A stretch of 64,000 nt of DNA, taken from positions 586 through 64,585 of the forward strand of contig JAJAPY010000019.1 in the NCBI GenBank assembly GCA_020523885.1, given 5' to 3'. Position numbers and translations under genes: made by a program. The notes under the pieces were generated by a model. The model had not been told where the DNA came from and did not search any database. It was given only the letters and a program-made list of their open reading frames with translations. Positions 1 to 64,000 of the stretch are shown in pieces. Numbering within the stretch: the first letter of the stretch is position 1; each line of letters starts with the position of its first letter. Origin of the DNA: Candidatus Liberimonas magnetica. Its GTDB lineage: Bacteria > Elusimicrobiota > Endomicrobiia > Endomicrobiales > JAFGIL01.

Positions 1-710
1 AAAAAGATCTGAATAAAGCCTATGAAAAGGCTGTATCGGCAAAACTTCAGTGTTTTGGGGTTGTAACGAGCGGGCATGGGCTTTCAAGCCCGGAAATAGA
101 CCGGGTATGTTCGTTTTTGTCAAAGAACAAAAGAAAGAATTTAAAGCTGAGCACCTCTCTTGGGATAATTGAAAAAAAAGACCTTAAAAAATTAAAACAA
201 AACGGGGCTTCGCGCTTTCATCATAATTTAGAGACCTCAGAAAGTTTTTTTCCAAAAATATGCACTACGCATGAATACAGCCAAAGGGTAAATACGGTTA
301 AAAACGCCAGGGAAGCCGGACTTGAGGTTTGTTCAGGAGGCATATTCGGCCTTGGAGAAGGGTTTAATGAAAGGCTGGAACTCGCTTTCACATTACGAGG
401 CCTTGACGTAGATTCTGTGCCGCTAAATTTTCTAAACCCTATCAAGGGGACGCCGCTTGAAACACGGCCGAGGCTGAAAGCCCTTGATGCCTTAAGGATA
501 ATCTCTATATACCGCTTTATCCTGCCGGATAAAGATATAAGCGTATGCGGAGGAAGGGAAATAACATTAGGAGACCTCCAGTCCTTTATTTTTTATGCGG
601 GAGCAAACGCAATGATGGTAGGCGACTATCTCACTACGCAGGGAAGGCCCCTTAAAAAAGACCTCAAGATGATACATGACCTGGGGCTTAAAATATACTT
701 TAATGAATAA
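1..710 (+). CDS. bioB: biotin synthase, C-terminal part (5' end outside window)
   Basis: Frame is open from base 3 with no start codon. CFGVVTSGHG, CSGGIFGLGE and NFLNPIKGTPL are typical of radical-SAM BioB. Lies in a cluster with bioF/bioD/bioA. Confidence 0.85.
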   Translation, partial: KDLNKAYEKAVSAKLQCFGVVTSGHGLSSPEIDRVCSFLSKNKRKNLKLSTSLGIIEKKDLKKLKQNGASRFHHNLETSESFFPKICTTHEYSQRVNTVKNAREAGLEVCSGGIFGLGEGFNERLELAFTLRGLDVDSVPLNFLNPIKGTPLETRPRLKALDALRIISIYRFILPDKDISVCGGREITLGDLQSFIFYAGANAMMVGDYLTTQGRPLKKDLKMIHDLGLKIYFNE

Positions 711-1431
711 AGAAATTGTATTGATTACAGGAGCGTCACGCGGGATAGGTGCAAGGCTGGCTCTTGAGTTTGCGTCTTCCGGATACTTTGTTATAATAAA
801 CTTCTTAAAAGAGGATGAAAAAGCTTCTGAAGTATTAAAAAAAATTAAGGCTCAAGGTGCAGAGGCCCAAACCGTAAAAGCCGATATTTCCGATCCGGTA
901 CAAGTTAGGAATATGGTAAGAGATATCGTCAAAAGCCGCGGCAGGATAGATGTCCTGGTAAATAATGCAGGGATCACAAAGAACAGGACGATCGCAAAAA
1001 TGTCAGAAACAGAGTGGGATGACGTAATAAGGACGGACTTAAGCGCTGTTTTTTACCTTACAAGAGAATGCTCTAAGATAATGATAAAGAACAAAAGCGG
1101 TTCTATCATAAACATCTCGTCTATTATCGGTTTAAGAGGCCAATTCGGGACAGGGAACTATTCAAGCGCAAAAGCAGGTGTGATAAGCCTTACAAAATCA
1201 TCCGCAAAAGAACTGGGAAGGTTTAAAGTAAGGGTAAATGCGGTCCTGCCGGGTTATCATTTGACAGATATGGGGCAAAACTCGACAAAAGATTATTTGG
1301 ATAAAGTAAAACAGGAAAGCGTACTTTCCGAAACGACCGACATTGACGAGCTTTCCAGGTTCATAGTTTTTCTTTCAAAAATCAAAACTGTTTCCGGCCA
1401 GGTATTTAACTGGGATTCAAGAGTAATTTAA
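703..1431 (+). CDS. short-chain dehydrogenase, 3-oxoacyl-ACP reductase (FabG)-like
   Basis: TGASRGIG cofactor motif, NNAG, and YSSAK (YxxxK) catalytic motif. ATG at 703 overlaps the bioB stop (ATGAATAA). The ORF track also allows a start at 676. Confidence 0.75.
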   Translation: MNKEIVLITGASRGIGARLALEFASSGYFVIINFLKEDEKASEVLKKIKAQGAEAQTVKADISDPVQVRNMVRDIVKSRGRIDVLVNNAGITKNRTIAKMSETEWDDVIRTDLSAVFYLTRECSKIMIKNKSGSIINISSIIGLRGQFGTGNYSSAKAGVISLTKSSAKELGRFKVRVNAVLPGYHLTDMGQNSTKDYLDKVKQESVLSETTDIDELSRFIVFLSKIKTVSGQVFNWDSRVI

Positions 1432-1518
1432 TAGCGTACAGCGGATAGCGTTTAGCGTATAGAATTTCAAAGTCTCTAAGGTGTTAGATTTTACTATACG
1501 CTATACGCTCCACGCTAC
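1432..1518. repeat. long imperfect hairpin built from AGCGTA-type words (family copy 1)
   Basis: Left arm tagcgtacagcggatagcgtttagcgtatag, right arm ctatacgctatacgctccacgctac, about 31-nt loop. Lies between two co-oriented genes. Confidence 0.6.
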
Positions 1519-1532
1519 AATAAAAGGACATT

Positions 1533-2651
1533 ATGAACAAAGTCGTGGTTACAGGTATAGGCCTTGTTACGCCGCTTGGTTTTGGGTTGGAAAACAGTTG
1601 GAAAAACCTGCTTGAAAGCCGGAGTGCGGTAAAGCCTGACAAAGAGTACCACGGGATCCTTTCTGCAAGGATAAATAACCTTACGGTGCCGGATGAAGTC
1701 CGGCTTGTGTCGCTCGCTTTTTTAGCAGCAAGCGAAGCAATGAAAGAAAGTGACCCTGAAACTTATGAGAAATTCGGCTGTACCGTAAGCATAAGCAAAC
1801 CCAACCTTGCTACATCAAAGTCAAACGAGCTGCGGTTTTCAGACATATTCCTTCAATCAACGGTCAATGAACAGTTATGCAGGATTTTTAAATTGCAGGG
1901 GCCGACCAGGAACATAGTAGCCGCGTGTGCCACAGGAACTGACTCGGTTATTCTGGGTGCTGAATGGATAAAACACGGCATTTGCGATATGGTGCTTGCC
2001 GGTTCGTGCGAATCGTCTTTTCATCCGCTGTACATCGCGGGTTTTAAGCAGATGGGTGTCCTTGCAAAAAATAAAGTCTGCCCTTTTGACAAAGAAAGGG
2101 AAGGTTTTGCAGTAGGCGAAGGCGCAGGGATATTGGTCCTTGAAAGAAAAGACAGGGCTCTCCTTCGCGGAGCGAGAATTTACGGAGAAATACTCGGGTA
2201 TTCAATGTCGAACGGTGCTGTTAATCCCGTAAGTTTTGACCCGGCGGGGAATGTTATCTCCCAAAGTATCCGGCAGGCCCTTGAAAAAGCTAATTTTGTA
2301 AATCTCGATTATATAAATGCACACGGCACGGCTACAAAACTAAATGACCTCATAGAAACAAGGGCAATAAAAAATGTTTTTAAAGACAGCGCAAAAAATA
2401 TATCCGTTTCATCCACAAAAGCTGCTACAGGCCATCTCCTTGGCGCTTCAGGCGCGATAGAGCTTGTCTTTTGCTTCTTAGCGATAAGAGATAAAATGAT
2501 ACCGCCGACATTGAATTTAGACACCCCGGACCCAGAATGTGACCTTGATTATACCCCAAACAAAGCAAGAAATAAGCTGATACGAACAGCGATGTCTCTA
2601 TCCTTTGGTTTTGGCGGGCAAATTGGGGTTATAATAGTAGGGAATAATTAA
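1533..2651 (+). CDS. beta-ketoacyl-ACP synthase II (FabF/FabB)-like condensing enzyme
   Basis: Cys-His-His triad motifs are present: AACATGTDS, NAHGTAT, GHLLGASG. At 372 aa it is shorter than typical FabF. Confidence 0.8.
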   Translation: MNKVVVTGIGLVTPLGFGLENSWKNLLESRSAVKPDKEYHGILSARINNLTVPDEVRLVSLAFLAASEAMKESDPETYEKFGCTVSISKPNLATSKSNELRFSDIFLQSTVNEQLCRIFKLQGPTRNIVAACATGTDSVILGAEWIKHGICDMVLAGSCESSFHPLYIAGFKQMGVLAKNKVCPFDKEREGFAVGEGAGILVLERKDRALLRGARIYGEILGYSMSNGAVNPVSFDPAGNVISQSIRQALEKANFVNLDYINAHGTATKLNDLIETRAIKNVFKDSAKNISVSSTKAATGHLLGASGAIELVFCFLAIRDKMIPPTLNLDTPDPECDLDYTPNKARNKLIRTAMSLSFGFGGQIGVIIVGNN

Positions 2652-2683
2652 AAGAACCAGCTGTTACCGATGCGGGATCGGTA

Positions 2684-4390
2684 ATGGCTGTTAAGGAGTG
2701 GTTACAGTTGAAAAATCGTATATTTTGGATTATTGTTTTATTGGCAATTATTATAAGGCTGCTTTACTTTTTCCAGATAAAAGACCACTTTTTGTTTAAA
2801 CAGCCTATACTTGATGCGAAATATTATCATACCTGGGCTCTTGAAATAGCAGGCGGCGACTGGCTTGGCAAGTCCCGGGGAGTTTTCATGATGAGCCCGG
2901 GCTATTCGTATTTTCTCGGGGCAATTTACAGGGTTTTCGGGCCGAATATCCCTTTTGTAGTCCTATTCCAGTTCTTATTAAGTGTCTTGACCGGGTTGAT
3001 TATTTTTAAAATAGGGGAAAAGCTTTTTTCAAGGACAGCCGGGGTTTTAGGCATGTCCTTCTATCTTTTTTATTCTATTTCGATATTTTACGAAAGCACG
3101 CTTTTAAAAACAACCCTTATAAATTTTGTAAATATGCTCGGCATTTATCTTATTATCGCAGGAGGCCTTGTAAACTGCCTCGTGTCCGGTATCCTGCTGG
3201 GTTTTTCCGTTCATCTCCGGCCGAATATCCTGATCTTCCTGCCGTTTGCTGGCCTATATATCCTTAAGGATAAGAAATTTAAACCGTCTCTTGTTTTTAT
3301 ATTAGGGGTGTTATTAATTCTTTTTCCTGTAGCATGGCGGAACCTGAAAGTAGGCGGGGAATTTGTTTTTTCCACGGCGCACGGAGGGATGAACTTTTAT
3401 ACAGGAAATTCCTCGTTTTGTAAAGGGCCCTATACGCCGCTTCCTTTTGCAAGAACTGATCCTGAAGTTGAGCAGTCTGATTTTATGCAGGAAGCTAACA
3501 GGCGTTCAGGGCTTAATTTAACCCCTGCGCAGTCTTCTTCTTTCTGGTACAAAGAGTCTTTTAAGTACATAGAAAACCATTTCTCCGAGTGGTTTAACCT
3601 CGTAGCAAAGAAGACGCTTATTTTTATTAATTCGTATGAACCGCCGATAAATCTTGACTACTACTTTTTCAAAAATGAATATAAATCCATACTTTCCGTC
3701 CCAATGTTAGGTTTCGGTATAGTATTGCCGCTTGCGGTAATAGGGCTTATTTTCAGCCCTTACAACTTTCTTCTTTTAGCATATCTATTGGTTTACTTTG
3801 CTTCCAGCGTGATATTCTTTGTAGTTTCCGAATACAGGTTCCCAATAGTTCCTGTCCTTTGTGTCTATGCGGGTTTTGGTATAGGGTATCTCATTAATTT
3901 ATACAGAAAAGGGTCACCTTTAAAACTATATTTAACGTTTTTTATGCTGATATTTCTTTTTTGGCTTGTAAATAAAGATATATATTCAGATGTTTTTGGT
4001 TTCCCGAAATATAAACGGGCAAACCTGGCAAATTCATATTTCGGCTTAGGTGTAACCTATGAAGACCAGGGATTGGTCAAGGAAGCGGTCGAAACTTATA
4101 AAAAAGCCATTGATATAATGCCTCAATCCGGGCCTATGGTCAATCTGGCAAATATATATGAAAAACAGGGCGACCTGGACGGTGCCCAGAAAATATATGA
4201 AGCGGCTATAAGAAATAACCCAAATTCCAGCGAAGCCTTTAACAACCTTGGAAGCGTACTGTTTAAAAAAGGAAAATATGAAGACTCTATAAAGTGTTTT
4301 AAACAAGCCCTGATGTTAAACCCTTATTTTGAACAGGCAGGAAAAAATTTAGCTATACTAGAAGATGTTATAAAGAAGAAATCAAAATGA
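2684..4390 (+). CDS. polytopic membrane protein, GT39/ArnT-like glycosyltransferase fold with C-terminal TPR repeats
   Basis: Many hydrophobic segments over roughly the first 430 aa, an early loop LDAKYYHTWA, and at least three C-terminal TPR units (e.g. NLANIYEKQGDLDGAQKIYEAAIRNNPN). The family assignment is from memory of the architecture. Confidence 0.55.
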   Translation: MAVKEWLQLKNRIFWIIVLLAIIIRLLYFFQIKDHFLFKQPILDAKYYHTWALEIAGGDWLGKSRGVFMMSPGYSYFLGAIYRVFGPNIPFVVLFQFLLSVLTGLIIFKIGEKLFSRTAGVLGMSFYLFYSISIFYESTLLKTTLINFVNMLGIYLIIAGGLVNCLVSGILLGFSVHLRPNILIFLPFAGLYILKDKKFKPSLVFILGVLLILFPVAWRNLKVGGEFVFSTAHGGMNFYTGNSSFCKGPYTPLPFARTDPEVEQSDFMQEANRRSGLNLTPAQSSSFWYKESFKYIENHFSEWFNLVAKKTLIFINSYEPPINLDYYFFKNEYKSILSVPMLGFGIVLPLAVIGLIFSPYNFLLLAYLLVYFASSVIFFVVSEYRFPIVPVLCVYAGFGIGYLINLYRKGSPLKLYLTFFMLIFLFWLVNKDIYSDVFGFPKYKRANLANSYFGLGVTYEDQGLVKEAVETYKKAIDIMPQSGPMVNLANIYEKQGDLDGAQKIYEAAIRNNPNSSEAFNNLGSVLFKKGKYEDSIKCFKQALMLNPYFEQAGKNLAILEDVIKKKSK

Positions 4391-4413
4391 ATACTTATTG
4401 ACATGACTCATCT

Positions 4414-4490
4414 GTCATTGTGAGGGAGCATGGCGACCAAAGCAATCTATCGAATTTACACCGAGATTGCTTCGCTTCGCTCGCAATGAC
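4414..4490. repeat. GTCAT-type imperfect inverted repeat
   Basis: gtcattgtgag...aagcaatc (4414-4447) against gattgcttcgcttcgctcgcaatgac (4465-4490). Lies just after the stop of the upstream gene. Confidence 0.6.
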
Positions 4491-4544
4491 GGCTTTATAA
4501 TGTTCTCAAGTCGAACTATGTAAATAGGCAACTAAAATAATAAC

Positions 4545-5708
4545 ATGAAAAAAGAATTGACAAACGAACTTGAGGTCTTAAAAGAAAAAGGGCTTTACAG
4601 AAGCCTAAAGATCATATCTTCATATTCCGAAAAAGAGATTGTAATAGACGGGATAAAATATATGAATTTCTCATCTAACAACTATCTCGGGATGTCCCTG
4701 CGTCCTGAAGTAAAAAAGGCAGCTATAGATGCTATAAACAAGTACGGCTGCGGCGGCACCTCATCGCGGCTTATCTGCGGGACATTAGACGTTCATAAAG
4801 AGCTGGAAGAAAAGCTCGCCAGGCTAAAGTCCAAAGAAGCATCCCTTGTTTTTCCGAGCGGTTTTTCAACTAATCAGGGGATAATAAGCACTCTATTTTC
4901 AAGCGGCGACGCAATAATAATGGACAAACTTAACCATGCTTCCCTGTGGGACGGGGCAAGTTTGAGCAAGGCAAGGATATTCATTTACGAGCACAAAGAT
5001 ATGGAGTCTTTGGAGAAAATTTTAAAACGCGCGCAAAGCTATAAAAAGCGTTTGATAGTTACAGATACTGTTTTTTCTATGGACGGCGACCTTGCACCTC
5101 TTAAAGAAATAGCTTATCTTGCAAAAAAATATAGTGCCGTAACAATGATCGATGAAGCTCATGCCACGGGTGTGTTCGGGGAAAAAGGAAGCGGGCTTGC
5201 AGAAGAATTAGGAGTTGAAAAAGAAATAGATATCGTAATGGGCACGCTTTCAAAAGCCATAGGTTCTTCCGGCGGGTTTGTCTGCGCGGATAAAGAGACA
5301 ATAGAATATCTGATAAATAAAAGCCGCGCATTCATTTATACGACATCGCTTGCGCCTGCAAGCGTTTGCTCTGCTATAAAGGCCCTTGAGATAATAGAAA
5401 GAGAACCGGAAAAAAGAAAGAAACTGCTTGAAAATGCAAAGTATTTAAAAAATAATCTTAATGCCCTGGGTTTTGATACTTTAGAATCAGAAAGCCAGAT
5501 AATACCTCTTTTTACAGGCGAAGTAAGTAAAACCCTGGAGATTTCGTCAAAGCTTATGGATGCCGGGATATATGTCCCTGCCATAAGGCCGCCTACCGTA
5601 GCCGAAGGTAGATGCAGGCTGAGGTTTTCCCTGACAAGCCAGCATAGTAAAGAGGATATAGATAAATTGATTGAAACAATAAAGACAGAGTTAAAATTAA
5701 GAAAATAA
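4545..5708 (+). CDS. bioF: 8-amino-7-oxononanoate synthase
   Basis: PLP-dependent acyltransferase motifs DEAHATGVFG and GTLSKAIGSSGG (Lys), about 387 aa, in biotin-cluster context. Confidence 0.85.
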   Translation: MKKELTNELEVLKEKGLYRSLKIISSYSEKEIVIDGIKYMNFSSNNYLGMSLRPEVKKAAIDAINKYGCGGTSSRLICGTLDVHKELEEKLARLKSKEASLVFPSGFSTNQGIISTLFSSGDAIIMDKLNHASLWDGASLSKARIFIYEHKDMESLEKILKRAQSYKKRLIVTDTVFSMDGDLAPLKEIAYLAKKYSAVTMIDEAHATGVFGEKGSGLAEELGVEKEIDIVMGTLSKAIGSSGGFVCADKETIEYLINKSRAFIYTTSLAPASVCSAIKALEIIEREPEKRKKLLENAKYLKNNLNALGFDTLESESQIIPLFTGEVSKTLEISSKLMDAGIYVPAIRPPTVAEGRCRLRFSLTSQHSKEDIDKLIETIKTELKLRK

Positions 5709-5728
5709 GATATGATGTAAAAAAGGGT

Positions 5729-5757
5729 GTCATTCCCGAAATTAGTAATCGGGAATC
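5729..5757. repeat. GTCAT-type hairpin
   Basis: gtcATTCCCGAaattagtaaTCGGGAATc: 8-bp stem, 9-nt loop, 21 nt after the bioF stop. Confidence 0.6.
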
Positions 5758-5761
5758 TAAA

Positions 5762-5790
5762 AATAAGTAAAGCAAGTAAAGCCAGGCACG
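5762..5790 (+). repeat. shared module M3 (aataagtaaagcaagtaaagcc...)
   Basis: The first 22 nt are identical, and about 27 of 29 overall, to the reverse complement of 32625-32654. A degenerate third copy sits near 31202-31224. Confidence 0.6.
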
Positions 5791-5925
5791 TAAATCCGTA
5801 AATAGAGTTAGTGTAGTTAGAGAAGCCTGACGTGGAAATCAAGCAATGTTTATAAAAATTATTATTATCCTAGCAGTAAACCTATTTTCTATATTTATAC
5901 CTTCAAATAAAAAACTAAATCACTT

Positions 5926-5970
5926 AATTCGAGGGACACAATACATAATTCTGAATAATATTCCAGCAAG
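5926..5970 (+). repeat. 45-bp direct repeat, copy 1 (left flank of Fic cassette)
   Basis: aattcgagggacaCaatacataattctGaataaTattccagcaag matches 7125-7169 at 42 of 45 positions. Confidence 0.85.
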
Positions 5971-6049
5971 TAGAAGGGGAGTTAGGTAATAAGGTATTTG
6001 GAAAAAATGGGAAATGTTTTCAATGGTTACGAAATCGTAAGGAGGTAAA

Positions 6050-7084
6050 ATGAATTCCTTAAAGAACGATAAAATTAAGTTGCCTCTGGGGTCTGTGTGG
6101 CTGATGAATTCCGTTGCCGAGTACAAGGGTAAGCAGGAGCTGTATGATAAACAATCACCGCAGGTTTTGAAATCATTGCTGGAAATGGCACTTATTCAAA
6201 GTGCGGAATCGTCCAACCGTATTGAAGGAATAACTGTTGAAAAGAACCGCCTGAAATCTTTGGTTCTTGGCCACAGCAAGCCTCGGGACCGCTCGGAAAC
6301 AGAGGTTGCCGGGTACAGGAATGCTCTTAACTTGATTCACAAAAAGCATGATAGCCTGCGAATAACACCTGAAACGATACAGGAATTGCACCGGCTCAGC
6401 CATGCCAATGCATAGGATGCAGGGAAATGGAAAGAAAGAGATAATGATATTATTCGCAAACATTCAGACGGCAGAATGGAAGTCATTTTTAAGCCGGTGA
6501 GCGCCGCAAAAACTCCGGAAATGATGGAGCAATTATGCCGTGCGTATGAAAATAGCATAGACCAACTTCGCTATCCCGATATGTATGCCATAGCCTGCCT
6601 GGTTCTTGATTTTTTAAGTATTCATCCGTTTCGGGACGGCAACGGCAGAGTATCACGGCTTTTGACATTGCTTGTGTTGTATCAGCATGGGTATAAAGTC
6701 GGAAAATATATAAGCATTGAACGGATAATAGAACAATCCAAAGAAACATATTATGAAGCTCTTAATAAGAGTTCTAAAAACTGGCATGAGGCAAAACACG
6801 ATATATTCCCCTGGTTTAATTATTTTCTGGGAACTATATTGTCCGCGTATAAGGAATTTGAAGAGCGTGCCGGCAAAATAAAAGCCGCTAAAGGGGCGAA
6901 AACAGGTATTATTGTTAAGGCTGTTGAAAGCCAGCATGGAGAATTTTCTATATCCGACATCGAGAGCGAAAGCCCGGGCGTCAGCCGGATCATGATAAAG
7001 AAAGTCCTGCATCAGTTAAGCAAAGAAAAGAAAATTAAATCCCTTGGAAAGGGACAAGCAGCCAAATGGAAGAGAATGGTATAA
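6050..7084 (+). pseudogene. Fic/DOC-family AMP transferase interrupted by one in-frame TAG
   Basis: ORFs 6050-6415 and 6476-7084 are in the same frame, separated only by TAG at 6413-6415. HPFRDGNGRVSR Fic motif lies downstream, SNRIEG inhibitory-helix motif upstream. Coding sense continues across the stop (DAGKWKERDNDII). Confidence 0.75.
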
Positions 7085-7124
7085 CAGTAGTGTCATTGGT
7101 ATAATGAATGGTATATTATAAGTG

Positions 7125-7169
7125 AATTCGAGGGACAGAATACATAATTCTAAATAAAATTCCAGCAAG
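7125..7169 (+). repeat. 45-bp direct repeat, copy 2 (right flank of Fic cassette)
   Basis: aattcgagggacaGaatacataattctAaataaAattccagcaag, 42 of 45 identical to 5926-5970. Confidence 0.85.
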
Positions 7170-7200
7170 AAAACACGCCTTGTTAAATGAACTAAAAATT

Positions 7201-7566
7201 ATGAATGAATATCCAAAAAAATCAGGATAAAATTGAAAGAACTTGCAGGGTTATCTTAGTCAAAGAGAACTTGATGCAGGGTTGAAATTGTTACATGAAA
7301 AATTTAATGATTGGGAGAAGGGAAAAATTGATTGTTTTGAATTAAATGAATATATACATAAATTCCATAATAGTGTATCACGTGAAATCTGGAAAAAGTA
7401 TAACCAGCCTAAAACTGGTAATTGGGGACATACAACGTTGTTTGATAATACGATATTCAAAAGTATTATATGCCATATTCAATATTGTATTTGGAAAATG
7501 GAACGGGGGGGGAAGACAGTTAAAAAGAAGAAGCAGCCTCTGCGTATACAAATAAGAAGGGTTTAA
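7201..7566 (+). pseudogene. decayed XRE-family HTH gene fused in frame to repeat-derived sequence
   Basis: Frame A gives GYLSQRELDAGLKLLHEKFNDWEKGK, with XRE HTH spacing (LSQxEL-13 aa-WExGK). Helix 1 (IRIKLKELAG) is in another frame after an A7 tract, and ATG 7201 is followed by two in-frame stops. The 3' half overlaps repeat module M2. Confidence 0.4.
7435..7469 (+). repeat. shared module M2, copy 1
   Basis: acgttgtttgataatacgatattCaaaagTattat is identical to 31155-31189 at 33 of 35 positions. Confidence 0.75.
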
Positions 7567-7571
7567 AAGAA

Positions 7572-8210
7572 ATGAATAAAGGAATATTTATCACGGCAAC
7601 CGATACTGAGGTGGGGAAGACTTACATTTCCTGCCTGCTTGCACAGGAGCTTGTAAAAGGGAAATGTAAAGTCGTAGGAATGAAACCTGTTTCTGCGGGG
7701 TCAAGAGATGACGCAAAAAAGCTTATTAAGGCTTCCGGTGTTAAAGAAAAGATAGAAACAGTAAATCCGCTGTTTTTTAAGTACCCGCTTGCCCCGTATG
7801 CCTCGGCGCTTATTGAGAATAGGAAAATAGACCTGTCTTTGGTCTGGAAAAACTATAAAGAACTTTCAACAAAATATGAGTTTATGATAGTTGAAGGTAT
7901 TGGCGGTTTAATGGTGCCGGTCAAAAAGGATTATTATGTGCTTGATCTGATAAAGGGTTTTAAGCTTCCGGTACTTATAGTTGCAAGGCCGGGCCTTGGG
8001 ACTATCAATCATGTTCTTCTGACCCTAGAGGCACTAAAGAAAGCAGGTGTTAAGGTTTTAGGTATAGTAATTAATGACAAAAAAAGACACAGTCTTTCTG
8101 AAAAAACAAATCCAAAAACATTAAAATCTTTGACCGGGCTTCCTGTCCTTGAAGTCCCGCATAATAAAAAAATAGATTTAAAAAGGAACAAATGGCTGAC
8201 AGGGCAATAA
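7572..8210 (+). CDS. bioD: dethiobiotin synthetase
   Basis: N-terminal TDTEVGKT P-loop, VEGIGGLMVP, about 212 aa; overlaps the bioA start. Confidence 0.85.
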   Translation: MNKGIFITATDTEVGKTYISCLLAQELVKGKCKVVGMKPVSAGSRDDAKKLIKASGVKEKIETVNPLFFKYPLAPYASALIENRKIDLSLVWKNYKELSTKYEFMIVEGIGGLMVPVKKDYYVLDLIKGFKLPVLIVARPGLGTINHVLLTLEALKKAGVKVLGIVINDKKRHSLSEKTNPKTLKSLTGLPVLEVPHNKKIDLKRNKWLTGQ

Positions 8211-9643
8211 ACACGCAAAAACTGATAAACGATGACAAAAGGTATATCTGGCACCCGTTTACCCAGATGGCAGACTGGGCCAAAGATGACCCATCTAAAG
8301 CTCTTGTTATAGAACGGGGCAAAGGGAATTATCTTTACGATACTTCCGGCAGAAAATATATAGATGGTGTCTCAAGCCTCTGGGTCACTGTTCACGGGCA
8401 CAATAATACAAATATAAATAATGCTATAAAGGCCCAGTTGTCAAAGATAGCTCATTCCACTTTTCTCGGCCTTACTCATGAACCTGCGATAAAGCTTGGA
8501 AAAGAACTTGTAAAGATCGTTCCTGACGGTTTAACAAGAGTGTTTTATTCAGATAACGGGTCAACGTCAGTTGAGATAGCACTTAAGATGGCATACCAAT
8601 ACTGGAAACACAAAGGAGACAAAAACCGGAATAGTTTTTTATCGCTAAAAAATGCCTATCACGGGGACACTATCGGCTCGGTCTCGGTAGGCGGTACAGA
8701 CCTTTTCCATAAGGCATTTAAAAACCTGCTTTTTAAAACATACTTTGCGCCTTCGCCGTACTGCTTTAGATGCGAACACCGAGTTCAGAGTTCAGAGTTC
8801 GGAGTTCGGAGTAAAAACCTTAAACATCATTGTAAATTAATGGGTTGTAGCGGGCAATGCATAGCGGGCGTTGAAAGCATACTGAAAAAACACGGCAAGG
8901 AAATTGCAGGGGGTATTGTTGAGCCGATGATACAGGGGGCTTCGGGCATGCTTACTATGCCGCCGGGGTATATGAAAGAATTTGAAAAAATTATCAAAAA
9001 ATATGGGATACTTCTTATCTGTGATGAGGTAGCTACTGGTTTTGGAAGGACAGGCAGGATGTTTGCCTGCGAGCATGAAAATATCAAGCCTGACCTCATG
9101 TGCGTGGCTAAAGGCATAACCGGAGGGTATTTGCCGCTTGCAGCGACATTTGCCACGGAAAAAATATATAAAGCTTTTCTTGGCAGGTATGAAGAATTTA
9201 AAACGTTTTTTCACGGCCATACTTATACGGCAAACCCTCTGGGCTGCGCCGCAGCTCTTGCGAACTTGGAGATATTTAAGGATGATAAGGTCCTAAACAA
9301 AATACAGGATAAGATAAAGTGTTTAGAAAAAGAACTGCAGAATTTAAAATATCTGGAATTTGTAGGTGATATAAGGCATATCGGCCTCATGGCAGGGATC
9401 GAGCTTATAAAAAGTATAGATATAGGTAAAGGTAGAAATAAAGGGAAAAATAGAATAGAGGATTTTGAAGCTAGAGATAAAATAGGCGCAAAAGTATGCG
9501 CCCAATGCAGGAATTATGGGGTATTGCTAAGGCCTTTAGGGAATGTTATCGTGCTTATGCCGCCTTTAAGCATAACAAATAACGAAATAAAAAAGATTGT
9601 CGAAAGTATAAAAAACTCTGTATTGAAAATATGCAAAAAATAG
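8192..9643 (+). CDS. bioA: adenosylmethionine-8-amino-7-oxononanoate aminotransferase
   Basis: WHPFTQM, DEVATGFGRTG and KGITGGYLP (PLP Lys) are class-III aminotransferase motifs of the BioA type. Confidence 0.9.
   Translation: MADRAINTQKLINDDKRYIWHPFTQMADWAKDDPSKALVIERGKGNYLYDTSGRKYIDGVSSLWVTVHGHNNTNINNAIKAQLSKIAHSTFLGLTHEPAIKLGKELVKIVPDGLTRVFYSDNGSTSVEIALKMAYQYWKHKGDKNRNSFLSLKNAYHGDTIGSVSVGGTDLFHKAFKNLLFKTYFAPSPYCFRCEHRVQSSEFGVRSKNLKHHCKLMGCSGQCIAGVESILKKHGKEIAGGIVEPMIQGASGMLTMPPGYMKEFEKIIKKYGILLICDEVATGFGRTGRMFACEHENIKPDLMCVAKGITGGYLPLAATFATEKIYKAFLGRYEEFKTFFHGHTYTANPLGCAAALANLEIFKDDKVLNKIQDKIKCLEKELQNLKYLEFVGDIRHIGLMAGIELIKSIDIGKGRNKGKNRIEDFEARDKIGAKVCAQCRNYGVLLRPLGNVIVLMPPLSITNNEIKKIVESIKNSVLKICKK
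8781..8812 (+). repeat. heptamer tandem repeat (GAGTTCR x 4.5) inside bioA
   Basis: gagttca gagttca gagttcg gagttcg gagt, encoding RVQSSEFGVRS between the CFRC and CKLMGCSGQC cysteine segments. Confidence 0.8.
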
Positions 9644-9685
9644 TGTAGAATGAATACGTAATATTAATATTTTAAGGAGTGAGAA

Positions 9686-11074
9686 ATGGAAACAAGGGTA
9701 AGGATAGATTTCACGAATTGTTTGAAAGAATCAGTCGGAGAACCGGGGTTGTCGTTAGAAGAGATTAAAGTTATGCAGCCAAAAATTACCAGCGCTTTTA
9801 CTGCTATAAATGAAATGAAAAGTCAGGGAAAACTCGGGTTTATGGAACTTCCCTATAAAGAGGGTGAAGCAAAAACCATAAAAGCCCTGGCTAAGAAGCT
9901 TTCTCCTAAATTTGAGAACTTTGTAGTTATAGGCATAGGGGGCTCGGCGCTCGGCAATATCGCCGTCCAACAGGCGCTCCGGCACCCTCAGTGGAACCTG
10001 CTCGGTAAAAAAGAGAGGAAAGGTTTCCTGAAGCTTTTTGTTACAGATAATGTGGACCCTGATTTTATCGGCGGGATAATAGATGTAATTGATTTTAAAA
10101 AGACATTGTTCAATATAATCTCCAAATCAGGAAGTACAGCGGAATGCCTCGCAAATTATTTCATATTAAAAAAGATATTGCAGAAAAAAGCAGGCAAAAA
10201 ATATAACGAGCATATAATCGTTACGACAGACGAGAAAAAAGGGTATTTGAGGGAAACCGTTGAAAAAGAAAAGCTTTTAAGTTTTGTTGTCCCTTCGAAC
10301 GTCGGAGGAAGGTTCTCGGTATTGTCTGCCGTGGGTCTTTTATCAGCGGCCTTTACCGGGATAGATATAGAGAAACTGCTCAGCGGTGCAAAAGAAATGG
10401 ATGCTGTATGTTCAAGCGGCAATATATTTGAGAACCCGGCGGCTATGTATGCGACTATCCAGTATCTTTTCTATTGGGCTAAAAGGCCGATGTCGGTCAT
10501 GATGCCGTATTCAAATGCTATGTACGGTTTTGCGGACTGGTACAGGCAGCTTTGGGCGGAAAGCCTCGGGAAAAAACTTGACAAGCGCGGCGATGTTGTA
10601 AATGTCGGGCCAACGCCTATCAAAGCCCTCGGTGCCACGGATCAACATTCACAGGCCCAGCTTTATATGGAAGGTCCTGCTGATAAGATAATAAATTTTG
10701 TTTCTGTAGAAAACTTCAACAAAACTTTAAAGATACCGCCTTATGATAACCATTATCTGGCGGGCCGCACTTTAAACGAGCTGTTAAAATCGGAAGAAGA
10801 AGCGACGAGGCTTGCGTTAACAAAGATGGGAAGGCCTAACCTCACGATCAACCTGCCGAAAGTCGTCCCTGAAACGGTCGGTCAGTACCTTTATATGCTG
10901 GAACTTGCAACTGCATACACAGGAGAGCTTTTTAATATAAATGCGTTTGACCAGCCCGGAGTGGAACTGGGGAAACAATTGACTTATGCGTTGATGGGCA
11001 GGGCCGGTTATGAAGATAAGATGAAGGATATCCAGGAACAAAGAGATAAAATAACACAAAAATACATAATATAA
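9686..11074 (+). CDS. pgi: glucose-6-phosphate isomerase (short bacterial/archaeal type)
   Basis: IGIGGSALG, ISKSGSTAE, VGGRFSVLSAVGL and DQHSQAQL motifs; 462 aa. Confidence 0.85.
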   Translation: METRVRIDFTNCLKESVGEPGLSLEEIKVMQPKITSAFTAINEMKSQGKLGFMELPYKEGEAKTIKALAKKLSPKFENFVVIGIGGSALGNIAVQQALRHPQWNLLGKKERKGFLKLFVTDNVDPDFIGGIIDVIDFKKTLFNIISKSGSTAECLANYFILKKILQKKAGKKYNEHIIVTTDEKKGYLRETVEKEKLLSFVVPSNVGGRFSVLSAVGLLSAAFTGIDIEKLLSGAKEMDAVCSSGNIFENPAAMYATIQYLFYWAKRPMSVMMPYSNAMYGFADWYRQLWAESLGKKLDKRGDVVNVGPTPIKALGATDQHSQAQLYMEGPADKIINFVSVENFNKTLKIPPYDNHYLAGRTLNELLKSEEEATRLALTKMGRPNLTINLPKVVPETVGQYLYMLELATAYTGELFNINAFDQPGVELGKQLTYALMGRAGYEDKMKDIQEQRDKITQKYII

Positions 11075-11152
11075 CAATACAATGACTAAAGCCCAATGAA
11101 AATATATTTTATGATTTAGGATTTATTCTGTTAGTCATTATGAGGTTAAGTA

Positions 11153-12238
11153 ATGCGGATAGTAATTAAAATAGGCACAAATTTATTGACAACCCAAGAT
11201 TCCTGCCTGGACAATAAGAGGATAAAAAGTATTGCGCAAGACGTGGCAGCCTTGAAAAAGGACGGGCACCAGATAGTTATTGTTACGTCCGGCGCTATTT
11301 GTGCCGGCATGGGTAAATTGAAGCTAAACGTAAAACCCGCAGACTTAAAAGAAAAGCAGGCGCTGGCAGCTATAGGCCAGCCGATCCTTATGGATACCTA
11401 CAAAGAATATTTTGATGATGCCGGCATTGTCATAGCCCAGTTGCTTCTGACTAGGAGCGATTTTGACCAGAGGCAGAATTATTTGAATGCCCGCAGTACT
11501 CTTTTTAAGCTGCTGGATATGGGGGCTGTACCCATAATTAATGAGAACGATACGGTGGCTGTAGAAGAGATCAATTTCGGAGAGAACGATACCCTTGCGG
11601 CTTTAGTGGCTGCAAAGATTTCTGCCCAGTGTTTGATACTTTTAACCGATGTGGATGGTTTATACAAAGGAGCTGTGGGCAAAAGCGAGATAATAGCTAA
11701 GGTTGACAAGATAACCGATGATATAGAGAAATATGCAACCGTTGTTTCATCAAGCGGCAAAGGAAGCGGCGGTATGCTCAGCAAAATAAATGCCGCGAAA
11801 ATAGCGGCTGCAAACGGCGTAAAAACCTTTATAGTAAACGGATTAAAAGAAAACGCTATAATCAAGGCAGCAAGCGGCCAGGAGATAGGGACGGTTTTTA
11901 TGCCGAGGCAGGCTCTTGAGCCTAGAAAATGCTGGATAGCTTTTGGAGCAAAATGCCGGGGCAAGATCATCATAGATGACGGCGCCGTAACCGCTATAAG
12001 AGAAAGGAAAAAAAGCCTGCTTCCCTCGGGCATTGTCGCAGTCGATGGAAAATTTGAAATAGGAGACACAATAAGCATATCCGACAGGTCCGGAAAAGAG
12101 GTAGCGCGCGGCCTTACATATTATTCCAGCGAAGTGCTTGATAAGATCAAAAAAAAGAAATCATCCGAAATAAAAAAAATCTTGCCTAATGTAGATTACG
12201 AAGAAGCAGTCCACCGCGACAACTTAGTCATTTTATAA
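11153..12238 (+). CDS. proB: glutamate 5-kinase with C-terminal PUA domain
   Basis: IVIKIGTN, VTSGAI, NENDTV and a C-terminal PUA-like region (GIVAVDGKFEIGD...ARGLTYYSS). Confidence 0.9.
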   Translation: MRIVIKIGTNLLTTQDSCLDNKRIKSIAQDVAALKKDGHQIVIVTSGAICAGMGKLKLNVKPADLKEKQALAAIGQPILMDTYKEYFDDAGIVIAQLLLTRSDFDQRQNYLNARSTLFKLLDMGAVPIINENDTVAVEEINFGENDTLAALVAAKISAQCLILLTDVDGLYKGAVGKSEIIAKVDKITDDIEKYATVVSSSGKGSGGMLSKINAAKIAAANGVKTFIVNGLKENAIIKAASGQEIGTVFMPRQALEPRKCWIAFGAKCRGKIIIDDGAVTAIRERKKSLLPSGIVAVDGKFEIGDTISISDRSGKEVARGLTYYSSEVLDKIKKKKSSEIKKILPNVDYEEAVHRDNLVIL

Positions 12239-12365
12239 ATATTGAGCCCCACGGGCAGGCCCGTGGTACCAAAATCCCTACCACCTACGGTGGGGCGAAA
12301 TCCCGCTTGATTTACGGATAAACCTGTAGTTTTTAAGCGGCGGGATAAATAAATTTACAATTAAA

Positions 12366-12399
12366 AATAGGCTTTTGTATATAACTAAGCCTATTTTTT
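12366..12399 (+). terminator. rho-independent terminator after proB
   Basis: 9-bp stem aataggctt/aagcctatt, 12-nt loop, followed by a T6 run. Confidence 0.65.
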
Positions 12400-12421
12400 G
12401 ATATATAAGGATATAAGATAA

Positions 12422-13969
12422 ATGAAAAAAAGATTGCTGCTAGTCTTTTTTGGATTATTCTTTAGTTTGATATTGCTTGAAGCAGGCCTGCGCCTGGGCG
12501 GTTTTATATATAATTCCAGGCAGGAGATAAGGAACAGAGAAGAGCTGAAGAAGAAGAAACAGGTTTACAGAATATTGTGTTTAGGTGAATCAACAACGCA
12601 GGGAGAATATCCGAAATATCTTGAAGAAGTATTAAATAACAGGGATATAGGGATAAGGTTCAGTGTGATAGACAAGGGCAGGCAAGCGACTACAACGACG
12701 TTTATATTAGCAAAGCTTGAAGAAGATCTTGATAAATATAAACCGGATATGGTCATAACCATGATTGGAGTAAATGATGACCGGACAGATATGGTATACG
12801 AATATGAAAATGGTGGAATAAAAAGCCTTATTAAATCAATTAAAATATATAAACTAGCAAGGTTGCTAGAACAGCATATAAAGAGAAGGATAGAAGAATT
12901 AAGTACGATTAAAGGAAACATAAAGCAGAATAGAGTAGAAGAAATCAATGAATTAAGCAGTAAGAAACTATTAGAAGCAAAAGGAAAAGAAAGTGGAAAC
13001 AAGATAGTCGGAACCCATGCGGATAATGAAGTAAAGTATGCGCAAGAATGGAGTTTTTGCAGTGAAAAAGAAGAGCCGATACTTAAGAAAACAATAGAAA
13101 GTGATCCCAATAACAAAAATAAATATATAGAATTAGTTAAATTTTATATAGAATCAGGAAAGTATGGAAAAGCTATGAGTGTATCTAAAAAGCTGATAGC
13201 TTTAAATCCAATAGATAAATTGGGGTATTTTTATTTAATGAGAATAAAACAATATGTAAAAGAAGAATCAAAGTATAGAAAAGCAATACAGATAAACCCA
13301 AAAGATCAAGAAGCGAATTTAAAGTTGGGTCATTTTTATGAAAGAATAGGTAGTTCTAATGAGGCAGAGAAAATTTATGAAAAAGCAATAAAATCAGGTG
13401 TAAATAACGAATCAATATATTCTCGTTTAGCTAATTGTTATAGGCGTGAAAATAAGTATGAAGAAGCAATGGCTATGTATAAGAAAGCAATAGAGCTAAA
13501 TCCTGAAAAAATAATGTTATTTTATCTGCTTGAAGAGATTTACAGGAAGCAAGGAAAAGGAAAAGAAGCAGAAGAAATCATGAACAAAATAGTTGATAAA
13601 GGGAAAGGGCCATTAAGAATAAAGTATTTGAGGCCTAATGAGGGGTATGAATCAGAATATTTTGGAAGGCCTGTAATATATAACTACAAAAAGTTAAGTG
13701 GAGTATTAAAAAAGAGGGGAATAAGATATATATGCATGCAATACCCTCTAAGGAAGATAGGAATATTGAGAAATATATTTTATAAAGATAAAGATATAGT
13801 ATTCGTTGACAATGAGAAGATATTCACGGATGTCGTTCAGAAAGAAGGGTATGATGAATATTTTAGAGATATATTTGCAGGAGATTTCGGCCATTGTACG
13901 ATAAAGGGCAATAAACTTTTAGCCAAGAACATAGCAGATACGATAATAAAAGAAGTATTTCATAAATAA
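12422..13969 (+). CDS. membrane-anchored SGNH/GDSL-like hydrolase split by an internal TPR array (paralog 1 of 4)
   Basis: N-terminal TM helix, CLGESTTQ (block I Ser), MIGVNDD (block III), about 5 degenerate TPRs, then C-terminal YICMQYP...VFVDNE...GDFGHCTIKGNKLLA (block V His). Confidence 0.65.
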   Translation: MKKRLLLVFFGLFFSLILLEAGLRLGGFIYNSRQEIRNREELKKKKQVYRILCLGESTTQGEYPKYLEEVLNNRDIGIRFSVIDKGRQATTTTFILAKLEEDLDKYKPDMVITMIGVNDDRTDMVYEYENGGIKSLIKSIKIYKLARLLEQHIKRRIEELSTIKGNIKQNRVEEINELSSKKLLEAKGKESGNKIVGTHADNEVKYAQEWSFCSEKEEPILKKTIESDPNNKNKYIELVKFYIESGKYGKAMSVSKKLIALNPIDKLGYFYLMRIKQYVKEESKYRKAIQINPKDQEANLKLGHFYERIGSSNEAEKIYEKAIKSGVNNESIYSRLANCYRRENKYEEAMAMYKKAIELNPEKIMLFYLLEEIYRKQGKGKEAEEIMNKIVDKGKGPLRIKYLRPNEGYESEYFGRPVIYNYKKLSGVLKKRGIRYICMQYPLRKIGILRNIFYKDKDIVFVDNEKIFTDVVQKEGYDEYFRDIFAGDFGHCTIKGNKLLAKNIADTIIKEVFHK

Positions 13970-13972
13970 GCC

Positions 13973-15499
13973 ATGAAAAAAAAGGTTGTATTAATATTTT
14001 TAGGAGTAATATTTAGCTTGGTATTGATTGAAGCAGGCCTGCGCCTGGGCGGTTTTATATATAATTCCAGGCAGGAAATAAGAAACAGGGAAGAGCTGAA
14101 GAAGAAACAGGTTTGCAGAATATTGTGTTTAGGTGAATCAACAACGCAAAAGCAGTATCCGAAATATCTTGAAGAAGAATTAAATAACAGGGATATAGGG
14201 ATTAAGTTCAGCGTGATAGATAAAGGAAGGGCAGGCACTAATACGAACTTTATAGCAGCTAAGCTTGAAGAAGACCTGGATCGGTATAAACCGGATATGA
14301 TAATAACGATGATGGGTATAAATGATGGCAGGGATGATATAGTATTTGAATATGAAAATGGCGGAAGAAAAAGCCTTATAAGATCAATTAAAATATATAA
14401 GCTGGCAAGGTTATTAAAGCTGCATATAAACAGCAAGCTGGCAGAGGTAAATAAAATTAACGATAGCATAGAAAAAACAGATTACAATAATGAAATAATG
14501 TGTGTAAAGAAAGGGCATTATTACATGGACAGGGGAGAATATGAGAAGGCAGAAGAGATGTTTAGAAGAGCACTGGAGTTAAATCCAAAGTCAGTATGGA
14601 ATTATACAATATTAGGAAGCTTGTACAGGGATTTAAATAGAAATGAAGAAGCAGAAAAGATGTACCAAGGAGCGATAAATATAAACCCAAAATATGATCA
14701 GGGGTATTTAGGGTTAGGGGATTGTTTTTTTAAAAAAGGAAAGTATAAAGACGCAGAAGCTATGTATAAGGAAGCACTGGAGTTAAATCCAAAGTCAGTA
14801 TGGAATTACAAAGCCTTAGGAGACTTTTACGAGGATTTAAATAGAAATGAAGAAGCAGAAAAGATATATCAAAGGGCGATACAGATAAACCCTGATAGTG
14901 ATAGGGTATATTTCTGGTTAGGAGATTATTTTTTAGAAAGAGGAAGGTACGAAGAAGCAGAAAAAATGTATAAAAAGTCGATACAAATAAATCCAAAAAA
15001 TGAAATAACATATAAAAAGTTAAGTGACTCTTATAGGAAGCAAAAGAAATATTCAGAATCAATGAAAATATTTGATCAAGGCGTAAAAGTTGAAAAAGTT
15101 ATTCAAGGCAGAGATGATGTTGTAGATGATGAAAAAAAGTTAGTATTAAAAAAACTAGGCAAAGAAAAACCATTCAAATCAAAATATTTCGGGGCGGCTG
15201 CGATATATAACTATAAAAAGTTAAGAAAGATCGTGAAAAAAAGAGGGATAAAGTATGTTTGTGTTCAATACCCAACGCGTAAGTTGGATGATTTAAAATC
15301 AATATTTAAGGAAGATGAAGATATAGTATTTGTGGATAATGAAAAGACATTTAAGGAAGCAGTTAAAGAAGAAGGGTATAATGAATATTTCATAGATAGA
15401 ATGGCTGAAAATTTCGGCCATTGCACGTTAAAAGGCAATAAGCTCTTAGCCAGGAATATAGCTGATGCGATAATAAAGGAGGTTTTTAACAGGCAATAA
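13973..15499 (+). CDS. SGNH-like/TPR paralog 2 of 4
   Basis: Same N- and C-terminal modules as paralog 1 (CLGESTTQ, MMGINDG, ENFGHCTLKGNKLLA) with about 5 TPR units between. Starts 3 nt after paralog 1 ends. Confidence 0.65.
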   Translation: MKKKVVLIFLGVIFSLVLIEAGLRLGGFIYNSRQEIRNREELKKKQVCRILCLGESTTQKQYPKYLEEELNNRDIGIKFSVIDKGRAGTNTNFIAAKLEEDLDRYKPDMIITMMGINDGRDDIVFEYENGGRKSLIRSIKIYKLARLLKLHINSKLAEVNKINDSIEKTDYNNEIMCVKKGHYYMDRGEYEKAEEMFRRALELNPKSVWNYTILGSLYRDLNRNEEAEKMYQGAININPKYDQGYLGLGDCFFKKGKYKDAEAMYKEALELNPKSVWNYKALGDFYEDLNRNEEAEKIYQRAIQINPDSDRVYFWLGDYFLERGRYEEAEKMYKKSIQINPKNEITYKKLSDSYRKQKKYSESMKIFDQGVKVEKVIQGRDDVVDDEKKLVLKKLGKEKPFKSKYFGAAAIYNYKKLRKIVKKRGIKYVCVQYPTRKLDDLKSIFKEDEDIVFVDNEKTFKEAVKEEGYNEYFIDRMAENFGHCTLKGNKLLARNIADAIIKEVFNRQ

Positions 15500-15503
15500 G
15501 AAA

Positions 15504-17543
15504 ATGAGATTAAAAAAGACAGGATTAATATTATTAGGGGTATTGGCAAGTTTGGTATTGCTTGAAACGGGCTTGCGCATAAGCGGGTTTATATACACTT
15601 CAAAACAGGAGCTAAGGAACAAGGAAGAGCTGAATAAGAAAGGGGTATACAGGATACTATGTTTAGGGGAATCGATGACACGAGAGCAGTATCCGAAATA
15701 TCTGGAGGATGAGCTAAATAGCAGAGGTATAGGAATAAAGTTCAGCGTGATAGATAAAGGCAAAGGCGGGGTATTTACAAATTTCATATTAGCAAGTTTA
15801 GAAAACAATTTAGATAAATACAGGCCTGATATGGTAGTAACAATGATGGGGGCAATGGATGGCAGCAGCGATGTGGTATATGAATATGATAAGTCAGGAA
15901 GTTATTATAGGAAGCTGAAGGTATATAAACTGTTTAAGTTAATAAAACTGCACATGAAAAGTAAGCTTGGAGAGATGGAAAAAGCTATAGGAAGGGTGAC
16001 AAAGAAATCCGGTGAAGGTATAAAAGAGTTGAGCTGGGGTAAGTTGTTAAAATGGAAAATTACCGGAAGAGGCGATAATTATAAAGAAACTGATGGCGAA
16101 GCAAAAAAGCCTTCAGAAGTTAGTGTAAGTTATGTGATAAAAGGGCACTTTTACAGGGATAGAAAAGAATATAAAGAAGCAGAAGAGATGTATAAGAAGG
16201 CAATAGAAGCAAGCCCGGATTATGACCAGGGGTATTTGGGGTTAGGGGATTGTTATAGGAACACGGGCAGATATGAAGAAGCAGAACAGGTATATAAGAA
16301 AGCGCTGAAGATAAATCCAAAGTCAGAATGGAATTATGCAGTATTAGGAGATTTATTCAGGGGTTTAAAAAGGCATGAAGAAGCAGAACAGATGTATAAG
16401 AAGTCAGTAGAAGTAAACCCTAATTATGATCATGGATATTTAGGGCTGGGAGATAATTATAGGGATGAGCTAAAATATGAAGAAGCCGGGGAGATGTACA
16501 ATAAAGCTATAGGACTAAATCCGAAAAATGACCAGGGCTATATGGGGTTAGGGGATTGTTATAGGAATGAGCGAAAGTATAAAGAAGCCGAGGAAATGTA
16601 TAGCAAAGCGATGGAGCTGAATCCGAAGAACGAGAGCACATATATAAATTTAGGCAGTTGTTACAGCCGGGAAGGAAAGTATAAGGAAGCTGAGAAGGTT
16701 TTTAAAAAAGCGATGAAACTGAACCCGAAAAATGCTGATACGTATATTAGCCTAGGAGATAGCTATAGAGATGGGCAGAAATATAAAAAAGCAGATGAGA
16801 TGTACAGGAAAGCGGTTGAGCTAGATCCAAAGAACGAAAGCGCATATGGGAGTATCGGGGATCGTTATATGGATGAGCGAAAGTATAAGGAAGCTGAAGA
16901 AGTTTTTAAAAAGATTTTAGAAATAGTTCCTAAAAGCGAATGGGCCTACAGCAATTTAGCCACTATTTACTGGAATCAACGTAAGTTTAAAGAAACCGAA
17001 GAAGTATATAAAAAAATGTTAGAAATAAACCCGGCACAGAGGGATGCTTTCTACGGCCTTTCTGTCCTTTATGAAGCACAAAATAAATATAAACAGGCAG
17101 AGAAGATGTTAAAAGAAGGTGCGAAACCGGAAGAAGATGATAAAAGATCAGATGAAAACATAAATGTGACAATTGATGACGATATGGGGATGAAGCATCA
17201 GGTAATAAAAGAAAAAAGCAGGTCGTTATATTTTGGTTCAGGAACAGTATATAATTATAAAGCGCTGAGGATGATATTAAAGAAAAGAGGGGTAACGTAT
17301 GTATGCGTTCAATACCCTAGGCGGAAAGTGGAAGATATGAAAGATATATTTAATTATGACAAAGATATGATATATGTAGACAATGAAAAGACATTTAAGG
17401 AAGCAATGAAGAAAGAGGGGTATGATAAATATTTCAAGGACAGGACTTGTGGCGAATTTGGCCATTGCACGGTAAAAGGCAATAAGCTCCTGGCCAAGAA
17501 CATAGCCGATGCGATAATGAAGGAAGTATTTAAGAGGCAATAA
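15504..17543 (+). CDS. SGNH-like/TPR paralog 3 of 4 (longest, most diverged flanks)
   Basis: CLGESMTRE, MMGAMDG, about 11 TPR units with consensus YKEAEEMYKKAxELNPKN, C-terminal GEFGHCTVKGNKLLA. Confidence 0.65.
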   Translation: MRLKKTGLILLGVLASLVLLETGLRISGFIYTSKQELRNKEELNKKGVYRILCLGESMTREQYPKYLEDELNSRGIGIKFSVIDKGKGGVFTNFILASLENNLDKYRPDMVVTMMGAMDGSSDVVYEYDKSGSYYRKLKVYKLFKLIKLHMKSKLGEMEKAIGRVTKKSGEGIKELSWGKLLKWKITGRGDNYKETDGEAKKPSEVSVSYVIKGHFYRDRKEYKEAEEMYKKAIEASPDYDQGYLGLGDCYRNTGRYEEAEQVYKKALKINPKSEWNYAVLGDLFRGLKRHEEAEQMYKKSVEVNPNYDHGYLGLGDNYRDELKYEEAGEMYNKAIGLNPKNDQGYMGLGDCYRNERKYKEAEEMYSKAMELNPKNESTYINLGSCYSREGKYKEAEKVFKKAMKLNPKNADTYISLGDSYRDGQKYKKADEMYRKAVELDPKNESAYGSIGDRYMDERKYKEAEEVFKKILEIVPKSEWAYSNLATIYWNQRKFKETEEVYKKMLEINPAQRDAFYGLSVLYEAQNKYKQAEKMLKEGAKPEEDDKRSDENINVTIDDDMGMKHQVIKEKSRSLYFGSGTVYNYKALRMILKKRGVTYVCVQYPRRKVEDMKDIFNYDKDMIYVDNEKTFKEAMKKEGYDKYFKDRTCGEFGHCTVKGNKLLAKNIADAIMKEVFKRQ

Positions 17544-17548
17544 AAGAC

Positions 17549-19486
17549 TTGAGATTAAAAAAAGCAGGTTTAATATTACTCGGAATATTGGCAAGCATGA
17601 TATTGCTTGAAATAGGAATGCGCCTGGGCGGTTTTATATATAATTCCAGGCAGGAGATAAGGAACAGAGAGGAACTGAAGAAGAAACAGGTTTACAGAAT
17701 ATTGTGTTTAGGTGAATCAACAACGCAAGAGCAGTATCCGAAATATCTTGAAGAAGTATTAAATAACAGGGATATAGGGATAAAATTCAGCGTGATAGAT
17801 AAAGGAAGATTCGGCACTAATACGAACTTTATAGCAGCTAAGCTTGAAGAAGACTTGGATAAATATAGACCCGATATGGTAATAACGATGATGGGTGTAA
17901 ACGATGCCAGGGACGATATAATATTTGAATATGCAGATGACGGAAGAAGGAGCCTTATTAAATCAATTAAAATATATAAACTGGCAAGGTTGTTAAGGCT
18001 GCATATAAAGAGTAAGATAGAAGAATTAAAAATGGGAAAAGGAAGGATAAAGCAGAATATAATAGAAATAGTAAAAGAATTAAATAGTAAAAAGCGAATA
18101 GAAAGAGCAGGAAAGGAAGGACGAAATAATATAACAAAGACATCTTCGGATAATGGAGTAATATATGCTGAGAAAGGCGATGATTACAGAAATAAGCAAG
18201 AATATGAGAAAGCAGAAGAGATGTACAAAAGAGCGATAGAGCTAAACCCCGATTACGATCAAGAGTATTTTGGATTAGGGCATTGTTACGAGGTTGCAGG
18301 AAGGTATGAAGAAGCTGAAGAGATGTATGAGAAAGCACTAAAACTAAACCCAAAATCACTCTGGAATAATAAAGACCTGGGATTTTTTTATTTAAATTTA
18401 AAGAGGTTTGAAGAAGCAGAAGAAATGTTTAAAAAGGCGATAGAGATATATCCTAAGAATGCTCAAGTATATTCTGATTTAGGGAATTGCTATAAAGTGG
18501 AAGGAAAATATGAAGAGGCGGAGAAAGAATATAAAAAAGCGGAAACAATGTTTCAGAAAGTTCTATTAGCAAATCCTAAAGAAGAAGAGGCATGTTTTGG
18601 ATTAGGGGATTGTTACATGGACACAGCTAGGTACAAAGAAGCAGAAGAGATATATAAAAGAGCGATACAGCTGAACCTTAATTTTTATAAGGGGTATGCA
18701 AGGCTGGGGGAATGTTACTATCACATGCGCAAATACAAAAAATCAGAAGAGATGTATAAAAGAGCGATAGTTTTGAACCCTGATTATTATAAGTCGTATT
18801 TAGGGCTGGGGGAATGTTTCGATACCACGCAGAAATGCAAAGAAGCAGAAAAGATATATAAAAGAGCAATAGAAGTTGACTCTAAAAAATATCAGGGGTA
18901 TTTCTACCTGGGAAATTGTTATAAGGATCAAGGAAGATATGAAGAAGCAAAGGAAGAATTAAAAAAATCCATAGAAATAAACCCAAATAATAAAATGACA
19001 CATGTAAGGCTATACGAAACTTATAAGGCACAAAAGAAGTATAAGGAATCAATGGAAATACTTAATCGAATCATGGCGCTTGAAAAAAATAGCCAAGGCA
19101 GATATAAAGTTACAGATGATAAGATAAATATAGTTATAAAAAAACTGAACAATGAAGGGCAGATCAATTCACAGTATTTCGGAGTAGCTACTATATACAA
19201 CTATAAAAGGTTAAGGAAGATTTTAAAGAAAAGAGGGGTAAAATACGTTTGTGTTCAATATCCTATGCGGGAAGTGGATGATTTAAAATTAATATTTAAG
19301 GAAGAAAAAGACATAATATTTGTTGACAATAAAAGAGTATTTAAAGAAGCAATTAACAAACAAGGGTATAATGAATATTTCAGGGATAGAATTGATGAAA
19401 AATTCGGCCATTGCACGATAAAAGGCAATAAGCTCTTAGCCGAAAACATAGCTGATACAATAATTAGGGAAGTGCTTAATAAGTAA
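17549..19486 (+). CDS. SGNH-like/TPR paralog 4 of 4 (TTG start)
   Basis: Its 5' module is nearly identical at nucleotide level to paralog 1. CLGESTTQE, MMGVNDA, about 9-10 TPR units, C-terminal EKFGHCTIKGNKLLA. Confidence 0.65.
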   Translation: MRLKKAGLILLGILASMILLEIGMRLGGFIYNSRQEIRNREELKKKQVYRILCLGESTTQEQYPKYLEEVLNNRDIGIKFSVIDKGRFGTNTNFIAAKLEEDLDKYRPDMVITMMGVNDARDDIIFEYADDGRRSLIKSIKIYKLARLLRLHIKSKIEELKMGKGRIKQNIIEIVKELNSKKRIERAGKEGRNNITKTSSDNGVIYAEKGDDYRNKQEYEKAEEMYKRAIELNPDYDQEYFGLGHCYEVAGRYEEAEEMYEKALKLNPKSLWNNKDLGFFYLNLKRFEEAEEMFKKAIEIYPKNAQVYSDLGNCYKVEGKYEEAEKEYKKAETMFQKVLLANPKEEEACFGLGDCYMDTARYKEAEEIYKRAIQLNLNFYKGYARLGECYYHMRKYKKSEEMYKRAIVLNPDYYKSYLGLGECFDTTQKCKEAEKIYKRAIEVDSKKYQGYFYLGNCYKDQGRYEEAKEELKKSIEINPNNKMTHVRLYETYKAQKKYKESMEILNRIMALEKNSQGRYKVTDDKINIVIKKLNNEGQINSQYFGVATIYNYKRLRKILKKRGVKYVCVQYPMREVDDLKLIFKEEKDIIFVDNKRVFKEAINKQGYNEYFRDRIDEKFGHCTIKGNKLLAENIADTIIREVLNK

Positions 19487-19518
19487 TAAGAAGATAATTT
19501 TTAAGAAGATAAATTATA

Positions 19519-19547
19519 TTGACATAGTCATATTTTTTTGCTATGAT
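19519..19547 (+). promoter_or_regulatory. sigma70-like promoter upstream of rplU
   Basis: TTGACA (19519-19524), 17-bp spacer, TATGAT (19542-19547); 48 nt before the rplU ATG. Confidence 0.5.
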
Positions 19548-19594
19548 ACACAGACCATAATAAATAAATTAATATATTTACAGGAGAAAATTCG

Positions 19595-19906
19595 ATGTAT
19601 GCGGTAGTCCAAACTGGCGGAAAACAATATAAAGTTGAAGAAGGGAATACCCTTTTAATTGAAAAGTTACCTTTAAAAGAAGGCGAAGAAGTGGTGCTGG
19701 ATCAGGTGCTTTTGATAGGTGACGGCGAAAAAGTATCTGTCGGCAGGCCTCATATAAAAGGAGCTAAGGTGTTGGCTGAAGTCCTCAGGCAGACCAGAGG
19801 CCCTAAAATAATTATTTTTAAGAAACGATCAAAAAAGAGTTATAAGAAAACTTTAGGCCACAGGCAGGACCTGACCGAGATCAAAGTAAAAAAGATTGAA
19901 AATTAA
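19595..19906 (+). CDS. rplU: 50S ribosomal protein L21
   Basis: MYAVVQTGGKQYKV N-terminus, 103 aa, followed by rpmA and obg. Confidence 0.95.
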   Translation: MYAVVQTGGKQYKVEEGNTLLIEKLPLKEGEEVVLDQVLLIGDGEKVSVGRPHIKGAKVLAEVLRQTRGPKIIIFKKRSKKSYKKTLGHRQDLTEIKVKKIEN

Positions 19907-19987
19907 ATAAGAAAAGGATTTGCTCGCCTCTCCGGCGGGCCCGTCAGTTTACCCACCGATGAGGAGGGATAAGGCGGGGAGGGTTTT

Positions 19988-20254
19988 ATGGCTCATACGA
20001 AATCACAAGGTTCAAGTACAAACGGCCGCGATTCTGCAGGCCAACGGTTAGGTGTTAAGGTATACGGCAGCCAGAAGATTAATGCAGGCGGCATCATAAT
20101 CAGGCAATGCGGAACTAAATTCCATCCCGGCAACAACGTGGGGATGGGCTCAGATAATACGATCTATGCGAAAGTTGACGGTATTGTAAAGTTTGAATGG
20201 AAAGCCGGAAACAGGCGTTATGTAAGTGTTTACCCCGCCCAGGCAAAGGCATGA
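19988..20254 (+). CDS. rpmA: 50S ribosomal protein L27
   Basis: [16 protein letters not shown]...RLGVK...[14 protein letters not shown]. No N-terminal propeptide is present. Confidence 0.95.
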
Positions 20255-20326
20255 CCAGAGAGGTTATAGGGTAGAGGACGTGATCTTTGGGTTTTTCATA
20301 CCCTGATCACTGAACCCTGCTGTTAT

Positions 20327-21574
20327 ATGTTCGTAGATAAGGTTAGTATTTTTGTTACAGCCGGACGCGGTGGCGACGGCTGTATTTCTTTTCGTAGGGA
20401 AAAATATATCCCCCTGGGCGGGCCTGACGGCGGGAACGGCGGCAAAGGCGGAGATGTATTCCTCGAAGTAAACCCTCATCTTTCCACACTCCTTGATTTT
20501 ACGTACAAACCGCATTTTAAAGCTAAAGACGGCAATGCCGGCCAGGGAAGCAATAAATACGGAAGGGGTGGGGAGGAACTGGTAATTAAAGTACCTCCGG
20601 GCACAGTAGTTTTTAATAATAACAAGATCATTGCAGACCTAAAAGAAAACGCTCAAAAAATACTTATTGCAAAAGGCGGAAGAGGAGGAAGAGGCAACGC
20701 ATCGTTCAAGACAAGCAGGAACACAGCGCCGAGAATCTCGGAAAAAGGCGAGCCCGGCCAGAAGGTAACGCTTAAGCTTGAATTAAGGCTTATAGCCGAT
20801 GTCGGCCTCGTAGGTTTCCCCAATGCAGGCAAGTCAACTTTCCTAAAAAGAATCACCTCAGCAAACCCGAAGATAGCAGATTACCCTTTCACTACGCTTT
20901 CCCCTAACCTGGGAGTCTCAAATCACAAAGGCAGGAGTTTCGTAATAGCCGATATACCCGGGCTGATCGAAGGCGCACACCGCGGGAAAGGGCTTGGAGA
21001 CGAATTCTTAAGGCATGTAAAGCGCACGCGTGTTTTAATCCATATAATAGATGTTTTCGGGTATGAAAATAAGCCTGCCTACAAAAATTACCGTACGATA
21101 AACAAAGAACTTCTTGATTATTCAAAACACCTGGCAGAAAAACCCATGGTCATAGCTGCAAATAAAATGGATCTGACCGGATCGGATAAAAAATTAGAAC
21201 AATTAAAAAAACACTTAAAAGGCAATAAAATATTTCCAGTATCCTCTGCAACCGGTGCTGGGATAAAAGACCTGTTAAATGAAGTTATAAGACAATTAAG
21301 CAAAGCTTTTGTCGAAGAAGAAATGCAGCAGGATTTCAAGGAATATGTTTATGAACCGGAGTTTAAGATCGAAAAAACCGGAGGCATATTCGTGCTTACA
21401 GGCCCGAAGATCGAAAGGCTGGGGTTTATGACTAATTTTACCCAGGAAGAATCCCTTTTAAGGTTCCAGAAGATACTTGAAAAAATGGGCGTGGATAAAC
21501 AGATGGAAAAGATGGGTGCAGTTGAAGGCGATGTTGTTAGGATCGGCGAACAAGAATTTACCTACGAGAAATGA
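20327..21574 (+). CDS. obg: GTPase Obg/CgtA
   Basis: Gly-rich Obg fold (GGDGCISFRREK, GGNGGKGGDV), G1 GFPNAGKST, G3 DIPGLIEGA, G4 NKMD, and a C-terminal OCT-like domain. Confidence 0.95.
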   Translation: MFVDKVSIFVTAGRGGDGCISFRREKYIPLGGPDGGNGGKGGDVFLEVNPHLSTLLDFTYKPHFKAKDGNAGQGSNKYGRGGEELVIKVPPGTVVFNNNKIIADLKENAQKILIAKGGRGGRGNASFKTSRNTAPRISEKGEPGQKVTLKLELRLIADVGLVGFPNAGKSTFLKRITSANPKIADYPFTTLSPNLGVSNHKGRSFVIADIPGLIEGAHRGKGLGDEFLRHVKRTRVLIHIIDVFGYENKPAYKNYRTINKELLDYSKHLAEKPMVIAANKMDLTGSDKKLEQLKKHLKGNKIFPVSSATGAGIKDLLNEVIRQLSKAFVEEEMQQDFKEYVYEPEFKIEKTGGIFVLTGPKIERLGFMTNFTQEESLLRFQKILEKMGVDKQMEKMGAVEGDVVRIGEQEFTYEK

Positions 21575-21697
21575 CGTTCCTTTAGAGGCTTCTTTTATAA
21601 TGCGGCATCCAGCCACCATTAACATCTACGCCCAAGGCGGATCTGCCTCGGACATGGTACCCACCAGTGGCGGGGCTTTCATTGCGGCGGGATAGAT

Positions 21698-22360
21698 ATG
21701 CCTGTATATCGAATAGATCTTCATGTACACTCACCAAGCTCGAACTGTTTTTTTGGAACTAGTGATAGTAATTCCAGGATAGTTTACCAGGCACTCAACA
21801 GCAACCTAAATATTATCGCAATTACCGACCATCACTCAATCAAAGGCGTAAAAAATATGCAGGCTTTGGCAAAGAACAAGAGCCTTGAAGTCTTGCCTGG
21901 AGTTGAGTTAAGCTGCCGGGTCGGTGATGTTGATGAAGTTTTTATTCTGGCTGTTTTTGATAATGTTTTCCCTTTAAAGAAGATAGAAGAGTTTCTCTTA
22001 TCCTGCGATATCCCTGAAGATGCCTTTGGTTCGGGTTCTTTTGTCATAAAGACGCCTATAGAAAAAATAATAAACGGCCTGCACTTGAACAATGCTATGG
22101 TAATTTCATCCAGGTCAGATAAAACGCCGTACAGGCAAAAAGCCATCCCTGAACTCCTTCGTTTGGGTATAAATATATTTGACCTGGTTTACAAAGAGTC
22201 TGTCCGTACGGTTTTTGAAAAATATAAGGATATAACGAAAAAAACACTCCATTTTTTTACTTTTTCCGATGCACATTCCTCTGATGCCGTAGGATCTCGT
22301 TTCTCGGAACTCGAACTTGAATCGCCAAGTTTTAAATCCTTAATTGAAAAACTTGGTTGA
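21698..22360 (+). CDS. PHP (polymerase/histidinol-phosphatase) domain protein
   Basis: IDLHVHSPSS and AITDHHS metal-binding motifs; 220 aa. Confidence 0.6.
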   Translation: MPVYRIDLHVHSPSSNCFFGTSDSNSRIVYQALNSNLNIIAITDHHSIKGVKNMQALAKNKSLEVLPGVELSCRVGDVDEVFILAVFDNVFPLKKIEEFLLSCDIPEDAFGSGSFVIKTPIEKIINGLHLNNAMVISSRSDKTPYRQKAIPELLRLGINIFDLVYKESVRTVFEKYKDITKKTLHFFTFSDAHSSDAVGSRFSELELESPSFKSLIEKLG

Positions 22361-22466
22361 ATAAGTTAAAATAATAAAAGTTTAGAAATTAGAGTTTATT
22401 GCTTAGAGATTTATACTATTCTGAAGCCTCAAGTCTGTAGCATTAGGTCTGATTTAGGAGGCAATT

Positions 22467-22676
22467 ATGCCGCGCACTTGTAACCAGGAAGGAAATAAAA
22501 AGCAGTGCAACTGCACTTATGAGCCCTGCTCAAGGAAAGGTATTTGCTGTGAATGTATAGATTACCACTGGGTATCGTCAAAGGAACTGCCTGCATGCTT
22601 TTTTACAAAAGAAGCCGAGCGCACCTATGACAGGTCTTTAGGCCATTTTATAAAGATTTGGAGCAAAAAAATATGA
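22467..22676 (+). CDS. small cysteine-rich protein, function unknown
   Basis: 69 aa with 8 Cys ([21 protein letters not shown]...PAC). GGAGG lies 6 nt before the ATG, and the stop overlaps the next gene's ATG. Confidence 0.5.
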
Positions 22677-23062
22677 CGAAAACCCTAAAAAAGCTTTATT
22701 TTTGGCCTCCCGTTATTCTTTGGTGTGGGCTCATATTTTATCTTTCAAGTATCCCGAATCTAAAGACCGAGTTTGGTTTTGCAGACCTGATCTTGCGAAA
22801 AATGGCCCATATAACGGAATACGGAGTTCTTTTTTTGCTGACTTTAAGGGCACTTAAGAACAGCGAGCTGAGCTGGCAGGAAAAGTCGATGTATTTAAGC
22901 GCGGTCATATTTTCTGTGCTTTATGCGGCTTCGGATGAATATCACCAGTCGTTCGTCCCTACCAGGGGCCCTTCGGCTATAGACGTAGGCATTGACAGTA
23001 TAGGGGTATTTGCAGGTTATCTTGTTGCTAAACACATTCCTAAAAAGGGGAAAATAATATAA
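22658..23062 (+). CDS. VanZ-like membrane protein
   Basis: [29 protein letters not shown] is the VanZ family signature; 4 hydrophobic segments. An alternative start at 22673 overlaps the upstream stop. Confidence 0.7.
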
Positions 23063-23139
23063 ATTACAATAACCAATTTCCAAATCCCAAAAAATATCAA
23101 ATAACCAATAATCAAATATCGGGCAAGCCTTTTTGTTTA

Positions 23140-23967
23140 TTGTTTCTTGGTTATTGCATATTTTTTTTGGTTGGCTGCGGCCCGAAATACGATTTTTGGT
23201 GGGCAAAAAACCTTGAAAAAAAAGGTTACTATGTTGAATCAAGCCTGAAATATGAACAAATCGTAGACCAATACCGCGATAATATCCTTGCGCCCGAAGC
23301 GCTTTACAGGGCCGGGCGTATATACCAGAAGAAGTTAAAACTATATTCCAAAGCCAGGCTTTTTTACTCTGCGCTTATAGAACAATTCCCTAAGTCAAGT
23401 CCGTGGAAGGATATGGCGCAAGAAGAGCTTTTTAACTGCCCTGATTATTTCCCTTTAAATGACAACAATTTCTGGATGGAAGGCGATTCAAAGACTGGCG
23501 GCAGAAATATGAGGGCTGAATGGTCATGCAAAAAAGTTTCAAGCGATACTTTCTGCATTACCAGGCAGATGTTTGCAGGAAAGACTTTCGTAGTAAAAGT
23601 TGAGAGGTATTATAAGAAACAACAAATGAAGCTTTGTGAATATAAGAATCTTAAAGATGATAAGTATACGAGCATCCTGAAATATCCGTTCATTGTAGGT
23701 AATCACTGGCAGGGATTAAAAGACGGGAAAACCGTATATTACGAGATCGTTTCATGCGATGTGCCCTTAGAGGTAATGGCAGGAAAATTTGAACAATGCC
23801 TCAAAGTAAGCGAAAAGTACGAAAACCTTCCGAATTCCATAAAGTGTAATTATTATGCACCTGACGTCGGATGGGTGTTGACCACAACTTCCCTGATCGG
23901 CGGGCAGGAATTCAGGAACAGCGAATTGATGGCATATAAAATAAAACGCGAAAAAGAGGCCAAATGA
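23140..23967 (+). CDS. putative lipoprotein with N-terminal TPR-like (YbgF/BamD-type) helices
   Basis: TTG start, lipobox FLVGC, and LAPEALYRAGRIYQKKLKLYSKARLFYSALIEQFPKS. The C-terminal half is unassigned. Confidence 0.4.
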   Translation: MFLGYCIFFLVGCGPKYDFWWAKNLEKKGYYVESSLKYEQIVDQYRDNILAPEALYRAGRIYQKKLKLYSKARLFYSALIEQFPKSSPWKDMAQEELFNCPDYFPLNDNNFWMEGDSKTGGRNMRAEWSCKKVSSDTFCITRQMFAGKTFVVKVERYYKKQQMKLCEYKNLKDDKYTSILKYPFIVGNHWQGLKDGKTVYYEIVSCDVPLEVMAGKFEQCLKVSEKYENLPNSIKCNYYAPDVGWVLTTTSLIGGQEFRNSELMAYKIKREKEAK

Positions 23968-24509
23968 CGAGTTTAAATGAACTTATAAATTCGCGCCGGA
24001 GCGTGCGGAAATATTTAGACAAAGAAGTGGAACAGGAAAAGATGATGCAGCTGATAGAAGCGGCTTCTGTTGCACCGTCAGCGTGCAACGCCCAGCCGTG
24101 GCGGTTCGTGTTTGTCACTCAAAAAGCCCTTAAAGATGAACTAAACAGAGTTGGGCTTGGCGGAGCTGTGCCGAATTCATGGGCAAAAACAGCGCCTGTA
24201 ATGATAGTTGCCTGCAGCGAGCTAAGCCTATTCACGCATAAGCTCGGCGAATCCGTCCAGGGCGTGAACTTTCATCTTATTGACTTAGGTATCGCGATGG
24301 AGCATCTTGTGTTAAAAGCTACGGAACTGGGGCTCGGCACCTGCTACATAGGCTGGTTCAACGAAAAACCTATCAAGAAGCTGCTTAATCTACCTGCATC
24401 CTGGAAAGTTGACTGCCTAATAACTCTCGGGTACCCGGAAAGCATCCCTGATGCAACAGCAAGAAAACCTATAGAAGAGATCTCTTTTTTCAATAAAATA
24501 AAATCATAG
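23964..24509 (+). CDS. nitroreductase-family flavoprotein
   Basis: RRSVRKY and PSACNAQPWRFV motifs; 181 aa. Confidence 0.8.
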   Translation: MTSLNELINSRRSVRKYLDKEVEQEKMMQLIEAASVAPSACNAQPWRFVFVTQKALKDELNRVGLGGAVPNSWAKTAPVMIVACSELSLFTHKLGESVQGVNFHLIDLGIAMEHLVLKATELGLGTCYIGWFNEKPIKKLLNLPASWKVDCLITLGYPESIPDATARKPIEEISFFNKIKS

Positions 24510-24524
24510 TTATCCAAATTAGGT

Positions 24525-24551
24525 GTCATACCCGCGGAAGCGGGTATCCAG
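24525..24551. repeat. GTCAT-type hairpin
   Basis: gtcATACCCGCggaaGCGGGTATccag: 8-bp stem, 4-nt loop, 16 nt after the stop of the upstream gene. Confidence 0.6.
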
Positions 24552-24583
24552 AAATTAAAGCTTTCGTCAAACTGGGTTCTTGA

Positions 24584-27529
24584 ATGGTTAAAAAAACAAT
24601 AGAAAAAGATAATATAAAAGAGATAGTTGAAGGCTTAAACAACGCACAAAAAGAAGCTGTGGAGCATTCTCAAGGGCCACTTCTTATAATCGCAGGCGCA
24701 GGTACCGGAAAAACCCGGGTCATAACAAGGAAAATAGCATATTTAATATCTACTAAAAAGGCAAAACCCTCCGAGATACTTGCCTTAACTTTTACGGACA
24801 AAGCAGCGACCGAGATGGAAGAACGGGTTGACCTCTTAGTGCCTTACGGGTTCAATGACGTATGGATATCCACGTTCCACGCGTTCGGGGACAGGGTCTT
24901 AAGAGAAAATGCCATAGAAATAGGCCTTTCACCGGATTTTACCATATTAAACCAGCAGGAAGCAGCGGTATTTTTCAAAGACAACCTGTTTTCTTTTGAG
25001 ATGAATTATTTCAGGCCTCTTGGAAATCCGAGCCAATATATAAATGCGCTCTTAACCGCGTTCAGTCGAGCAAAAGATGAAAATATCGGCCCAAAAGAAT
25101 ACCTGTCTTATGCAAAGAACAAAATAGCAGGCGCCAATAGCCCGGAAGAAAAAGAAGAAGCCCAGAAAAACATGGAAGTTGCCCTGGCTTATGAAAAGTA
25201 TGAAGAGTTAAAAAAGAAAAATAATTATCTTGATTTTGGCGACCAGGTGATTTTAGCGTTTAACCTTCTTAAAGAGCACCCGTCCTTGTTAAAGAAATAC
25301 CAGAATAAGTTCAAATATATCCTTGTGGACGAGTTCCAGGACACGAACTATACCCAGTTTGAGCTTGTAAAGCTTCTTGCCAAAGAACATAGAAATATAA
25401 CCGTAGTAGGAGACGACGACCAGTCTATTTATAAATTCCGCGGCGCCTGCCTTTCAAATATCCTGGGATTTAATAAAGCCTACAAAGATGCTAAACAAGT
25501 GGTTTTACGCCAGAATTACCGCTCAACTCAAGGGATATTGAACTCAGCATACAAACTTATCACCCAGAACAACCCCGAACGGCTTGAGGTAAAAAATAAG
25601 ATAAATAAAGAGCTTGTTTCAACCCGGCTTGAAGGCCCGGCTGTCGAGCATCTATATTTTGACACTCTTTCCACGGAAGCTGATGAAACGGCAAAAAGGA
25701 TAAAGGAAAAAGTTGAAAGCGGGAAATTTTCCTGGAAGGACTTTGCTATCCTTGTCCGGTCTAACGCTTCTGCAGAACCTTTTTTAAAATCTTTGAACTA
25801 TTTAAATATCCCGTGGAAATTTTCCGGCCAGGCAGGTTTATATAAACGCGAAGAGATAAGGCTTCTTCTTTCTTTTTTACGGGTAATGGCAAACCCGAAC
25901 GACTCTTTGAGCCTGCACTATTTTTCTTCAAGCGATCTCTATGATTTTGACCCTATCGATATCTCTACAGTTAACCACACGGCTTCGTATTACGGCCGCT
26001 CTATGATGGACGTGCTTAGGAATTTAGGACAGTACAAAGAGTTGTCGAGCCTAGCGGATAAAACAAAAAGCGGGATAAGTAAACTGTTGAATGACCTGGA
26101 AGAATATTACAAGATAGCTCAAAGTTCAAGAACAGGCGAGCTGTTATACAAGTTCCTTAAAAGAACTAAGATCCTTGAGCGGTTGTACAACTCAACATCT
26201 TATCTTGAAGTCGAGCAGGCGCAGAACATCGCAAAATTCTTTAAGATAATCGAGCGTTTTGGCAACATTGTATCCTATGACAGGGTCAATGCTTTTGTCG
26301 ACTATATAGATTCACTTTTATTCGTGGGCGACGACCCTACGGTAGATGAGCCGGACTTTGACCTTGATGCTGTAAACGTGCTTACCATTCATAAGGCAAA
26401 GGGCTTAGAATTTTCCGTGGTATTTATGGTGTCTCTTGTAGAAGACAGGTTCCCCTCAAGGAATAAAAGAGATTTGATAGAGCTTCCGGATGAGCTGATA
26501 AAGGATATCCTGCCGCAGGGAGATTTTCATCTCCAGGAAGAAAGGCGGCTTTTTTATGTAGGGATGACGCGCTCAAAAGACGAGCTCTACCTGACAAGCG
26601 CCCGGGATTACGGCGGAAAGCGCGCAAAAAAGGTTTCCCGTTTTGTCCTGGAAGCACTTGATAAGCCGAAAGCTGATGAAGAGGTTTTTAAATCAAGCAT
26701 CAAAGAACAGCTGGAACGGTTTGCTCCGGTAGAGCGAAAAATAGATTTTTCAAGCATTTTACCAAAAGACCAGGGGACACTGAAACTTTCCCCCTATGCC
26801 ATAGATGATTATCTTACCTGTCCGTTAAAATATAAGTATGTCCATGTCCTGCGGGTGCCTATTTTAAGGCACCATTTGCTTATTTACGGCGAAGTTATCC
26901 ATAAGGTTTTAAAGGAGTATTACAAGCAAAGAAAAGAAAACAAAAAATTCACTAAAGACGACCTCGTAGAGCTTTACAAAAAGTTCTGGTCGTCAGCCGG
27001 GTTTTTGTCCAGGGAACACGAAGAAGAACGTTTCAGGAGCGGGCAAGAAATGCTTGTAAATTATTTTAACGAGGAACAAAAAAGGGACTTCGTCCCTTTA
27101 TCCGTAGAGGAAGACTTTAAATTCATGCTTGATGATTCCGTTAAGGTTCTCGGCCGTTGGGACAGGCTTGATGAAAGGCTTGAGGAAGGAAATAAAATAA
27201 GGGTCATTGTAGATTTTAAGACAACCGCCAGGATAAAAGACCAGAAATCAGCAGATAAAGAGATAAAACAGAGCGGCCAGCTCTTAATCTACGCGCTGGG
27301 CCATAAAATGAAGTACGGAAAACTCCCTGATTATGTCGAACTCCATTTCTTAGAGCCAAACATTATTTCAAAACTAAAACCAGAAGATAAGGATATCGAT
27401 GAATTGAAAGAAAAGATAAAAACCGTAGCCTGCGGTATAAAAGCCCAGAACTTTACAGCCGAACCATCCTATATGGCATGCCAGTACTGCGCCTATTCCA
27501 ATATTTGCCCAAAACAGGAAAATAATTAA
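24584..27529 (+). CDS. UvrD/PcrA-type SF1 helicase fused to a C-terminal RecB/Cas4-like PD-(D/E)XK nuclease with Fe-S cysteines
   Basis: AGAGTGKT, VDEFQDTN, QNYRST and YVGMTRSK are helicase motifs. The C-terminus has GRWDRLD, VIVDFKT and QLLIYALG, plus Cys in YLTCPLKY and CQYCAYSNIC (C...Cx2Cx5C). Confidence 0.8.
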   Translation: MVKKTIEKDNIKEIVEGLNNAQKEAVEHSQGPLLIIAGAGTGKTRVITRKIAYLISTKKAKPSEILALTFTDKAATEMEERVDLLVPYGFNDVWISTFHAFGDRVLRENAIEIGLSPDFTILNQQEAAVFFKDNLFSFEMNYFRPLGNPSQYINALLTAFSRAKDENIGPKEYLSYAKNKIAGANSPEEKEEAQKNMEVALAYEKYEELKKKNNYLDFGDQVILAFNLLKEHPSLLKKYQNKFKYILVDEFQDTNYTQFELVKLLAKEHRNITVVGDDDQSIYKFRGACLSNILGFNKAYKDAKQVVLRQNYRSTQGILNSAYKLITQNNPERLEVKNKINKELVSTRLEGPAVEHLYFDTLSTEADETAKRIKEKVESGKFSWKDFAILVRSNASAEPFLKSLNYLNIPWKFSGQAGLYKREEIRLLLSFLRVMANPNDSLSLHYFSSSDLYDFDPIDISTVNHTASYYGRSMMDVLRNLGQYKELSSLADKTKSGISKLLNDLEEYYKIAQSSRTGELLYKFLKRTKILERLYNSTSYLEVEQAQNIAKFFKIIERFGNIVSYDRVNAFVDYIDSLLFVGDDPTVDEPDFDLDAVNVLTIHKAKGLEFSVVFMVSLVEDRFPSRNKRDLIELPDELIKDILPQGDFHLQEERRLFYVGMTRSKDELYLTSARDYGGKRAKKVSRFVLEALDKPKADEEVFKSSIKEQLERFAPVERKIDFSSILPKDQGTLKLSPYAIDDYLTCPLKYKYVHVLRVPILRHHLLIYGEVIHKVLKEYYKQRKENKKFTKDDLVELYKKFWSSAGFLSREHEEERFRSGQEMLVNYFNEEQKRDFVPLSVEEDFKFMLDDSVKVLGRWDRLDERLEEGNKIRVIVDFKTTARIKDQKSADKEIKQSGQLLIYALGHKMKYGKLPDYVELHFLEPNIISKLKPEDKDIDELKEKIKTVACGIKAQNFTAEPSYMACQYCAYSNICPKQENN

Positions 27530-27538
27530 TTCAGGTCA

Positions 27539-27575
27539 CATTGAAAATTCGGTGGCAAAGACCGAATTTTCAATG
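27539..27575 (+). terminator. terminator-like hairpin after the helicase gene (no T run)
   Basis: Perfect 15-bp stem cattgaaaattcggt/accgaattttcaatg with a 7-nt loop. A second 8-bp hairpin (atcgttca/tgaacgat) follows. Confidence 0.45.
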
Positions 27576-27683
27576 TAAAACTGTTCATTGTAATGTTCTT
27601 ATCGTTCATTATATTGAACGATGGGATTTTGAAGATTCTCCACTTTATTATTGCTTTTTTTTGCACAACAATTTAGGCAACGC

Positions 27684-27712
27684 TTGACAATCCAATTTCA
27701 AAGAATTACAAT
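27684..27712 (+). promoter_or_regulatory. sigma70-like promoter
   Basis: TTGACA (27684-27689), 17-bp spacer, TACAAT (27707-27712); 58 nt upstream of the ATG at 27770. Confidence 0.55.
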
Positions 27713-27769
27713 CTAACCATACTTGCCAAATATACTCCACACTGACTTTATTCAGCCAATTATTGAATA

Positions 27770-28267
27770 ATGAATGACAAACAAAAGTTAAAACTTATTC
27801 TCATAACAGGTCTTGTTTGCACCGCTCTTGGCGGATGGCTCCTGCATTTACGAATTCACACCATTCAAAGCAATCCATCAAACTATCTTCCATTTTTATC
27901 GGGCATATTCAGCATAATAATTCTGCCGTTAATGTTCTATTTCAGGCCAACAGTTACCTATGCCTATATCCTAAACGGAATGACCGTAATAATAGGCACT
28001 ATAACAATGGCGCATTTTTCGATAGCCAACCTGCCGCCGGAAATAACCTTAGGTACTATTATTTTAAGAACAACATTCGCAGACATAATGCTTCTTTTTA
28101 CAAAACTTTTTATAGGAAAAGCCATATTCGACCTCAACACTTATAACCCCGAAGGAAGTTCCACCATAAAAGGCAGGTTTTTCAGGTATCCGAATATGGG
28201 TTTCTGGTGGGTGCATTTGTTTGCCATGTCCGTCGTTTACACTCTCGGACATGTTTTGTGGAGGTAA
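27770..28267 (+). CDS. polytopic membrane protein, unknown function
   Basis: 165 aa with about 5 hydrophobic helices. The C-terminal helix is FFRYPNMGFWWVHLFAMSVVYTLGHVLWR. Confidence 0.55.
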   Translation: MNDKQKLKLILITGLVCTALGGWLLHLRIHTIQSNPSNYLPFLSGIFSIIILPLMFYFRPTVTYAYILNGMTVIIGTITMAHFSIANLPPEITLGTIILRTTFADIMLLFTKLFIGKAIFDLNTYNPEGSSTIKGRFFRYPNMGFWWVHLFAMSVVYTLGHVLWR

Positions 28268-28270
28268 TAA

Positions 28271-28366
28271 ATGTTCAGGTTCATGCTTTTTAAACCCGGC
28301 TGGTGGATACTGCATATACTTATGATAATTTTCATGTTCTGGCTCGGGCATGTAATAAGGTTTTAA
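28271..28366 (+). CDS. 31-aa single-helix membrane peptide (not in the ORF track)
   Basis: MFRFMLFKPGWWILHILMIIFMFWLGHVIRF starts 1 nt after the TAATAA of the upstream gene. It repeats that gene's last helix (FRx..GWW.H...LGHV). Confidence 0.5.
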   Translation: MFRFMLFKPGWWILHILMIIFMFWLGHVIRF

Positions 28367-28443
28367 CATATAAGTAAGGTACTTGCTTCCGAGATTACTA
28401 AGGAAAGATAGTATACTTAGTGAAGCTTGATGATATGGCTGAC

Positions 28444-28459
28444 ACCATATGGTATAAAT
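28444..28459. promoter_or_regulatory. palindrome ACCATATGGT fused to TATAAAT upstream of the STAND gene
   Basis: accatatggtataaat equals the right arm of the MNT operator (accataaacatggtataaat) minus 4 nt. TGGTATAAA resembles an extended -10 element. It ends 24 nt before the STAND ATG at 28483. Confidence 0.45.
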
Positions 28460-28482
28460 TATTTGTTTGAAAGTGAGGGAAA

Positions 28483-31140
28483 ATGAAGATAATTGAACTA
28501 ATGAAACAAAGAATTCAAGATGAAGGTAATGATTCAGATTTTACAAGATTCTATAATAATATGTTATATGGTGAAATGGTAATAAAATGGATTGTTTGTG
28601 GTATTGCGGCAGGAATTGAAGATGATGTAGATAGAAATCAATATCAGATTTACTACAATCTAATACGCTCAAATGCAATCGGTGACTGGGTAACTAATCT
28701 AGAGAAGATATTGCAACAGCTGCCTTCTCAATATCTAATTGAAGAGGTAAAAATAAAAGAAAGGAAGGAATTAACAGAAAAAGTTGGAAGTGGAAAATGG
28801 CAGTATGAAATGGCTTTGTCTATATTTCAGTGTTTGAATTCCTTAGATGAAAGCACGGACAATTTGCCAACTAAAGTAGATGCATTAGAGTGGTTTAGAA
28901 GATTTGTAACATTAAGAAATAAATTTAGGGGTCATGGGGCACAGAGAGGGGCTAAATGTGCTGAGTTGTGTGAAATGTTAGAAAACTCTATTGATATTCT
29001 AGTAAACAACTTCATATTGTTTAAACGACCATGCGTATTTTTATACAGAAATCTATCAAAAAAATATAGGGTGTCTCAAATTTCAGAAAGTAATGATTAC
29101 TTTGAGAGCTTAAAAACTGAAGAAGGAAAAAAATGTAATTATGAAGATGGTATTTTTATAGCTTTTGGTACAGATATAAATATTATCAAATTAGTAGAAT
29201 CCGATGCTGATCTAAGTGATTTCTATTTTTCAAATGGGCAATATAATGACAAAAATTGTGATTATGAGATGCTTTCTTATATAACAGGAAATAAAATAAG
29301 AAATATCGATAATTTTTATACTGTACCTATTGAAACGCTCCCAAAAAGTGAAACATCAAGTATGGGTGAGTTAGATGTATTTCATAATAATGTGTTTTCA
29401 AATATTCCAACACAAAGACCTGGCTATATCAAGCGTTTAGAGTTGGAAAATCAACTAAAAGAGCAATTATTATTAACAGAAAGACATCCAATAATAACGT
29501 TACAAGGTAAGGGAGGGATTGGAAAGACAACTCTTGCATTACAAGTGCTACACGAGATTGCGCAAAGCCCTTATATACCTTACAAGATGATAATATGGCT
29601 GAGTGCAAGAGATATTGATTTGACTTCAGAAGGACCAAAAGCTGTTAAGCCTGATGTGATTTCAAAAAAGCAATTTTCAAAAGAATATGCACTTTTAGTT
29701 TTGGGAAAGAATAAAGCTAAAGGGATGAATTATGAGGAATATTTTTCTTCACAATTAAGCAAGGGGGCATTGGGCCCAACTCTTTTTATATTTGACAATT
29801 TTGAAACAGTAGAAAATCCATTTGATGTGTTTAAATATCTTGATTCTTTTATTAGACTACCTAATAAAATATTGATTACTACTAGAATAAGAGATTTTAA
29901 AGCAGATTATCCTTTAATAGTGTCAGGAATGACAAAGAATGAAAGCTTCCAGTTAATTGAAAATATAAGTAATGAAATTGGATTAAGTCAATTATTGCAC
30001 GAAGAATATAAGCTTGAGTTATATAAAGAATCAGGGGGACATCCATATATTATAAAAATACTTTTAGGGGAATGTGCTAAGAAAAAACAATTAGTTAAAC
30101 CAGATATAGTATTACAAGATTTAGACAAGCTATTAGATGCTCTGTTTGAAAGAAGTTATATAAATCTATCAAAAGCTGCCCAAAGAATATTTTTACTTCT
30201 TTGTTCTTGGAAGTCCGCAATACCTGAAATCGCACTGGAGTTAGCGATGTTGTCTGCTAGAGAGAAAATAGATGTTTCAGAAACTCTTAATGAGCTTGTT
30301 AATAGTTCTTTTATTGAAGAAGAAGTTTCAGAAAATGACAATTTTTATTATGCTCCTTTAGCAGCATTAACTTTTGGTAAAAGAAAATTGAAGGTAAGCT
30401 CTTTGAAGGCAATTGTTGAAGTAGATTCAATCTTTCTTCAGAAATTTGGAGTAACGAAGAGCGCTGAAATTAAAAAAGGGATTCTTCCTAAAATCAATAG
30501 ATTTGTTAGAAAAGTGGCTGAAGAAATAAGTAGTGGGACAACTAGTCTGGCTGCGCATAAAAATAATTTTGACTATATTGCTTCAAAAGTGCCCCAAGCT
30601 TGGCTAAGCATCGCAAAATTATATAAAGAACAAGATAATTTAGATAATGCAATTGAAACTACTAGGAAATATCTAGAAAGAGAAGATGGAGAAGAAGGTA
30701 AGCTAAAGGCATGGGAAGAATTAACTAAATTATATGAATTAAAGAAAGATTACAAAAATGAATTGCTAACACTTGTCGAAATATCGCAAAACAGAAAGTT
30801 GCAATTGTATGATTTGTCCAATATTGTAAATAGAATAATTATTTTATGCAAAACGCTAAAGGATTTAGACCGAACCTCAGCTTTTGAGGTAGAGGAAAAG
30901 AAGTTGATGTTAAAAAAAGTTATAACTGTAATAGAGTTAAGAGATGATGAGCTTGATCCTACAGACTGTTCGCGAGTAGCATGGTTATTCTTAAATATTG
31001 GCGATACTAAAAAAGCATTAGATTATGCAAAAAAAGGCTTAGACATCGATAAGGCAAATTATTATTGTAGAAGTCTTATTGAGCGTATTGATAAAGAATA
31101 TAGGGGGCGAACGAGAAAAGGTGACAAAGTTGTAGAGTAG
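28483..31140 (+). CDS. STAND NTPase of NB-ARC/AP-ATPase type with unassigned N-terminal domain and C-terminal helical repeats
   Basis: P-loop GKGGIGKTTLA, Walker B LFIFDNFE, ILITTR, and GGHPYII (GLPL-like). The first 330 aa or so are unassigned. Much more AT-rich than its neighbours (15/60 G+C at 28483-28542 against 27/60 at 26401-26460, hand counts). Confidence 0.8.
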   Translation: MKIIELMKQRIQDEGNDSDFTRFYNNMLYGEMVIKWIVCGIAAGIEDDVDRNQYQIYYNLIRSNAIGDWVTNLEKILQQLPSQYLIEEVKIKERKELTEKVGSGKWQYEMALSIFQCLNSLDESTDNLPTKVDALEWFRRFVTLRNKFRGHGAQRGAKCAELCEMLENSIDILVNNFILFKRPCVFLYRNLSKKYRVSQISESNDYFESLKTEEGKKCNYEDGIFIAFGTDINIIKLVESDADLSDFYFSNGQYNDKNCDYEMLSYITGNKIRNIDNFYTVPIETLPKSETSSMGELDVFHNNVFSNIPTQRPGYIKRLELENQLKEQLLLTERHPIITLQGKGGIGKTTLALQVLHEIAQSPYIPYKMIIWLSARDIDLTSEGPKAVKPDVISKKQFSKEYALLVLGKNKAKGMNYEEYFSSQLSKGALGPTLFIFDNFETVENPFDVFKYLDSFIRLPNKILITTRIRDFKADYPLIVSGMTKNESFQLIENISNEIGLSQLLHEEYKLELYKESGGHPYIIKILLGECAKKKQLVKPDIVLQDLDKLLDALFERSYINLSKAAQRIFLLLCSWKSAIPEIALELAMLSAREKIDVSETLNELVNSSFIEEEVSENDNFYYAPLAALTFGKRKLKVSSLKAIVEVDSIFLQKFGVTKSAEIKKGILPKINRFVRKVAEEISSGTTSLAAHKNNFDYIASKVPQAWLSIAKLYKEQDNLDNAIETTRKYLEREDGEEGKLKAWEELTKLYELKKDYKNELLTLVEISQNRKLQLYDLSNIVNRIIILCKTLKDLDRTSAFEVEEKKLMLKKVITVIELRDDELDPTDCSRVAWLFLNIGDTKKALDYAKKGLDIDKANYYCRSLIERIDKEYRGRTRKGDKVVE

Positions 31141-31154
31141 GGGAACGGAGAGGG

Positions 31155-31189
31155 ACGTTGTTTGATAATACGATATTGAAAAGGATTAT
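31155..31189 (+). repeat. shared module M2, copy 2
   Basis: acgttgtttgataatacgatattGaaaagGattat, 33 of 35 identical to 7435-7469; starts 15 nt after the STAND stop. Confidence 0.75.
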
Positions 31190-31258
31190 GCGTTAAAATC
31201 CAAATAAGTAATGGTGCCAGGCATGACTTATGTGACTTATTGGATGTTCGGTGTCAGG

Positions 31259-31307
31259 CCCTCCTTCGCTAAAGCTACGGAAGGACACAGCTTGCCTAAT
31301 AACTCTT
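31259..31307 (+). repeat. shared module M4 (hairpin followed by GGACACAGCTT..TAATAAYT), copy 1
   Basis: tccttc-gctaaagctacg-gaagga-cacagcttgcctaataactc. Related copies lie at 32957-33000 and 35286-35332. Confidence 0.6.
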
Positions 31308-31352
31308 ACACGGATTCAGTTGATGCTCCACACCCTTTCAGCAATGTGTGAC

Positions 31353-31378
31353 GCCAACATCCACTTCCGCAATGGATG
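31353..31378 (+). repeat. shared module M5 (gccaacatcca..aatggatg hairpin), copy 1
   Basis: gccaacatccaCtTccgCaatggatg, 23 of 26 identical to 33415-33440. Stem is catcca/tggatg. Confidence 0.65.
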
Positions 31379-31578
31379 CCGGCCATCCGACTGTTTGAAT
31401 GCCTGTGCCTGGCTTGACTAAATGAACCAATGAATTACTAGAGATTGCGGCCGTGTCTATAAAAGTCACGATAGTTAGTGCAATTGAAAAAGTAATTTGG
31501 ATTTATTAAAAGGCCTTATCTATCACGACGCGATTTTTATCTGATTGTTAAATTAAGTATCAAGTATTAAAAATATTA

Positions 31579-31607
31579 TTGACATCTTACCATGTTTATG
31601 GTATATT
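31579..31607 (+). promoter_or_regulatory. sigma70-like promoter of the MNT-HEPN operon
   Basis: TTGACA (31579-31584), exact 17-bp spacer, TATATT (31602-31607). Confidence 0.6.
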
Positions 31608-31625
31608 TATACCATAAACATGGTA
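31588..31625. promoter_or_regulatory. perfect 18+2+18 bp palindrome (candidate operator) across the -10 element
   Basis: taccatgtttatggtata tt tataccataaacatggta. Each arm itself contains ACCAT-N4-ATGGT. Confidence 0.65.
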
Positions 31626-31644
31626 TAAATAGGATGTAGGGAAA

Positions 31645-32193
31645 ATGATATTTAATCTTCGTTCTAAAATCACCAGGAAAATACTTAATTTTTTCTTTCT
31701 AAACGATAAATCCAGGGTTTACGTTAATGAAATAGCCCGCCAGATCGAAGAAGAACCAAAGAATGTGTATAGGATATTAATCCGCCTTGAGGACTCAGGA
31801 ATACTAACCAGTGAGTTTTCGGGGCGTGAAAGGTATTTTACGGCAAACTTAAAAAGCAGCCTCTTAAAAGAATATAAAACCATTTTCATGAAAACTTCGG
31901 GTATTGAATCAATGCTAAAAAAAGCAGTAACGAAAAGACCTGAAATAAAAGAAGCTTTTATTTATGGGTCCTATGCAAGCGGGAAATATAAGCCGGGAAG
32001 CGATATTGACCTCTTGCTGGTAGGCAATCACAAAAGCATGGATGCTCAAAAAATGATTTTTGACCTGCAAAAAACGTCAGGCAGTGAGATAAATGTCATT
32101 AATATTACCCCTGAAAACTTTAATAATAAAAAAACGGAAAAGGACCAGTTGATATCTTCTATTTTTTCCGGGAAAGTAATAAAACTATTATGA
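31645..32193 (+). CDS. winged-HTH fused to a minimal nucleotidyltransferase (MNT-type antitoxin-like)
   Basis: N-terminal wHTH-like segment VYVNEIARQIEEEPKNVYRILIRLEDSGIL, then NTase signature GSYASGKYKPGSDIDLLLVG. The stop overlaps the next ATG (ATGA). Confidence 0.7.
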   Translation: MIFNLRSKITRKILNFFFLNDKSRVYVNEIARQIEEEPKNVYRILIRLEDSGILTSEFSGRERYFTANLKSSLLKEYKTIFMKTSGIESMLKKAVTKRPEIKEAFIYGSYASGKYKPGSDIDLLLVGNHKSMDAQKMIFDLQKTSGSEINVINITPENFNNKKTEKDQLISSIFSGKVIKLL

Positions 32194-32576
32194 AATTTGA
32201 CAAAAATCATTTTATTGAGCAGAAATTTACACCTAATGAGCTTGAAAAGATACGGAAATCTGCCAAACGAAACATGGAGTTAGCAGGCTCAAGCAGTGCC
32301 CCTGAAATAATTTTTCATTTCTCATACATGGCTCTTATAAAAATTGGTATTTACTGTATAGCCAAAGAAGGATACAGGGTTAAAAGTCGGCCTGGCCACC
32401 ATGTAAAAATAATTGAAGCTCTTAGCCAAATCTTGGGATCAAAAGATATTTTGATTGCCGGAGATAAAATGCGCAAAGACAGGAATATCGATCTTTATAG
32501 CGGGGATGCCGTAATTGACGTGAAAGAAGCCGAAGAGTATTATGAAATAGTTAAGCAGTTTGTTAATACAATCTAA
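32190..32576 (+). CDS. HEPN-domain protein (toxin-like partner of MNT)
   Basis: 128 aa, predicted helical, MRKDRNIDLYSGD matches my recollection of the HEPN R-N-x-x-x-Y/H region. 4-nt overlap with the NTase gene. Confidence 0.55.
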   Translation: MKFDKNHFIEQKFTPNELEKIRKSAKRNMELAGSSSAPEIIFHFSYMALIKIGIYCIAKEGYRVKSRPGHHVKIIEALSQILGSKDILIAGDKMRKDRNIDLYSGDAVIDVKEAEEYYEIVKQFVNTI

Positions 32577-32624
32577 AGTTGTCGTTACCCGTCTAAAATC
32601 AGTGCGGAAATAGCGGCCTAATTG

Positions 32625-32654
32625 CGTGTCAGGCTTTACTTGCTTTACTTATTC
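32625..32654 (-). repeat. shared module M3, inverted copy
   Basis: The reverse complement gaataagtaaagcaagtaaagcctgacacg matches 5762-5790. Confidence 0.6.
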
Positions 32655-32674
32655 AGGGCTCGAATAGGGAAATT

Positions 32675-32923
32675 ATGACTAAACTTGAAATAAAATATCC
32701 TTGCGAATGGAGTTACACCGTTATCGGTGCGGATGAGGGCTTACTGCGGGGTGCGATAGCCGAAGTCTTTTGCGGCAAGGAACATAGTATGGAGTTTTCA
32801 AAAAAGAGTAAGGCTGGAAAATACATTTCACTCATCACCAAAACAAAAGTAACCGATGAAGATGAGCGGGTTAAGCTATGCAATTTGTTGAGCAAGCATC
32901 CGGCAATAAAAATGGTTTTGTAA
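32675..32923 (+). CDS. DUF493/YbeD-like small protein
   Basis: 82 aa: YPCEWSYTVIG...SKAGKYISLITKTKV...IKMVL fits the YbeD family pattern. Confidence 0.65.
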   Translation: MTKLEIKYPCEWSYTVIGADEGLLRGAIAEVFCGKEHSMEFSKKSKAGKYISLITKTKVTDEDERVKLCNLLSKHPAIKMVL

Positions 32924-32956
32924 ACAAAATATTAAAAGGAATTCGGGGGACACACA

Positions 32957-33000
32957 CCCCTTCTACGCTGAAGCTACGAAGGGCACAGCTTAATAATTTT
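32957..33000 (+). repeat. shared module M4, copy 2
   Basis: cccttc-tacgctgaagctac-gaaggg-cacagcttaataatttt. The stem base pair differs from copy 1 in a compensatory way (t-a becomes c-g). Confidence 0.6.
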
Positions 33001-33035
33001 GAAAACAAGCATTTTAATTCAGGAAAAATAAGGTT

Positions 33036-33413
33036 ATGATAAAAAAGAAAAAATCACCATTGATTGCGGCTTTGCTGTCGGCTTTTGCGTTTCCTGGACT
33101 CGGGCAGGTGTATGCGAAGTGCTATGCCAAAGGCTTGATATTCATCGTTATAACTATGATACTCTTCATTTCCATCGCCGTGCCTCTAATTACAATTGCC
33201 TCATCGTATGCTTCTGAAATGGCAAACTTAGAATCCATGAGCCCATCTAAATTCACCATGCCAAATGATGGCAGGATAAAATGGTTTTCCATTCTTCTGA
33301 CCGTTGCATGGATTATTTCCATAGTTGACGCCTGGTCCTGCGCAAAAAGATTGAACAAGCAAATAAGTATATCAGCTTCAGTTGATGTCCCTCCCCCTCC
33401 CGGCAAGGCATGA
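33036..33413 (+). CDS. small membrane protein, unknown function
   Basis: 125 aa with FPGLGQVY motif, 3 hydrophobic segments and a Pro-rich tail. Confidence 0.5.
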   Translation: MIKKKKSPLIAALLSAFAFPGLGQVYAKCYAKGLIFIVITMILFISIAVPLITIASSYASEMANLESMSPSKFTMPNDGRIKWFSILLTVAWIISIVDAWSCAKRLNKQISISASVDVPPPPGKA

Positions 33414-33414
33414 T

Positions 33415-33440
33415 GCCAACATCCATTCCCGTAATGGATG
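33415..33440 (+). repeat. shared module M5, copy 2
   Basis: gccaacatccaTtCccgTaatggatg starts 2 nt after the TGA of the upstream gene. Confidence 0.65.
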
Positions 33441-33614
33441 TCTTCCCTACATACTACCTACTGATGCGCCTATTTGACTTTTAGAGGGGCAATTGATAAA
33501 ATTACTTTACATATCTTGATCCGCTATTTATTGTCGCGACAAATAGATATTTACAATTTAAAGAACCCTGAAGCGTAGGACCGTCGGGGCAACAATTTAC
33601 TAAGGAGTTATAAA

Positions 33615-34394
33615 ATGGATTTAGCTACCATTGCAGGTGTTCTGGTCGGAGTGGCACTGGTATTAGCCTCTATTTTGTTAACAGAAGGAGTGAAGGGATT
33701 TATCCCGTTCTTAAATTACGAAGCATTCATGGTAGTTATGGGCGGAACGTTCTGCGCCCTTCTTGTTAACTATCCTATACAACAGGTTTTAAGGATGTTT
33801 AAGGTGACAAGGGTCGTCATGACATCGACCGGCGAAGACACTACCAAGATAGTAACGACTTTTGTAACCCTGGCAAAAAAATCTAAGCAAGGCGGGTTCC
33901 TTTCGCTGGAAGGCGATATAAAGAACCTTGATAACGATTTTTTAAAACGAGGCGTCCAAATGGTAGTTGACGGTTTGGAAAAAGAGTTTATAGCTAACAT
34001 GTTGGAGACCGAACTGGGGTTTATCAAGGAAAGGCATAAAGTAGGGATAGAAATGTTCAATGCTCTTGGCACTTATGCACCGGCATTCGGCATCATAGGG
34101 ACGGTACTTGGAATGATACTTATGTTGAACTCAATAACAAACGTTGAAGAAGTACCAAGAAGAATGGCTTTTGCTCTTGCAGCAGCATTTTTCGGTCTTG
34201 GCTCCGGATACTTGTTATTTCTTCCCATGGCAGGAAAACTCAGACGGCGTTCTGACGAAGAACTTTTGATAAAGGAAATCATTATACGCGGGGTCCTTCT
34301 TCTTCAGGCAGGTACGACACCCAGCATACTTGAAGAGAACTTGAAAGCTTATCTGGAACCTTCTCAAAGAGCTTTGATCAATGCGGCAAGATAA
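33615..34394 (+). CDS. motA: flagellar-type stator protein MotA (MotA/TolQ/ExbB family)
   Basis: 259 aa, 4 TM helices, YAPAFGIIGTVLGMI and FLPMAGKL regions; followed by motB and flbD. Confidence 0.8.
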   Translation: MDLATIAGVLVGVALVLASILLTEGVKGFIPFLNYEAFMVVMGGTFCALLVNYPIQQVLRMFKVTRVVMTSTGEDTTKIVTTFVTLAKKSKQGGFLSLEGDIKNLDNDFLKRGVQMVVDGLEKEFIANMLETELGFIKERHKVGIEMFNALGTYAPAFGIIGTVLGMILMLNSITNVEEVPRRMAFALAAAFFGLGSGYLLFLPMAGKLRRRSDEELLIKEIIIRGVLLLQAGTTPSILEENLKAYLEPSQRALINAAR

Positions 34395-34555
34395 CATATA
34401 AATAAATTTCGAAACTACAATTTCTAATTTCGAAAAAATATTTAATATCAAAACGGCAAAAAAGCAGGGTTTAATCAAGTTTTTCTATTTGAAGTTCCCT
34501 GTTTGTAATTTATTTCGGATTTTGTGCTTCGAATTTTGGGAATTAAGGAAACGAT

Positions 34556-35161
34556 ATGGCATTACGATCCAGGAATATGATAGATGAAGATGATCCCCGG
34601 GTATCTAAGATCGGGCATCCTGCCCCGCCCTGGCTTATAAACTATGCGGATTTGATGACCGAACTGGTTTGCTTCTTTATAATACTTTATGCCTTAAGCG
34701 CGGCACTTTCCAAAAACGTAGCGAACGCAAAAGAACAGCTTGAAGAAATGATGAAAAAGGAAGAGATCAAGGCTGAGATGACCGTGAGCAAGGAAGGCCT
34801 TACCGTTAACCTTGAAGAAAAAGAGGATAAAGCGTTTTTTGAAAGCGGTAGAGCCGAAATTACCGAAAACGGCAAGCAGGCTCTTGACAGGATTGTCCCT
34901 GTTATTGCAAGTATTTCTAGTGATGTTGTAATTGAAGGGCATACGGATGATACTCCGATACATACATCTCAATTTGATTCAAACTGGGAACTTTCGACAG
35001 CACGCTCAACTAATGTGGTAAAATACCTGGTAAAAGAAAAAGGGCTTCCTCCGCAAAGGCTTTCTGCGATCGGTTACGGCGAATATAGGCCCCTTGTACC
35101 CAACACTACACCCGAGAACCGGACCAAAAATAGAAGGGTTGTAATATTTATAAAAAAGTAA
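34556..35161 (+). CDS. motB: stator protein MotB with OmpA-like peptidoglycan-binding domain
   Basis: PPWLINYADLMTELVCFF (conserved Asp before the TM helix); C-terminal NWELSTARSTNVVKYL...NRRVVIFI. Confidence 0.8.
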   Translation: MALRSRNMIDEDDPRVSKIGHPAPPWLINYADLMTELVCFFIILYALSAALSKNVANAKEQLEEMMKKEEIKAEMTVSKEGLTVNLEEKEDKAFFESGRAEITENGKQALDRIVPVIASISSDVVIEGHTDDTPIHTSQFDSNWELSTARSTNVVKYLVKEKGLPPQRLSAIGYGEYRPLVPNTTPENRTKNRRVVIFIKK

Positions 35162-35163
35162 TA

Positions 35164-35344
35164 GCGGGGCTATACCTGCCCCGCGCCCCAGGTGTCCATT
35201 TTCTTTGGGCGCACAAAGAAAATGGACGAAAAGAAATGCGCCCCCTGAGCCATTCGCTCATATTTTTACGGATTCTGCGGAACTCGTCCGTCGGCTTCGC
35301 CAGGACGGACTCAGACAGTCCTCGAATAATTCCCGTAAAAATAT
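35164..35344. repeat. densely structured spacer with four strong hairpins, including an M4-like element
   Basis: Stems: gcggggc/gccccgc (35164-35184); perfect 14 bp gtccattttctttg/caaagaaaatggac (35194-35227); 12-bp outer stem atatttttacgg/ccgtaaaaatat (35260-35271 with 35333-35344) enclosing gtccgtc/gacggac. Confidence 0.7.
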
Positions 35345-35400
35345 TCTCTCATAACCGGCTCAATGGGGATTAACTACTATAAAGACAATTTCTAAATAAT

Positions 35401-35676
35401 ATGGAAAATAAATTTGGAGATAATGTTCAAGTGATTAAACTGCACAGGCTGAATGGTAAAGAGATCACGGTTAATGCTGAATTGATAGAGTCTATCGAAT
35501 CAGCTCCTGATACTATAATTACGCTTACGAGCGATAACAGGTTCATAGTAAAAGAAACTATAGAGGAAGTCAAAAGTTTAATAATAGAATACAGAAGACT
35601 AGTATCTTTGCCTCCTCTGGATGTGACTCAGGAAGGCCCTGCCTTTAGGAAACAAAAAAACAGTGATAAGGTGTAA
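35401..35676 (+). CDS. flbD: flagellar protein FlbD
   Basis: IKLHRLNGKEITVNAELIESIESAPDTIITLTSDNRFIVKETIEEV matches the FlbD family. Confidence 0.8.
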   Translation: MENKFGDNVQVIKLHRLNGKEITVNAELIESIESAPDTIITLTSDNRFIVKETIEEVKSLIIEYRRLVSLPPLDVTQEGPAFRKQKNSDKV

Positions 35677-35744
35677 GGGATAAGGGGTAAGTAAAAGCCA
35701 GATACTTGGCATTAACTTATACCTTAAACCTTAATCCTTACCTC
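35665..35744. repeat. long imperfect hairpin built from GGTAAG-type words
   Basis: Left arm gataaggtgtaagggataaggggtaagta overlaps the flbD stop. Right arm is acttataccttaaaccttaatccttacctc. Confidence 0.55.
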
Positions 35745-35765
35745 TAAAATTTAGGAGAATAAATT

Positions 35766-36053
35766 ATGGCAACGTTCATTATGTTCGGGAAGTACTCGTC
35801 AGAAGCTTTAAATGGGATATCTGAAGACCGTACGAAACAGGCAAAGAAACTAATAGAAAGGTTTAAGGGTAAATTAAACGCCATCTACGTTATGCTGGGC
35901 GAACATGACCTGATGATCGTTACGGAGTTTCCGGGAATAGAAGAAGCTATGATGGCATCGATTATGTTAAATAAACTGAGCGGCATATCTTTTTCAACAG
36001 CGCCGGCGCTATCAGTTGAAAAGTTCGATAAAATAGCAACTGAAATAGATTAA
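35766..36053 (+). CDS. GYD-domain protein
   Basis: 95 aa: FIMFGKYS...AIYVMLGEHDLMIVTEFPG fits the GYD family pattern. Confidence 0.65.
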   Translation: MATFIMFGKYSSEALNGISEDRTKQAKKLIERFKGKLNAIYVMLGEHDLMIVTEFPGIEEAMMASIMLNKLSGISFSTAPALSVEKFDKIATEID

Positions 36054-36150
36054 TTTATAACGTTTAAAACTTATAAAACGACATATACCTTTGTTTTCTA
36101 TCTGCTGAACGCTAAACACCCGACACCCCTCTTCTACTGCTATCCACGTC

Positions 36151-36172
36151 GGGGAGCAAGCATTTGCTCCCC
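36151..36172 (+). terminator. GC-rich hairpin between the GYD gene and the ppdK promoter
   Basis: ggggagcaa gcat ttgctcccc: 9-bp stem. No clear T run follows. Confidence 0.4.
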
Positions 36173-36179
36173 TCTATGC

Positions 36180-36208
36180 TTGACTTTATACCTGCTAAAT
36201 AGTAAAAT
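36180..36208 (+). promoter_or_regulatory. sigma70-like promoter of ppdK
   Basis: TTGACT, 17-bp spacer, TAAAAT. The -35 context ctctatgcttgactttatacc recurs at 56159-56180. Confidence 0.5.
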
Positions 36209-36267
36209 AACCCGCATTCCTGTATATACCCAATATATATAATTCATATCAAAGGAGAGATAGTAAA

Positions 36268-39054
36268 ATGGCTAAAAAGTATGTGTATTCTTTTGGGAAC
36301 GGAAAAGCTGACGGAAACGAAAGTATGAAGAACCTGCTTGGCGGCAAAGGCGCCAACCTGGCAGAGATGGCCGGACATAAAGACCTGAGACTCCCTGTAC
36401 CGCCGGGGTTTACCATAACGACCGAAGTCTGTACCGTTTATTATAAGAACAAGAAAAAATTTCCCGGGGAGCTTAAAAGCCAGGTAAACGCAGCCCTTAA
36501 AAAAATTGAAGCTATAATGGGAAAAAGATTCGGAGACGCTCAAGACCCGCTTCTTGTTTCCGTACGTTCCGGCGCAAGAAAGTCTATGCCGGGAATGATG
36601 GATACCGTATTAAATGTCGGCCTTAACGATATAACGGTCCAGGGCCTTATTAAGATGACGAACAACCCGCGTTTTGCTTATGACGCATACCGCAGGCTTG
36701 TAATGATGTACGCAGATGTGGTCATGGAAAAAGCCGAAGGCCGCGAACCTGCCAGAGGAAAGGGCATACGCAAATTAATGGATGAGAAGCTTGAAGAAGT
36801 TAAGCACTCAAAAGGATATAAGATAGACACTCAGCTTACCACTGAAGATTTAAAATCGCTCGTAGCCCTTTTTAAGGATATGATAAAAGCAGAACTTGGC
36901 CAGCCGTTTCCGGAAAAACCCGAGGACCAGTTATGGGGCGGGATAGGCGCTGTATTTATGTCCTGGAACGGAAAACGCGCTATTGAATACCGCCGGATCG
37001 AACACATTCCAGATGAATGGGGAACAGCTGTGAACGTCCAGACAATGGTGTTCGGCAATATGGGAGATGACTCAGCTACGGGTGTTGCTTTCACAAGGAA
37101 CCCGGGTAACGGCGAAGCTTATTTTTACGGCGAATACCTTGTAAATGCACAAGGTGAGGACGTAGTTGCAGGTATACGCACCCCTGCGCCGATAAATGAA
37201 TTATCAAAAAATGACCAGAGCAGGAACTTGCCGTCGTTAGAAAAAATAATGCCGAATATCTATACCGAACTTTTTGATATACAGAAACGCCTTGAAAAGC
37301 ACTACCAGGACATGCAGGATATAGAGTTTACCATAGAAAAAGGCAAGCTCTTCATGCTTCAGTGCCGCATAGGAAAAAGAAACGGCGCTGCTGCTGTACG
37401 CATGGCCGTAGATATGTATAAAGAAAAAGCGATCGATGCATCAACTGCTGTAATGAGAGTTCCTGCATCGCAGTTGGTAGAGCTGCTTCTGCCCATGATA
37501 GACCCGAAAGTGGAGGCAGGTACCAAGATTATAGCAAAAGGGCTTCCTGCCGGCCCGGGCGGCGCTATAGGCCGCGTGGTGTTCAGTTCACATGATGCAG
37601 TAGCCTGGGCAGCGAAGGGAGAAAAAGTAATTTTAGTCCGCGAAGAAACATCTCCTGAAGATGTAGACGGTATGCATAAAGCGCAGGCAATCCTTACTTT
37701 GAAAGGCGGTATGACATCGCATGCGGCGCTTGTTGCAAGAGGTTGGGGTAAATGCTGCGTAGTAGGCTGCAGCGACCTTTCGATTGCAGACGATCAAAAA
37801 TCGTTTACTACAAAAAGCGGTACAACGGTCAAAGAAGGCGACTGGATATCTCTTAACGGTACGAAAGGAACGGTTTATGCCGTAAAGCTTCCTCTTGTTG
37901 ACCCTGACCTTGAGCACAATACGGCTTATAAAGAGCTTATGAAACTTGTTGATAAGGCTCGTACTATGAAGATACGTACTAATGCTGACACTCCGAAAGA
38001 TGCAAAGAAAGCCATAGAGTTTGGAGCCGAAGGCATAGGGCTTTTCAGGACAGAGCATATGTTTTACGGCGAAGGAAGCGATAAACCGTTGTTTTTGCTC
38101 CGCAAAATGATAATGTCTAAAACCCTTGAAGAACGAAAAGCCGCTTTAAAGGAGCTTTCCGTGTTCGTGAAAGGAGATATTAAAGCTACCATGGAAGTAC
38201 TTAACGGTTTTCCTGTCACTGTAAGACTCCTTGACCCGCCGCTGCATGAGTTTGTACCGCACAGCGAAGACAAGATAGCGGATATGGCAAAGGAACTAGG
38301 TATAACTGTAGAAGAAGCAAAAAAGCGCGGAGACGGTTTAAAAGAATCTAACCCGATGCTGGGCCACAGAGGAGTAAGACTTGGAATAACTTACCCCGAA
38401 GTAACAGAAATGCAGGTAAGAGCGATACTTGAAGCAGCAGGCGAGCTTATCAAAGCAGGAAAAAAAGCTGTTCCGGAAATAATGATACCGGTAACCTGCA
38501 CTGTAAATGAATTAAACGATCAAAAAGTCATAGTCGAAAAAGTCCACCAGGAAGTAGAGAAAGCGCTCAGAGTTAAAATACCTTATATGTACGGTACAAT
38601 GATAGAGATACCAAGAGCAGCTCTTCTTGCAAACAAGATGGCTGAAACAGCCGAGTTTTTCTCATTCGGGACAAATGACCTTACACAGATGACCTTTGGT
38701 TTTTCAAGGGACGATATAGGTTCATTTTTACCAGATTATCTTACATCCAAGATACTCCCGGTAGACCCGTTCCAGACCATAGACAAAGAAGGCGTCGGAG
38801 AACTTATGGATATGGGGATCCAGCGCGGGCGCTCGGTAAAAAAGAACCTTAAAGTCGGTATTTGCGGAGAACACGGCGGTGACGCTGATTCAGTCAAGTT
38901 TTGCCACCGTATAGGCATGGACTATGTTTCCTGTTCGCCGTTCCGTGTGCCGATCGCAAGGCTTGCCGCAGCTCAAGCAGCTATCGAAAGCAGTGTTTCA
39001 AAAAAACAAAAATCCAAGAGTTCAAAAAAGCTTACTGCAGCCGGCAAAAGATAA
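36268..39054 (+). CDS. ppdK: pyruvate, phosphate dikinase
   Basis: 928 aa with GGKGANLAEM, phospho-His motif GGMTSHAALVARG, and C-terminal GICGEHGGD. Confidence 0.95.
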   Translation: MAKKYVYSFGNGKADGNESMKNLLGGKGANLAEMAGHKDLRLPVPPGFTITTEVCTVYYKNKKKFPGELKSQVNAALKKIEAIMGKRFGDAQDPLLVSVRSGARKSMPGMMDTVLNVGLNDITVQGLIKMTNNPRFAYDAYRRLVMMYADVVMEKAEGREPARGKGIRKLMDEKLEEVKHSKGYKIDTQLTTEDLKSLVALFKDMIKAELGQPFPEKPEDQLWGGIGAVFMSWNGKRAIEYRRIEHIPDEWGTAVNVQTMVFGNMGDDSATGVAFTRNPGNGEAYFYGEYLVNAQGEDVVAGIRTPAPINELSKNDQSRNLPSLEKIMPNIYTELFDIQKRLEKHYQDMQDIEFTIEKGKLFMLQCRIGKRNGAAAVRMAVDMYKEKAIDASTAVMRVPASQLVELLLPMIDPKVEAGTKIIAKGLPAGPGGAIGRVVFSSHDAVAWAAKGEKVILVREETSPEDVDGMHKAQAILTLKGGMTSHAALVARGWGKCCVVGCSDLSIADDQKSFTTKSGTTVKEGDWISLNGTKGTVYAVKLPLVDPDLEHNTAYKELMKLVDKARTMKIRTNADTPKDAKKAIEFGAEGIGLFRTEHMFYGEGSDKPLFLLRKMIMSKTLEERKAALKELSVFVKGDIKATMEVLNGFPVTVRLLDPPLHEFVPHSEDKIADMAKELGITVEEAKKRGDGLKESNPMLGHRGVRLGITYPEVTEMQVRAILEAAGELIKAGKKAVPEIMIPVTCTVNELNDQKVIVEKVHQEVEKALRVKIPYMYGTMIEIPRAALLANKMAETAEFFSFGTNDLTQMTFGFSRDDIGSFLPDYLTSKILPVDPFQTIDKEGVGELMDMGIQRGRSVKKNLKVGICGEHGGDADSVKFCHRIGMDYVSCSPFRVPIARLAAAQAAIESSVSKKQKSKSSKKLTAAGKR

Positions 39055-39350
39055 AATATTGTTCCGGCAATAGAAAATCAAAAATGGAAGGTTTTCTAAA
39101 GCCGGAAAACAAATATAAAAGGCTTAGTTAAAGAGGGGGGCAATTAGGTATTGGAGCTTCTTCTTTAATTTATGGTATCAAACAACATTTCCTTTCATAT
39201 ATGGATTATTTTATCTTGCCATCAGGCTTATCCGACGAGCATTGATTTTAATAAATCTTAGTAATATTTTTATTAAATTCGGTTTTTAAAAAATATCACA
39301 ACTTTTTCAAATCTTTTGCACAATTTTGCAGTAAAAATAATAATTAATTC

Positions 39351-39387
39351 GAAGTCGGCCTTCCCCCCAAGGCCGGCTTCTTTTTTT
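39351..39387 (+). terminator. strong rho-independent terminator about 300 nt after the ppdK stop
   Basis: gaagtcggcctt cccccc aaggccggcttc: 12-bp stem with 1 mismatch, followed by T7. Confidence 0.7.
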
Positions 39388-39485
39388 CTACAAGCCCGAT
39401 GCAAATCTATTTTATTGTCGTTTTATTTGCCGTATCTTATGTTTTTGACAACCACTAATTTAAAATATAAGATATAGTCAAATTT

Positions 39486-40637
39486 ATGAAACAAAAACAA
39501 TTAAAAGATGACCTTAAGTTTAAACATAAGATATCACTGTCGTTGTTTTTGATCTTAACACTTACCATCCCTTTTTATTTGATGGGGTGGCCTACTAAAA
39601 TGGGCCCTTATAAACCGGACTGGGGTTACTTTTTAGGGCTTGTTTGTTTAAGTGCGTTATTGTTATATCTATTATACAGACTTAACGCGGAGATCCCGGA
39701 TTATTTTAAGAAAATAGTATTTTTGAACATATTTTTATTATATTTTGGGATAGTTTTTTCTCTTTTGGCAGGTGAAGCGTATATAAGAGCCTTAAAGATA
39801 GCTGAATGCAGAGGAGGACAGGGCCCCTTACAGCCTGATTTCGGCCTGTCAAAATACAAGCTTAACTCCCTTGGTTTCCGCGGGCCGGAACATAATATAG
39901 CAAAAGAAAAAGGAAAATTAAGGGTCATCGCGCTTGGAGACTCGCAGGTGTTCGGGCAGGGAGTCGAATGGCAGGACACGTTTCTGGAACAGCTTAAGAC
40001 CATATTAGATATAAATACCGGACAAACGTTTGAAACTATAAATTTCGGAAAATGCGGCTGGAACACGATAAATGAACAGGTATTTTTCATAAAACAGGGT
40101 GCATATTATAAACCCGACATTTTAATACTCCTATACACATTGAACGACCCTGAATTTGACGGATATTCCTACAAACCCTTTTTTAATAGCAGTTTTGAAG
40201 TTAAATATCTCTGGAGGTCGCACCTCTATTTCTTTCTTATAAAACTTTATAACCAGCTCAAATTCCCTTACGAGGATTATATAATAAACCTTTTTAAGGA
40301 CGGATCCGAGACCGCCCAATACTGCGGACTTGCTTTAAAAAACATAGCTAGCACATGCAGGAATAACAACATTAGGCCGCTGCTTGTCATAACACCGCTT
40401 TTTAAGGATTTGAAAAACTATCCGTTTGTAGAAATCCATTCAAAAGTAAGAAAGTGGGGCGAAAACTGCGGTTTTTATGTGATAGACCTGCTGCCTGAGT
40501 TTGCCTCGCGTTCAAAAACAGGAAAAGAGTTCAGGGTAAGCCGCGAAGACTGGCATCCGAACAAGGAAGGCCACAGCATTATAGCAAAAGCAGTCGGAAA
40601 TAAAATATTAGAAGATAGATTGTATTCAAAGCCCTGA
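39486..40637 (+). CDS. membrane-anchored SGNH/GDSL hydrolase
   Basis: 3 N-terminal hydrophobic helices, then VIALGDSQVFGQG (block I), FGKCGWNT (II), LLYTLNDP (III) and EDWHPNKEGH (V). Confidence 0.7.
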   Translation: MKQKQLKDDLKFKHKISLSLFLILTLTIPFYLMGWPTKMGPYKPDWGYFLGLVCLSALLLYLLYRLNAEIPDYFKKIVFLNIFLLYFGIVFSLLAGEAYIRALKIAECRGGQGPLQPDFGLSKYKLNSLGFRGPEHNIAKEKGKLRVIALGDSQVFGQGVEWQDTFLEQLKTILDINTGQTFETINFGKCGWNTINEQVFFIKQGAYYKPDILILLYTLNDPEFDGYSYKPFFNSSFEVKYLWRSHLYFFLIKLYNQLKFPYEDYIINLFKDGSETAQYCGLALKNIASTCRNNNIRPLLVITPLFKDLKNYPFVEIHSKVRKWGENCGFYVIDLLPEFASRSKTGKEFRVSREDWHPNKEGHSIIAKAVGNKILEDRLYSKP

Positions 40638-40743
40638 TTACAGTGATACTTCGACTGCATTAATCACTGCAATCAGTAGTTAATCTCCGTAATCAAGAAG
40701 AAGGGGGCAATGAGCTTTTCAGTGCCCCCTAAATGATAAAATC

Positions 40744-41766
40744 ATGGTTTTTCACGCCAAAGAAATAATACTATCTCCTACATCCCAGTGCAACCTAAAT
40801 TGCGCCCATTGTACGGTCAAACGCTACAAAAGCCCGTTAAACGTAAAAAAAACAATAACTTTTTTAAAATCGTGCGCAAATTATAGGATTAAAAAACTCA
40901 CCTTTAGCGGAGGGGAACCTTTTTTAAAACCGCGATTTTTATTTATCGCTGTTAAAGAGGCTGTAAAAAACGGGATGCTTCCGGTGCGGATCATGACGAA
41001 CGGCGTCTGGTTCAATGATGCAAAAGAGTTGAAAGGGGTTTTAAAAAAACTCTTTGCTGTCGGTTTTAGCGGCGAATTCTGTATTAGTGTTGACGCATTC
41101 CATCTTCAAGACCTGGAAAAATTAAAGTCGTTCATAAAAACAGCTTTAAAAATATTCAAAAGAGATGACATAGTTTCGATCGCCTATGTGTCAGGCTCAA
41201 GAGATGAAAAAACCAGACAAAAGCTTTTAGGGTTGGCAAGAATGCTGGGTGCGCGGCTCTATAATTTTTCAAAAGGGAATGCCTACATGAAAGGGAAGTC
41301 TTTATTTGTAAAACTTATCAAGATCGCCCTGTCAGTTGTTCCAGGGGCCAAACCTTTAAAAAACCCCTGGGACGGGAAGTGGTTTAAGGAAGATTATTGT
41401 AAAGGCCCGGGAAACGTTCTGTTCGTACATGCAAACGGAGATGTTGCCCCCTGCTGCGGCTATGCGAATGAAGAAAGACTATTAAAGATCGGAAATATCT
41501 ATAAAAATTCATTAAAAGATGTCTTGAAACAGGCAAAAAACAATGCGTTTGTAAGCACTGTCTTTAGTAAAGGTTTAACGACTATCAGAAAAAAACTGAT
41601 AAAAACAGGGTTTAAATTACCTGGCAAAACATCCGATCAATGTTATTTCTGCCGGTACCTGCAGAACAAACTACCGAAAGAAACTCTTGTCAAAGCTGAT
41701 GTAAACGGCATAAAAACTACTAAAAAAAGCCGAATTTGCCTATTAAATGCAATATCCTCTGGCTGA
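40744..41766 (+). CDS. radical SAM enzyme with Cys-rich SPASM/twitch-like C-terminus
   Basis: CNLNCAHC (Cx3Cx2C), GGEPFL, and C-terminal NGDVAPCCGY and CYFC. Confidence 0.7.
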   Translation: MVFHAKEIILSPTSQCNLNCAHCTVKRYKSPLNVKKTITFLKSCANYRIKKLTFSGGEPFLKPRFLFIAVKEAVKNGMLPVRIMTNGVWFNDAKELKGVLKKLFAVGFSGEFCISVDAFHLQDLEKLKSFIKTALKIFKRDDIVSIAYVSGSRDEKTRQKLLGLARMLGARLYNFSKGNAYMKGKSLFVKLIKIALSVVPGAKPLKNPWDGKWFKEDYCKGPGNVLFVHANGDVAPCCGYANEERLLKIGNIYKNSLKDVLKQAKNNAFVSTVFSKGLTTIRKKLIKTGFKLPGKTSDQCYFCRYLQNKLPKETLVKADVNGIKTTKKSRICLLNAISSG

Positions 41767-41799
41767 GAATCACTGAATTCCAGCTAATTTTCTGATCAC

Positions 41800-41828
41800 T
41801 TGACAAATTTATTGTAAAGATGTAATAT
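41800..41828 (+). promoter_or_regulatory. sigma70-like promoter
   Basis: TTGACA, 17-bp spacer ending in TG, then TAATAT. Confidence 0.5.
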
Positions 41829-41931
41829 ACTATCTCAATTCTTTAAATAGATCAATTAATTAGGAAATTGAAAATACCACATATTTTCTAAACTAATGAA
41901 AGATTAAAATTATAAAAGGGAGGTGAACGAT

Positions 41932-42108
41932 ATGCAGAAACTAGTATTAGCGGCATTATTCTTAATTGGAATTTGCGCAGTAGGATGCAAGAAAGAAGAA
42001 GCTCCTATGGCTCCTACACAGATGGAACAAGCAGTACCAGCACCGGAAGCACCGGCAGCAACGGGTACTTCGGGCGCAACTGATGCAGCAGCACCAGAGA
42101 CAAAATAA
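41932..42108 (+). CDS. small secreted lipoprotein, Ala/Pro-rich
   Basis: GGGAGG lies 9 nt before ATG 41932. Signal peptide with lipobox AVGC, low-complexity mature part, and a terminator directly downstream. Confidence 0.55.
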   Translation: MQKLVLAALFLIGICAVGCKKEEAPMAPTQMEQAVPAPEAPAATGTSGATDAAAPETK

Positions 42109-42136
42109 GATGACATATTAATAAGGATTAATATAT

Positions 42137-42171
42137 CGGCCAGGGTAATTAGGTTACTCTGGCCGTTTTTT
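42137..42171 (+). terminator. rho-independent terminator
   Basis: cggccagggtaa ttagg ttactctggccg followed by T6. Confidence 0.7.
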
Positions 42172-42269
42172 ATTTTGCTATAATATATGTTGGAATCTAT
42201 ATACAGAATTATATTTCATTTAAGCAACTTTTTAAGGCTTGAATTTGTCTAACTTTGTGAAAGGGCAAA

Positions 42270-42833
42270 ATGGAAATTCATGAAATTTCAAAAGACCTCT
42301 TGATAAAGGCATCAAAAGGGGATTTAGATGCTTTTGAAGAACTATATAAAGCTGCATCGGCCCTTGTATATAATGTTGCACTGAAGGTTACGGCAAATAT
42401 AGAAGATGCACAGGAGGTTACCCAGGAAGTATTCTTAAAGTTGTTTAAAAACCTTAAAAGCTTTAAATTCCAGTCTTCATTTAAAACATGGGTTTATAGG
42501 ATAACGGTCAATACGGCGTTGAATTATAAAATAAAGGCATCTAAACAAACAAGCCGGCATGTCCAATTAGAAGAAAATATGGACAATCAGGCAATATATG
42601 AAAATCAAGTAGAAAAAGGTATGGACCATAAAAGCAACGAAGAAACAGTAAATAACCTGTTGAACAGCCTTGGTCCGGAATACCGGGTCTGTATTGTTCT
42701 TCGTGAAATGCAGGGTTTAAGCTACCGGGAGATCGCCGAAACTCTTGACATTAATGTAAATACACTGCGCTCAAGGCTCAAAAGGGCAAGAGAGGCTTTA
42801 CTAAAGAGAGGTATGGAAAATGCAGTGCGATAA
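42270..42833 (+). CDS. ECF-type sigma-70 family factor
   Basis: Region 2 FKTWVYRITVNTALN; region 4 LSYREIAETLDINVNTLRSRLKRAR. Confidence 0.85.
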   Translation: MEIHEISKDLLIKASKGDLDAFEELYKAASALVYNVALKVTANIEDAQEVTQEVFLKLFKNLKSFKFQSSFKTWVYRITVNTALNYKIKASKQTSRHVQLEENMDNQAIYENQVEKGMDHKSNEETVNNLLNSLGPEYRVCIVLREMQGLSYREIAETLDINVNTLRSRLKRAREALLKRGMENAVR

Positions 42834-43302
42834 AGTCAGAGATATCCTTATTACCGATTATATTGATTATGAGCTTGACCAGGATTCAAGAAAGGAGATA
42901 GAAGGCCATTTGATCCAGTGCCCTGAGTGCCTAGCGTTTAAGGACGAGCTGATCAATAACGTTAAAATGCCTTTTAAAGGTAAACTGGAGGCTGCCCCGC
43001 CTGGTTTTATTTGGGATAAGATCAGGACTGCAATAGAAAAAGACGGGTTAAATGCGGGAATTGTTAACATCGGGGAAATGCTGTCATTTTTCCGACCTCA
43101 ATGGATTAATGTATCCGTGATCAGTTTAATGGTCTGCCTTACATTATTAGTCGGGAATTACTTTGCCCGGGATATCTGGAGCTCTGCCCAGCAAAAACGC
43201 TCACAGGCAAGCATAGAAGTTTCAGATAACCTTGGATTAGGGATATTTGGCGATATACCCGGAGAAGAAACAGAAAATGCCAGTAATATTATCGGAGGCT
43301 GA
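42820..43302 (+). CDS. anti-sigma factor (zf-HC2) with one TM helix
   Basis: H-x3-C-x2-C motif GHLIQCPEC; overlaps the sigma gene stop by 14 nt; central TM helix. Confidence 0.7.
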   Translation: MQCDKVRDILITDYIDYELDQDSRKEIEGHLIQCPECLAFKDELINNVKMPFKGKLEAAPPGFIWDKIRTAIEKDGLNAGIVNIGEMLSFFRPQWINVSVISLMVCLTLLVGNYFARDIWSSAQQKRSQASIEVSDNLGLGIFGDIPGEETENASNIIGG

Positions 43303-43306
43303 TAGG

Positions 43307-43807
43307 ATGAAAATAAAACTTTTAATGGTCTTATTGCTGCTTTCGCTTGGGTTTAATCTCGGGGTTTTCGTGACTTTCGGGCACCACTGCCTGCTAAAAA
43401 AATATTTTGAAAAAGGGCCCAAAGAAAGCTCCTGGCATAAGAATAAAATCAAGAAGATGCTTAATTTAAGCGAAGAACAAGCCTTGTACATGGAAAAAGA
43501 CCGCAAAGCATTGCAGGACACGATAAACCCTCTAAAAGATGAGCTTAAAGCCAAAAGAGCGGAACTTTTTGCAATGCTTGATTCCGACAGCATCGATAAT
43601 TCGAAAGTAGACAAGCTGATCGGGGAAATCTCGGTATTACAGATGAAGATAGAAAAAAATGTAGTAGACCATTCCTTAAATATCAGGAAACAACTCACTC
43701 CCGAACAGCAGAAAAAGTTCAAAGAATTTCTAAAAAAAGGTTTTGAAAAGATGTCTCGCGGCCCGGGATTCATGCACGAAGACAAGAAAGAACATCATGA
43801 AAATTAA
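43307..43807 (+). CDS. periplasmic LTxxQ (CpxP/Spy-like, heavy-metal-sensor family) protein
   Basis: Signal peptide from ATG 43307 (preferred to the 43247 start in the ORF track); LSEEQ and LTPEQQKKF motifs. Confidence 0.65.
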   Translation: MKIKLLMVLLLLSLGFNLGVFVTFGHHCLLKKYFEKGPKESSWHKNKIKKMLNLSEEQALYMEKDRKALQDTINPLKDELKAKRAELFAMLDSDSIDNSKVDKLIGEISVLQMKIEKNVVDHSLNIRKQLTPEQQKKFKEFLKKGFEKMSRGPGFMHEDKKEHHEN

Positions 43808-45077
43808 AACGGCCTATAAAACTATTGCTGTTGTTATTTTTACGATACCACAGCTTTTTGCTCAATCTCCAGATGCCGGCTCTATTTTAAGCTGGCCGGA
43901 CTGCGTCTCTTTAGCCTTGCGGAACAATCCGTTTTTGGCTTCCTCCAGGCATTCCCTTGAGGCAAGTAAATCCTCTTATTATGGAAGTTATAACAGCCTC
44001 ATGCCCCAGGTGTCTTTGTCTCACAGCTATAGCGACTCAAGCTCAAGTCTGCCGGGCTCTGCTAACTGGCAGACCGCTGGTTCGGCCAGACTCAATATTT
44101 TCAATAAATCGCAAATTACAAGCATCAAGACTTCTCAGGCTTTTTTTTCTCAGTCAGAGATAAGCCTGCGGCAAGCCTCTTCTACATTGCGTCTTAATTT
44201 GCGCAGGGCGTTTTATCAACTGCTTTTTGCCCAGAAGAAAATAGAGGTATCGCAAATCATTATGAAGATGAGGCAGGATGAAGGCCAGCTGGTTTCTTTA
44301 AGATATGACTCCGGAACTGAATACAAAGGAAATATGCAAAGAGCCGAGGCGCAGCTCCTGCAGGCAAAAGCTGACCTTGCACAAGCTCTCAGGGATCTGC
44401 GGATAGCTCAAAGAGCCATTAACCAGCAATTAGGGTTGGATGATTTTACTGTCATAAAAGTAACAAGTACTTTAAATATACAAGAACCCGGCGACCTGCC
44501 TAAAGATGAGGTGTCCTTGCTTCGCAACCGGCCTGATATAGGCTTGCAGGGAATCGTTGTAAGGATCGCTGAACTTAACCTTAAACAGGCAAAGAGTTCC
44601 ACATGGCCAAACCTTTCAGCCAGCTATTCTCTTTCAAGCCAGGGACAGGACGAATTTTCTACGGGTTTGGCTGGATCTGAATCGGCGTGGGGAGTTTCTT
44701 TAAGTTATCCTTTATTTGGTTCAGGCCCCACTGCAACCTATTATGCTATCGAAACAGCTAAGAATAATTTGAAAAAGGCAAAGCAGGACTTAAGAACTGC
44801 CGTGCAAGAAGCTATTTCGGATATAGAAACAACCTGGTCTGATTTTGCCGGAGCCGTTGACCAGGCAAAAGTGCAGGCGGCTCTCTTAGAAGCTGCAAGA
44901 ACGAGAAATGATGAAGCAAATATAAGATATGACTCGGGCCTTATGACGTACGATAACTGGGAAATCATAACATCAGACCGCATAAATCAGGAACGCCAGG
45001 TGATCCAGGCACAATTGAACGCGTTGGTGGCCCAGGCAGCATGGGAAAATGCTTTGGGAAAACAATTAGAAGAATAA
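43797..45077 (+). CDS. TolC-family outer-membrane efflux protein
   Basis: Signal peptide from ATG 43797 (overlaps the upstream stop). Two-repeat coiled-coil/beta pattern typical of OEP family proteins. Confidence 0.75.
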   Translation: MKIKTAYKTIAVVIFTIPQLFAQSPDAGSILSWPDCVSLALRNNPFLASSRHSLEASKSSYYGSYNSLMPQVSLSHSYSDSSSSLPGSANWQTAGSARLNIFNKSQITSIKTSQAFFSQSEISLRQASSTLRLNLRRAFYQLLFAQKKIEVSQIIMKMRQDEGQLVSLRYDSGTEYKGNMQRAEAQLLQAKADLAQALRDLRIAQRAINQQLGLDDFTVIKVTSTLNIQEPGDLPKDEVSLLRNRPDIGLQGIVVRIAELNLKQAKSSTWPNLSASYSLSSQGQDEFSTGLAGSESAWGVSLSYPLFGSGPTATYYAIETAKNNLKKAKQDLRTAVQEAISDIETTWSDFAGAVDQAKVQAALLEAARTRNDEANIRYDSGLMTYDNWEIITSDRINQERQVIQAQLNALVAQAAWENALGKQLEE

Positions 45078-45086
45078 GATAAATAT

Positions 45087-45159
45087 TAGCGTACAGCGTA
45101 TAGCGTATAGGAAAGTCAAAATCTTTTACTATCCGCTAAACGCTGAACGCTATACGCTA
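45087..45159. repeat. long imperfect hairpin built from AGCGTA-type words (family copy 2)
   Basis: tagcgtacagcgtatagcgtatag ... ctatccgctaaacgctgaacgctatacgcta; same word set as 1432-1518. Confidence 0.6.
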
Positions 45160-45175
45160 ATAATAGGAGTTATGG

Positions 45176-46156
45176 ATGAAAAAATTAACAATTTTAATTA
45201 TTATTTTGGCACTTGTGACAGGAAGCGGATGGTTTTTGTTCGGAAAGACGAAAAAGCATAAATCTTTCGGGTCACAGAGTGTAATAGTCACGGAGGGAAC
45301 TATCAGCCAGACCGTAGAAGCTACGGGTTTCGTATCCCCGTTAAACAGGGTTGAAATAAGGCCTCCGATGTCCGGGCGTATCGAGAAACTTCTGGTCAAC
45401 GAAGGCGACCGGGTTGTTGACGGGCAGATCCTTGCCTGGATGAGTTCAAGCGACCGGGCGGCTATCCTTGATGCGGCAAGGTCAAGAGGCCTTGAGGAGC
45501 TCAAACGCTGGGAAGACGACTATAAACCGACGCCGATAGTGGCTCCGCTTTCAGGTGTTATAATATTAAAAAATGTTGTAGTGGGACAAACCGTTGACCC
45601 TTCGGCTGTAGTCTATGCCATGTCGGATTTTTTGATAGTCCTTGCCCAGGTTGACGAGTCAGATATAGGCAACGTCTTTAAAGAAATGACCGCACGTATC
45701 ACACTCGACGCTTATCCTAACCAGAGCATTGAAGGCAAGGTTTTTGATTTGCTCTATGAGGGCAAAAACGTTTCCAATGTCATTACCTATGGAGTTAAGG
45801 TAAAGATGAAGAAAGTTCCTTCTTTTTTCCGTTCTCAGATGACGGCAAATATCAGCTTTATCATTAAAAGCAAAGATAAAGCAGTCCTGGTTCCTGTGAG
45901 CGTTGTTAAAGATATGCCTAACGGGACAAAACAGGTAACTGTGCCGGGCCCCAACGGCAAACCCGTCGCCAAAGAAGTAACGACCGGTATAGAAAGCAAC
46001 GACAAAATCGAGATCACGTCAGGGCTTGAACCCGGCGACAAAGTCCTTATCACAAGAGCACGGTATACGCCTCAGCAGGGAGTGCAATCCAGCCCGCTGG
46101 CTATAGGCGGCTCCAGGCCGGCAGGGTCAGGCGGACAGGGCCAAAGGTCAAGATAA
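45176..46156 (+). CDS. macA: periplasmic adaptor (HlyD/MacA-type membrane fusion protein)
   Basis: N-terminal anchor, lipoyl/barrel-sandwich pattern (GTISQTVEATG...VNEGDRVVDGQILA), upstream of the MacB-type pump. Confidence 0.7.
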   Translation: MKKLTILIIILALVTGSGWFLFGKTKKHKSFGSQSVIVTEGTISQTVEATGFVSPLNRVEIRPPMSGRIEKLLVNEGDRVVDGQILAWMSSSDRAAILDAARSRGLEELKRWEDDYKPTPIVAPLSGVIILKNVVVGQTVDPSAVVYAMSDFLIVLAQVDESDIGNVFKEMTARITLDAYPNQSIEGKVFDLLYEGKNVSNVITYGVKVKMKKVPSFFRSQMTANISFIIKSKDKAVLVPVSVVKDMPNGTKQVTVPGPNGKPVAKEVTTGIESNDKIEITSGLEPGDKVLITRARYTPQQGVQSSPLAIGGSRPAGSGGQGQRSR

Positions 46157-46183
46157 AATTACCCAATTTCGAAAAGGCAAGTA

Positions 46184-46301
46184 CGAAATCCGAAAAAAAC
46201 TGCAAAAAGAAAATACTTAAATATTCAAAATTTAACTTAATTAAAGAAATAGATGTTTTTATTTTGCTGTTTTTGAGTATTTGATATTTTTTCGGATTTC
46301 G
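46184..46301. repeat. long-range hairpin built from CGAAAT-type words
   Basis: cgaaatccgaaaaaa (46184-46198) is perfectly complementary to ttttttcggatttcg (46287-46301). It is flanked by tttcgaaa palindromes. Confidence 0.6.
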
Positions 46302-46331
46302 AAATTCGGATTTGAGGTTTGAATTAAATTT

Positions 46332-48323
46332 ATGGCAATTATTGAACTTAAAAATATCACGAAGTCCTACTGGATAGATAACGAAGAACTAAAGATCCTA
46401 AAAGGTATCAGCTTAGAGGTCAAAGAGGGTGAATTTGTAGCTATAATGGGCCCTTCGGGTTCCGGCAAATCCACGCTGATGCAGATAATGGGGCTGTTGG
46501 ACCGGCCGACTTCAGGGACTTTTCATTTGCTTGGTTTAAACGTATCCGAACTTTCTGATGATGAAGGAGCGGCTATCCGTTCAAAGACGATAGGGTTTAT
46601 CTTCCAGATGTTTAACCTCCTCAGCCGTACTTCAGCTATTGATAATGTGATGCTTCCGATGATATATTCGGGCGCACATGACCGCCAAAGCCGGAGCCGT
46701 GAACTGCTAAATATGGTCGGGCTCTCGGACAGGATAGACCATAAACCTAACGAACTTTCAGGCGGCCAGCAGCAGAGGGTCGCGATAGCCCGCGCTCTTG
46801 TAAATAAACCGCGCATCATATTTGCCGATGAACCTACCGGGAACCTCGCCTCTGACCAGTCCGAAGAAATACTTCAAAAACTCAAAGACCTCAACAACAG
46901 CGGGATCACGATAATTATGGTGACGCATGAACCGGATATAGCGGCACATGCAAAAAGGATATTCCATCTAAAAGACGGGATCATAGTATCGGACGAACTC
47001 ACCGCTAACGCTGGTAAATCCGGAAAGGATAATATAAAGGCCTCTTTAGAAAAGTCAAGTTTTGCCAGGCCTTCGGAAAAACCTTCTGAAACAAGCCTTG
47101 GCGTGAAACTTGCCCAATTTAAAGAGTACGGCGCCTCGGCTTTGCGCGCCATGGCTTCCAATAAGGTCAGGAGCGCCCTGTCGATGCTGGGTATACTCAT
47201 CGGCGTAGCGGCTGTTATAGCGATGTTAGCTGTAGGCAAAGGCGCGCAAAAAGCTATAGAGGCAAGGCTAGCAAGCCTCGGGTCAAATCTCTTAATGATG
47301 CGGCCAGCGCACGGCCATTTCGGCGGGGTTGGAGCCGGCGGAGGGAGCGTGAGCCGGTTAAGGCTTGAAGACGTCAAGGCTATATCCGGCATACCCCATG
47401 TAAAACATGTTGAAGGCAATGTCCAAGGCAATGCACAGGTAGTTTACGGAGACAAAAATACAAATACGCGGGTGCTCGGTGCGCCGGCTGTGTATGAAAA
47501 AATGCATAACGCTGCTCCGTATTACGGGCGTTTTTTTACCGATGAGGAAAACCTGGAACTTACACGCGTTGCCTTGCTGGGACAAACGGTAGTTACCAAC
47601 CTTTTTGGCAGGGAAAACCCTGTGGATGCAACTATAAAGGTAAACCATATCAATTTCAAGGTTATCGGGATTTTGCCTATGAAAGGTTCTACGGGTTTTA
47701 ATGACCAGGACGACATGATCTTGATCCCGCTCAACACAGCTATGAAAAGAGTGCTCGGGATGGTTTATCTGCAAAGTATAAACACTGAATGCGACGGCCC
47801 GGACAGTATCCAGCAGGTCATGACGGATATGACGGCTCTCATGCGCAGGCGCCACCACCTGCCGGATTATAAAGATGATGATTTTGATATAAGGAACATG
47901 GCAGATATTCAGGCGGCTCTTTCGGGTACAACCCAGACGTTCACGCTTCTTTTGGGCATTGTTGCGGCTATATCGCTTCTTGTCGGAGGCATAGGGATAA
48001 TGAACATCATGCTCGTATCAGTCAGCGAACGGACAAGGGAGATAGGACTCCGGAAAGCCGTCGGTGCGCCGCGGCGCGCCATATTGATACAATTTTTAAT
48101 AGAATCAGCGGTCCTTTCCACCCTCGGCGGTATTATCGGCATTATTCTTGGGACATCGGTTTCTTTAATATTGTCAAAATTTGCCGGCTGGGCAGCTATT
48201 GTCACGCCTCAGGCGGTTATTCTGGCATTTACTTTTTCAGCGACAGTGGGTATTATATTCGGTTTCTGGCCTGCACGTAAAGCCTCTCTTTTGTCACCTA
48301 TCGAAGCGCTCAGGTATGAATAA
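46332..48323 (+). CDS. macB: MacB-type ABC exporter (fused ATPase plus FtsX permease)
   Basis: [36 protein letters not shown], then 4 TM helices with a large periplasmic loop. Confidence 0.85.
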
Positions 48324-48349
48324 ATAAACAATAATTTGCTATAATAAAG

Positions 48350-48443
48350 CAGACGACAGGCCACAGACTGCAGACAACAGACAAAAGACAATTTATAGTT
48401 TTTTTCTGTAGTCTGTGGTCTGTAGTCTCAAGTCGGTAGTCTG
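48350..48443. repeat. long imperfect hairpin built from CAGAC-type words
   Basis: cagacgacaggccacagactgcagacaacagac ... ctgtagtctgtggtctgtagtctcaagtcggtagtctg; lies after the macB stop. Confidence 0.55.
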
Positions 48444-48447
48444 ATCC

Positions 48448-51400
48448 ATGTGCCTTTTTATTAAAAATATGCTTACAATTAAAAAATTGACAGTTATAAG
48501 TTTTTTTATATGCATGGCTTTGGTTAGCTCTGTTTACGGCGGTTATACCATTACGACTATAGCGGGGAATATATGGGGTTATTCGGGTTATTCAGGAGAC
48601 GGGGGCAACGCGGCTTTGGCTCAACTCAATGCCCCCTGGGGTATCGGGGTCGATGCTTCAGGGAATGTTTACATAGCCGACACCTATAATAACCGGATAA
48701 GAAAAGTAACCCCTTCGGGCAAAATAACAACTATAGCTGGTACTGGGACAACCGGGTATTCGGGAGACGGAGGAAGTGCTCTTGATGCTCAGCTTAATGC
48801 TCCCTGGGGCATAGGGGTTGATGCTTCGGGAAATGTTTTTTTCGCATCTTTTTTTTATGACAGGATTAGAAAAATAACTGTTTCAGGCATAATATCGTCT
48901 TTTGCCGGTACCGGGACAGCAGGTTATGCCGGGGACGGGGCCGGAGCAGCTTCGGCACAGCTTAATGTTCCCTGCGGGGTAGCAGTTGACGTTTCAGGCA
49001 ATGTCTATATCGCTGACAGCGGCAATCAGCGGATAAGAAAAATAGATACTTCAGGCATAATAACAACTATAGCCGGTACCGGGAGCGCAGGTTATTCTGG
49101 AGACGGGGGCAGCGCGACTTCAGCCCAGCTCAACGGCCCCCGCGGGGTAGCAGTTGACGTTTCAGGGAATGTCTACTTCACGGACTATGCCAATCAGCGA
49201 GTTAGAAAAATTAACACTTTCGGTATAATAACAACTATAGCCGGTACCGGGAGCGCAGGTTACTCAGGAGACGGAGGCAGGGCCGTTTTGGCCCAGCTTA
49301 ATGCTCCTGAAGGAATAGGGGTTGACGCTTCAGCGAATGTCTATATAGCCGACTATGGCAACCACAGGATAAGGAAGGTGACCGCCGGAGGCATAATAAT
49401 GACTATAGCCGGCACCGGGACTGCAGGTTATTCAGGAGACGGAGGCAACGCCGCTTTGGCCCAGCTTAACAGTCCCCGAGGGGTAGCGGTCGACGCCTCC
49501 GGCAACGTCTACGTGGCTGACAACGGCAATCACCGGATAAGAAAAGTTTTTATTAAGCAGACCGGGTTTGTTTCTGGTAAAGTGACCAAGCAAGACGGAG
49601 TAACTGCGGTTTCAGGAGCGCTTATAGAAGCTGTGAGATCCGGGGTTGTTAAATCAAGCGCAACAAGCAATGCGAGCGGTAACTACTCAATAAAAGTAGA
49701 AACCGGGACTTGCGATGTAAGGGCTTCATTATCAGTATTTCAGACGCAGACAAAAGATGGATACACTGTTGCCAACGGTTCGACAATAACAGTGAATTTT
49801 TCTCTTGTTCAGAAAGGGATTGTTTCCGGCAGGGTAACAAAGTCTGGCGGCGGGGCAGCGATCTCTGGGGCGCTTATAGAGCTCATACAGTCCAAGGCAA
49901 CAAAGTCAACTTTTCTTACTGATAGAAGCGGCAATTATCTGATAAGAGTAGGAACAGGTACTTATGACATAAAAGCTTCTTTGATAGGTTATAAACCTCA
50001 GACGAAAACTGCTTATTATGTAAAGAATGGTTCAACAGTTACTATCAATCTATCCTTAACCGAAATCGCCTCGGCTCAAGCAGGGATGTTTTCCTACACC
50101 ATTACAACCATAGCAGGGACCGGGGCAGCAGGTTATGCCGGGGACGGAGGCAGCGCCGTTTTTGCCCAGCTCAATGTTCCCTGCGGGATAGCGGTTGACG
50201 GTTTAGGAAATCTCTATATAGCTGATTACGGCAATCATCGAATAAGGAAAGTGAACGCTTTAGGCATAATAACGACCATAGCCGGGAATGGGACCGCAGG
50301 TTTTTCAGGTGACGGAGGCAGCGCGCTCCTGGCTCAACTTAACAGCCCCCGCGGAGTGGCGGTTGACGATTCAGGCAATGTCTATATAGCTGACTATGAT
50401 AATCAGCGAATAAGGAAAGTAACCGTTTCAGGCATAATATCAACTATAGCCGGGAACGGGACAGCGGGTTTTTCAGGAGACGGAGAAAGCGCCATTTTAG
50501 CTAAATTTAACGGCCCCCGCGGAGTCGCGGTTGATGTTTCAGGCAATGTTTATGTAGCTGATTACGGAAATAACCGGATAAGGAAGATAAACAGTTCAGG
50601 CATAATAACAACAATAACAGGAATCGGGACTACGGGCTATGCAGGCGACGGAGGCAGCGCCGCTTCAGCCCAGCTAAACGGCCCCCGCGGGGTAGCGGTT
50701 GATGCTGCAGGTAATGTCTATATTGCTGACAACGATAATCACGGGATAAGGAAAGTAAGCATCCTGGGCATAATAACAACTATAGCTGGGACAGGAGTTT
50801 CAGGTTATGCAGGAGACGGAGAAAGTGCCAATTTAGCCCAGATCGATTCTCCTTACGGAGTAGCGGTCGATGTTTTAGGCAATGTCTATATCGCTGACCT
50901 AATCAATAATGTAATAAGGAAAGTAAGCACTTTAGGCATAATAACGACTATAGCAGGGACCGGGACCTGGGGTTATTCGGGAGACGGTGGCCCTGCCACC
51001 GCGGCCCAGCTTGATTCCCCTTTTGGGGTAGCTGTTGATGCTTCAGGCAATATTTATATCGCTGACAACGGCAATCATCGAATAAGGAAAGTGAACGCTT
51101 CAGGCATAATAACAACTATATCCGGAACCGGGACCGCGGGTTTTTCAGGAGACGGGGGCAGTGCCACCTCAGCTCAACTTGCAAGCCCCCGTGGTGTGGC
51201 GGTTGATATTTCAGGCAATGTCTATATAGCTGACTCAGGTAATCAGCGAATAAGGAAAATAAATGCTTCAGGCATAATAACAACTATAGCCGGGACCGGG
51301 ACCGCAGATTATTCAAGGGACGGAGTAATCGCTATTTTGGCCCAGCTTAATAGCCCTAGCGGAGCAGCGGTTGATGCTTCAGGTAATGTCTATATAGCTG

Positions 51401-51951
51401 ACTACGGCAATCATAGAATAAGGAAAGTAAATACTTCAGGCATAATATCAACTATAGCCGGGACCGGGACCGCAGGTTATGCTGGAGACGGAGGCAGCGC
51501 AGTTTTCGCTAAACTTAACGGCCCTAGCGGAGTGACGGTTGATTCTTCAGGGAATCTTTATATCGCTGACAACGGTAACCATAGAATAAGGAAAGTAAAC
51601 ACTTCAGGCATAATATCAACTATAGCCGGGACCGGGGCCGCAGGATATTCAGGAGACGGAGGCAGTGCGGTTTTGGCTCGGCTTAGAAACCCTTGCGGGA
51701 TAGCGGTTGATATTTCAGGAAATGTTTATATCTCTGACGACCTGAGCTGCCGAATAAGGAAAATAACCGCTTCAGGCATAATATTAACTATAGCCGGCAC
51801 CGGGGCCGCGGGTTATGCTGGAGACGGAGGCAGCGCCGCTTTAGCCCGATTCGGTGCTCCTTTTGGGATAGCGGTCGATGCTTCAGGCAATGTCTATATC
51901 GCCGACTATGATAATCATCGAATAAGGAAAGCCTCTTTACGCAAACAGTAG
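48448..51951 (+). CDS. secreted NHL-repeat protein with two central carboxypeptidase-regulatory-like domains
   Basis: By my count 6 + 11 units of about 57 aa (ITTIAGTG.AGYSGDGG.A..AQLN.P.GVAVD.SGNVYIAD..N.RIRKV), separated by two GxVSGxVT...SGNY... beta-sandwich segments. A likely start at the second ATG gives a signal peptide. Confidence 0.8.
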   Translation: MCLFIKNMLTIKKLTVISFFICMALVSSVYGGYTITTIAGNIWGYSGYSGDGGNAALAQLNAPWGIGVDASGNVYIADTYNNRIRKVTPSGKITTIAGTGTTGYSGDGGSALDAQLNAPWGIGVDASGNVFFASFFYDRIRKITVSGIISSFAGTGTAGYAGDGAGAASAQLNVPCGVAVDVSGNVYIADSGNQRIRKIDTSGIITTIAGTGSAGYSGDGGSATSAQLNGPRGVAVDVSGNVYFTDYANQRVRKINTFGIITTIAGTGSAGYSGDGGRAVLAQLNAPEGIGVDASANVYIADYGNHRIRKVTAGGIIMTIAGTGTAGYSGDGGNAALAQLNSPRGVAVDASGNVYVADNGNHRIRKVFIKQTGFVSGKVTKQDGVTAVSGALIEAVRSGVVKSSATSNASGNYSIKVETGTCDVRASLSVFQTQTKDGYTVANGSTITVNFSLVQKGIVSGRVTKSGGGAAISGALIELIQSKATKSTFLTDRSGNYLIRVGTGTYDIKASLIGYKPQTKTAYYVKNGSTVTINLSLTEIASAQAGMFSYTITTIAGTGAAGYAGDGGSAVFAQLNVPCGIAVDGLGNLYIADYGNHRIRKVNALGIITTIAGNGTAGFSGDGGSALLAQLNSPRGVAVDDSGNVYIADYDNQRIRKVTVSGIISTIAGNGTAGFSGDGESAILAKFNGPRGVAVDVSGNVYVADYGNNRIRKINSSGIITTITGIGTTGYAGDGGSAASAQLNGPRGVAVDAAGNVYIADNDNHGIRKVSILGIITTIAGTGVSGYAGDGESANLAQIDSPYGVAVDVLGNVYIADLINNVIRKVSTLGIITTIAGTGTWGYSGDGGPATAAQLDSPFGVAVDASGNIYIADNGNHRIRKVNASGIITTISGTGTAGFSGDGGSATSAQLASPRGVAVDISGNVYIADSGNQRIRKINASGIITTIAGTGTADYSRDGVIAILAQLNSPSGAAVDASGNVYIADYGNHRIRKVNTSGIISTIAGTGTAGYAGDGGSAVFAKLNGPSGVTVDSSGNLYIADNGNHRIRKVNTSGIISTIAGTGAAGYSGDGGSAVLARLRNPCGIAVDISGNVYISDDLSCRIRKITASGIILTIAGTGAAGYAGDGGSAALARFGAPFGIAVDASGNVYIADYDNHRIRKASLRKQ

Positions 51952-52053
51952 CTCTTTTCCGGTAAAGTGAAACCTATCGCCGGGCATGTTTTCCGCTAAA
52001 AAACATTAAGATATTATATTGTTAGATCACTATCAGCAAATGATCCATGAGGG

Positions 52054-52713
52054 ATGATCAACGTGTCCGTGACGAGGCCAAGTTGTGGTAAACCTATGAA
52101 AGAAAAATACCGGGTAATACCGTTAGTATATATTATTATTTTATTGTTTGTCCTATCGGCATTTTATCTGGCCTATCTTTGGTATAATAATACGCAAAAT
52201 GTATGGAAAAAGATAGGATTAGAAATAGCCGGACAGAATAATGTACGGGTAATCGAAATATCCGAGAGAAAGCTTAAAGATTTTGGAGTGCTCGATTTTT
52301 TCGGGAGTTTTGACGGCAGGTATATAAAGATCTCCCAACGTCAAAATATGAACAAAGCAGAAAGCGGGAATTATATTGTTGACGAGGGCATTAGGATCAG
52401 ATCATTGTTCCTAAAAAAAGTATTGCCTTATCCCGGCTCGATCTCGTTCTCTACGGAATCAGATGCCAGGCTTCTTCCTGTTGAGGGCATTTTTGCGGTG
52501 GAGAATAAGCCTGTTAAATATTATTTGCTCTATGCAGAAGAAGGGTTCAGGCCTTGCGTCTATGATGTTAATAAAATAAAATACAGGCTGCTGAGCTTCT
52601 TCCTTAATAACGAAAAAAAAAGGTGTGTTTATAAGATCGAGTATTATTTCCCGAACAGCGGTGATAAAATTGACGATGAGATATCTATCTTAAGTAAAAT
52701 AAGATACAAATAA
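52054..52713 (+). CDS. hypothetical membrane-anchored protein
   Basis: One TM helix (VIPLVYIIILLFVLSAFYLAYLW) and no recognisable motif. The start is uncertain; the internal Met at 52096 is plausible. Confidence 0.35.
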   Translation: MINVSVTRPSCGKPMKEKYRVIPLVYIIILLFVLSAFYLAYLWYNNTQNVWKKIGLEIAGQNNVRVIEISERKLKDFGVLDFFGSFDGRYIKISQRQNMNKAESGNYIVDEGIRIRSLFLKKVLPYPGSISFSTESDARLLPVEGIFAVENKPVKYYLLYAEEGFRPCVYDVNKIKYRLLSFFLNNEKKRCVYKIEYYFPNSGDKIDDEISILSKIRYK

Positions 52714-52715
52714 AA

Positions 52716-54668
52716 ATGAAAAAAAATATCCTGTATTTGCTCTTTTTGGCCGTTGCCGTAACTTCATTGAGCGTGTTTTTATCCCGGGAACATAAACGGA
52801 CCCCTTCCTTGCTATGGTTTATCCCTGACGGTATAAGAGGAGACTGGCTGTTTGAACTGGCACGGGAAGGGTACCTCCCTAATATCAAAAAAATGATGGA
52901 TAACGGCACCTCGGCGTACTCTATCCCGGCTTTCCCTTCACACACACCTACGAATTATGCTACTCTGCGGACCGGATGTTATCCCGAAGTCCACGGAGTA
53001 TCGGATGGGGCTATCAGGCCGGCGGGCGCTTACTTAACAAAACCGGTACCCGGGTTTTCGTCCTTAGCATCCCGTACCCCTGCCCTGTGGGATATTCTTG
53101 AAAAGAACAACAAGCATGTGATAGTTTTTTCTATACCAGGGTCCACTCCGCCGGAATTAAAAAATGGAATTACGATCAGGGGCAGGTGGTCAGGCTGGGG
53201 TGTTGAGACTCCTCCGGTATTATTTACAACGGACAAGGTTAATTTGAACGTTATATCTATCGCCGGTTTCAATTTAACCAAGGATATAGAATTTACTAAA
53301 CCGGCAGGCTGGGAGAAAGTGCCTCAAAATTATGATACGGCCCCGAAGGAAATAAAGCTGTCCGCTCACGGCGCAGATCTTTACGGGTATATTTATGACA
53401 GCATAGATGATAAATCGGCAAAATATGACAGCATTGTTTTTGCTGTAGATAAAAAAACGCCGCTGGTAGTTCTTAGGCCGGGGCAATGGAGCCAATGGCT
53501 GCCTCTAGAATTAAAACAGGAAAAAGCAGATATAAAAACTTTTGTAAAGATAAAAATAATCAGGTTGTCAGGCGACGGGAAAGACCTGAGGATACGTTTC
53601 TATTTCAATTCTTTAAACAGGCTGCTGGTGGAACCGCAATACGTCTACGATGAGCTTATGTCCAGCACCGCCGGCCCGGCGGTAGATTTTGTGGACGATT
53701 GGCCCCACCAGCTGACTGAAGACGGAGACTATGAAACGTTTAAAGAAGAATCGAACATGTCTTTGGACTGGCATAAAAAAGCTGTCTCGTTCTTATTCAA
53801 AAAATATAAGGGTTATTGCATGATCCACTGTATTTATACTCCGAACCAATTCATGGAAGCCCCGTTTTGGATGGGGCATGTAGACCCTACGAACAAACGT
53901 GTTTTTGACCCCCGGGATAAAGAAAAATATTGGAATGATATCATTAACTTATACCAACAAATGGATGCAATAGTCGGGGAATATCTAAAGAACGCAGGGC
54001 AGGACACGATAATTGCCTTCAGTTCCGATCACGGCATCGCACCTCTGCACAGAATGGTGAGATTAAACGGTCTTTTTGCAAAAAAAGGATGGCTGCACTG
54101 TACCCGGGACAATAAAACGGGAAAGACCGTAATAGATTGGGAAAGATCGAAAGTAATATATTTAAAAATGGCTTATATTTATATTAATCCTGAAGGTTTT
54201 GGTAAAAACGGGTTTTGGAAAAGATCACACGGGGATAAATACGAGGCATTAAGGGATGAAGTCATAAAATCTCTTTATTCGCTCCAGGACACCGATGGCG
54301 GTAAACCTCTTAATTTTGCCAAAAAATGGGAAGAAGCGGATTTTCTGAAGCTTCCGAAAGACAGGATAGGAGATATCATCATTTCAGCGCGGCCGCCCTA
54401 TGCGTGGACAGAAGATATCGGAGAGGATCAAAATATTTTTGTTGATTCGAAAGACACCGGGTATAAACAAACGGTTGACCCTCAGGATAAAAACATTGTC
54501 ACCCCGTTCATTATTGCAGGGCCGGGCATTAGAAAGGGTTTTAAAATGGACCAGATACACCATGTTGACCAGGTGCCGACCTTTCTTCGTCTTATGGGAA
54601 TAAAAATACCGGAATACATACAGGGCAGGGTGCTGTCGGAGATGATCGTTAATGAGCCAAAAAAATAG
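52716..54668 (+). CDS. alkaline-phosphatase-superfamily enzyme, nucleotide pyrophosphatase/phosphodiesterase-like
   Basis: Signal peptide, FIPDGIRGD, PSHTPTNYATLRTGCYPEVHGV (Thr nucleophile context) and FSSDHG. Confidence 0.65.
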   Translation: MKKNILYLLFLAVAVTSLSVFLSREHKRTPSLLWFIPDGIRGDWLFELAREGYLPNIKKMMDNGTSAYSIPAFPSHTPTNYATLRTGCYPEVHGVSDGAIRPAGAYLTKPVPGFSSLASRTPALWDILEKNNKHVIVFSIPGSTPPELKNGITIRGRWSGWGVETPPVLFTTDKVNLNVISIAGFNLTKDIEFTKPAGWEKVPQNYDTAPKEIKLSAHGADLYGYIYDSIDDKSAKYDSIVFAVDKKTPLVVLRPGQWSQWLPLELKQEKADIKTFVKIKIIRLSGDGKDLRIRFYFNSLNRLLVEPQYVYDELMSSTAGPAVDFVDDWPHQLTEDGDYETFKEESNMSLDWHKKAVSFLFKKYKGYCMIHCIYTPNQFMEAPFWMGHVDPTNKRVFDPRDKEKYWNDIINLYQQMDAIVGEYLKNAGQDTIIAFSSDHGIAPLHRMVRLNGLFAKKGWLHCTRDNKTGKTVIDWERSKVIYLKMAYIYINPEGFGKNGFWKRSHGDKYEALRDEVIKSLYSLQDTDGGKPLNFAKKWEEADFLKLPKDRIGDIIISARPPYAWTEDIGEDQNIFVDSKDTGYKQTVDPQDKNIVTPFIIAGPGIRKGFKMDQIHHVDQVPTFLRLMGIKIPEYIQGRVLSEMIVNEPKK

Positions 54669-54739
54669 CCCGGGTATCAGGCCGGCTAAAGCTAAGGCTT
54701 CCGGCAAGTTTTGTTACCGGTTGCTAAAAAGAACCGTAA

Positions 54740-56101
54740 TTACTGCTGCTCAACATTCTGCACCGGCAGGTTTTTTGACAAGTTATCACAGGCATCCATC
54801 CACGTGAACAGCTTTTTTATCAGTTCACGCGCGACATCGTAATGCTCAGCTGTGATATCGGTAGTTTCTAAAGGGTCTTTGGCCATATCGAATAGTTTCA
54901 GCTTAAGTGTTTTTGTATCATAAATAAGTTTGTATTGTTTTGTTCTTACTGCAAATATGTTATTTCCTAAGTGCTGTTTCAAATACACTTCGTCTTTAAA
55001 TTGATCCCTGCCTTTAATAAGAGGCATTAAACTTTTGCCTTGCAGGTTTTGAGGGATGTCTAATCCGCAGCAGCCCAAAACAGTCGGCATGATATCAATA
55101 ATCTCTACCAGAGCATCACGCTTTGTTCCGGCAAACTTATTTTTCGGGAATTTTATCAATAACGGGATCCGTGAACATTCGTCGTATACTTGATTGTGTA
55201 TGAACTCGCCGTGCTCCCCGAACTCCTCGCCATGATCAGAAACCAACACTATTAATGAATTATCGTACAGGTTATGTTCCTTGAGCAAAGAAAATAACTC
55301 GCCGATATAATGATCGGTACAGGCGATCCCTGAATCATAGAGGTCGATCAAATACTCTATCTCTTCTTTAGGAGGTTTACTTTTCGCTTCGTATGAGTAA
55401 TACAAAAGATAGTCTGTCGCCGGTTTATCTTTGTATAACCCGGAATATTTTTCTCTCAAGTCTTTAGGCACAAAGGTATTCATGTATTCAAACGGCGAAT
55501 AATAGGGCAATATGTTCCCGTCATAGGTATAATCCGAATGGATGTCATAATAATGAAAGAACAAAAAAAGGTTCTGTTCTGGATTATCTAATATTTTCAA
55601 CAGCTGTGATGCGTCGCTGTTGACCTTATCTGCATACACCAGGTTATTTTCCTTAATTCTTTTAAAAAAATCAAATCCGGCAGAAAAGCCAAACTCGCTG
55701 TCCAGGTGCCAGCAGGAAATTACCGCGGCTGTGTAATACCCTTTGCTTTTTAATTCATTCGTAATGTGAAGGGGGGCCTTGCGGGCCTTCAGGTCAAAAT
55801 CCTTGTCATCTTCATAGCCGTGAGTCCTGGTGTAGAGCGAAGTAAAAAGAGACTTATGGCTGCTCAAGGTGTTCGGCGAAGGTGCAAAAGCATTTTTGAA
55901 CATAACTGCATCACGGGCAAATTTGTCGATATTTGGCGTTATATTTTTCTTATACCCAAAGCAACCTACATGATCCATCCGCAGCGTATCTAGTGATATA
56001 ATTATTACATCAGGAGGGTTTTTACCGGATTTTGCAAGAAGAAAAAGAGGATTTGCGAAAAATAAAACAATAAACAATATAAATATATTAAATATATCCA
56101 T
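54740..56101 (-). CDS. sulfatase-like hydrolase/transferase (alkaline phosphatase superfamily)
   Basis: IIISLDTLRMDH and VSDHGEEFGEHG motifs. The position of the canonical C/S-x-P-x-R formylglycine motif reads SPNTL. Confidence 0.65.
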   Translation of the reverse strand: MDIFNIFILFIVLFFANPLFLLAKSGKNPPDVIIISLDTLRMDHVGCFGYKKNITPNIDKFARDAVMFKNAFAPSPNTLSSHKSLFTSLYTRTHGYEDDKDFDLKARKAPLHITNELKSKGYYTAAVISCWHLDSEFGFSAGFDFFKRIKENNLVYADKVNSDASQLLKILDNPEQNLFLFFHYYDIHSDYTYDGNILPYYSPFEYMNTFVPKDLREKYSGLYKDKPATDYLLYYSYEAKSKPPKEEIEYLIDLYDSGIACTDHYIGELFSLLKEHNLYDNSLIVLVSDHGEEFGEHGEFIHNQVYDECSRIPLLIKFPKNKFAGTKRDALVEIIDIMPTVLGCCGLDIPQNLQGKSLMPLIKGRDQFKDEVYLKQHLGNNIFAVRTKQYKLIYDTKTLKLKLFDMAKDPLETTDITAEHYDVARELIKKLFTWMDACDNLSKNLPVQNVEQQ

Positions 56102-56168
56102 TATATTTATGATTATAATATATTATATATCTTAAATCAATGAAAGCTCCGAGGCACACTCTATATGC

Positions 56169-56197
56169 TTGACTTATACCACACAGGTTGATACAAT
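56169..56197 (+). promoter_or_regulatory. sigma70-like promoter of the OMP/ABC operon
   Basis: TTGACT, 17-bp spacer, TACAAT. The -35 context ctctatatgcttgacttatacc resembles the ppdK promoter. Confidence 0.5.
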
Positions 56198-56279
56198 AAT
56201 AATCGATGGCTAAACTTCAAATCTTAGAGATAAGTTCAGATATGAAAAATCCAGTAAAATTTATTTAAAGGAGCAAGGA

Positions 56280-56951
56280 ATGAAATTCATTAAGTTTCCT
56301 AAAAAATTGATTTTAACATCATTTTTTGCTGGATTATTCTATTGTTTTTTAACTGCTAATGCATACTGCAGCGACTGGCAGTACTGGCAGGGAGAAACGG
56401 TCAATAAAAAAATAAATGATACGCTCAACCTTGGTATTTCTTATGAGAGCAGGTACCAGAACAGCGGCAAAGAATATTTCACGGAACTTATTACGATAAA
56501 TCCTATGTTTAAGCTTTCCAAGAACTTCAGCACCGGGCCTATCTATTATTACATCCCTACAAAACAGAAGGATGGAAGTTTTAAAGATGAAAACCGGAGC
56601 GGCCTGTTGACCAGTTATAAATGGGCGGTAGGAAATCTCAAGTTAGAATACAGGTTGCTATACGAATACCGGGACCTGCCTCAAGGCTCGGAAAACAGGG
56701 TAAGGCACAGATTTCAGGTTATTCCAGATATCAACTTATCAAAAAACTTTGTTTCTCCATACTTTTCATATGAAATGTTTTACTCCTTTACATCGAATGA
56801 TTTTATGCAGACCAGAGCCTGCCTGGGAGATACCGTCACGGTCTACCAAGATCTTAAGCTCAGTATACAATATTTAGTAAGGCAGGATAAAGTAAAAAAC
56901 AACTGGTGCGACATCAATACTTTTGGGACCTATCTTAAATATTCTTTCTAA
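56280..56951 (+). CDS. putative outer-membrane beta-barrel protein (possibly DUF2490-like)
   Basis: Signal peptide, alternating-polarity strands, C-terminal ...YLKYSF. Confidence 0.45.
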   Translation: MKFIKFPKKLILTSFFAGLFYCFLTANAYCSDWQYWQGETVNKKINDTLNLGISYESRYQNSGKEYFTELITINPMFKLSKNFSTGPIYYYIPTKQKDGSFKDENRSGLLTSYKWAVGNLKLEYRLLYEYRDLPQGSENRVRHRFQVIPDINLSKNFVSPYFSYEMFYSFTSNDFMQTRACLGDTVTVYQDLKLSIQYLVRQDKVKNNWCDINTFGTYLKYSF

Positions 56952-56957
56952 AGACCC

Positions 56958-57704
56958 ATGAAGATTAACCTGAAAGGAACAATTCTAATTCTCGTTCTTT
57001 TGCTGTTATGGCAAGCCGGCGTCCAATCCGGCTTGTTGAATCATTTTATAATTGCCTCCCCGGTTGAAGTCCTCAGGTCTATTTACCGGATGCTTGAAAC
57101 CGGAGCACTTATTCAGGATATCTGTGCCAGTCTAAAAAGAGTCTTCGTTGGGTTTATTATCTCCATAATAATCGGTGTGCCTCTGGGCCTGTTTTTGGGA
57201 AGAAGCAGGGAACTTAAACCTTATTTCCTCCCGGTCCTTGAGGTCTTAAGGCCTATCCCTCCTATCGCCTGGATCCCTCTTGCTATACTCTGGTTCGGCC
57301 TGAGAGATACTTCAAGTTACTTTATTACTATGATAGCTTCGTTTTTCCCGATATTTTTAAACTCCTTTGCAGGGGCGGAGAACGTAGAACCGGTACATAT
57401 AAACGCCGCTCTGAGCCTGGGAGCGAATAAACAAGGTATCTTAAAAAAGATATTGCTCCCGTCCGCTCTTCCATTTATATTCACCGGCATCAGGGTCGGG
57501 CTTGGAGTAGCCTGGATGAGCGTGATCGCTGCAGAAATGATCGCGGCCCGCTCAGGCCTAGGGTATATGATCCAGCTCAACAGAATGATGCTTGAAACCC
57601 AAAATGTTATCGCAGGAATGATATTCATCGGCCTTTTGGGTTTTTTGATGAATTACCTGCTTTTAAAATTCCAAAAAAAACTAATTCCCTGGAAACAATT
57701 ATAA
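56958..57704 (+). CDS. ABC transporter permease, NitT/TauT (SsuC/TauC-like) family
   Basis: 6 TM helices; EAA-type loop AALSLGANKQGILKKILLPSALP. Confidence 0.8.
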   Translation: MKINLKGTILILVLLLLWQAGVQSGLLNHFIIASPVEVLRSIYRMLETGALIQDICASLKRVFVGFIISIIIGVPLGLFLGRSRELKPYFLPVLEVLRPIPPIAWIPLAILWFGLRDTSSYFITMIASFFPIFLNSFAGAENVEPVHINAALSLGANKQGILKKILLPSALPFIFTGIRVGLGVAWMSVIAAEMIAARSGLGYMIQLNRMMLETQNVIAGMIFIGLLGFLMNYLLLKFQKKLIPWKQL

Positions 57705-57705
57705 A

Positions 57706-58551
57706 ATGGACAAACTTCCTGCGATATTAAGTGTTGATAGTGTCTCTAAGACCTTTGAATTTAAAAGAGAAAACCTGTCCATGGAAGTATTAAGGGGGGT
57801 ATCATTCTCTTTAGACAAAGGAGAATTCCTAAGCATCATAGGCCCGAACGGATGCGGTAAAACAACACTTTTATATATAATCGCAGGGTTCCTGTTGCCG
57901 GATAAAGGCCGGATAATTTGCTCGGGGGAAACAGTTACAGCGCCAAGTATAAACCGTACTGTTGTTTTCCAGGAGTACGGGCTTTTCCCGTGGTTTACTG
58001 TTGAAGGCAACATTAAGTTCGGCTTAAGGTCAAAAAAACTACCCGAAAAAATCTGTAATGAAATAGCAGGGCATTATATAGAACTCCTTCACCTTAGAGG
58101 TTTTGAAAAGAAATACCCCCATCAACTTTCCGGCGGTATGAAGCAGAGGGTCAGCTTTGCCCGGGCTCTGGCCCCTGACCCTGATATTGTTCTCATGGAT
58201 GAACCTTTTGCTGCCTTAGACAGCCTGACCAGGGAAACTCTTCAGGAAGAAGTCCTGGATATACGCAGAAAGACGGATAAGACCTTCATTCTTATTACAC
58301 ACGATATAGATGAGGCGATCTGCCTGGGAGATAATGTCCTTGTAATGACTTCAAGGCCCGGAAAAGTCAAAGAGGTGGTGCAAGTAAAAATACCCGGAGC
58401 GACGGTATCAGAAGCAAAAAAAAGCAGGGAATTCCTGGAAATAAAATACTGCATTTCATCCTCGGTAAGGGAAGAGATAAAAAAGACAATAGCTTTTCAG
58501 GGAAAAAGATTAAGCAAAGTGATGGGGAATATAAACCTGGAAAAGGATTAA
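57706..58551 (+). CDS. ABC transporter ATP-binding protein, NitT/TauT family
   Basis: GPNGCGKTTLL, LSGGMKQRVSFARAL, LMDEPFAALD. Confidence 0.85.
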   Translation: MDKLPAILSVDSVSKTFEFKRENLSMEVLRGVSFSLDKGEFLSIIGPNGCGKTTLLYIIAGFLLPDKGRIICSGETVTAPSINRTVVFQEYGLFPWFTVEGNIKFGLRSKKLPEKICNEIAGHYIELLHLRGFEKKYPHQLSGGMKQRVSFARALAPDPDIVLMDEPFAALDSLTRETLQEEVLDIRRKTDKTFILITHDIDEAICLGDNVLVMTSRPGKVKEVVQVKIPGATVSEAKKSREFLEIKYCISSSVREEIKKTIAFQGKRLSKVMGNINLEKD

Positions 58552-58558
58552 TAAAGGT

Positions 58559-58714
58559 ATGGGAAATCTGCTCAAGAACAAAAATAAAACGTCAAATTTA
58601 CCCATCAGTTTTATCGTCCCTCCTTCAGTCCAGGTGACTACACCCGGCAGAGAAACCCTTTTAAAAAGCCCGTTTGAAGGGATTACTTCCGGAAAAAGAC
58701 AAAGACAAAATTAA
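58559..58714 (+). pseudogene. 51-codon remnant resembling the N-terminus of a B12-binding radical SAM protein
   Basis: PISFIVPPSVQVTTPGRETLLKSPFEGITS parallels SIGIVVPPSPFIVPQGWQFYLRQPFEGVSY at the start of the gene at 59771. Confidence 0.45.
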
Positions 58715-58723
58715 GGGGAACAA

Positions 58724-59764
58724 ATGAAAAAGAATTTATTTTTAATTACCGCTTCGGTTTTCTTGCTGACAGCTTCTTATGCAGGGCAGAAAACTACGAT
58801 CAGGATCGGTTATCCTTCTGTCGGCACTTTGATAAACGGCCAGGTTGGGTTAGTCTTAGAAAAAACCGATATTTTAGATAATAACGGTTTAAACGGTGAA
58901 GTCACAGCTTTCCAGTACGGCCCTCAGCTGCAGGAAGCCCTGCTTTCCGGCAAGGTGGATGTTATTTTCACAAGTGAAACAAACGTTGTTAAGGTCCTGG
59001 CTAAAGGGTACCCCGGTGCCTGTATAGCTTCTCTTGGCAGCGGCGGCAGGCTCGGGCTTCTGGTTTCATCAGCGTCTAAAGCCGGTTCTATTCTAGACCT
59101 TAGAGGTAAAACCGCAACAACGGTGTTCGGTTCTTCGGTCCATACCCCCATAATCCGCTGGGCAAAAGAAGCGGGCCTGTCTCCGGGCAGGGATATAAAT
59201 ATCATAAACATGGACGGAGGGGAATCAAGGCTGGCATTAATGAGAGGCGATATCGATGCACTTATGACCTGGGACCCGTACATCGAAGACATGCTCCGCA
59301 AAGGCCAGGCAAAATTATTAAAACAAGCGCCCATGTATTTAGCGGTAGTTATTTCAAAAGAATTCATGAAAAAAAATCCTGAAGCAGTAATAGATTTTTT
59401 AGTCAGTATCAAAGAAGCGGCGTACTATATGATCTTGAATAAAAAGGAAGTGAACAAGTGGTACGGGGATTTATGCCGGATAGACCCAGGCTTGATAGAT
59501 GAGGCATCAAAGACCAATAAAATATACGGGGATGCTAAAACTTTTAAAGATATTGATATATCCGTTAGTAACGAACTGGCTCAAGTTATGTCTCAAACAA
59601 GTGCTTTTCTTTTCGAAGAAAAGTTGATAAGTGCGAAACTTGACAGCTCATCTATTGTTGATACAGAAATCGTAAAAAAAGCAGATAAAAAAACTCTAAA
59701 ACAAAAATATGACCCTAAAGAAGTAAAAGTAAAAGATTCAAAAAATAAACCTTTTTCAAAATAA
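58724..59764 (+). CDS. periplasmic substrate-binding protein, NMT1/SsuA-like
   Basis: Signal peptide, two-lobe binding-protein pattern, adjacent to the NitT/TauT permease and ATPase. Confidence 0.65.
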   Translation: MKKNLFLITASVFLLTASYAGQKTTIRIGYPSVGTLINGQVGLVLEKTDILDNNGLNGEVTAFQYGPQLQEALLSGKVDVIFTSETNVVKVLAKGYPGACIASLGSGGRLGLLVSSASKAGSILDLRGKTATTVFGSSVHTPIIRWAKEAGLSPGRDINIINMDGGESRLALMRGDIDALMTWDPYIEDMLRKGQAKLLKQAPMYLAVVISKEFMKKNPEAVIDFLVSIKEAAYYMILNKKEVNKWYGDLCRIDPGLIDEASKTNKIYGDAKTFKDIDISVSNELAQVMSQTSAFLFEEKLISAKLDSSSIVDTEIVKKADKKTLKQKYDPKEVKVKDSKNKPFSK

Positions 59765-59770
59765 AATAAA

Positions 59771-61150
59771 ATGGATAGATACGAAGAATTAATGGCAGAG
59801 CAGTCGATACGTCCTTTGCACGCTAAACCAGGACTTCCTTCAATAGGAATAGTTGTCCCGCCAAGCCCTTTTATAGTGCCTCAAGGCTGGCAGTTTTACT
59901 TAAGGCAGCCGTTTGAAGGAGTTTCTTATATCGCCACCGTATTAAAGAATGCGGGTTACAGGGTAAGGATAATTGACGTGCGGCAGTCAAAAAACAGTTT
60001 AGATGAAGCTATGCTGCAATCAAAAGGCCTGGACATATTGGGTATATCGACCTTTGAAGATAGTTTCCCTTTTATACAAGACCTATGTAAAAAAGTAAAA
60101 GAAAGAGCCCCGAAAACATATATCGTGCTCGGCGGGTCTCTGGTAACTTCTGTCCCGGAGGTCGTGATGGCAAATACAGAAGCTGATATCGCTGTAATAG
60201 GAGAAGGTGAATTAACTATCCTTGAACTCCTTGAAAAATATTCTTCCGGCAAGCTGGATAGTTTATCTGAAATAAACGGGACCGCATATAAGGACAGCTT
60301 TAAGAAAACCGTCATAAATGCTTCAAGAAAACAGATAGAGGATCTGGACCATCTGCCTTTAATAGATTTCTTCCTGTGGCCGCAAACCCGGAAAGACGCA
60401 CACCTAAAGGAAGTCCTTATTTCTCACAGCCGCGGTTGTTCCAATAATTGCGCTTTCTGCTACAGGCCCATCCCGCATTTACGCGAGAAATCCGTTGAGA
60501 AATTCAGCAGAGAAGTAAAAGAATTAAAACTTAGGCATAATTTTAATTTCATTTATTTTGTGGATTTGACCTTTGCTGTTAAAAAAGAAAGGAACCTTGA
60601 GATCTGCGAAGTTCTGAAGGCTAATAACGTTAAATGGTCGTGCATGACAAGGGTTCAGAACCTCGATCCTGAAACATTAAGAGCAATGAAAACTGCCGGA
60701 TGCGAGATAATACTCTATGGGTTTGAATCCATAGACCAACTGATACTTGACAGTATTCACAAGAAGATCACGGTCGCAGAAATTCGTGATGCAATAAAAA
60801 TGACGAATGATGCAGGGATCGAGATCGGCGGGCTGTTTATCATAGGTTTCCCAGGAGAAACAACGGAGTCGCTTGATAAAACAGTAGATTTTTTGAAAGA
60901 AACAGGTTCAGTCGCCAGGGTAAAATATTTGTCTGCGATACCCGGCACGGAGATATACAGGACCGCTGTACAGAAAGGCCTGATAAAAGATGAGCTCGCA
61001 CACCTTTACTGGCTGAGCAGGGAACGGGGCCATGAGGATGACGAGTTCATAAATTTTACCGAGATGCCCGATAACATGCTAAGAGAGGCTTATAAAAAGA
61101 TCAAAAATATGTACATCAAAGGCCTGGCAAAATATGAGGACACTTATTAA
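59771..61150 (+). CDS. B12-binding-domain radical SAM enzyme
   Basis: N-terminal Rossmann-like B12 domain (RIIDVRQS...DILGISTFEDSF) and CSNNCAFC (Cx3Cx2C). Confidence 0.75.
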   Translation: MDRYEELMAEQSIRPLHAKPGLPSIGIVVPPSPFIVPQGWQFYLRQPFEGVSYIATVLKNAGYRVRIIDVRQSKNSLDEAMLQSKGLDILGISTFEDSFPFIQDLCKKVKERAPKTYIVLGGSLVTSVPEVVMANTEADIAVIGEGELTILELLEKYSSGKLDSLSEINGTAYKDSFKKTVINASRKQIEDLDHLPLIDFFLWPQTRKDAHLKEVLISHSRGCSNNCAFCYRPIPHLREKSVEKFSREVKELKLRHNFNFIYFVDLTFAVKKERNLEICEVLKANNVKWSCMTRVQNLDPETLRAMKTAGCEIILYGFESIDQLILDSIHKKITVAEIRDAIKMTNDAGIEIGGLFIIGFPGETTESLDKTVDFLKETGSVARVKYLSAIPGTEIYRTAVQKGLIKDELAHLYWLSRERGHEDDEFINFTEMPDNMLREAYKKIKNMYIKGLAKYEDTY

Positions 61151-61904
61151 AAACAACAAAATAGCCGTCAAGGTAAAAAAACAATTTTATGCCAGGGCTT
61201 TGAAATTTGAAGATTCCGCCAGGTGGGTCAAAGACAAGAAGCTGCTGAACCTGCACAAAGAGCTCATACCCTTTAATTCATCATCAAGGGTCCTGGACTT
61301 GTGCTGCGGCACCGGCCTTGTCGGAAAAGAATTTGCAGGAAAAGCTTTTGCTGTTACCGGGATTGATATAAGCGGCAAAATGCTGGAAAAAGCTTCAAAA
61401 AGGCTTGATGTATGCGTAAACGCCAATGCCGAAGCTATTCCGTTTAGTGATAATTATTTTAATTTTATCGTATGCAGACAGGCGTTGCATTTTTTAAACC
61501 TGAAAAAAGCCTTTAAAGAAATGTACAGGACATGTAAAGACGGCGGCAAAATCCTGGTCAGCCAGATAGTCCCGTACGGGAGGCATGACAAAGCCTGGCT
61601 GTTTAAAATCCACAAGTTAAAACAGCCTTTATTAAAAAATTATTTGGATGAAGAAGATATTAAGCGGCATCTTAGGTCTGCAGGTTTTACTAAACTTGAA
61701 AAACACTATTATTATCTTGAAGAAAACATTGATGACTGGCTAAGATATGAGCCCGAACTTTCAAAACAAAAAATATCTAAAATAAAAAACTTATTTCGTT
61801 TTGCTCCGAAAACTTATAAAATCATTCATGGAACCAAATTATCGAATAACAGCATTGTTGATAAAATGAAATGGGTTATAATAACTGGAAAGAAACCTTG
61901 CTAA
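61134..61904 (+). CDS. class I SAM-dependent methyltransferase
   Basis: Motif I VLDLCCGTG; Methyltransf_11-like layout; 17-nt overlap with the rSAM gene. Confidence 0.75.
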   Translation: MRTLIKNNKIAVKVKKQFYARALKFEDSARWVKDKKLLNLHKELIPFNSSSRVLDLCCGTGLVGKEFAGKAFAVTGIDISGKMLEKASKRLDVCVNANAEAIPFSDNYFNFIVCRQALHFLNLKKAFKEMYRTCKDGGKILVSQIVPYGRHDKAWLFKIHKLKQPLLKNYLDEEDIKRHLRSAGFTKLEKHYYYLEENIDDWLRYEPELSKQKISKIKNLFRFAPKTYKIIHGTKLSNNSIVDKMKWVIITGKKPC

Positions 61905-62028
61905 ATTTGATGAAAAGATTTTAGCTTCTAAAGTCAGAGTGGTTTCTAATCTGCTCAACTTTATCAGATTTTGCATAGTCATAAAGACAATATAACCATA
62001 TTGATAAAGTTTAGCATTAGAGAGTGTT

Positions 62029-63411
62029 ATGAAAAAACATCTGTTATCAGCTTTATTTTTTTGTCATTACTTGACATTTTTAAGTTCCGGACTTGTCTTT
62101 TCAGAACCGGTGGATGGTAATGCAGTAAAAGTAAATCCTGAAACAGAATATATCAAAAAAGGTAATGCTTTACATGGTCAGTACAGGTTTAATGAAGCCG
62201 AACAGATGTACAAAAAGGCATTGGAAATAAACCCTAAAAATGATGGGGTATATGTTAGATTAGGCAGAGTTTACCAGGGTATAGGTCAAGATAAAAAGAT
62301 GTATGAAAAAGCTAAAGAGATGCATAAAAAGGCATTGGAAATAAACCCTGATAATGATGGAGCATACAGAAGCTTAGCTGATATTTATCAACATCTGGGC
62401 AAGGCAAAAGAAGCCGAAGAGATGTACAAAAAGGCGTTAGAGATAAACCCGAAGAATAGTGATGCCTATACAGGTTTAGGCTGCTTTAACCTGGATCTTG
62501 GCAGGATAAAAGAAGCTGAAGAGATGTGCAAGAAAGCCTTGGAGATAAACCCAAATAATGCACGTGCATATATGAGTTTGGGCAATGTTTACTGGGAGCT
62601 TGGCAATACGAAAGAAGCCGAAGTGATGTATAAAAAGATGTTGGAGACAAACCCGAACAGTGAATGGTCATACAATACCTTAGGAAAGATTTATAACTCT
62701 CAGGGTAAGATGAAAGAAGCCGAAGAGATGTGCAAGAAAGCCTTGGAGATAAATCCGAAGAGTGAAAACATATGCAAAACTTTAATCAATATTTACTGGT
62801 CTCAGGGCAAAGCGAAAGAAGCCGAAGAGATGTGCAAAAAGGCATTGGAAATAAATCCTAAGAATGATGAGGTATATGTTAGATTAGGCAGAGTTTACCA
62901 GGGTATAGGTCAAGATAAAAAGATGTATGAAAAAGCTAAAGAGATGCATAAAAAGGCATTGGAAATAAACCCTAACAATGAAAGTGCATATAAAAATCTG
63001 GGTAATATTTACCGCTCTCAAGGCAAGGCAAAAGAAGCCGAAGAGATGTACAAGAAGGCATTGAAGATAGATCCTAAGAATGAAGATGCCTGCGTTGGTT
63101 TAAGCAATATTTACCGCTGTCAGGGTAAGATGAAAGAAGCCGAAGAGATGTGCAAGAAAGCCTTGGAGATAAACCCGGACAGTGAATGGTCATACAATAC
63201 TTTAGGAAATATTTATCACTCTCAGAGTAAGATGAAAGAAGCCGAAGAGATGCACAAAAAGGTCTTGGAGATAAACCCTGAGAATGAAAGCGCATACAGG
63301 GATTTAGGCGATGTTTACCAGGCGTTGGGCAAGGCAAAAGAAGCCGAAGAGATGTACAAGAAAGCTGATTATTATGGTTCGAGCAGGAATAGCAAAAAGA
63401 GGATAAAATGA
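62029..63411 (+). CDS. secreted TPR-repeat protein
   Basis: Signal peptide, then about 12 TPR units with consensus KEAEEMYKKALEINPKN. Confidence 0.8.
   Translation: MKKHLLSALFFCHYLTFLSSGLVFSEPVDGNAVKVNPETEYIKKGNALHGQYRFNEAEQMYKKALEINPKNDGVYVRLGRVYQGIGQDKKMYEKAKEMHKKALEINPDNDGAYRSLADIYQHLGKAKEAEEMYKKALEINPKNSDAYTGLGCFNLDLGRIKEAEEMCKKALEINPNNARAYMSLGNVYWELGNTKEAEVMYKKMLETNPNSEWSYNTLGKIYNSQGKMKEAEEMCKKALEINPKSENICKTLINIYWSQGKAKEAEEMCKKALEINPKNDEVYVRLGRVYQGIGQDKKMYEKAKEMHKKALEINPNNESAYKNLGNIYRSQGKAKEAEEMYKKALKIDPKNEDACVGLSNIYRCQGKMKEAEEMCKKALEINPDSEWSYNTLGNIYHSQSKMKEAEEMHKKVLEINPENESAYRDLGDVYQALGKAKEAEEMYKKADYYGSSRNSKKRIK
62247..62349 (+). repeat. 103-bp perfect internal duplication, copy 1
   Basis: Identical base for base to 62871-62973 (compared by hand). 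Confidence 0.85.
62871..62973 (+). repeat. 103-bp perfect internal duplication, copy 2
   Basis: Identical to 62247-62349, offset 624 bp, in frame. Confidence 0.85.
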
Positions 63412-63542
63412 TATAAAAAAGATGTGCATTGCATGACACAAGTATATAACGTTAAGGAAAAATAAAATACACAACTTTTATTTATAGATAAAGATTAACC
63501 AACCACATTAATTTAATACGGCTTTTGTTTTTAGAGACTATA

Positions 63543-64000
63543 ATGAAAAGATATCTACTGCCAACCCTATTTTCTTGTTTTTGTATGATATTTTTATATT
63601 CCGGACTAGTCTTTTGTGAACTAACAGTCGAAGTCGACGGAAAAGCAGATGTTGAAATGGAGTATATCCAAAAAGGCAATGATCTATACCTTCAGGGCAA
63701 ATATAAAGAAGCTGAAGAAATGTATAAGAGAGCATTGGAAATAAACCCTAAAAATGACAAGACATTCGTTAACTTAGGCCATGTTTACCAGGAGTTAGGC
63801 CAGGACAAAAAGATGTATAGAAAAGCTGAAGAGATGCAAAATGAAGCATTAGAGATTAATCCGAAGAATGATGATGCATACAGTACCTTAGGTAGTATTT
63901 ACCAGGCGTTGGGCAAGGCAAAAGAAGCCGATGAGATGTGCAGAAAAGCATTAGAAATAAACCCGAAGAATACAAGGGCATTATATATTTTAGGTAATGC
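63543..64000 (+). CDS. second secreted TPR-repeat protein (3' end outside window)
   Basis: ATG 63543 gives MKRYLLPTLFSCFCMIFLYSGLVFC signal, then the same TPR consensus. The frame stays open to the window end, so it is absent from the ORF track. Confidence 0.7.
   Translation, partial: MKRYLLPTLFSCFCMIFLYSGLVFCELTVEVDGKADVEMEYIQKGNDLYLQGKYKEAEEMYKRALEINPKNDKTFVNLGHVYQELGQDKKMYRKAEEMQNEALEINPKNDDAYSTLGSIYQALGKAKEADEMCRKALEINPKNTRALYILGN

Follow-up and report, generated by a model that had tools for sequence, protein, structure and literature searches.

Class II Fic proteins are defined in the Fic literature by the motif (S/T)xxxE(G/N) in an N-terminal inhibitory helix. [quoted passage not shown] It is a single-gene anti-phage defence entry of PADLOC, and as a dimer it reportedly binds the promoter of its own gene (bioRxiv 10.64898/2026.07.09.737422). 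CccR of Yersinia pseudotuberculosis, whose inhibitory motif reads S59ARIEG, acts as both a Fic toxin and an auto-repressor, the latter through 10-bp boxes (AGATAATCAT-N26-ATGATAATCT) at its own -35/-10 (PMC9755527). We describe here a gene of this kind from a window of 64,000 nt, the whole stretch of Candidatus Liberimonas magnetica DNA that was analysed. The gene shares both SoFic motifs and the winged helix, and it matches the PADLOC SoFic model at 1.2e-37, although it is distant from SoFic in sequence (PDB SoFic, E about 2e-5; NCBIfam SoFic equivalog, 47 bits against a cut-off of 550). Unlike SoFic, it has putative binding boxes at its 3' end and a premature stop. Its closest solved relative is PDB 8UQU, a 366-aa "Fido domain-containing protein" (E 3e-97 over residues 19-342), for which our literature search found no paper. 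CccR likewise joins a Fic domain to a C-terminal DNA-binding domain, and its box ATGATAATCT resembles the class-C box ACGTGATAAT of Fic loci related to ours. The layouts differ, however: CccR has two inverted repeats 26 bp apart and upstream, whereas the unit described below has three direct boxes spaced 20-21 + 12 nt and usually downstream. CccR is also a T6SS-secreted effector, and nothing of that kind occurs at the window Fic gene.

The gene lies within a biotin operon, and every feature given below is on the + strand. In the window, bioF (8-amino-7-oxononanoate synthase, 4545-5708; NCBIfam TIGR00858, 469 bits, cut-off 426; Pfam Aminotran_1_2), bioD (dethiobiotin synthase, 7572-8210; TIGR00347, 187 bits, cut-off 83) and bioA (8192-9643; TIGR00508, 557 bits, cut-off 405) all exceed the NCBIfam equivalog cut-offs and keep the gene order of loci L015, L018 and L020. 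The start of bioA, which is 78% identical to its relatives, overlaps the end of bioD; the same overlap occurs in L015 and L018, and L020 has an 8-nt gap there. A first-pass annotation had pointed to a gap of 1.86 kb between the normally adjacent bioF and bioD and proposed a search for empty sites in related genomes. Both proved sound. From the bioF stop at 5708 to the bioD ATG at 7572 there are 1,863 bp (5709-7571), and three syntenic relatives within the Elusimicrobiota (BioD identity 68%, 68% and 57%) carry bioF and bioD without the insert. They keep the order bioB-SDR-KAS-PMT2/TPR-bioF-bioD-bioA-pgi-proB, with bioF-bioD distances of 9 nt (L015/L016/L017), -4 nt (L018) and 1 nt (L020/L021). 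Since the two genes are so tightly joined in all three, 5709-7571 is evidently an insertion and not an ancestral spacer. The empty sites were found through BioD homologues and contig look-ups, which gave no relative above 68% BioD identity; a BioF scan of genome contigs returned only distant relatives (at most 45%). GC content is 0.28-0.35 in the insert outside Fic, compared with 0.39-0.41 in the bio genes.

We regard the segment as an ordinary islet insertion whose SoFic/CccR-like gene has a 3' operator layout not described before. In the account that we consider probable, 1,863 bp of horizontally acquired, patchwork DNA entered a junction at which relatives couple the translation of the two genes. 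The core of this islet would be a portable, essentially promoterless unit of ~1.1 kb with a class II Fic AMP-transferase-type gene. Having no recombinase, the unit would have arrived by host recombination, one end being joined illegitimately and the other possibly through homologous pairing, and this event would have left 45-52 bp of local sequence on both sides. Repeats of this kind, seen around the Fic gene at roughly one in four of the other loci, would be the same by-product. An orphan gene, already there or co-transferred, would have decayed since, and Fic itself would have been inactivated recently; bioD and bioA would now be expressed by read-through and/or from sites inside the islet.

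The Fic gene (6050-7084) has 344 codons and is a pseudogene by one nonsense codon. Pfam PF02661 matches residues 105-210 at 54 bits (cut-off 24). The active-site motif HxFx(D/E)GNGRxxR is intact as HPFRDGNGRVSR in the translation (HPFRDGNGR), as is the inhibitory motif (S/T)xxxE(G/N), which reads SNRIEG in the N-terminal part of the same polypeptide. The reading frame is otherwise continuous and is interrupted only by an in-frame TAG at codon 122 (6413-6415), a single G>A change at a position where L003, the closest homologue read, encodes Trp (TGG; HANAWDAGKW). We conclude that a single, recent TGG>TAG mutation inactivated Fic, because there is one stop only, the homologous codon is Trp and dN/dS to the nearest homologue is ~0.03. 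The gene had been called decayed; it is indeed dead, but with all motifs intact the word overstates its condition. A sense or recoded reading of TAG is ruled out, as TAG ends 5 of the 41 long ORFs in the window and is thus a normal stop. Homologues that are 75-85% identical, all of 343-345 aa, occur in Omnitrophota, Chlamydiota and other lineages, and so the gene is probably foreign in origin. Their neighbourhoods are very diverse. The Fic-winged-helix subfamily, with about 8,000 detected proteins, is very widespread and unusually conserved across phyla. Plasmid homologues reach at most 45% identity. Phage carriage was rejected, as viral contigs contained neither Fic relatives nor matches to the flanking repeats.

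DNA similarity to the Fic loci L003-L006 covers about 6031-7118/7122 and outlines a unit (6031-7118) made of a short leader with a ribosome-binding site, the Fic ORF and three boxes. L003 and L029 are 97.9% identical over exactly 1,110 bp (-29 to +46) within unrelated flanks, and boundaries recur in other pairs, at 0 to -39 on the left and +37 to +48 on the right. By these comparisons the Fic gene belongs to a discrete, portable unit of ~1.1 kb, and the subfamily appears to travel across phyla in this form, with its own putative binding sites. Between the first flanking repeat and the unit lie 60 bp of filler (5971-6030), which resemble nothing fetched; Fic-locus similarity begins at ~6031. 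Candidate degenerate boxes in this filler were dismissed on their spacing. The unit is mostly co-oriented with its neighbours (30 of 38 downstream, 25 of 34 upstream), and in the window all parts of the insert run with the operon, as had been claimed. A type I restriction locus, considered as the usual home of the unit, accounts for a minority only (for example, L003, L070 and L033). The unit recalls integron cassettes and minimal mobile elements in being a promoterless single-gene unit with a conserved 3' element, found in many contexts and mostly co-oriented. Yet it has no attC-type inverted repeat, integrase or cassette array, its flanks are not a conserved gene pair, and its 3' element is predicted to behave as a protein-specific operator. 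We rejected an integron cassette on these grounds: the 3' element consists of three direct boxes, and neither the repeats nor the 3' region fold, leaving no attC.

The three class-A boxes (7074-7115) are GAATGGTATA at 7074, CATTGGTATA at 7094 and GAATGGTATA at 7106, each 10-12 nt long, with start-to-start spacings of 20 and 12 nt; box 1 overlaps the Fic stop codon. Such boxes occur at nearly all homologue loci, in three sequence classes and with a constant spacing of ~21 + 12 nt. They are conserved between the window and L003 despite saturated synonymous sites (pS 0.72). Across 49 homologues, box class covaries with the recognition helix of the winged helix, whether the boxes lie upstream or downstream: VSR[V/I]MIKKVL pairs with AATGGTATA, VSRDMIK with ATAGGGTAATA and VSRPMIRVVLE with AACGTGATAAT. 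This covariation is partly confounded with subfamily phylogeny, and the main evidence separating the two comes from L054, whose residues 1-295 are 95% identical to a class-B protein while residues 296-344 and the boxes are class C. On this mosaic pattern, L054 is a recombinant that swapped recognition helix and boxes together. Because of the covariation and this joint exchange, the boxes are very probably the Fic protein's own operator and promoter, that is, cognate binding sites of its winged helix overlapping a sigma-70-like or extended -10 promoter. A promoter scan placed an outward promoter-like site, GTGTCA-16-TATATT with an upstream TG, within the boxes at 7090-7117. In other loci, the same boxes upstream of Fic form TTTACA-17-TATAyT. 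Upstream boxes in those genomes would auto-repress Fic; here they would face outward, toward downstream genes. With helix and boxes adjacent and exchanged together, the family lends itself, as a clean natural case, to the study of how a toxin/regulator switches specificity.

The Fic gene had also been described as lying between near-identical 45-bp direct repeats beyond whose ends similarity stops, and our comparison bore this out. Copy 1 (5926-5970, extended 5919-5970) and copy 2 (7125-7169, extended 7118-7169) agree at 42 of 45 positions and can be extended to 52 nt at 88%. Copy 2 abuts box 3 and contains the promoter-like GGGACA-17-TAAAAT at 7132-7160. The 64 kb contain no further copy, and none of 100 shuffles gave a match. 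With a period of 1,199 bp, the repeats enclose only the Fic unit and do not bracket the whole 1.86-kb cassette, as had been proposed. Since a copy would not fit into the empty sites of the relatives, the repeats did not arise by duplication of the ancestral bioF/bioD junction. Two further candidates fell away: repeat 2 shows no similarity to the regions upstream of orphan-gene homologues, as a native upstream region of that gene would, and an outer pair (5987-6006 and 7480-7499), identical at 16 of 20 positions, was taken as chance in AT-rich DNA.

Could the repeats instead be members of a short dispersed intergenic family (REP/MITE-like), with Fic having landed between two of them or been captured by recombination between two? 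We think this unlikely. Two small modules of the insert do have second copies beside a toxin-antitoxin islet (31.1-32.7 kb): a 32-nt M1-like module (5762-5793; inverted copy at 32622-32653, 91%) and M2 (7435-7469; copy at 31155-31189, 33/35), the latter correctly placed by the first-pass annotation between the orphan remnant and bioD. The first 13 nt of the repeat (AATTCGGGGGACA) also recur at 32940, and the flanking repeat of L033/L074 is a hairpin element present in multiple copies, distinct in kind from the locus-specific repeats seen elsewhere. Against a dispersed family, the only two full copies in 64 kb flank the unit exactly, copy 2 lying directly against box 3; the repeats are unstructured, unlike REP elements; and about 60 kb of syntenic DNA from the relatives contains no copy.

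We surveyed flanking direct repeats across Fic loci. Scores of at least 18 were reached at 11 of 43 non-redundant loci versus 2 of 302 same-length control windows (Fisher p 2e-9), and inverted-orientation controls stayed flat; 74% of Fic loci show no repeats. The repeat sequences are locus-specific and range from 27 to >150 bp between loci. Where they are coding, 16 differing codons are synonymous and 7 non-synonymous (P 2.5e-5), which means that two selected alleles lie side by side and points to recombination that joined them; this allele test covers coding repeats, and those of the window are non-coding. Homology-facilitated illegitimate recombination, known from natural transformation, combines one homologous anchor with one illegitimate joint. 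It predicts foreign DNA between two diverged host alleles, a pattern matched by L003 and L038 and more weakly by L070. It does not predict the perfect or near-perfect repeats of L031 (30/30) and L053 (39/40), which are not explained by one-sided homologous recombination with a diverged donor and so may need true target duplication. The recurrent flanking duplications offer a concrete, testable footprint of what may be recombinase-free movement of defence genes between genomes.

These perfect repeats lend something to a reading that we hold more doubtful than a dispersed family, namely that the Fic unit is truly a mobile element and the 45-bp repeats are the footprint of a dedicated mechanism making long, variable target-site duplications. 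Such a mechanism could depend on the boxes to recombine a circular intermediate, or it could insert the Fic transcript by an RNA-mediated, target-primed route. Locus-specific repeats of 27-60+ bp are strongly enriched, and some are perfect and abut the unit (L031, L053, L038 and L079). On the right, units end at a constant point directly after box 3; on the left, they begin anywhere from 0 to -39. Boxes occur downstream, upstream or on both sides of units, as if circularly permuted. The unit also starts about where a transcript from an upstream-box promoter would begin. However, the unit has no linked recombinase, reverse transcriptase or transposase, no terminal inverted repeats and no shared junction sequence. 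Repeat length and amount of filler vary widely, the coding repeats are diverged alleles and not fresh duplications, and repeats are missing from most loci. The sharp boundaries of the 98%-identical copies would equally fit homologous replacement between resident cassettes. In the window itself, the insert contains no transposase, integrase or att-type site, and its flanks are syntenic housekeeping genes. A transposon or insertion sequence was accordingly rejected, given the missing transposase, the lack of inverted repeats at the unit ends and the variation in repeat length between loci; an integrative element with att sites was rejected for want of an integrase and because the repeat sequence differs at every locus.

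More doubtful again is a bolder version, which makes the Fic-winged-helix unit a self-contained mobile regulatory cassette. A dedicated mechanism would duplicate 27-60+ bp of target, and the 3' boxes would form an outward, Fic-controlled promoter over the host genes that follow (hsdR in several genomes; in the window, bioD and bioA). Should the boxes indeed act as an outward promoter, such cassettes would rewire the expression of downstream genes, restriction enzymes included.

It is highly improbable that the segment is ancestral to the operon and was lost in three relatives, or that it is an assembly chimera: although the relatives represent only three lineages, none beyond 68% BioD identity, and the Logan assembly graph has a branch at 5728-5756, the bioF-bioD junction is tight and coupled in all the relatives, which represent two depths, and the contents of the segment are typical of transferred material, with close homologues in unrelated phyla. 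Over 4462-5756 and 5728-8811, the window is matched at 100% by this independent assembly (Logan, from SRR16235686), whose contigs break and overlap at the branch. The insert and right junction are contiguous in this second assembly, and the left junction is backed by the 29-nt overlap and by the NCBI contig. The TAG codon, both indels of the orphan remnant and the G8 tract described below are present in it as well.

Under our preferred account of a host-recombined islet, the remainder of the insert includes what is left of the orphan gene. This remnant (7195-7404) comprises the first ~60% of a gene of ~112 aa, with 83% nucleotide identity to L022, homologues P0122-P0131 and no Pfam hit. Relative to L022 it has lost one nucleotide at about 7212 and gained one at about 7261, which compensate each other, and it is cut off at 7404. 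It had been read as a frameshifted XRE-type helix-turn-helix (HTH) remnant. The frameshifts are real, but the XRE assignment is wrong: the remnant matched no HTH family even at E<=10, and no HTH protein appeared among the structure matches listed. The orphan family is predicted to be all-helical (AF2 model, pLDDT 93), with two long helices, one short and one C-terminal; the best PDB fold match to this four-helix model, fluorescence recovery protein (FRP), is weak (TM about 0.65, E 0.5). The orphan gene was also considered as a regular Fic partner or as a counterpart of the SoFic antitoxin AS1, a 47-aa protein (PMC12249575), and was rejected in both roles, as its homologues sit in unrelated contexts without Fic. 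A possible DUF2157-like gene fragment at 7458-7501 gave an unconvincing match of only 14 aa.

Expression of bioD and bioA would depend either on read-through from the operon promoter, on promoter-like sites within the insert, or on both. Three such sites are predicted in 5709-7571: one in the boxes (7090-7117), one in repeat 2 (7132-7160) and one in M2, where TTGATA-16-TATTAT (7442-7469) is the best promoter-like site of the region. No + strand terminator was predicted within 5709-7571. A hairpin after bioF (5732-5756; 8-bp stem, 9-nt loop, -9.8 kcal/mol, z -1.97) has no U tail and was not called a terminator. Rfam found nothing in the whole window at the gathering threshold, nor in 5600-7700 at E<=1, and the window contains no tRNAs. 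The insert shows how a translationally coupled biosynthetic operon tolerates 1.9 kb of foreign DNA, with the death of the passenger gene dated as recent.

The remnant and unrelated 3' sequence together form a 107-codon ORF (7243-7566). Inside this ORF, the G8 tract (7505-7512) lies, as first noted, 60 nt before the bioD ATG; no other run of at least 7 G or C occurs in the 64 kb, but its significance is doubtful. By a rough hand estimate, about 0.3 such runs are expected by chance in the window. The ORF itself ends 5 nt before the bioD ATG, a position that may allow its translation to be coupled to that of bioD.

The first-pass annotation reported that bioF and bioD, normally adjacent, are held apart by an insert, and comparison with other genomes bore this out. 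In the window, 1,863 bp (5709-7571) lie between the end of bioF at 5708 and the start of bioD at 7572; bioF, bioD and bioA each score above their NCBIfam equivalog cut-off. We found no close relative among species-representative genomes. The nearest BioD proteins (68%, 68% and 57% identity) were traced to their contigs for gene-order comparison, revealing a common arrangement of bioB, SDR, ketoacyl synthase, PMT2/TPR, bioF, bioD, bioA, pgi and proB that the ORF layout of the window matches. On these contigs bioF and bioD are separated by a 9-nt gap, a 4-nt overlap or a 1-nt gap. Such sites could not accommodate a single 45-bp repeat of the kind found in the insert, so the entire 1,863 bp was added and the repeat is not a duplicated ancestral junction. 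A foreign islet interrupted a coupled bioF-bioD junction. The outer parts of the islet (5709-5925 and 7405-7571) matched nothing among the fetched sequences except the small dispersed modules M1 and M2.

Between the direct repeats lies a 344-codon Fic frame (6050-7084) with a Pfam Fic domain. DNA similarity to other Fic loci runs from ~6031 to 7118-7122 and not beyond, that is, from 19 nt upstream of the Fic ATG to ~35 nt past the stop. Two Hainich groundwater contigs carrying Fic (L003 and L029) share 97.9% identity across exactly 1,110 bp (-29 to +46), outside which they are unrelated, and the same limits recur in many other locus pairs at 82-87% identity. Across 43 non-redundant loci, the genes adjoining Fic are very diverse, among them restriction enzymes, glycosyltransferases, carbamoyl-phosphate synthase and alanine racemase, and most share its orientation, both downstream (30/38) and upstream (25/34). 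Judged by these sequence comparisons, Fic belongs to a discrete, portable unit. The locus itself is an ordinary islet insertion containing a pseudogene; what it adds is a defined Fic-winged-helix unit that is portable and has a covarying, putative 3' operator and a recurrent flanking-repeat footprint.

The sole stop within the Fic frame is an in-frame TAG at 6413-6415. Protein searching returned ~8,000 Fic homologues, the best 120 of which are 74-85% identical, 343-353 aa long and drawn from Omnitrophota, Chlamydiota and many metagenome bins. Codon 122 is Trp in the closest homologue (P0001 from L003; HANAWDAGKW), so the window TAG represents one TGG>TAG change. TAG is an ordinary stop in the window, closing 5 of its 41 long ORFs. 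Relative to L003, pN is 0.08 and pS is 0.72 with synonymous sites saturated, indicating strong purifying selection over nearly the whole history of the gene and a recent death. [quoted passage not shown] The PADLOC SoFic model matched at 1.2e-37, but the NCBIfam SoFic equivalog model scored far under its own cut-off; the nearest solved structure is 8UQU (3e-97).

Nearly every Fic locus carries three short direct boxes, spaced ~21 + 12 nt start to start, the first mostly overlapping the last codons. In the window they are GAATGGTATA at 7074, CATTGGTATA at 7094 and GAATGGTATA at 7106. The boxes persist past the stop in loci whose protein ends earlier, so their conservation is not merely that of coding sequence, and they are conserved although synonymous sites are saturated. 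Three box sequence classes (AATGGTATA, ATAGGGTAATA and AACGTGATAAT) track the recognition helix and wing of the winged helix: class A boxes, including those of the window, accompany VSR[V/I]MIKKVL...GKGQ, class B VSRDMIK[I/V][I/V]F...GKGK and class C VSRPMIRVVLE...GTGR. This pairing also holds in a second group of loci with boxes upstream of Fic, where they form a promoter-like sequence, TTTACA-17-TATAyT, whose -10 element comes from box 3. Locus L054 encodes a clean recombinant: residues 1-295 are 95% identical to a class-B protein, residues 296-344 are 52% identical to that protein versus 83% to class C, and its boxes are class C. Published relatives have operators of their own. CccR auto-represses via two 10-bp boxes, AGATAATCAT-N26-ATGATAATCT, at its own -35/-10 (PMC9755527), and SoFic binds the 100-bp stretch that precedes its gene (bioRxiv 10.64898/2026.07.09.737422). 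From the box-helix covariation, the L054 recombinant and these relatives, we conclude that the boxes are probably the Fic protein's own operator. Unlike the CccR and SoFic sites, the window layout would be a 3' operator/promoter facing outward, of which a limited literature search found no description. The window box region scores as a predicted promoter (GTGTCA-16-TATATT with upstream TG, 7090-7117).

The annotation had the whole cassette bracketed by near-identical 45-bp direct repeats. These repeats exist, with 42 of 45 positions identical between 5926-5970 and 7125-7169, an extension to 52 nt at 88% and no similarity beyond their ends, but they enclose the Fic unit only and not the whole insert. 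We surveyed other loci by comparing the 300-500 bp upstream of Fic with the 300-500 bp downstream. Direct matches scoring at least 18 occurred at 11 of 43 non-redundant Fic loci versus 2 of 302 same-length control windows from the same contigs (Fisher p 2e-9), and inverted-orientation controls remained at background level. Matches at L043 and L067 are the box sets themselves, one (L033/L074) is a multi-copy hairpin element and those at L071 and L076 are weak. Seven cases are solid (L003, L038, the window, L053, L031, L079 and L070).

The repeat sequence is different at every locus; for example, L003 and L070 repeat the hsdR 5' end and L038 a TPR-gene 3' end, and elsewhere the repeated DNA is intergenic. 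Copies of the coding repeats differ at 16 synonymous versus 7 non-synonymous codons (P 2.5e-5), indicating that each evolved under selection as a genuine gene end, in separate lineages, before the two were juxtaposed. This pattern would be expected of one homologous anchor and one illegitimate joint, not of fresh duplication followed by decay. The window repeats are non-coding, unstructured and 7-12% diverged; they occur just twice in the 64-kb window, and 100 shuffles gave no such match; that they belong to a dispersed REP-like family of this genome is unlikely. Perfect repeats at L031 (30/30) and L053 (39/40) argue against a single mechanism. Across the loci compared, we found no recombinase linked to the unit and no shared terminal sequence or inverted repeat at its ends; we consider a dedicated mobile mechanism making long target duplications quite unlikely. 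We favour arrival of the Fic unit through host recombination, which would have left the 45-52 bp repeat. In the window, copy 2 adjoins box 3 and 60 bp of filler follows copy 1, a geometry also seen in L003.

At L070 (3963-4003 and 5076-5114), the Fic unit is placed after codon 11 of hsdR. There, the upstream repeat copy makes up a short leader ORF (read back from KSITKSEVERYY*), and its TAA shares bases with the Fic ATG in TAATG. After the boxes comes an intact hsdR start (MAKSITESEVE); hsdR also starts just downstream of the Fic unit in L003 and L033. Two Fic loci, L033 (3886-3944, 5183-5241 and 5327-5381) and L074 (3880-3934 and 5101-5155), carry two to three copies of a 55-59-nt element around Fic. 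Its interior can form a hairpin (GGGACAGCGAC...GTCGCTGACCC), and AATTAGGGACA occurs both in it and where the window repeat begins; it looks like a REP-like multi-copy element.

Further downstream, 7195-7404 had been read as a frameshifted XRE-type HTH remnant. The frameshifts stand: this segment shares 83% DNA identity with a 112-codon gene (L022) over the first ~60% of that gene, relative to which it carries compensating 1-nt indels (a deletion near 7212, an insertion near 7261), and homology stops at 7404. The XRE label was mistaken, as the segment is a fragment of a small orphan family (P0122-P0131, including the L022 gene) matching nothing in Pfam, NCBIfam or PADLOC even at E<=10. The family's confident AlphaFold model (m396a17ba0f96; pLDDT 93) has two long and two shorter helices and is not an HTH; comparison with the PDB gave one notable match, a weak one, to cyanobacterial fluorescence recovery protein (4JDX; TM 0.63-0.68, prob 0.97, E 0.5). 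Homologues occur in varied contexts without Fic, with AEP-TOTE/DEAD helicase, DUF3024 and PRiA4_ORF3 as neighbours. Fic was inactivated recently, the orphan gene long ago. A 107-codon ORF (7243-7566), to which the gene caller gives a 107-aa product, fuses the in-frame part of the remnant to unrelated sequence and ends 5 nt before the bioD ATG. Module M2 (7435-7469) and the G8 tract (7505-7512) were both found where annotated, the former matching 31155-31189 at 33/35 positions and the latter lying inside this ORF. Read from the sequence, G7 or G9 would move the ORF stop 20-50 nt upstream. By rough estimate, one G8 per 64 kb is close to chance expectation, and we therefore gave the tract no weight.

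An independent Logan assembly of SRR16235686 yielded two contigs 100% identical to 4462-5756 and 5728-8811, so the stop codon, indels and G tract are not peculiar to one assembler. An ancestral segment or a chimeric assembly is very improbable. The two contigs overlap by 29 nt at 5728-5756, ending exactly at the hairpin after bioF, and the sample's assembly graph branches there, which may reflect a population variant or a repeat located elsewhere.

The genes bioD and bioA are probably transcribed by read-through, from promoter-like sites in the insert (7090-7117, 7132-7160 and 7442-7469), or by both routes. The third site lies in M2 and, with 10/12 matches, tied for best in a 4-kb promoter scan. 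A box promoter would be unrepressed, Fic being dead. The insert has no predicted + strand terminator, and a U tail is missing from the 5732-5756 hairpin (-9.8 kcal/mol). Translational coupling of bioD to the 107-codon ORF is conceivable.

Elsewhere in the operon, the 154-bp gap between the PMT2/TPR gene and bioF (4391-4544) contains a palindromic, strongly folding element at 4405-4500 (GTCATTGTGAGGGAGC...GCTCGCAATGAC; -37.5 kcal/mol, z -5.1), possibly a second small insertion. In the syntenic loci L015 and L020, these genes have a 4-nt overlap and a 158-bp gap of unrelated sequence, respectively. Inside bioA, 8781-8812 is a 7-nt tandem repeat (GAGTTCA x 4.6) in a variable BioA loop also found in relatives, and Logan contig L002 ends within it at 8811. 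Since 7 is not a multiple of 3, slippage would frameshift bioA. A nucleotidyltransferase/HEPN-like pair (PADLOC PDC-M05A/B, MntA-like) occupies 31645-32576. In its promoter region (31580-31630), ATGGTATA has three occurrences, among them the perfect palindrome TTATGGTATATTTATACCATAA. The Fic class-A box consists of this same 8-mer, perhaps by coincidence. Second copies of M2 (31155-31189) and M1 (32622-32653; an M1-like copy lies at 5762-5793), together with 13 nt at 32940-32952 that match the beginning of the 45-bp repeat, surround this toxin-antitoxin islet, so the same small modules accompany two separate islets. Finally, a 1,167-aa ORF at 48448-51951 is built from about 20 tandem copies of a 168-nt (56-aa) repeat, and TPR-like repeats of 102 nt form several tandem arrays at 12422-19486 and 62029-63411.

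Follow-up and report, generated by a model that had tools for sequence, protein, structure and literature searches.

Short sequences shared by two accessory islets of an Elusimicrobia genome as probable copies, for the most part, of small dispersed repeats

Two accessory islets and their gene content

The window analyzed here, a stretch of 64,000 nucleotides from a contig of an Elusimicrobia MAG, contains two loci for which an earlier inspection (here called the original prediction) had listed five short modules, M1 to M5, at the boundaries of accessory genes. Both loci are islets of accessory DNA. The first lies between bioF and bioD/bioA, thereby splitting them, and carries two pseudogenes. 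The cargo gene of this islet, Fic, has an in-frame TAG that is also present in Logan contig L013, and nucleotide homology to another Fic locus (L008) is limited to positions 6031-7118. The second pseudogene had been labeled an XRE remnant, but it has no Pfam match and is a frameshifted, 3'-truncated member of a family of ~110-aa proteins; P0292 comes closest to it (74% identity), and alignments mostly stop at query residue 50-60.

The second islet is flanked by a helicase gene on one side and the motA promoter on the other. It is missing in a relative (L015), in which GYD and then motA come immediately after the 3' end of the orthologous helicase gene, and the promoter is kept upstream of motA in L014 (89% MotA) as well as in L015 (81% MotA). 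The label HEPN, given to this locus in the original prediction, is supported by neither Pfam nor NCBIfam. The MNT cassette has its own promoter, TTGACA-N17-TATATT, and a 38-nt operator palindrome at 31588-31625; L009 carries a cassette, with different gene neighbors, that is 71.7% identical to it at the nucleotide level over 31578-32548. A start region agggaaa(a/t)tATG, thought to be common to three genes, turned out to be chance, with one exact match (DUF493) and three matches at no more than one mismatch versus 1.75 expected. As predicted, the window lacks a recombinase: none was found by Pfam analysis of nearly all long ORFs (~50, leaving out 3/4 tandem TPR paralogs and four genes annotated already) or by tblastn with the transposase from elsewhere.

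Features of the two islets and their surroundings (positions in the window)
Feature	Position	Strand	Description
Module B hairpin	5729..5759	-	TAGATTCCC..loop..GGGAATGAC; adjoins M3a; 21 nt past bioF stop codon
M3a	5762..5790	-	Dispersed repeat, probably TIR-type; cGTGCCTGGC + TTTACTTGC + TTTACTTAT
M1a	5919..5970	+	GAATTCsrGGGACACAATACATAATTC...TTCCAGC; upstream of Fic
Fic pseudogene	6050..7084	+	Pfam Fic_N and Fic; in-frame TAG 6413-6415
M1b	7118..7169	+	Direct orientation; 34 nt past Fic stop codon
Pseudogene, ~110-aa family	7191..7415	+	Frameshift near start; truncation at about nt 7413
M2a	7435..7469	+	Orphan 35-nt repeat; starts ~20 nt past pseudogene truncation point; preceded by GGGGACAT at 7421-7428
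Islet 2	27530..33473	+	165-aa hypothetical gene, STAND NTPase, module cluster, MNT cassette, DUF493, membrane gene
M2b	31155..31189	+	14 nt past STAND gene stop codon
M3c	31213..31241	+	Different subfamily, new here; GGTGCCAGGC ATGACTTAT GTGACTTAT
M4a composite	31250..31307	+	M3 tip GGTGTCAGGC, short hairpin CCTCCTTCGCTAAAGCTACGGAAGG, then ACACAGCTT..
M5a	31315..31386	+	With membrane-gene 3' end remnant; reads SVDAPHPFSNV-stop; paralogous to 33377-33448
M3-like copy	31405..31431	+	Degenerate, new here; GTGCCTGGC TTGACTAAA TGAACCAAT
MNT cassette	31579..32576	+	MNT (wHTH + nucleotidyltransferase) and 128-aa partner, two genes; Pfam, NCBIfam
M3b	32625..32653	+	22 nt upstream of DUF493 start codon
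M4b composite	32940..33000	+	M1-type head AATTCGGGGGACACA, hairpin CCCTTC..GAAGGG, then CACAGCTT
M5b	33377..33448	+	Last 12 codons of membrane gene and hairpin ACATCCAT..ATGGATGT (z=-2.2); final element before conserved motA promoter
motA promoter	33474..33502	+	TTGACT-N17-TAAAAT; right border of islet 2
Long hairpin	35260..35344	+	Between motB and flbD, not M4 family; z=-2.76; contains the proposed third M4

The repeat modules and their occurrence in other genomes

Matches between modules were assessed by blastn-short, taking the intergenic DNA of the window (7.4 kb) as the reference. The predicted inverted pair M3a and M3b shares 22 identical nucleotides and 29/32 overall (E=1e-7); the element is ~29 nt long and carries two tandem 9-mers. 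Besides M3c and the degenerate copy, the M3 tip that adjoins M4a (31250-31259) had also been missed by the original prediction. The 22-23 nt core of M3a is identical in five loci of other genomes (L016, L023, L025, L027, and L030), and M3b matches copies in the same five loci at 28/28 positions, with unrelated flanks. M3c is identical to a copy in Elusimicrobia RIFOXYA2_FULL_47_53 (29/29; L007 3402-3430) and to one in L029 (27/27). The 27-mer GTGTCAGGCTTTACTTGCTTTACTTAT occurs identically in ~7 places, again between unrelated flanks. A degenerate 27-nt pattern matched 17 metagenome loci and three copies within 8 kb of RIFOXYA2_FULL_47_53; it gave 28 matches including the three in the window, and 21 non-redundant ones outside the window after removal of duplicate loci. 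These derive from contigs of nine other sample sets, namely, eight JGI metagenome sets and the RIFOXYA2 MAG scaffold. All non-redundant copies (24/24) are intergenic, many of them 4-25 nt from a stop codon, and they occur solo, in tandem, as inverted pairs, and nested, in both orientations. Module B follows M3 as a composite in L016 (twice), L018, L027, and L030, with differing stem bases.

According to the original prediction, an even spread of the modules regardless of gene content would speak against a link to accessory genes. Within the window, every copy falls inside the two islets rather than evenly across the 39 intergenic regions; elsewhere, M3 also adjoins ordinary or core genes (triose-phosphate isomerase, ComEC, and ABC-F ATPase). 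M3 clusters in other genomes often adjoin Fic, restriction-modification, and AAA_14/DUF4143 genes; these loci were fetched because they contain M3, so that statements on co-occurrence and gene context come from a biased sample and do not amount to a census.

The direct repeat M1 was confirmed at 42/45 and extends to 52 nt at 88% (E=3e-14). L022/L028 contain its 19-nt core unchanged, at a distance of 107 nt from an M3 copy, L023 has a related copy, and M1 also lies ~1.2 kb from an M3 copy in a third genome; a 25-mer of M1 is absent from metagenome and viral contigs, and family membership is based on two other genomes. An M1-type head not noticed before (32940-32954) adjoins M4b, and only 1/2000 shuffles scored as well in its comparison with M1a. 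Two of three proposed M4 copies withstood shuffling (31/35 with one gap; 0/2000 as good), whereas the third, at 35286-35332, is chance (693-808/2000). The compensatory stem change proposed for the first two is a register shift between them, but across the family (four members from three genomes) 2/7 consensus pairs are doubly changed. The M4a hairpin matches L016 264-285 (95%) and L025 (92%), 60-110 nt from M3 copies, and a longer version in another genome sits within M3, between its two 9-mers. M1 and M4 thus recur near M3 in other genomes and appear to form BIME-like mosaics, although less firmly than M3 is established as a repeat.

The remaining modules behave differently. M2 was reproduced at 33/35 (E=2e-10), and neither viral contigs nor related loci totaling 255 kb contain a copy; it is an orphan pair that dispersed repeats do not explain. 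The match of M5, 23/26 as predicted, is marginal alone (E=0.011) and lies within an ungapped match of 64 nt at 78% (31315-31378 and 33377-33440; 54/72 over 72 nt) that takes in the 3'-terminal 12 codons of the membrane ORF together with its stop codon. No copies were found outside the window. For M5 we favor a paralogous remnant of local origin, consisting of the 3' terminus of the membrane gene together with its hairpin.

A Y1 transposase between inverted M3 copies

The original prediction had suggested searching for a REP-associated (RAYT) transposase, and such a Y1 enzyme is encoded between inverted M3 copies on two contigs of related genomes (L020 and L021). One copy precedes the start of a 298-aa ORF by 26-27 nt and the other overlaps the last 8 nt of that ORF, an arrangement common to both contigs despite a protein identity of just 58%. 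Matches of the ORF are Y1_Tnp (E=6e-16) and Bac_DnaA_C (E=1e-4) in Pfam, the NCBIfam model NF047646 for REP-associated tyrosine transposases (83-85 bits; cutoff 80), and PDB 4er8, the E. coli TnpA-REP; the ORF also contains the motifs HFHL and Y-x3-NP. No Y1 transposase was detected within the window by tblastn with the enzyme from the related genomes.

Families of terminal inverted repeats (TIRs) linked to such enzymes, termed TIRtrons or TIRYT, were described by Di Nocera et al. 2013 (PMC3733652): the genes are flanked by TIRs, which form moderately abundant repeat families of singles, dimers, or clusters. Equivalents are TnpA-REP subclass 2.1, which bears a DnaA_C-like tail (Quentin et al. 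2018, PMC6006769), and RAYT group 1 (Bertels et al. 2017, PMC5581495). An M3-flanked transposase with a DnaA_C-like tail has the published TIRYT/TIRtron arrangement. Shared traits are the ~300 aa Y1 HUH transposase with a DnaA_C-like C-terminal HTH, the inverted, non-palindromic flanking repeats, one of which overlaps the 3' end of the gene, the scattering of M3 as singles, dimers, and clusters, and a tip resembling GGGGWSAS. In contrast to TIRtrons, the M3 tip GGTGTCAG fits this motif at only 7/8 positions (exact GGGGWSAS is no more frequent in the window than by chance, with 5 occurrences versus an estimate of about 6), and M3 has two tandem 9-mers, is 100% identical across several metagenomes, and combines with separate hairpin modules. 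Its host phylum, Elusimicrobia, is unmentioned in the text of Quentin et al. (PMC6006769), and its transposase is known from related genomes only, not from this window. On balance, M3 is probably the TIR of a TIRtron.

M3 is not a classical REP, since it is not palindromic, even imperfectly, and lacks a GTAG or CGTC tag; its copy number also seems modest. It resembles the REP/REPIN-RAYT systems and BIMEs of Proteobacteria in being a short extragenic repeat, mostly just 3' of genes, in multi-motif mosaic clusters, and REPtrons in that the cognate transposase is a single-copy gene between inverted copies and passes the NCBI RAYT model. Unlike for REPINs, there is no inverted M3 doublet in the window, and one such pair exists in L031. 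Like MITEs (Correia/NEMIS, RUP, and ERIC), the modules are non-coding, 30-150 nt long, dispersed, sometimes nested, and sometimes form ORF ends, but solo M3 has neither inverted termini of its own nor clear target-site duplications, and the transposase linked to it is of the Y1 HUH and not the DDE type.

Origin of the shared modules

Most of the short sequences common to both loci are probably members of small families of dispersed repeats. The original prediction had left the choice between a cassette array and REP-like sites, and it is partly supported: the REP-like reading holds for M3, which is dispersed and flanks a transposase gene, and less firmly for M1 and M4. An integron-like or other site-specific cassette array, with the modules as sites for a recombinase encoded elsewhere, is already largely refuted and in our view very improbable. 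The modules do lie at gene boundaries and separate small same-strand accessory genes (toxin-antitoxin and Fic), as in integron cassettes, and one overlaps the 3' end of an ORF; direct M1 copies bracket Fic, two identical direct M3 copies bracket a Bro-N/Fic gene in L016, and module clusters separate accessory genes on contig Ga0265297_10001338. However, the five sequences are mutually unrelated and not one site type (the similarity of M1 and M2 is at chance level), RYYYAAC...GTTRRRY pairs, and with them attC cores, are absent from both loci, as are bulged-hairpin architecture, attI, and IntI or any other integrase in the window, and the enzyme found with M3 belongs to the Y1 HUH transposases and not to the tyrosine or serine recombinases. 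Moreover, the L009 homolog of the MNT cassette and the L008 homolog of Fic lack modules, while core genes also have M3 next to them.

Segmental duplication followed by decay is unlikely, though less so. Here, 32555-33448 (partner-gene tail, M3, DUF493, M4, membrane gene, and M5) would have been copied in tandem, 31155-31386 would be what is left of that copy after it collapsed through deletion of the ORFs, and the copies at the Fic locus would be further relics of the same DNA. The order of M3, M4, and M5 is the same in both stretches, and the M5 match reaches 36 nt into the membrane ORF with the stop codon in register (SVDAPHPFSNV-stop versus SVDVPPPPGKA-stop). Yet M3c and M3b agree at only 21/29 positions and belong to different subfamilies, and because each has 100% identical counterparts in other genomes, the two are separate members of the family and not diverged duplicates. 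M4, too, occurs in other genomes, M2 resembles the partner-gene tail only weakly and without significance (12/15), and a deletion of every ORF that spares every spacer is improbable. A third possibility, that the modules are cis-regulatory or RNA elements of the host (terminators, protein-binding sites in 3' UTRs, or promoters) conserved by function and not by transposition, would fit the start of many M3 copies shortly past a stop codon, their mostly common orientation with the upstream gene in cases with an identifiable upstream ORF, the hairpins in M4, M5b, and module B, and the high sequence conservation across genomes. We regard it as quite unlikely, as no Rfam family is matched, fold z-scores are weak (0.18 to -2.2), M3 has neither a hairpin nor a T-run, both orientations are seen among the copies, as are tandem, inverted-pair, and nested arrangements, and inverted M3 repeats flank a transposase gene.

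We therefore consider it probable that the modules are mostly short, non-autonomous dispersed repeats that accumulated in two decaying accessory islets, not sites at which cassettes were joined. The confinement of all window copies to the two islets, which simple random dispersal does not predict, counts against this explanation. The enzyme is seen only in related genomes, and no Y1 transposase lies in the window; we infer mobilization in trans: an M3-linked transposase encoded elsewhere in this genome would copy the elements through single-stranded DNA. M1 and the M4 hairpin would be further families of the same system, traveling with M3 and combined in variable order as in BIME mosaics, and in M4a, a short hairpin would be joined to an M3 tip. 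Copies would persist where insertion is tolerated, shortly after stop codons and within accessory DNA undergoing decay, and may take on a secondary role in the host, as known for REPs. The window also carries several other dispersed intergenic repeats in common with distant relatives, which marks small repeats as typical of the lineage in general. The resulting identical patches of 20-50 nt would then serve as substrates for later rearrangement.

Short repeats shared by the two loci

Shared short sequence modules (M1 to M5) had been predicted at the Fic locus (locus 1) and the STAND/MNT/DUF493 locus (locus 2), and this observation proved largely right. They are dispersed repeats, of which one family or more can be linked to a REP-type tyrosine transposase. 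M1 (42/45 positions, extending to 52 nt), M2 (33/35) and M3 (22 nt exact, 29/32) were all found where they had been placed and are far beyond chance. M4 was upheld for its first two copies, while the supposed third is a chance likeness within an unrelated long hairpin. The M5 match (23/26) forms the end of a longer match of 64 to 72 nt, which takes in the final 12 codons of the membrane gene together with its stop codon. Furthermore, four copies had been missed, three of M3 type and one of M1 type (Table). A start-region motif thought to be shared by the genes is a product of chance.

A degenerate M3 pattern, run against a species-representative genome set, detected three copies within 8 kb in the Elusimicrobia MAG RIFOXYA2_FULL_47_53, one of which is identical to M3c at 29/29 positions. 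A more general 27-nt pattern matched 17 metagenome loci. The core, GTGTCAGGCTTTACTTGCTTTACTTAT, is unchanged across copies whose flanks differ completely, and the M3 unit is therefore about 29 nt long with sharp edges. All 24 non-redundant copies (21 of them outside the window) are intergenic, and many of them start 4 to 25 nt past a stop codon. Single copies, tandem copies (related contigs L007 and L025) and an inverted pair (L031) all occur; in the window, four of the five M3-type copies lie on the plus strand. M3 is not self-complementary and lacks a GTAG or CGTC tag, and the two 9-mers inside it show only weak covariation (mean identity of 6.7 within copies versus 5.6 between copies). Scans of viral contigs with M1, M2 and M3 gave no matches. 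Interpretations of M1 and M3 as sigma-54, dif/Xer or DnaA-box sequences were rejected, as the respective consensus, judged by eye, did not fit.

Positions of repeats and associated features (window coordinates unless a related contig, L002 to L030, is named)
Feature	Position	Description or counterpart
M3a	5762-5790	
M3b	32625-32653	
M3c	31213-31241	missed in the original prediction
M3 tip	31250-31259	missed in the original prediction
Degenerate M3	31405	missed in the original prediction
M1-type head	32940-32954	missed in the original prediction
Module B hairpin	5729-5759	TAGATTCCC..GGGAATGAC; adjoins M3a
77-nt hairpin inside M3, with second hairpin type	L018 220-320 and 1845-2045; L025 3870-3996 and 12100-12276	
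Inverted M3 copies	L020 521+/1489-; L021 625+/1587-	same geometry on both contigs
MNT promoter and overlapping palindrome	31579-31625	TTGACA-N17-TATATT; 38-nt perfect-type palindrome (CCATGTTTATGGTATA..)
Inverted repeats of tandem heptamers	1428-1517 and 45087-45163	long, intergenic, TAGCGTA type; 31-nt stretch recurs at 97% identity behind motB in a distant Endomicrobiales MAG (L002 11515-11545); analogous hairpin from GCTCATA heptamers at L015 ~180-260
57-nt inverted pair	23055-23111 and 46270-46326	A/T-rich, 23 kb apart, 75% complementary; 28-nt core after motB in another metagenome genome (L004-L006 11606-11633)
REPIN-like inverted doublet	4412-4448 / 4466-4497	upstream of bioF (GTCATTGyGAG...AAGCAATCT); 27-nt core three times in L030 (2324, 5148, 5384)
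Hairpin motif GGGGGCA..TGCCCCCTAAAT	~40705-40738	exact in L027 4380 and 4620, a contig with M3
Short hairpin motif TACCGATGCGGGATCGGTA	2665-2683	exact in L024 4438-4456, a contig also with M3
85-nt hairpin	35260-35344	between motB and flbD; -29 kcal/mol, z=-2.76; 12-nt outer arms ATATTTTTACGG/CCGTAAAAATAT; unrelated to M4
Paralogous GDSL-lipase/TPR genes	12422-19486	four in tandem, 102-nt repeat periodicity
NHL-repeat protein gene	48448-51951	1167 aa, from at least 16 copies of a 168-nt unit

In a comparison of the window's intergenic DNA with 255 kb of related loci, M1, M4 and module B, a hairpin beside M3a, had counterparts. The 19-nt core of M1 is identical in L022/L028, 107 nt away from an M3 copy, and in L023 a related M1 copy lies on the far side of an AAA_14/DUF4143 gene, with M3 about 1.2 kb off on the other side. 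A metagenome scan with M1 gave no matches. M4a, the first M4 composite, consists of the M3 tip (GGTGTCAGGC) joined to a short hairpin, and similar hairpins occur in L016 (95%) and L025 (92%), 60 to 110 nt from M3 copies. The second composite, M4b, is preceded by the head of M1 (AATTCGrGGGACAC), a likeness with an equal score in 1/2000 shuffles. Four M4-type hairpins from three genomes share a 7-pair consensus, in which double changes keep two pairs. Also, the order of M3 followed by a module B hairpin recurs in L016, L018, L027 and L030, with covarying stems. Both M4 and module B are hairpins, yet carry neither a GTAG nor a CGTC tag. The M3 of L018 and L025 contains, exactly between its 9-mers, a 77-nt hairpin whose ends are those of the M4a hairpin (CCTCCTGCGCT...GGAGGACGCAG), and at these loci another hairpin type (CCGCCAAT..ATTGGCGAGG) directly follows the GGTGTCAGGC tip as a nested element. 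From this, M3 has the look of a favoured landing site or of a footprint that lacks the hairpin. Given these composites, the families combine in variable order, like BIMEs. Kinship between M1 and M2 was considered and is not significant (371 to 437 of 2000 shuffles score equally).

Further dispersed repeats of the window, namely the heptamer inverted repeats, the 57-nt pair, the doublet and a hairpin near 40716, are common to distant relatives. The heptamer hairpins could represent a kind of terminator or repeat found throughout the lineage.

A Y1 transposase between inverted M3 copies

On contigs L020 and L021, an ORF of 298 aa lies between inverted M3 copies, which stand 26 to 27 nt before its start and overlap its last 8 nt, respectively. 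This geometry is equal on both contigs despite only 58% identity between the two transposases. The ORFs contain an HUH motif (HFHLF/HFHLL) and the class-2 motif Y-x3-NP in the form YIHLNP. The transposase ORF matches Pfam Y1_Tnp (IS200-like; E=6e-16) and PDB 4er8, the E. coli TnpA-REP (E=5.5e-4), and scores of 83.4 and 84.8 bits were obtained with NCBIfam NF047646 (REP-associated tyrosine transposase; cutoff, 80). A Bac_DnaA_C tail is weak (E=1.3e-4 and 7.5e-4; 22 and 20 bits, under the gathering score of 31.5).

The arrangement is that of the published TIRtron, in which the Y1 transposase gene (TIRYT) lies between inverted TIRs. RAYT-like genes with long non-palindromic TIRs are known, and their TIR families are moderately abundant and occur as singles, dimers and clusters (PMC3733652). 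The TIRtron/TIRYT corresponds to TnpA-REP subclass 2.1 (PMC6006769) and to RAYT group 1 (PMC5581495). For subclass 2.1, C-terminal HTH types Bac_DnaA_C, HTH_23 and HTH_28 are described; Quentin et al. 2018 reported no REP-like sequences around these genes and were unable to name the target of the DnaA-like domain (PMC6006769). The motif GGGGWSAS has been described for most, though not all, TIRs (PMC6006769, PMC3733652). The M3 tip (GGTGTCAG) agrees with it at 7/8 positions, an agreement that counts for little here, as the window contains the exact motif about as often as chance predicts. The dispersal of M3 was seen across related contigs only, and the two transposase contigs are 2 to 3 kb long.

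Two islets, their cargo and the origin of the modules

The window has a GC content of 40% and an extreme strand bias, with about 50 of its 51 genes on the plus strand over 64 kb. Locus 1 interrupts an operon as an insertion: within the biotin cluster, 1.86 kb part bioF (4545-5708) from bioD (7572) and bioA (8192). The gap holds two pseudogenes, Fic with an in-frame TAG and a small ORF that had been called an XRE remnant, which is instead a frameshifted, 3'-truncated member of a family of about 110 aa. An independent Logan assembly from this organism (L013) carries the identical in-frame TAG (6413-6415). Locus 2, flanked by a UvrD/PD-(D/E)XK helicase gene (24584-27529) and motA (33615), comprises a hypothetical gene, a STAND NTPase, a gene-free stretch of 504 bp, an MNT nucleotidyltransferase with its 128-aa partner, DUF493 and a small membrane protein. 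In L015 (81% MotA identity), the 3' end of the orthologous helicase gene directly precedes GYD and then motA, so locus 2 is an islet of about 5.9 kb; the synteny evidence comes from this single 1.8-kb contig. The motA promoter (TTGACT-N17-TAAAAT, 33474-33502) is kept in L014 and L015, and relatives at 75% MotA identity showed no shared context. Variants without the Fic or MNT cassette were not found among the only other contigs from this organism, Logan L001 and L013, which are both 100% identical. These contigs start near the features described here, L013 at 5728 beside module B/M3a and L001 at 32237 inside the MNT-partner gene, and repeats or strain variation may fragment assemblies at these points.

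The original prediction had offered two readings of the modules, cassette recombination sites or REP-like sites, and the cargo genes help to separate them. The Fic protein is 75 to 85% identical to hundreds of proteins across phyla. Its family is unusually conserved (75 to 78% at the aa level) in Omnitrophota, Chlamydiota and others, a conservation that implies frequent horizontal transfer. The nearest DNA homolog of the Fic gene (L008) aligns at 6031-7118 only, between the M1 copies, and lies in an hsdR gene without modules. Likewise, L009 matches the MNT cassette, including promoter and operator palindrome, at 31578-32548, in another context and again without modules. The modules are therefore not part of the cassettes. 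The palindrome, with the promoter that it overlaps, is 95% conserved in the L009 cassette (9933-9982; 70% protein identity); it is probably the autorepression operator of the wHTH-MNT protein. In both homologs, the cargo lies between diverged direct repeats of host DNA, of 101 nt for Fic (L008 1189-1289 / 2517-2617, hsdR 5' end, 88%) and 45 nt for MNT (L009 9816-9860 / 11019-11063, promoter-like region, 82%). Such repeats point to Campbell-type integration or to insertion that duplicates a long target, an idea that we keep as an observation because M1 is a dispersed family and not a local target duplication.

The structure of the loci also speaks against the cassette-site reading, which we judge wrong. 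Integron attC sites (R''-L''...L'-R') have cores at each cassette boundary, a structure absent at both loci: RYYYAAC/GTTRRRY core pairs do not occur in 5600-7700 or 31000-33700, and the three pairs per strand in the whole window lie away from the modules. Integrons further depend on an IntI integrase with attI and Pc close by, and, as predicted, the window ORFs scanned (nearly all long ones) contain no recombinase or integrase domain. The REP-like reading is right in kind, through the link of M3 to a REP-type Y1 transposase, although M3 differs from the classical REP/REPIN, a 20- to 40-nt imperfect palindrome with GTAG/CGTC at one end. Classical REPs are also extragenic and high in copy number; an extragenic place holds for all 24 M3 copies. 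Searches of the window with Rfam (at gathering score) and for tRNAs gave no matches. A collapsed tandem duplication was suggested by the equal order of M3, M4 and M5 in both stretches of locus 2, but M3c and M3b belong to different subfamilies, each identical to copies in other genomes, and such an event would cover M5 at most. The best reading of M5a and its coding remnant is a local relic, a paralogous piece of the membrane gene 3' end together with the hairpin of that gene.

M2 and M5 had no copy in any other sequence within reach of the searches (related loci and, for M2, viral contigs). M2a starts about 20 nt beyond the point where the family resemblance of the small pseudogene ends (alignments of homologs of the 7243-7566 ORF mostly end at residue 50 to 60, before M2), and the start of M2b is 14 nt beyond the stop codon of STAND. 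M2 may represent either a repeat specific to this genome or a remnant of inserted DNA that was shared. A reading as a coding remnant, for which both copies translate to TLFDNTI(F/L)K.., was rejected: the weak 12/15 match to the MNT-partner 3' end is not significant.

Most likely, short TIR-type and hairpin repeats would be mobilised in trans by a RAYT/TIRYT Y1 transposase encoded elsewhere, and the mobilised copies would persist in accessory islets. Within the window, all module copies fall in the two islets, in keeping with a build-up at places that tolerate insertion. Elsewhere, M3 clusters adjoin accessory genes (Fic twice, a D12 methyltransferase, a TdeIII endonuclease, AAA_14/DUF4143 ATPases twice and an IS110 fragment) and also core genes (triose-phosphate isomerase, ComEC, an ABC-F ATPase and a CobW-like GTPase), in a biased sample of other genomes that is not a census.

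Implications for the repeat family and its hosts

Two related, bolder ideas appear improbable to us. In the first, same-strand TIR-type pairs around accessory genes would act as surrogate left and right ends for the Y1 enzyme; in the second, the two 9-bp direct repeats of M3 would be the long-sought site bound by the DnaA_C-like domain of group-1 RAYTs. Same-strand brackets of this kind are M1-Fic-M1 in the window and M3-Bro-N/Fic-M3 in L016; furthermore, the AAA_14/DUF4143 ATPase gene of L023 lies between M1-like and M3 copies, and its counterpart in L018 between clusters of M3 and D modules. Under the first idea, whole defence or toxin genes would be moved around as single-strand circles by a RAYT-type enzyme that has been domesticated, in a cassette system without an integrase.

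What seemed to be a recombinase-less cassette array is settled as dispersed repeats. The least understood of the RAYT classes (group 1/TIRYT) also gains a repeat family that is clear and well populated. The 29-nt TIR, with its conserved tip and two 9-mers, is identical across several metagenomes and is a concrete substrate for biochemistry. In our biased sample of these uncultured Elusimicrobia, the repeats concentrate near Fic, toxin-antitoxin, restriction-modification and STAND genes. They are useful as border marks of defence islets in fragmented MAGs and may explain assembly breaks.

Follow-up and report, generated by a model that had tools for sequence, protein, structure and literature searches.

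SGNH enzymes are one of the main sources of acyl modification in bacterial envelopes; AlgJ and DltD, for example, are anchored SGNH-like transferases that act on envelope polymers outside the cytoplasm. TPR arrays, for their part, are general protein-docking devices. Both elements have been met together in the Vi-antigen O-acetyltransferase TviD, whose TPRs bind partners and bring it to the membrane, while the chemistry can proceed without them, as it can without the block V Asp (PMC8760489). In the periplasmic peptidoglycan O-acetylesterase Ape1, a CBM35 inserted in the SGNH fold assists catalysis and has a part in substrate handling (PMC9487903; bioRxiv 10.1101/2021.09.23.461501). Here we describe four tandem genes in a 64,000-nt stretch of DNA (the whole analysed stretch, hereafter the window) from contig JAJAPY010000019.1 of Candidatus Liberimonas magnetica, the products of which combine an SGNH-type catalytic fold with a TPR array.

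Four tandem genes between proB and rplU

Four intact, co-directional ORFs on the + strand, separated by spacers of only 3, 4 and 5 nt, occupy a site bounded upstream by proB (glutamate 5-kinase; 11153-12238, +) and downstream by rplU (ribosomal protein L21; 19595-19906, +), with both boundaries syntenic in relatives. Copy 1 (12422-13969) encodes a protein of 515 aa, copy 2 (13973-15499) one of 508 aa, copy 3 (15504-17543), the most divergent of the four, one of 679 aa, and copy 4 (17549-19486), which begins with a TTG start codon, one of 645 aa. These coordinates bear out the head-to-tail arrangement of the original prediction, and the order of elements that it proposed is present in every copy: an N-terminal hydrophobic anchor is followed by SGNH blocks I-III and then by ~240-410 aa of TPR array, and block V comes last, in a C-terminal module of ~105 aa.

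Within the four genes, antisense ORFs (100-183 aa) overlap the real genes; rich in Leu, Ser and Phe, they only mirror the purine-rich composition of the coding strand and were discarded. Similarly, terminator-like hairpins at 12486 and 14037 proved to be coding sequence of the conserved GLRLGGF motif. A promoter-like site is located at 19519-19547, upstream of rplU, and a small rpmA gene near the array was identified by synteny only. A Logan contig from the same organism ends within copy 4.

A TPR array inserted into an SGNH fold

The N halves of the proteins match the Pfam GDSL_2 profile (PF13472) at E ~1e-6 to 1e-7, but only over positions 1-97/178; the intact proteins score 27-31 bits against a gathering score of 32.9, again on the N half of the profile only. 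Against PF00657, intact copy 1 scores 24.3 bits over positions 1-105 only, and an artificial fusion of its N and C halves scores 24.4 bits over positions 1-208/208 (cutoff 23.6). The corresponding fusion of copy 2 scores 18.3 bits with the same cutoff of 23.6. No Pfam family was matched by the C module alone, and NCBIfam offered no dedicated model, only generic TPR families, all under their cutoffs.

Natural relatives without TPRs (P0004, P0008 and P0014; 47-50% identical) have the N and C halves joined directly and match PF00657 end to end (positions 1-207). The AlphaFold model of one of these, P0008 (pTM 0.71), has the three-layer alpha/beta/alpha fold with a five-stranded parallel sheet, and its top 50 Foldseek matches in the PDB are all SGNH proteins, including TesA, Axe2, EstL5 and PatB, with target TM-scores of 0.55-0.72 for single-domain PDB targets. 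The arrays of the window proteins align into residues 174-183 of P0008, a single loop modelled at pLDDT <50. From the direct join, the whole-profile GDSL match and the SGNH-only model matches of the TPR-less relatives, we infer that the array is placed in one surface loop after block III. Before this insertion loop come block III and the conserved helix that follows it; after it comes the helix leading into strand 4. The AlphaFold model of copy 2 (mean pLDDT 82.5, both catalytic halves at 80-95) keeps the order of structural elements of the SGNH fold. A Foldseek search of the PDB with this full-length model returned TPR proteins only, and is therefore uninformative on the catalytic halves; in the window proteins these two halves probably pack together, as the TPR-less relatives suggest. 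Pfam coverage, the N+C fusion, the TPR-less relatives and the P0008 model all support the proposed single SGNH fold interrupted by a repeat array of variable length.

Each insert contains tandem 34-residue helix-turn-helix repeats with a DNA period of 102 nt. On the + strand, the inserts span 12899-13636 in copy 1 (aa 160-405, a linker plus the TPR array, in the loop after block III), 14447-15163 in copy 2 (aa 159-397), 15975-17207 in copy 3 (aa 158-568) and 18026-19153 in copy 4 (aa 160-535). Between the catalytic halves, Pfam TPR_1/TPR_8 give 3, 5, 9 and 8 significant stretches in copies 1-4 (E down to 1e-63), and the 102-nt register gives ~5-6, 6, ~10 and ~9 units. The six units of copy 2 also appear as six TPR-like helix pairs in its AlphaFold model, where the TPR helices extend over residues 171-381 at pLDDT 90-98 and the top structural matches are CTPR and OGT TPR structures.

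Two modes of change in one gene

The end units of the four arrays are positionally homologous, and the arrays differ by duplication and loss of units. Exchange of whole cassettes, which had been suggested for the divergent centres, is not needed and was rejected, as unit turnover fits arrays with common end units.

The 5′ modules behave differently from what their description as nearly identical in copies 1, 2 and 4 would imply: over 450 nt they are 81-86% identical, and near-identity between copies 1 and 4 is limited to a tract of ~165 nt (12491-12655 against 17621-17782, with seven mismatches and a 3-nt indel; the partner in copy 2 is 14042-14203, all on the + strand). Within this tract, the original comparison of 12491-12600 with 17621-17727 (two substitutions and one 3-nt indel) is exact. 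Mismatches in the tract number 7-12 per 162-165 nt among copies 1, 2 and 4 and 36-37 against copy 3; in the next 243 nt, copies 1, 2 and 4 differ from each other at 33-53 positions, and copies 1 and 4 at 53, these 243 nt being the remainder of the N module outside the tract. Copy 4 has a leader like that of copy 3, and in the remainder of its N module it is like copies 1 and 2. A runs-of-identical-sites test on the tract gave p = 0.002-0.02, synonymous-difference counts also favour conversion, and a related genome holds a tract of the same conversion-like kind. At the level of sequence, partial homogenisation of the catalytic 5′ modules by gene conversion is thus supported.

Distribution and gene neighbourhood of the family

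A profile search returned 2,123 clusters at E<=1e-30, and 148 of the 150 top profile matches are split into at least two matched stretches. The split layout is not a product of chance, because it recurs in thousands of database proteins. Family members were confirmed in 410 genomic stretches; they are found mostly in Omnitrophota and Elusimicrobiota, often as tandem arrays, with at least two copies in 29/79 sources surveyed (78 fetched loci plus the window). At the proB/rplU site itself, syntenic relatives of the window carry either two copies or none, and in one relative (67% by Obg) an AbiEii-like gene is found there. On this sequence comparison, the four genes at the proB/rplU site are tandem paralogs specific to their lineage. 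The 79 loci fetched by the family profile showed no synteny with the window; bioA-like matches in the fetched loci (25-30% identity) turned out to be other class III aminotransferases, and were not counted as synteny. The original prediction had allowed that the family might prove to be widespread and already annotated, with its role known. Only half of this holds, because the layout, far from being unique to the window, is common in metagenomes, though unnamed and without a known role; our literature searches found no paper describing a split SGNH/TPR family.

Genes for radical SAM, B12-radical SAM, polytopic-plus-TPR, NAD-epimerase, carbamoyltransferase or GT2 proteins lie within 4 kb of family members in 41/79 sources. 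In one relative the family gene overlaps that of a carbamoyltransferase, and PMT (GT-C), GT2 and AsnB genes belong to the same cluster. The window holds a PMT_2+TPR gene at 2684-4390, which is syntenic in relatives; the array itself is set among housekeeping genes, and no glycan gene directly adjoins it. A scan of eight flanking genes, bioD (7572) through a PHP gene (22360), showed no acyl-donor partner of the MBOAT or AT3 type.

Catalytic motifs

Block I reads CLGES in all four copies (12578-12592 in copy 1, where the nucleophile is Ser57; 14126-14140, 15660-15674 and 17705-17719 in copies 2-4; + strand throughout, as for the motifs below). The Ser is present in 90/90 family ORFs, as is the Cys four residues N-terminal of it, and the pair of Cys residues beside Ser and His, kept in all four copies, is nearly invariant among the 90 members. 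Block II (FSVIDKG) has an invariant Gly, and the residue three positions after it is G in 54/90 and A in 18/90 family ORFs (A in copy 1); either the FSVIDKG Gly or the residue three further on is a candidate for the oxyanion Gly. The GxND of block III, found in most of the 90 family ORFs, is present in copy 1 (GVND, 12767-12778), copy 2 (GIND, 14315-14326) and copy 4 (GVND, 17894-17905), while copy 3 has GAMD (15849-15860) and lacks the oxyanion Asn. As had been noticed, the residue three positions before the block V His varies between the copies, giving DFGH (13883-13894), NFGH (15410-15421), EFGH (17454-17465) and KFGH (19400-19411) in copies 1-4, respectively, each directly followed by CT.KGNKLLA. 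Ser and His are present in all four proteins, the block V Asp in copy 1 only, and the full Ser/Asn/Asp/His set in copy 1 alone. Across the 80 family ORFs with a recognised block V motif, 67 have DxxH, six have NxxH and three have ExxH; the K in block V and the M in block III each occur once in the 90-member survey, and both are in the window array.

Proposed function and alternatives

We suggest, with a probability of roughly 0.6, that the four proteins are anchored periplasmic SGNH esterases or acyltransferases with a TPR array in one loop, acting on an envelope glycan and retargeted between paralogs. Each gene encodes a putative serine esterase or acyltransferase of SGNH/GDSL type, held by a single N-terminal membrane pass, with a TPR solenoid inserted in one surface loop of the catalytic fold; both the catalytic domain and the TPR arm would face the periplasm. 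Over the 90 members, K+R counts average 3.74 in the N-terminal flank of the hydrophobic segment versus 1.98 in the C-terminal flank, which by the positive-inside rule alone favours an N-in, C-out orientation, and the conserved Cys pair would fit an oxidising compartment. The substrate of the Ser-His machinery would be a glycan or glycoconjugate of the envelope, on which an acyl group (probably acetyl) is removed or transferred, and the TPR arm, which begins beside the active-site loops, may dock a partner protein or the substrate, so that each paralog would aim the same chemistry at a different target. The arm changes by gain and loss of 34-aa units, and the catalytic 5′ modules are partly homogenised by gene conversion. 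Copy 1 is most likely fully active, and its motifs suggest as much; copies 2-4 are probably weakened or dyad-type enzymes, or possibly adaptors.

Copies 2-4 might instead have lost catalysis altogether and serve as membrane-anchored TPR scaffolds, forming an adaptor set around one active enzyme. This is what the restriction of DxxH to copy 1, the N, E and K in its place, the GAMD of copy 3 and the two residues seen only in the window would lead one to expect, and the idea that some copies may not be catalytic was part of the original prediction. The variation of the Asp stands, but it is no proof of lost activity, because Ser-His dyads are known in SGNH enzymes: such dyads function in CE2 enzymes, and TviD tolerates an Asp-to-Ala change (PMC9487903, PMC8760489). 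With the Ser, the His and their flanking Cys residues kept in all four copies, all ORFs intact, and NxxH and ExxH recurring elsewhere in the family, we consider a set of three pseudoenzymes doubtful, if well worth keeping in mind. A different substrate is rather unlikely in our judgement, and is considered because the best structural matches include the lipid-active TesA: the proteins would then be lysophospholipases, lipases or lipid acyltransferases of the membrane surface, like TesA or GCAT, in which the anchor and a conserved basic-hydrophobic helix keep the active site against the bilayer, with a regulator bound to the TPR arm. TesA (lysophospholipase L1) is matched at a target TM-score of 0.72, the best PDB sequence match is 9otv, a lysophospholipase L1-like esterase, and both the helix after block III (xRxYKLxRLLxLH) and a juxtamembrane motif (LLExGLRxGGF) are conserved. 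However, carbohydrate esterases and PatB were matched equally well in the same searches, the recurrent neighbours are of glycan type rather than lipid-metabolism genes, and amphipathicity analysis was inconsistent between copies. An in-plane membrane role for the post-block III helix was dropped, the hydrophobic moment having chosen different segments in different copies.

The catalytic domain could also be cytoplasmic and O-acetylate a nascent polysaccharide, with the TPRs docking a glycosyltransferase. TviD, the only characterised SGNH-like enzyme with TPRs, which bind TviE and the membrane, would be the precedent, and genes of the GT2 and GT-C types are repeatedly found close to members of the family. 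Nevertheless, the charge bias and, by inference, the Cys pair point to the other side of the membrane, TviD itself uses a Cys as nucleophile, carries its TPRs at the C terminus and lacks an N-terminal anchor, and no viaB-like context surrounds the window array, making such an arrangement quite improbable. Tandem arrays, fast diversification of TPR length, a copy number that varies between relatives and the AbiEii-like gene at the same site in one of them are what might be seen in an anti-phage or conflict system in which a hydrolase effector is linked to TPR sensors that vary. We give this hardly any credence, as PADLOC matches are to generic-TPR models within the insert and none falls on the catalytic halves, an NTPase or nuclease partner is missing, and the N-terminal anchor and glycan-type neighbours do not fit.

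We favour the anchored envelope enzyme over these alternatives. A bolder extension, put forward tentatively and with low confidence, is that the family forms a new class of retargetable envelope acyl-esterases or acyltransferases, in which a TPR solenoid beside the SGNH active site binds a specific protein or glycoconjugate and feeds the Ser, and which may partner the co-occurring PMT_2+TPR glycosyltransferases in a protein-glycan modification system of Omnitrophota and Elusimicrobiota. New specificities would arise from tandem duplication combined with gene conversion in the catalytic module and TPR-unit turnover.

A family of >2,000 clusters with the array inside its catalytic fold would show how an enzyme loop can take up a repeat solenoid, and would point to an envelope-modifying activity, so far uncharacterised, in candidate phyla without cultured representatives. 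The arrays are also a small natural case of two evolutionary modes in one gene, the catalytic module evolving in concert and the recognition module diverging by repeat turnover. Members are at present annotated as ‘TPR protein’ or ‘GDSL lipase’, and a model built for this family would put thousands of such records right.

Comparison with known systems

The proteins are closest to the SGNH/GDSL superfamily (PF13472, PF00657; E. coli TesA, Axe2, CE3 esterases), with which they share the Ser of block I, the Gly of block II, GxND in block III (except in copy 3), the His of block V followed by xTxxGxxxxA (the full DxxH being the family consensus but present in copy 1 only), and the sequence of strands and helices; structures of this superfamily can be superposed on the model of a TPR-less relative. 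They differ in having GES rather than GDS in block I, a Cys flanking both Ser and His, an N-terminal anchor and 240-410 aa of TPRs after block III. PatB and DUF459 peptidoglycan O-acetyltransferases are similar as extracytoplasmic SGNH-type enzymes of envelope polymers, and PatB is among the Foldseek matches. However, these enzymes have no TPRs, the weak DUF459 matches on the N half (20-24 bits) are below the 27.2 cutoff, and no MBOAT protein (PatA) was seen among the ORFs scanned around the array, so that we do not assign the window proteins to this group.

TviD is likewise a single polypeptide with an SGNH-like catalytic domain and TPRs. There the TPRs come after the whole of the catalytic domain, whereas those of the window proteins are inserted, and a Ser nucleophile and housekeeping neighbours, in place of the Cys nucleophile and viaB/TviE context of TviD, set the four genes apart from the TviD type. 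The insertion of an accessory domain in the SGNH fold near the active site recalls Ape1, but the Ape1 insert is a beta-sandwich CBM35, described between helix alpha2 and strand beta14, and Ape1 is encoded by a single-copy gene of the OAP cluster; an all-helical TPR insert is not of that type. Finally, OGT and the TMTC/PMT_2+TPR GT-C transferases also join a catalytic domain to a TPR superhelix that selects substrate or partner, and PMT_2+TPR genes co-occur with the split SGNH family. Their catalytic fold and chemistry are different, and their TPRs are terminal, while in the proteins described here the TPR array is built into the catalytic fold itself.

Four tandem genes with a split SGNH-type domain

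Four genes follow one another on the forward strand with gaps of only 3, 4 and 5 nt: copy 1 (12422-13969, 515 aa), copy 2 (13973-15499, 508 aa), copy 3 (15504-17543, 679 aa) and copy 4 (17549-19486, 645 aa, with a TTG start). Apart from their centres, the proteins can be aligned over the whole length, with overall identities to copy 1 of 45-56%, and all four begin with a hydrophobic segment at the N-terminal start. Along each protein lie CLGES, an invariant FSVIDKG and then a G-x-N-D-type block III (GVND, GIND, GAMD and GVND in copies 1-4, respectively), and the C-terminal motif is D/N/E/K-F-G-H-C-T-x-K-G-N-K-L-L-A. Between these halves Pfam recognises 3, 5, 9 and 8 significant TPR units in copies 1-4, and the DNA of the TPR centres has a period of 102 nt. 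ORFs, alignment and Pfam bear out the original prediction of four tandem genes with 3-5 nt spacing, these lengths and split motifs.

With scores just under the gathering threshold, the intact proteins cover no more of Pfam Lipase_GDSL_2 than positions 1-97 of its 178, and the C module alone matched no Pfam family. An artificial fusion of the N and C halves of copy 1 covered PF00657 over positions 1-208 of 208, scoring 24.4 bits where the cutoff is 23.6. Used as a query, this fusion retrieved three natural relatives without TPRs (P0004, P0008 and P0014; 281-304 aa, mutual identity 47-50%), in which the halves are parted by a short linker only and which match PF00657 positions 1-207. All of the top 50 PDB matches to the AlphaFold model of P0008 (pTM 0.71) are SGNH hydrolases, including TesA, EstL5, Axe2, AlAXEase, a CE3 esterase and PatB, at E ~1e-6 and with a target-normalised TM-score of up to 0.72. 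The profile of the three TPR-less proteins also matches SGNH structures, among them 9otv (E = 4e-5), where HCTxxGN aligns with HPNxxG, the canonical block V sequence. Profile matches and the predicted fold argue that the two halves make up one SGNH domain interrupted by TPRs, as had been proposed, and we infer their packing within the window proteins from the TPR-less relatives. By sequence and modelled fold, the window proteins fit the SGNH superfamily, apart from the exceptions noted in this text.

Aligned to P0008, the extra 240-410 residues of the window proteins come after residue 174 and before residue ~183. In the P0008 model this region is a loop (pLDDT <50) between the conserved post-block III helix (156-172) and helix 189-208, which leads into strand 4. 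The elements of the full-length copy 2 model (mean pLDDT 82.5) come in the same succession: a long N-terminal helix, strand 1 (CLGES), helix, strand 2, helix and strand 3 (block III) are followed by a short strand and a low-confidence helix, then by six TPR-like helix pairs at pLDDT 90-98, and finally by a short strand, helix, strand 4, helix, strand 5, helix, block V and a terminal helix. A Foldseek search with this full-length model returned TPR proteins only. Together, the data show an anchored enzyme of the SGNH type in which a loop after block III gives rise to a TPR solenoid.

A large family in which the split form is the rule

At a threshold of E<=0.001, the profile of the three TPR-less proteins matched 9,340 of 1.84 billion cluster representatives, and 2,123 of these reached E<=1e-30. 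Among the top 150 matches, mostly 410-730 aa long, 148 were hit in at least two stretches; the split form is therefore the rule in the family. Among species-representative genomes, 410 stretches code for a relative, and the best 80 of these are mostly from Omnitrophota, with Elusimicrobia, Margulisiibacteriota and MAGs labelled Planctomycetales also represented. Databases name the relatives only as 'tetratricopeptide repeat protein', 'GDSL-type esterase/lipase family protein' or 'hypothetical protein'; NCBIfam has no model dedicated to the family, and literature searches yielded no description of it. For the window proteins, PADLOC gave no more than generic TPR matches.

Our locus survey covered 79 fetched loci and the window, and yielded 90 ORFs with both halves (median length 502 aa, median insert 209 aa). 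The block I Ser is present in 90/90 of them, GES in block I in 84/90, and GxND in the majority; of 80 ORFs with a recognised block V motif, 67 have DxxH. A Cys four residues N-terminal to the Ser occurs in 90/90 and a Cys just past the His in 81/90. Of the 79 sources in which a family ORF was seen, 29 have at least two copies and 10 at least three, often head to tail. Tandem paralog arrays are probably under-assembled in short-read metagenomes, and so copy numbers elsewhere may be underestimated.

Probable gene conversion and repeat turnover

Copies 1, 2 and 4 share a conversion-like tract of ~165 nt (12491-12655, 14042-14203 and 17621-17782, respectively), inside which they differ by 7-12 mismatches, compared to 33-53 over the next 243 nt. 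Copy 3 differs from the other copies at 36-37 sites within it, and the tract is therefore not simply invariant DNA. Over the first 36 tract codons of copies 1 and 4 only two codons for identical amino acids differ, against ~18% across the whole module. In a permutation test of whether matching variable sites fall in runs, the three pairings among copies 1, 2 and 4 gave p = 0.002-0.02. The count of exactly 2 substitutions and one 3-nt indel between 12491-12600 and 17621-17727 proved correct, whereas the 5' modules of copies 1, 2 and 4, which had been called nearly identical, have 81-86% identity over 450 nt, with near-identity in this one tract only. The first 24 codons of copy 4 are nearer to copy 3 (15 mismatches) than to copies 1 and 2 (20-24), which makes copy 4 a mosaic gene. 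Two family genes at L087, the locus of a relative with 74% Obg identity, have their own shared tract of ~40 codons with two synonymous differences only, apparently an independent case of gene conversion.

In the TPR centres, copies 2, 3 and 4 have positionally homologous units at both ends of the array (units 1-3 and the last one; 66-75% DNA identity). In copy 2, units 2 and 4 share 84% identity, which indicates a two-unit duplication within its array, and the differences in TPR length fit internal gain and loss of units. The original prediction had offered gene conversion or cassette exchange: the runs test and the codon differences support conversion of the 5' tract, whereas the positionally homologous end units and the internal duplication pattern speak against cassette exchange of the centres.

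Genomic site of the array

Gene order at the array is bioD, bioA, pgi, proB, copies 1-4, rplU, rpmA and obg (20327-21574, +); a Fic/DOC family gene lies at 6476-7084 (+) amid biotin and aminotransferase genes. At 100% identity, the window's Obg protein matches ObgE of 'Candidatus Liberimonas magnetica', a magnetotactic MAG in the phylum Elusimicrobiota (order Endomicrobiales), which is the likely source of the window. The 74% relative has the same order, with two family genes (517 and 489 aa, 4-nt overlap; L087 3805-6824) between proB and rplU, one of which has GINY instead of GIND in block III. A relative with 67% Obg identity (L089 7132-9299) lacks family members at this site, which is occupied by genes for a response regulator, a YchF GTPase and an AbiEii-like protein. 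The survey of related genomes thus gives two copies and none, respectively, and copy number at this one site is 0, 2 or 4. The proB/rplU site appears to be a hotspot of variable content. Copies 1-4 are more closely related to one another than to any other family member: their catalytic modules are 62-74% identical to the nearest other window copy and at most 54% to any other genome.

Of the promoter-like sites in the region, the best one (19519-19547, +; TTGACA, 17 nt, TATGAT, upstream TG; 11/12 matches) lies just upstream of rplU and suggests that the ribosomal operon has its own promoter downstream of the array. GC content at 12001-20000 is 0.33-0.37 vs 0.40-0.44 in the flanks, with a GC skew of 0.29-0.41 and an AT skew of 0.25-0.28; this composition fits the purine-rich Lys/Glu codons of the TPR arrays, so a foreign origin is not required. 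An independent assembly of the same organism (L086, Logan contig SRR16235686_7709) has a break inside copy 4.

Elsewhere in the window, a low-GC stretch (0.33-0.34) carries the gene of an NB-ARC (STAND NTPase) domain protein of 885 aa (28483-31140, +), for which PADLOC gave no match, followed by a nucleotidyltransferase ORF (NTP_transf_2/Polbeta; 31645-32193, +); this stretch may be a defence or conflict island. A 460-aa protein made up almost entirely of TPRs (TPR_1 E = 4e-91) and lacking SGNH halves is encoded at 62029-63411 (+), in another low-GC, purine-skewed stretch.

Catalytic residues and proposed function

The full DxxH consensus is found in copy 1 only, the Asp position being N, E and K in copies 2, 3 and 4, and in copy 3 Met replaces the block III Asn. 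Across the family survey, Lys in place of the Asp and Met in place of the Asn were each seen in a single ORF, in both cases one from the window. The D, N, E, K variation had been read as a sign that some copies may not be catalytic. The variation stands; however, Ser-His dyads are functional in CE2 esterases (PMC9487903) and TviD tolerates loss of its Asp (PMC8760489), and loss of activity in copies 2-4 is therefore a possibility only. Copy 3 would most likely be the one impaired.

Mean K+R counts around the hydrophobic segment are 3.74 before and 1.98 after it (90 members), and by the positive-inside rule this would place the catalytic domain and the TPR arm outside the cytoplasm. The nearly invariant Cys pair next to Ser and His (Cys53 and Cys492 in copy 1) would fit a disulfide. 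As Ser, His, Asn and Asp are conserved, the chemistry would be ester hydrolysis or acyl transfer.

In 41 of 79 sources, one or more genes of the following types were found no further than 4 kb from a family member: radical SAM, B12-radical SAM, polytopic-plus-TPR, NAD-epimerase/dehydratase, carbamoyltransferase or GT2. The gene of one relative overlaps that of a carbamoyltransferase, and PMT (GT-C), GT2 and asparagine-synthase genes belong to the same cluster. At L083 4414-13295, where the family member is shorter (379 aa), there is an overlap with a carbamoyltransferase gene, and two arylsulfotransferase-like genes, DUF5989, radical SAM/SPASM and PMT GT-C genes lie downstream; this looks like a glycan-modification cluster. 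In the window, a gene at 2684-4390 (+; 568 aa) codes for a PMT_2 (GT-C glycosyltransferase) domain with TPRs C-terminal to it, and this gene type heads the same syntenic block in two relatives (L088 and L089). On the strength of the neighbour genes, the carbamoyltransferase overlap and the syntenic PMT_2+TPR gene, we propose with moderate confidence that the substrate is an envelope glycan or glycoconjugate; a lipid substrate is possible and would agree with the TesA-like structural matches of the P0008 model. A cluster of polytopic membrane proteins with C-terminal TPRs, for which PMT_2 gave no match, turns up at 8 other loci at a distance of up to 4 kb from a family member.

The TPR arm would dock a partner or the substrate itself, a role suggested by two precedents. 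TviD uses its TPRs to bind TviE and the membrane but does not need them for O-acetylation (PMC8760489), and in Ape1 a CBM35 inserted into the SGNH fold, beside the active site, assists catalysis (PMC9487903; bioRxiv 10.1101/2021.09.23.461501).

The papers searched did not describe a TPR array inside an SGNH fold in a family of such size. We conclude that the architecture is real, widespread and unnamed, and we infer its biochemical role; the arrays offer a clear contrast of concerted and divergent evolution inside one gene. Domain insertion into SGNH folds and fusions of SGNH-like domains with TPRs are already known, and the window proteins stand apart from the TviD, PatB/DUF459 and Ape1 groups, being members of none of them.
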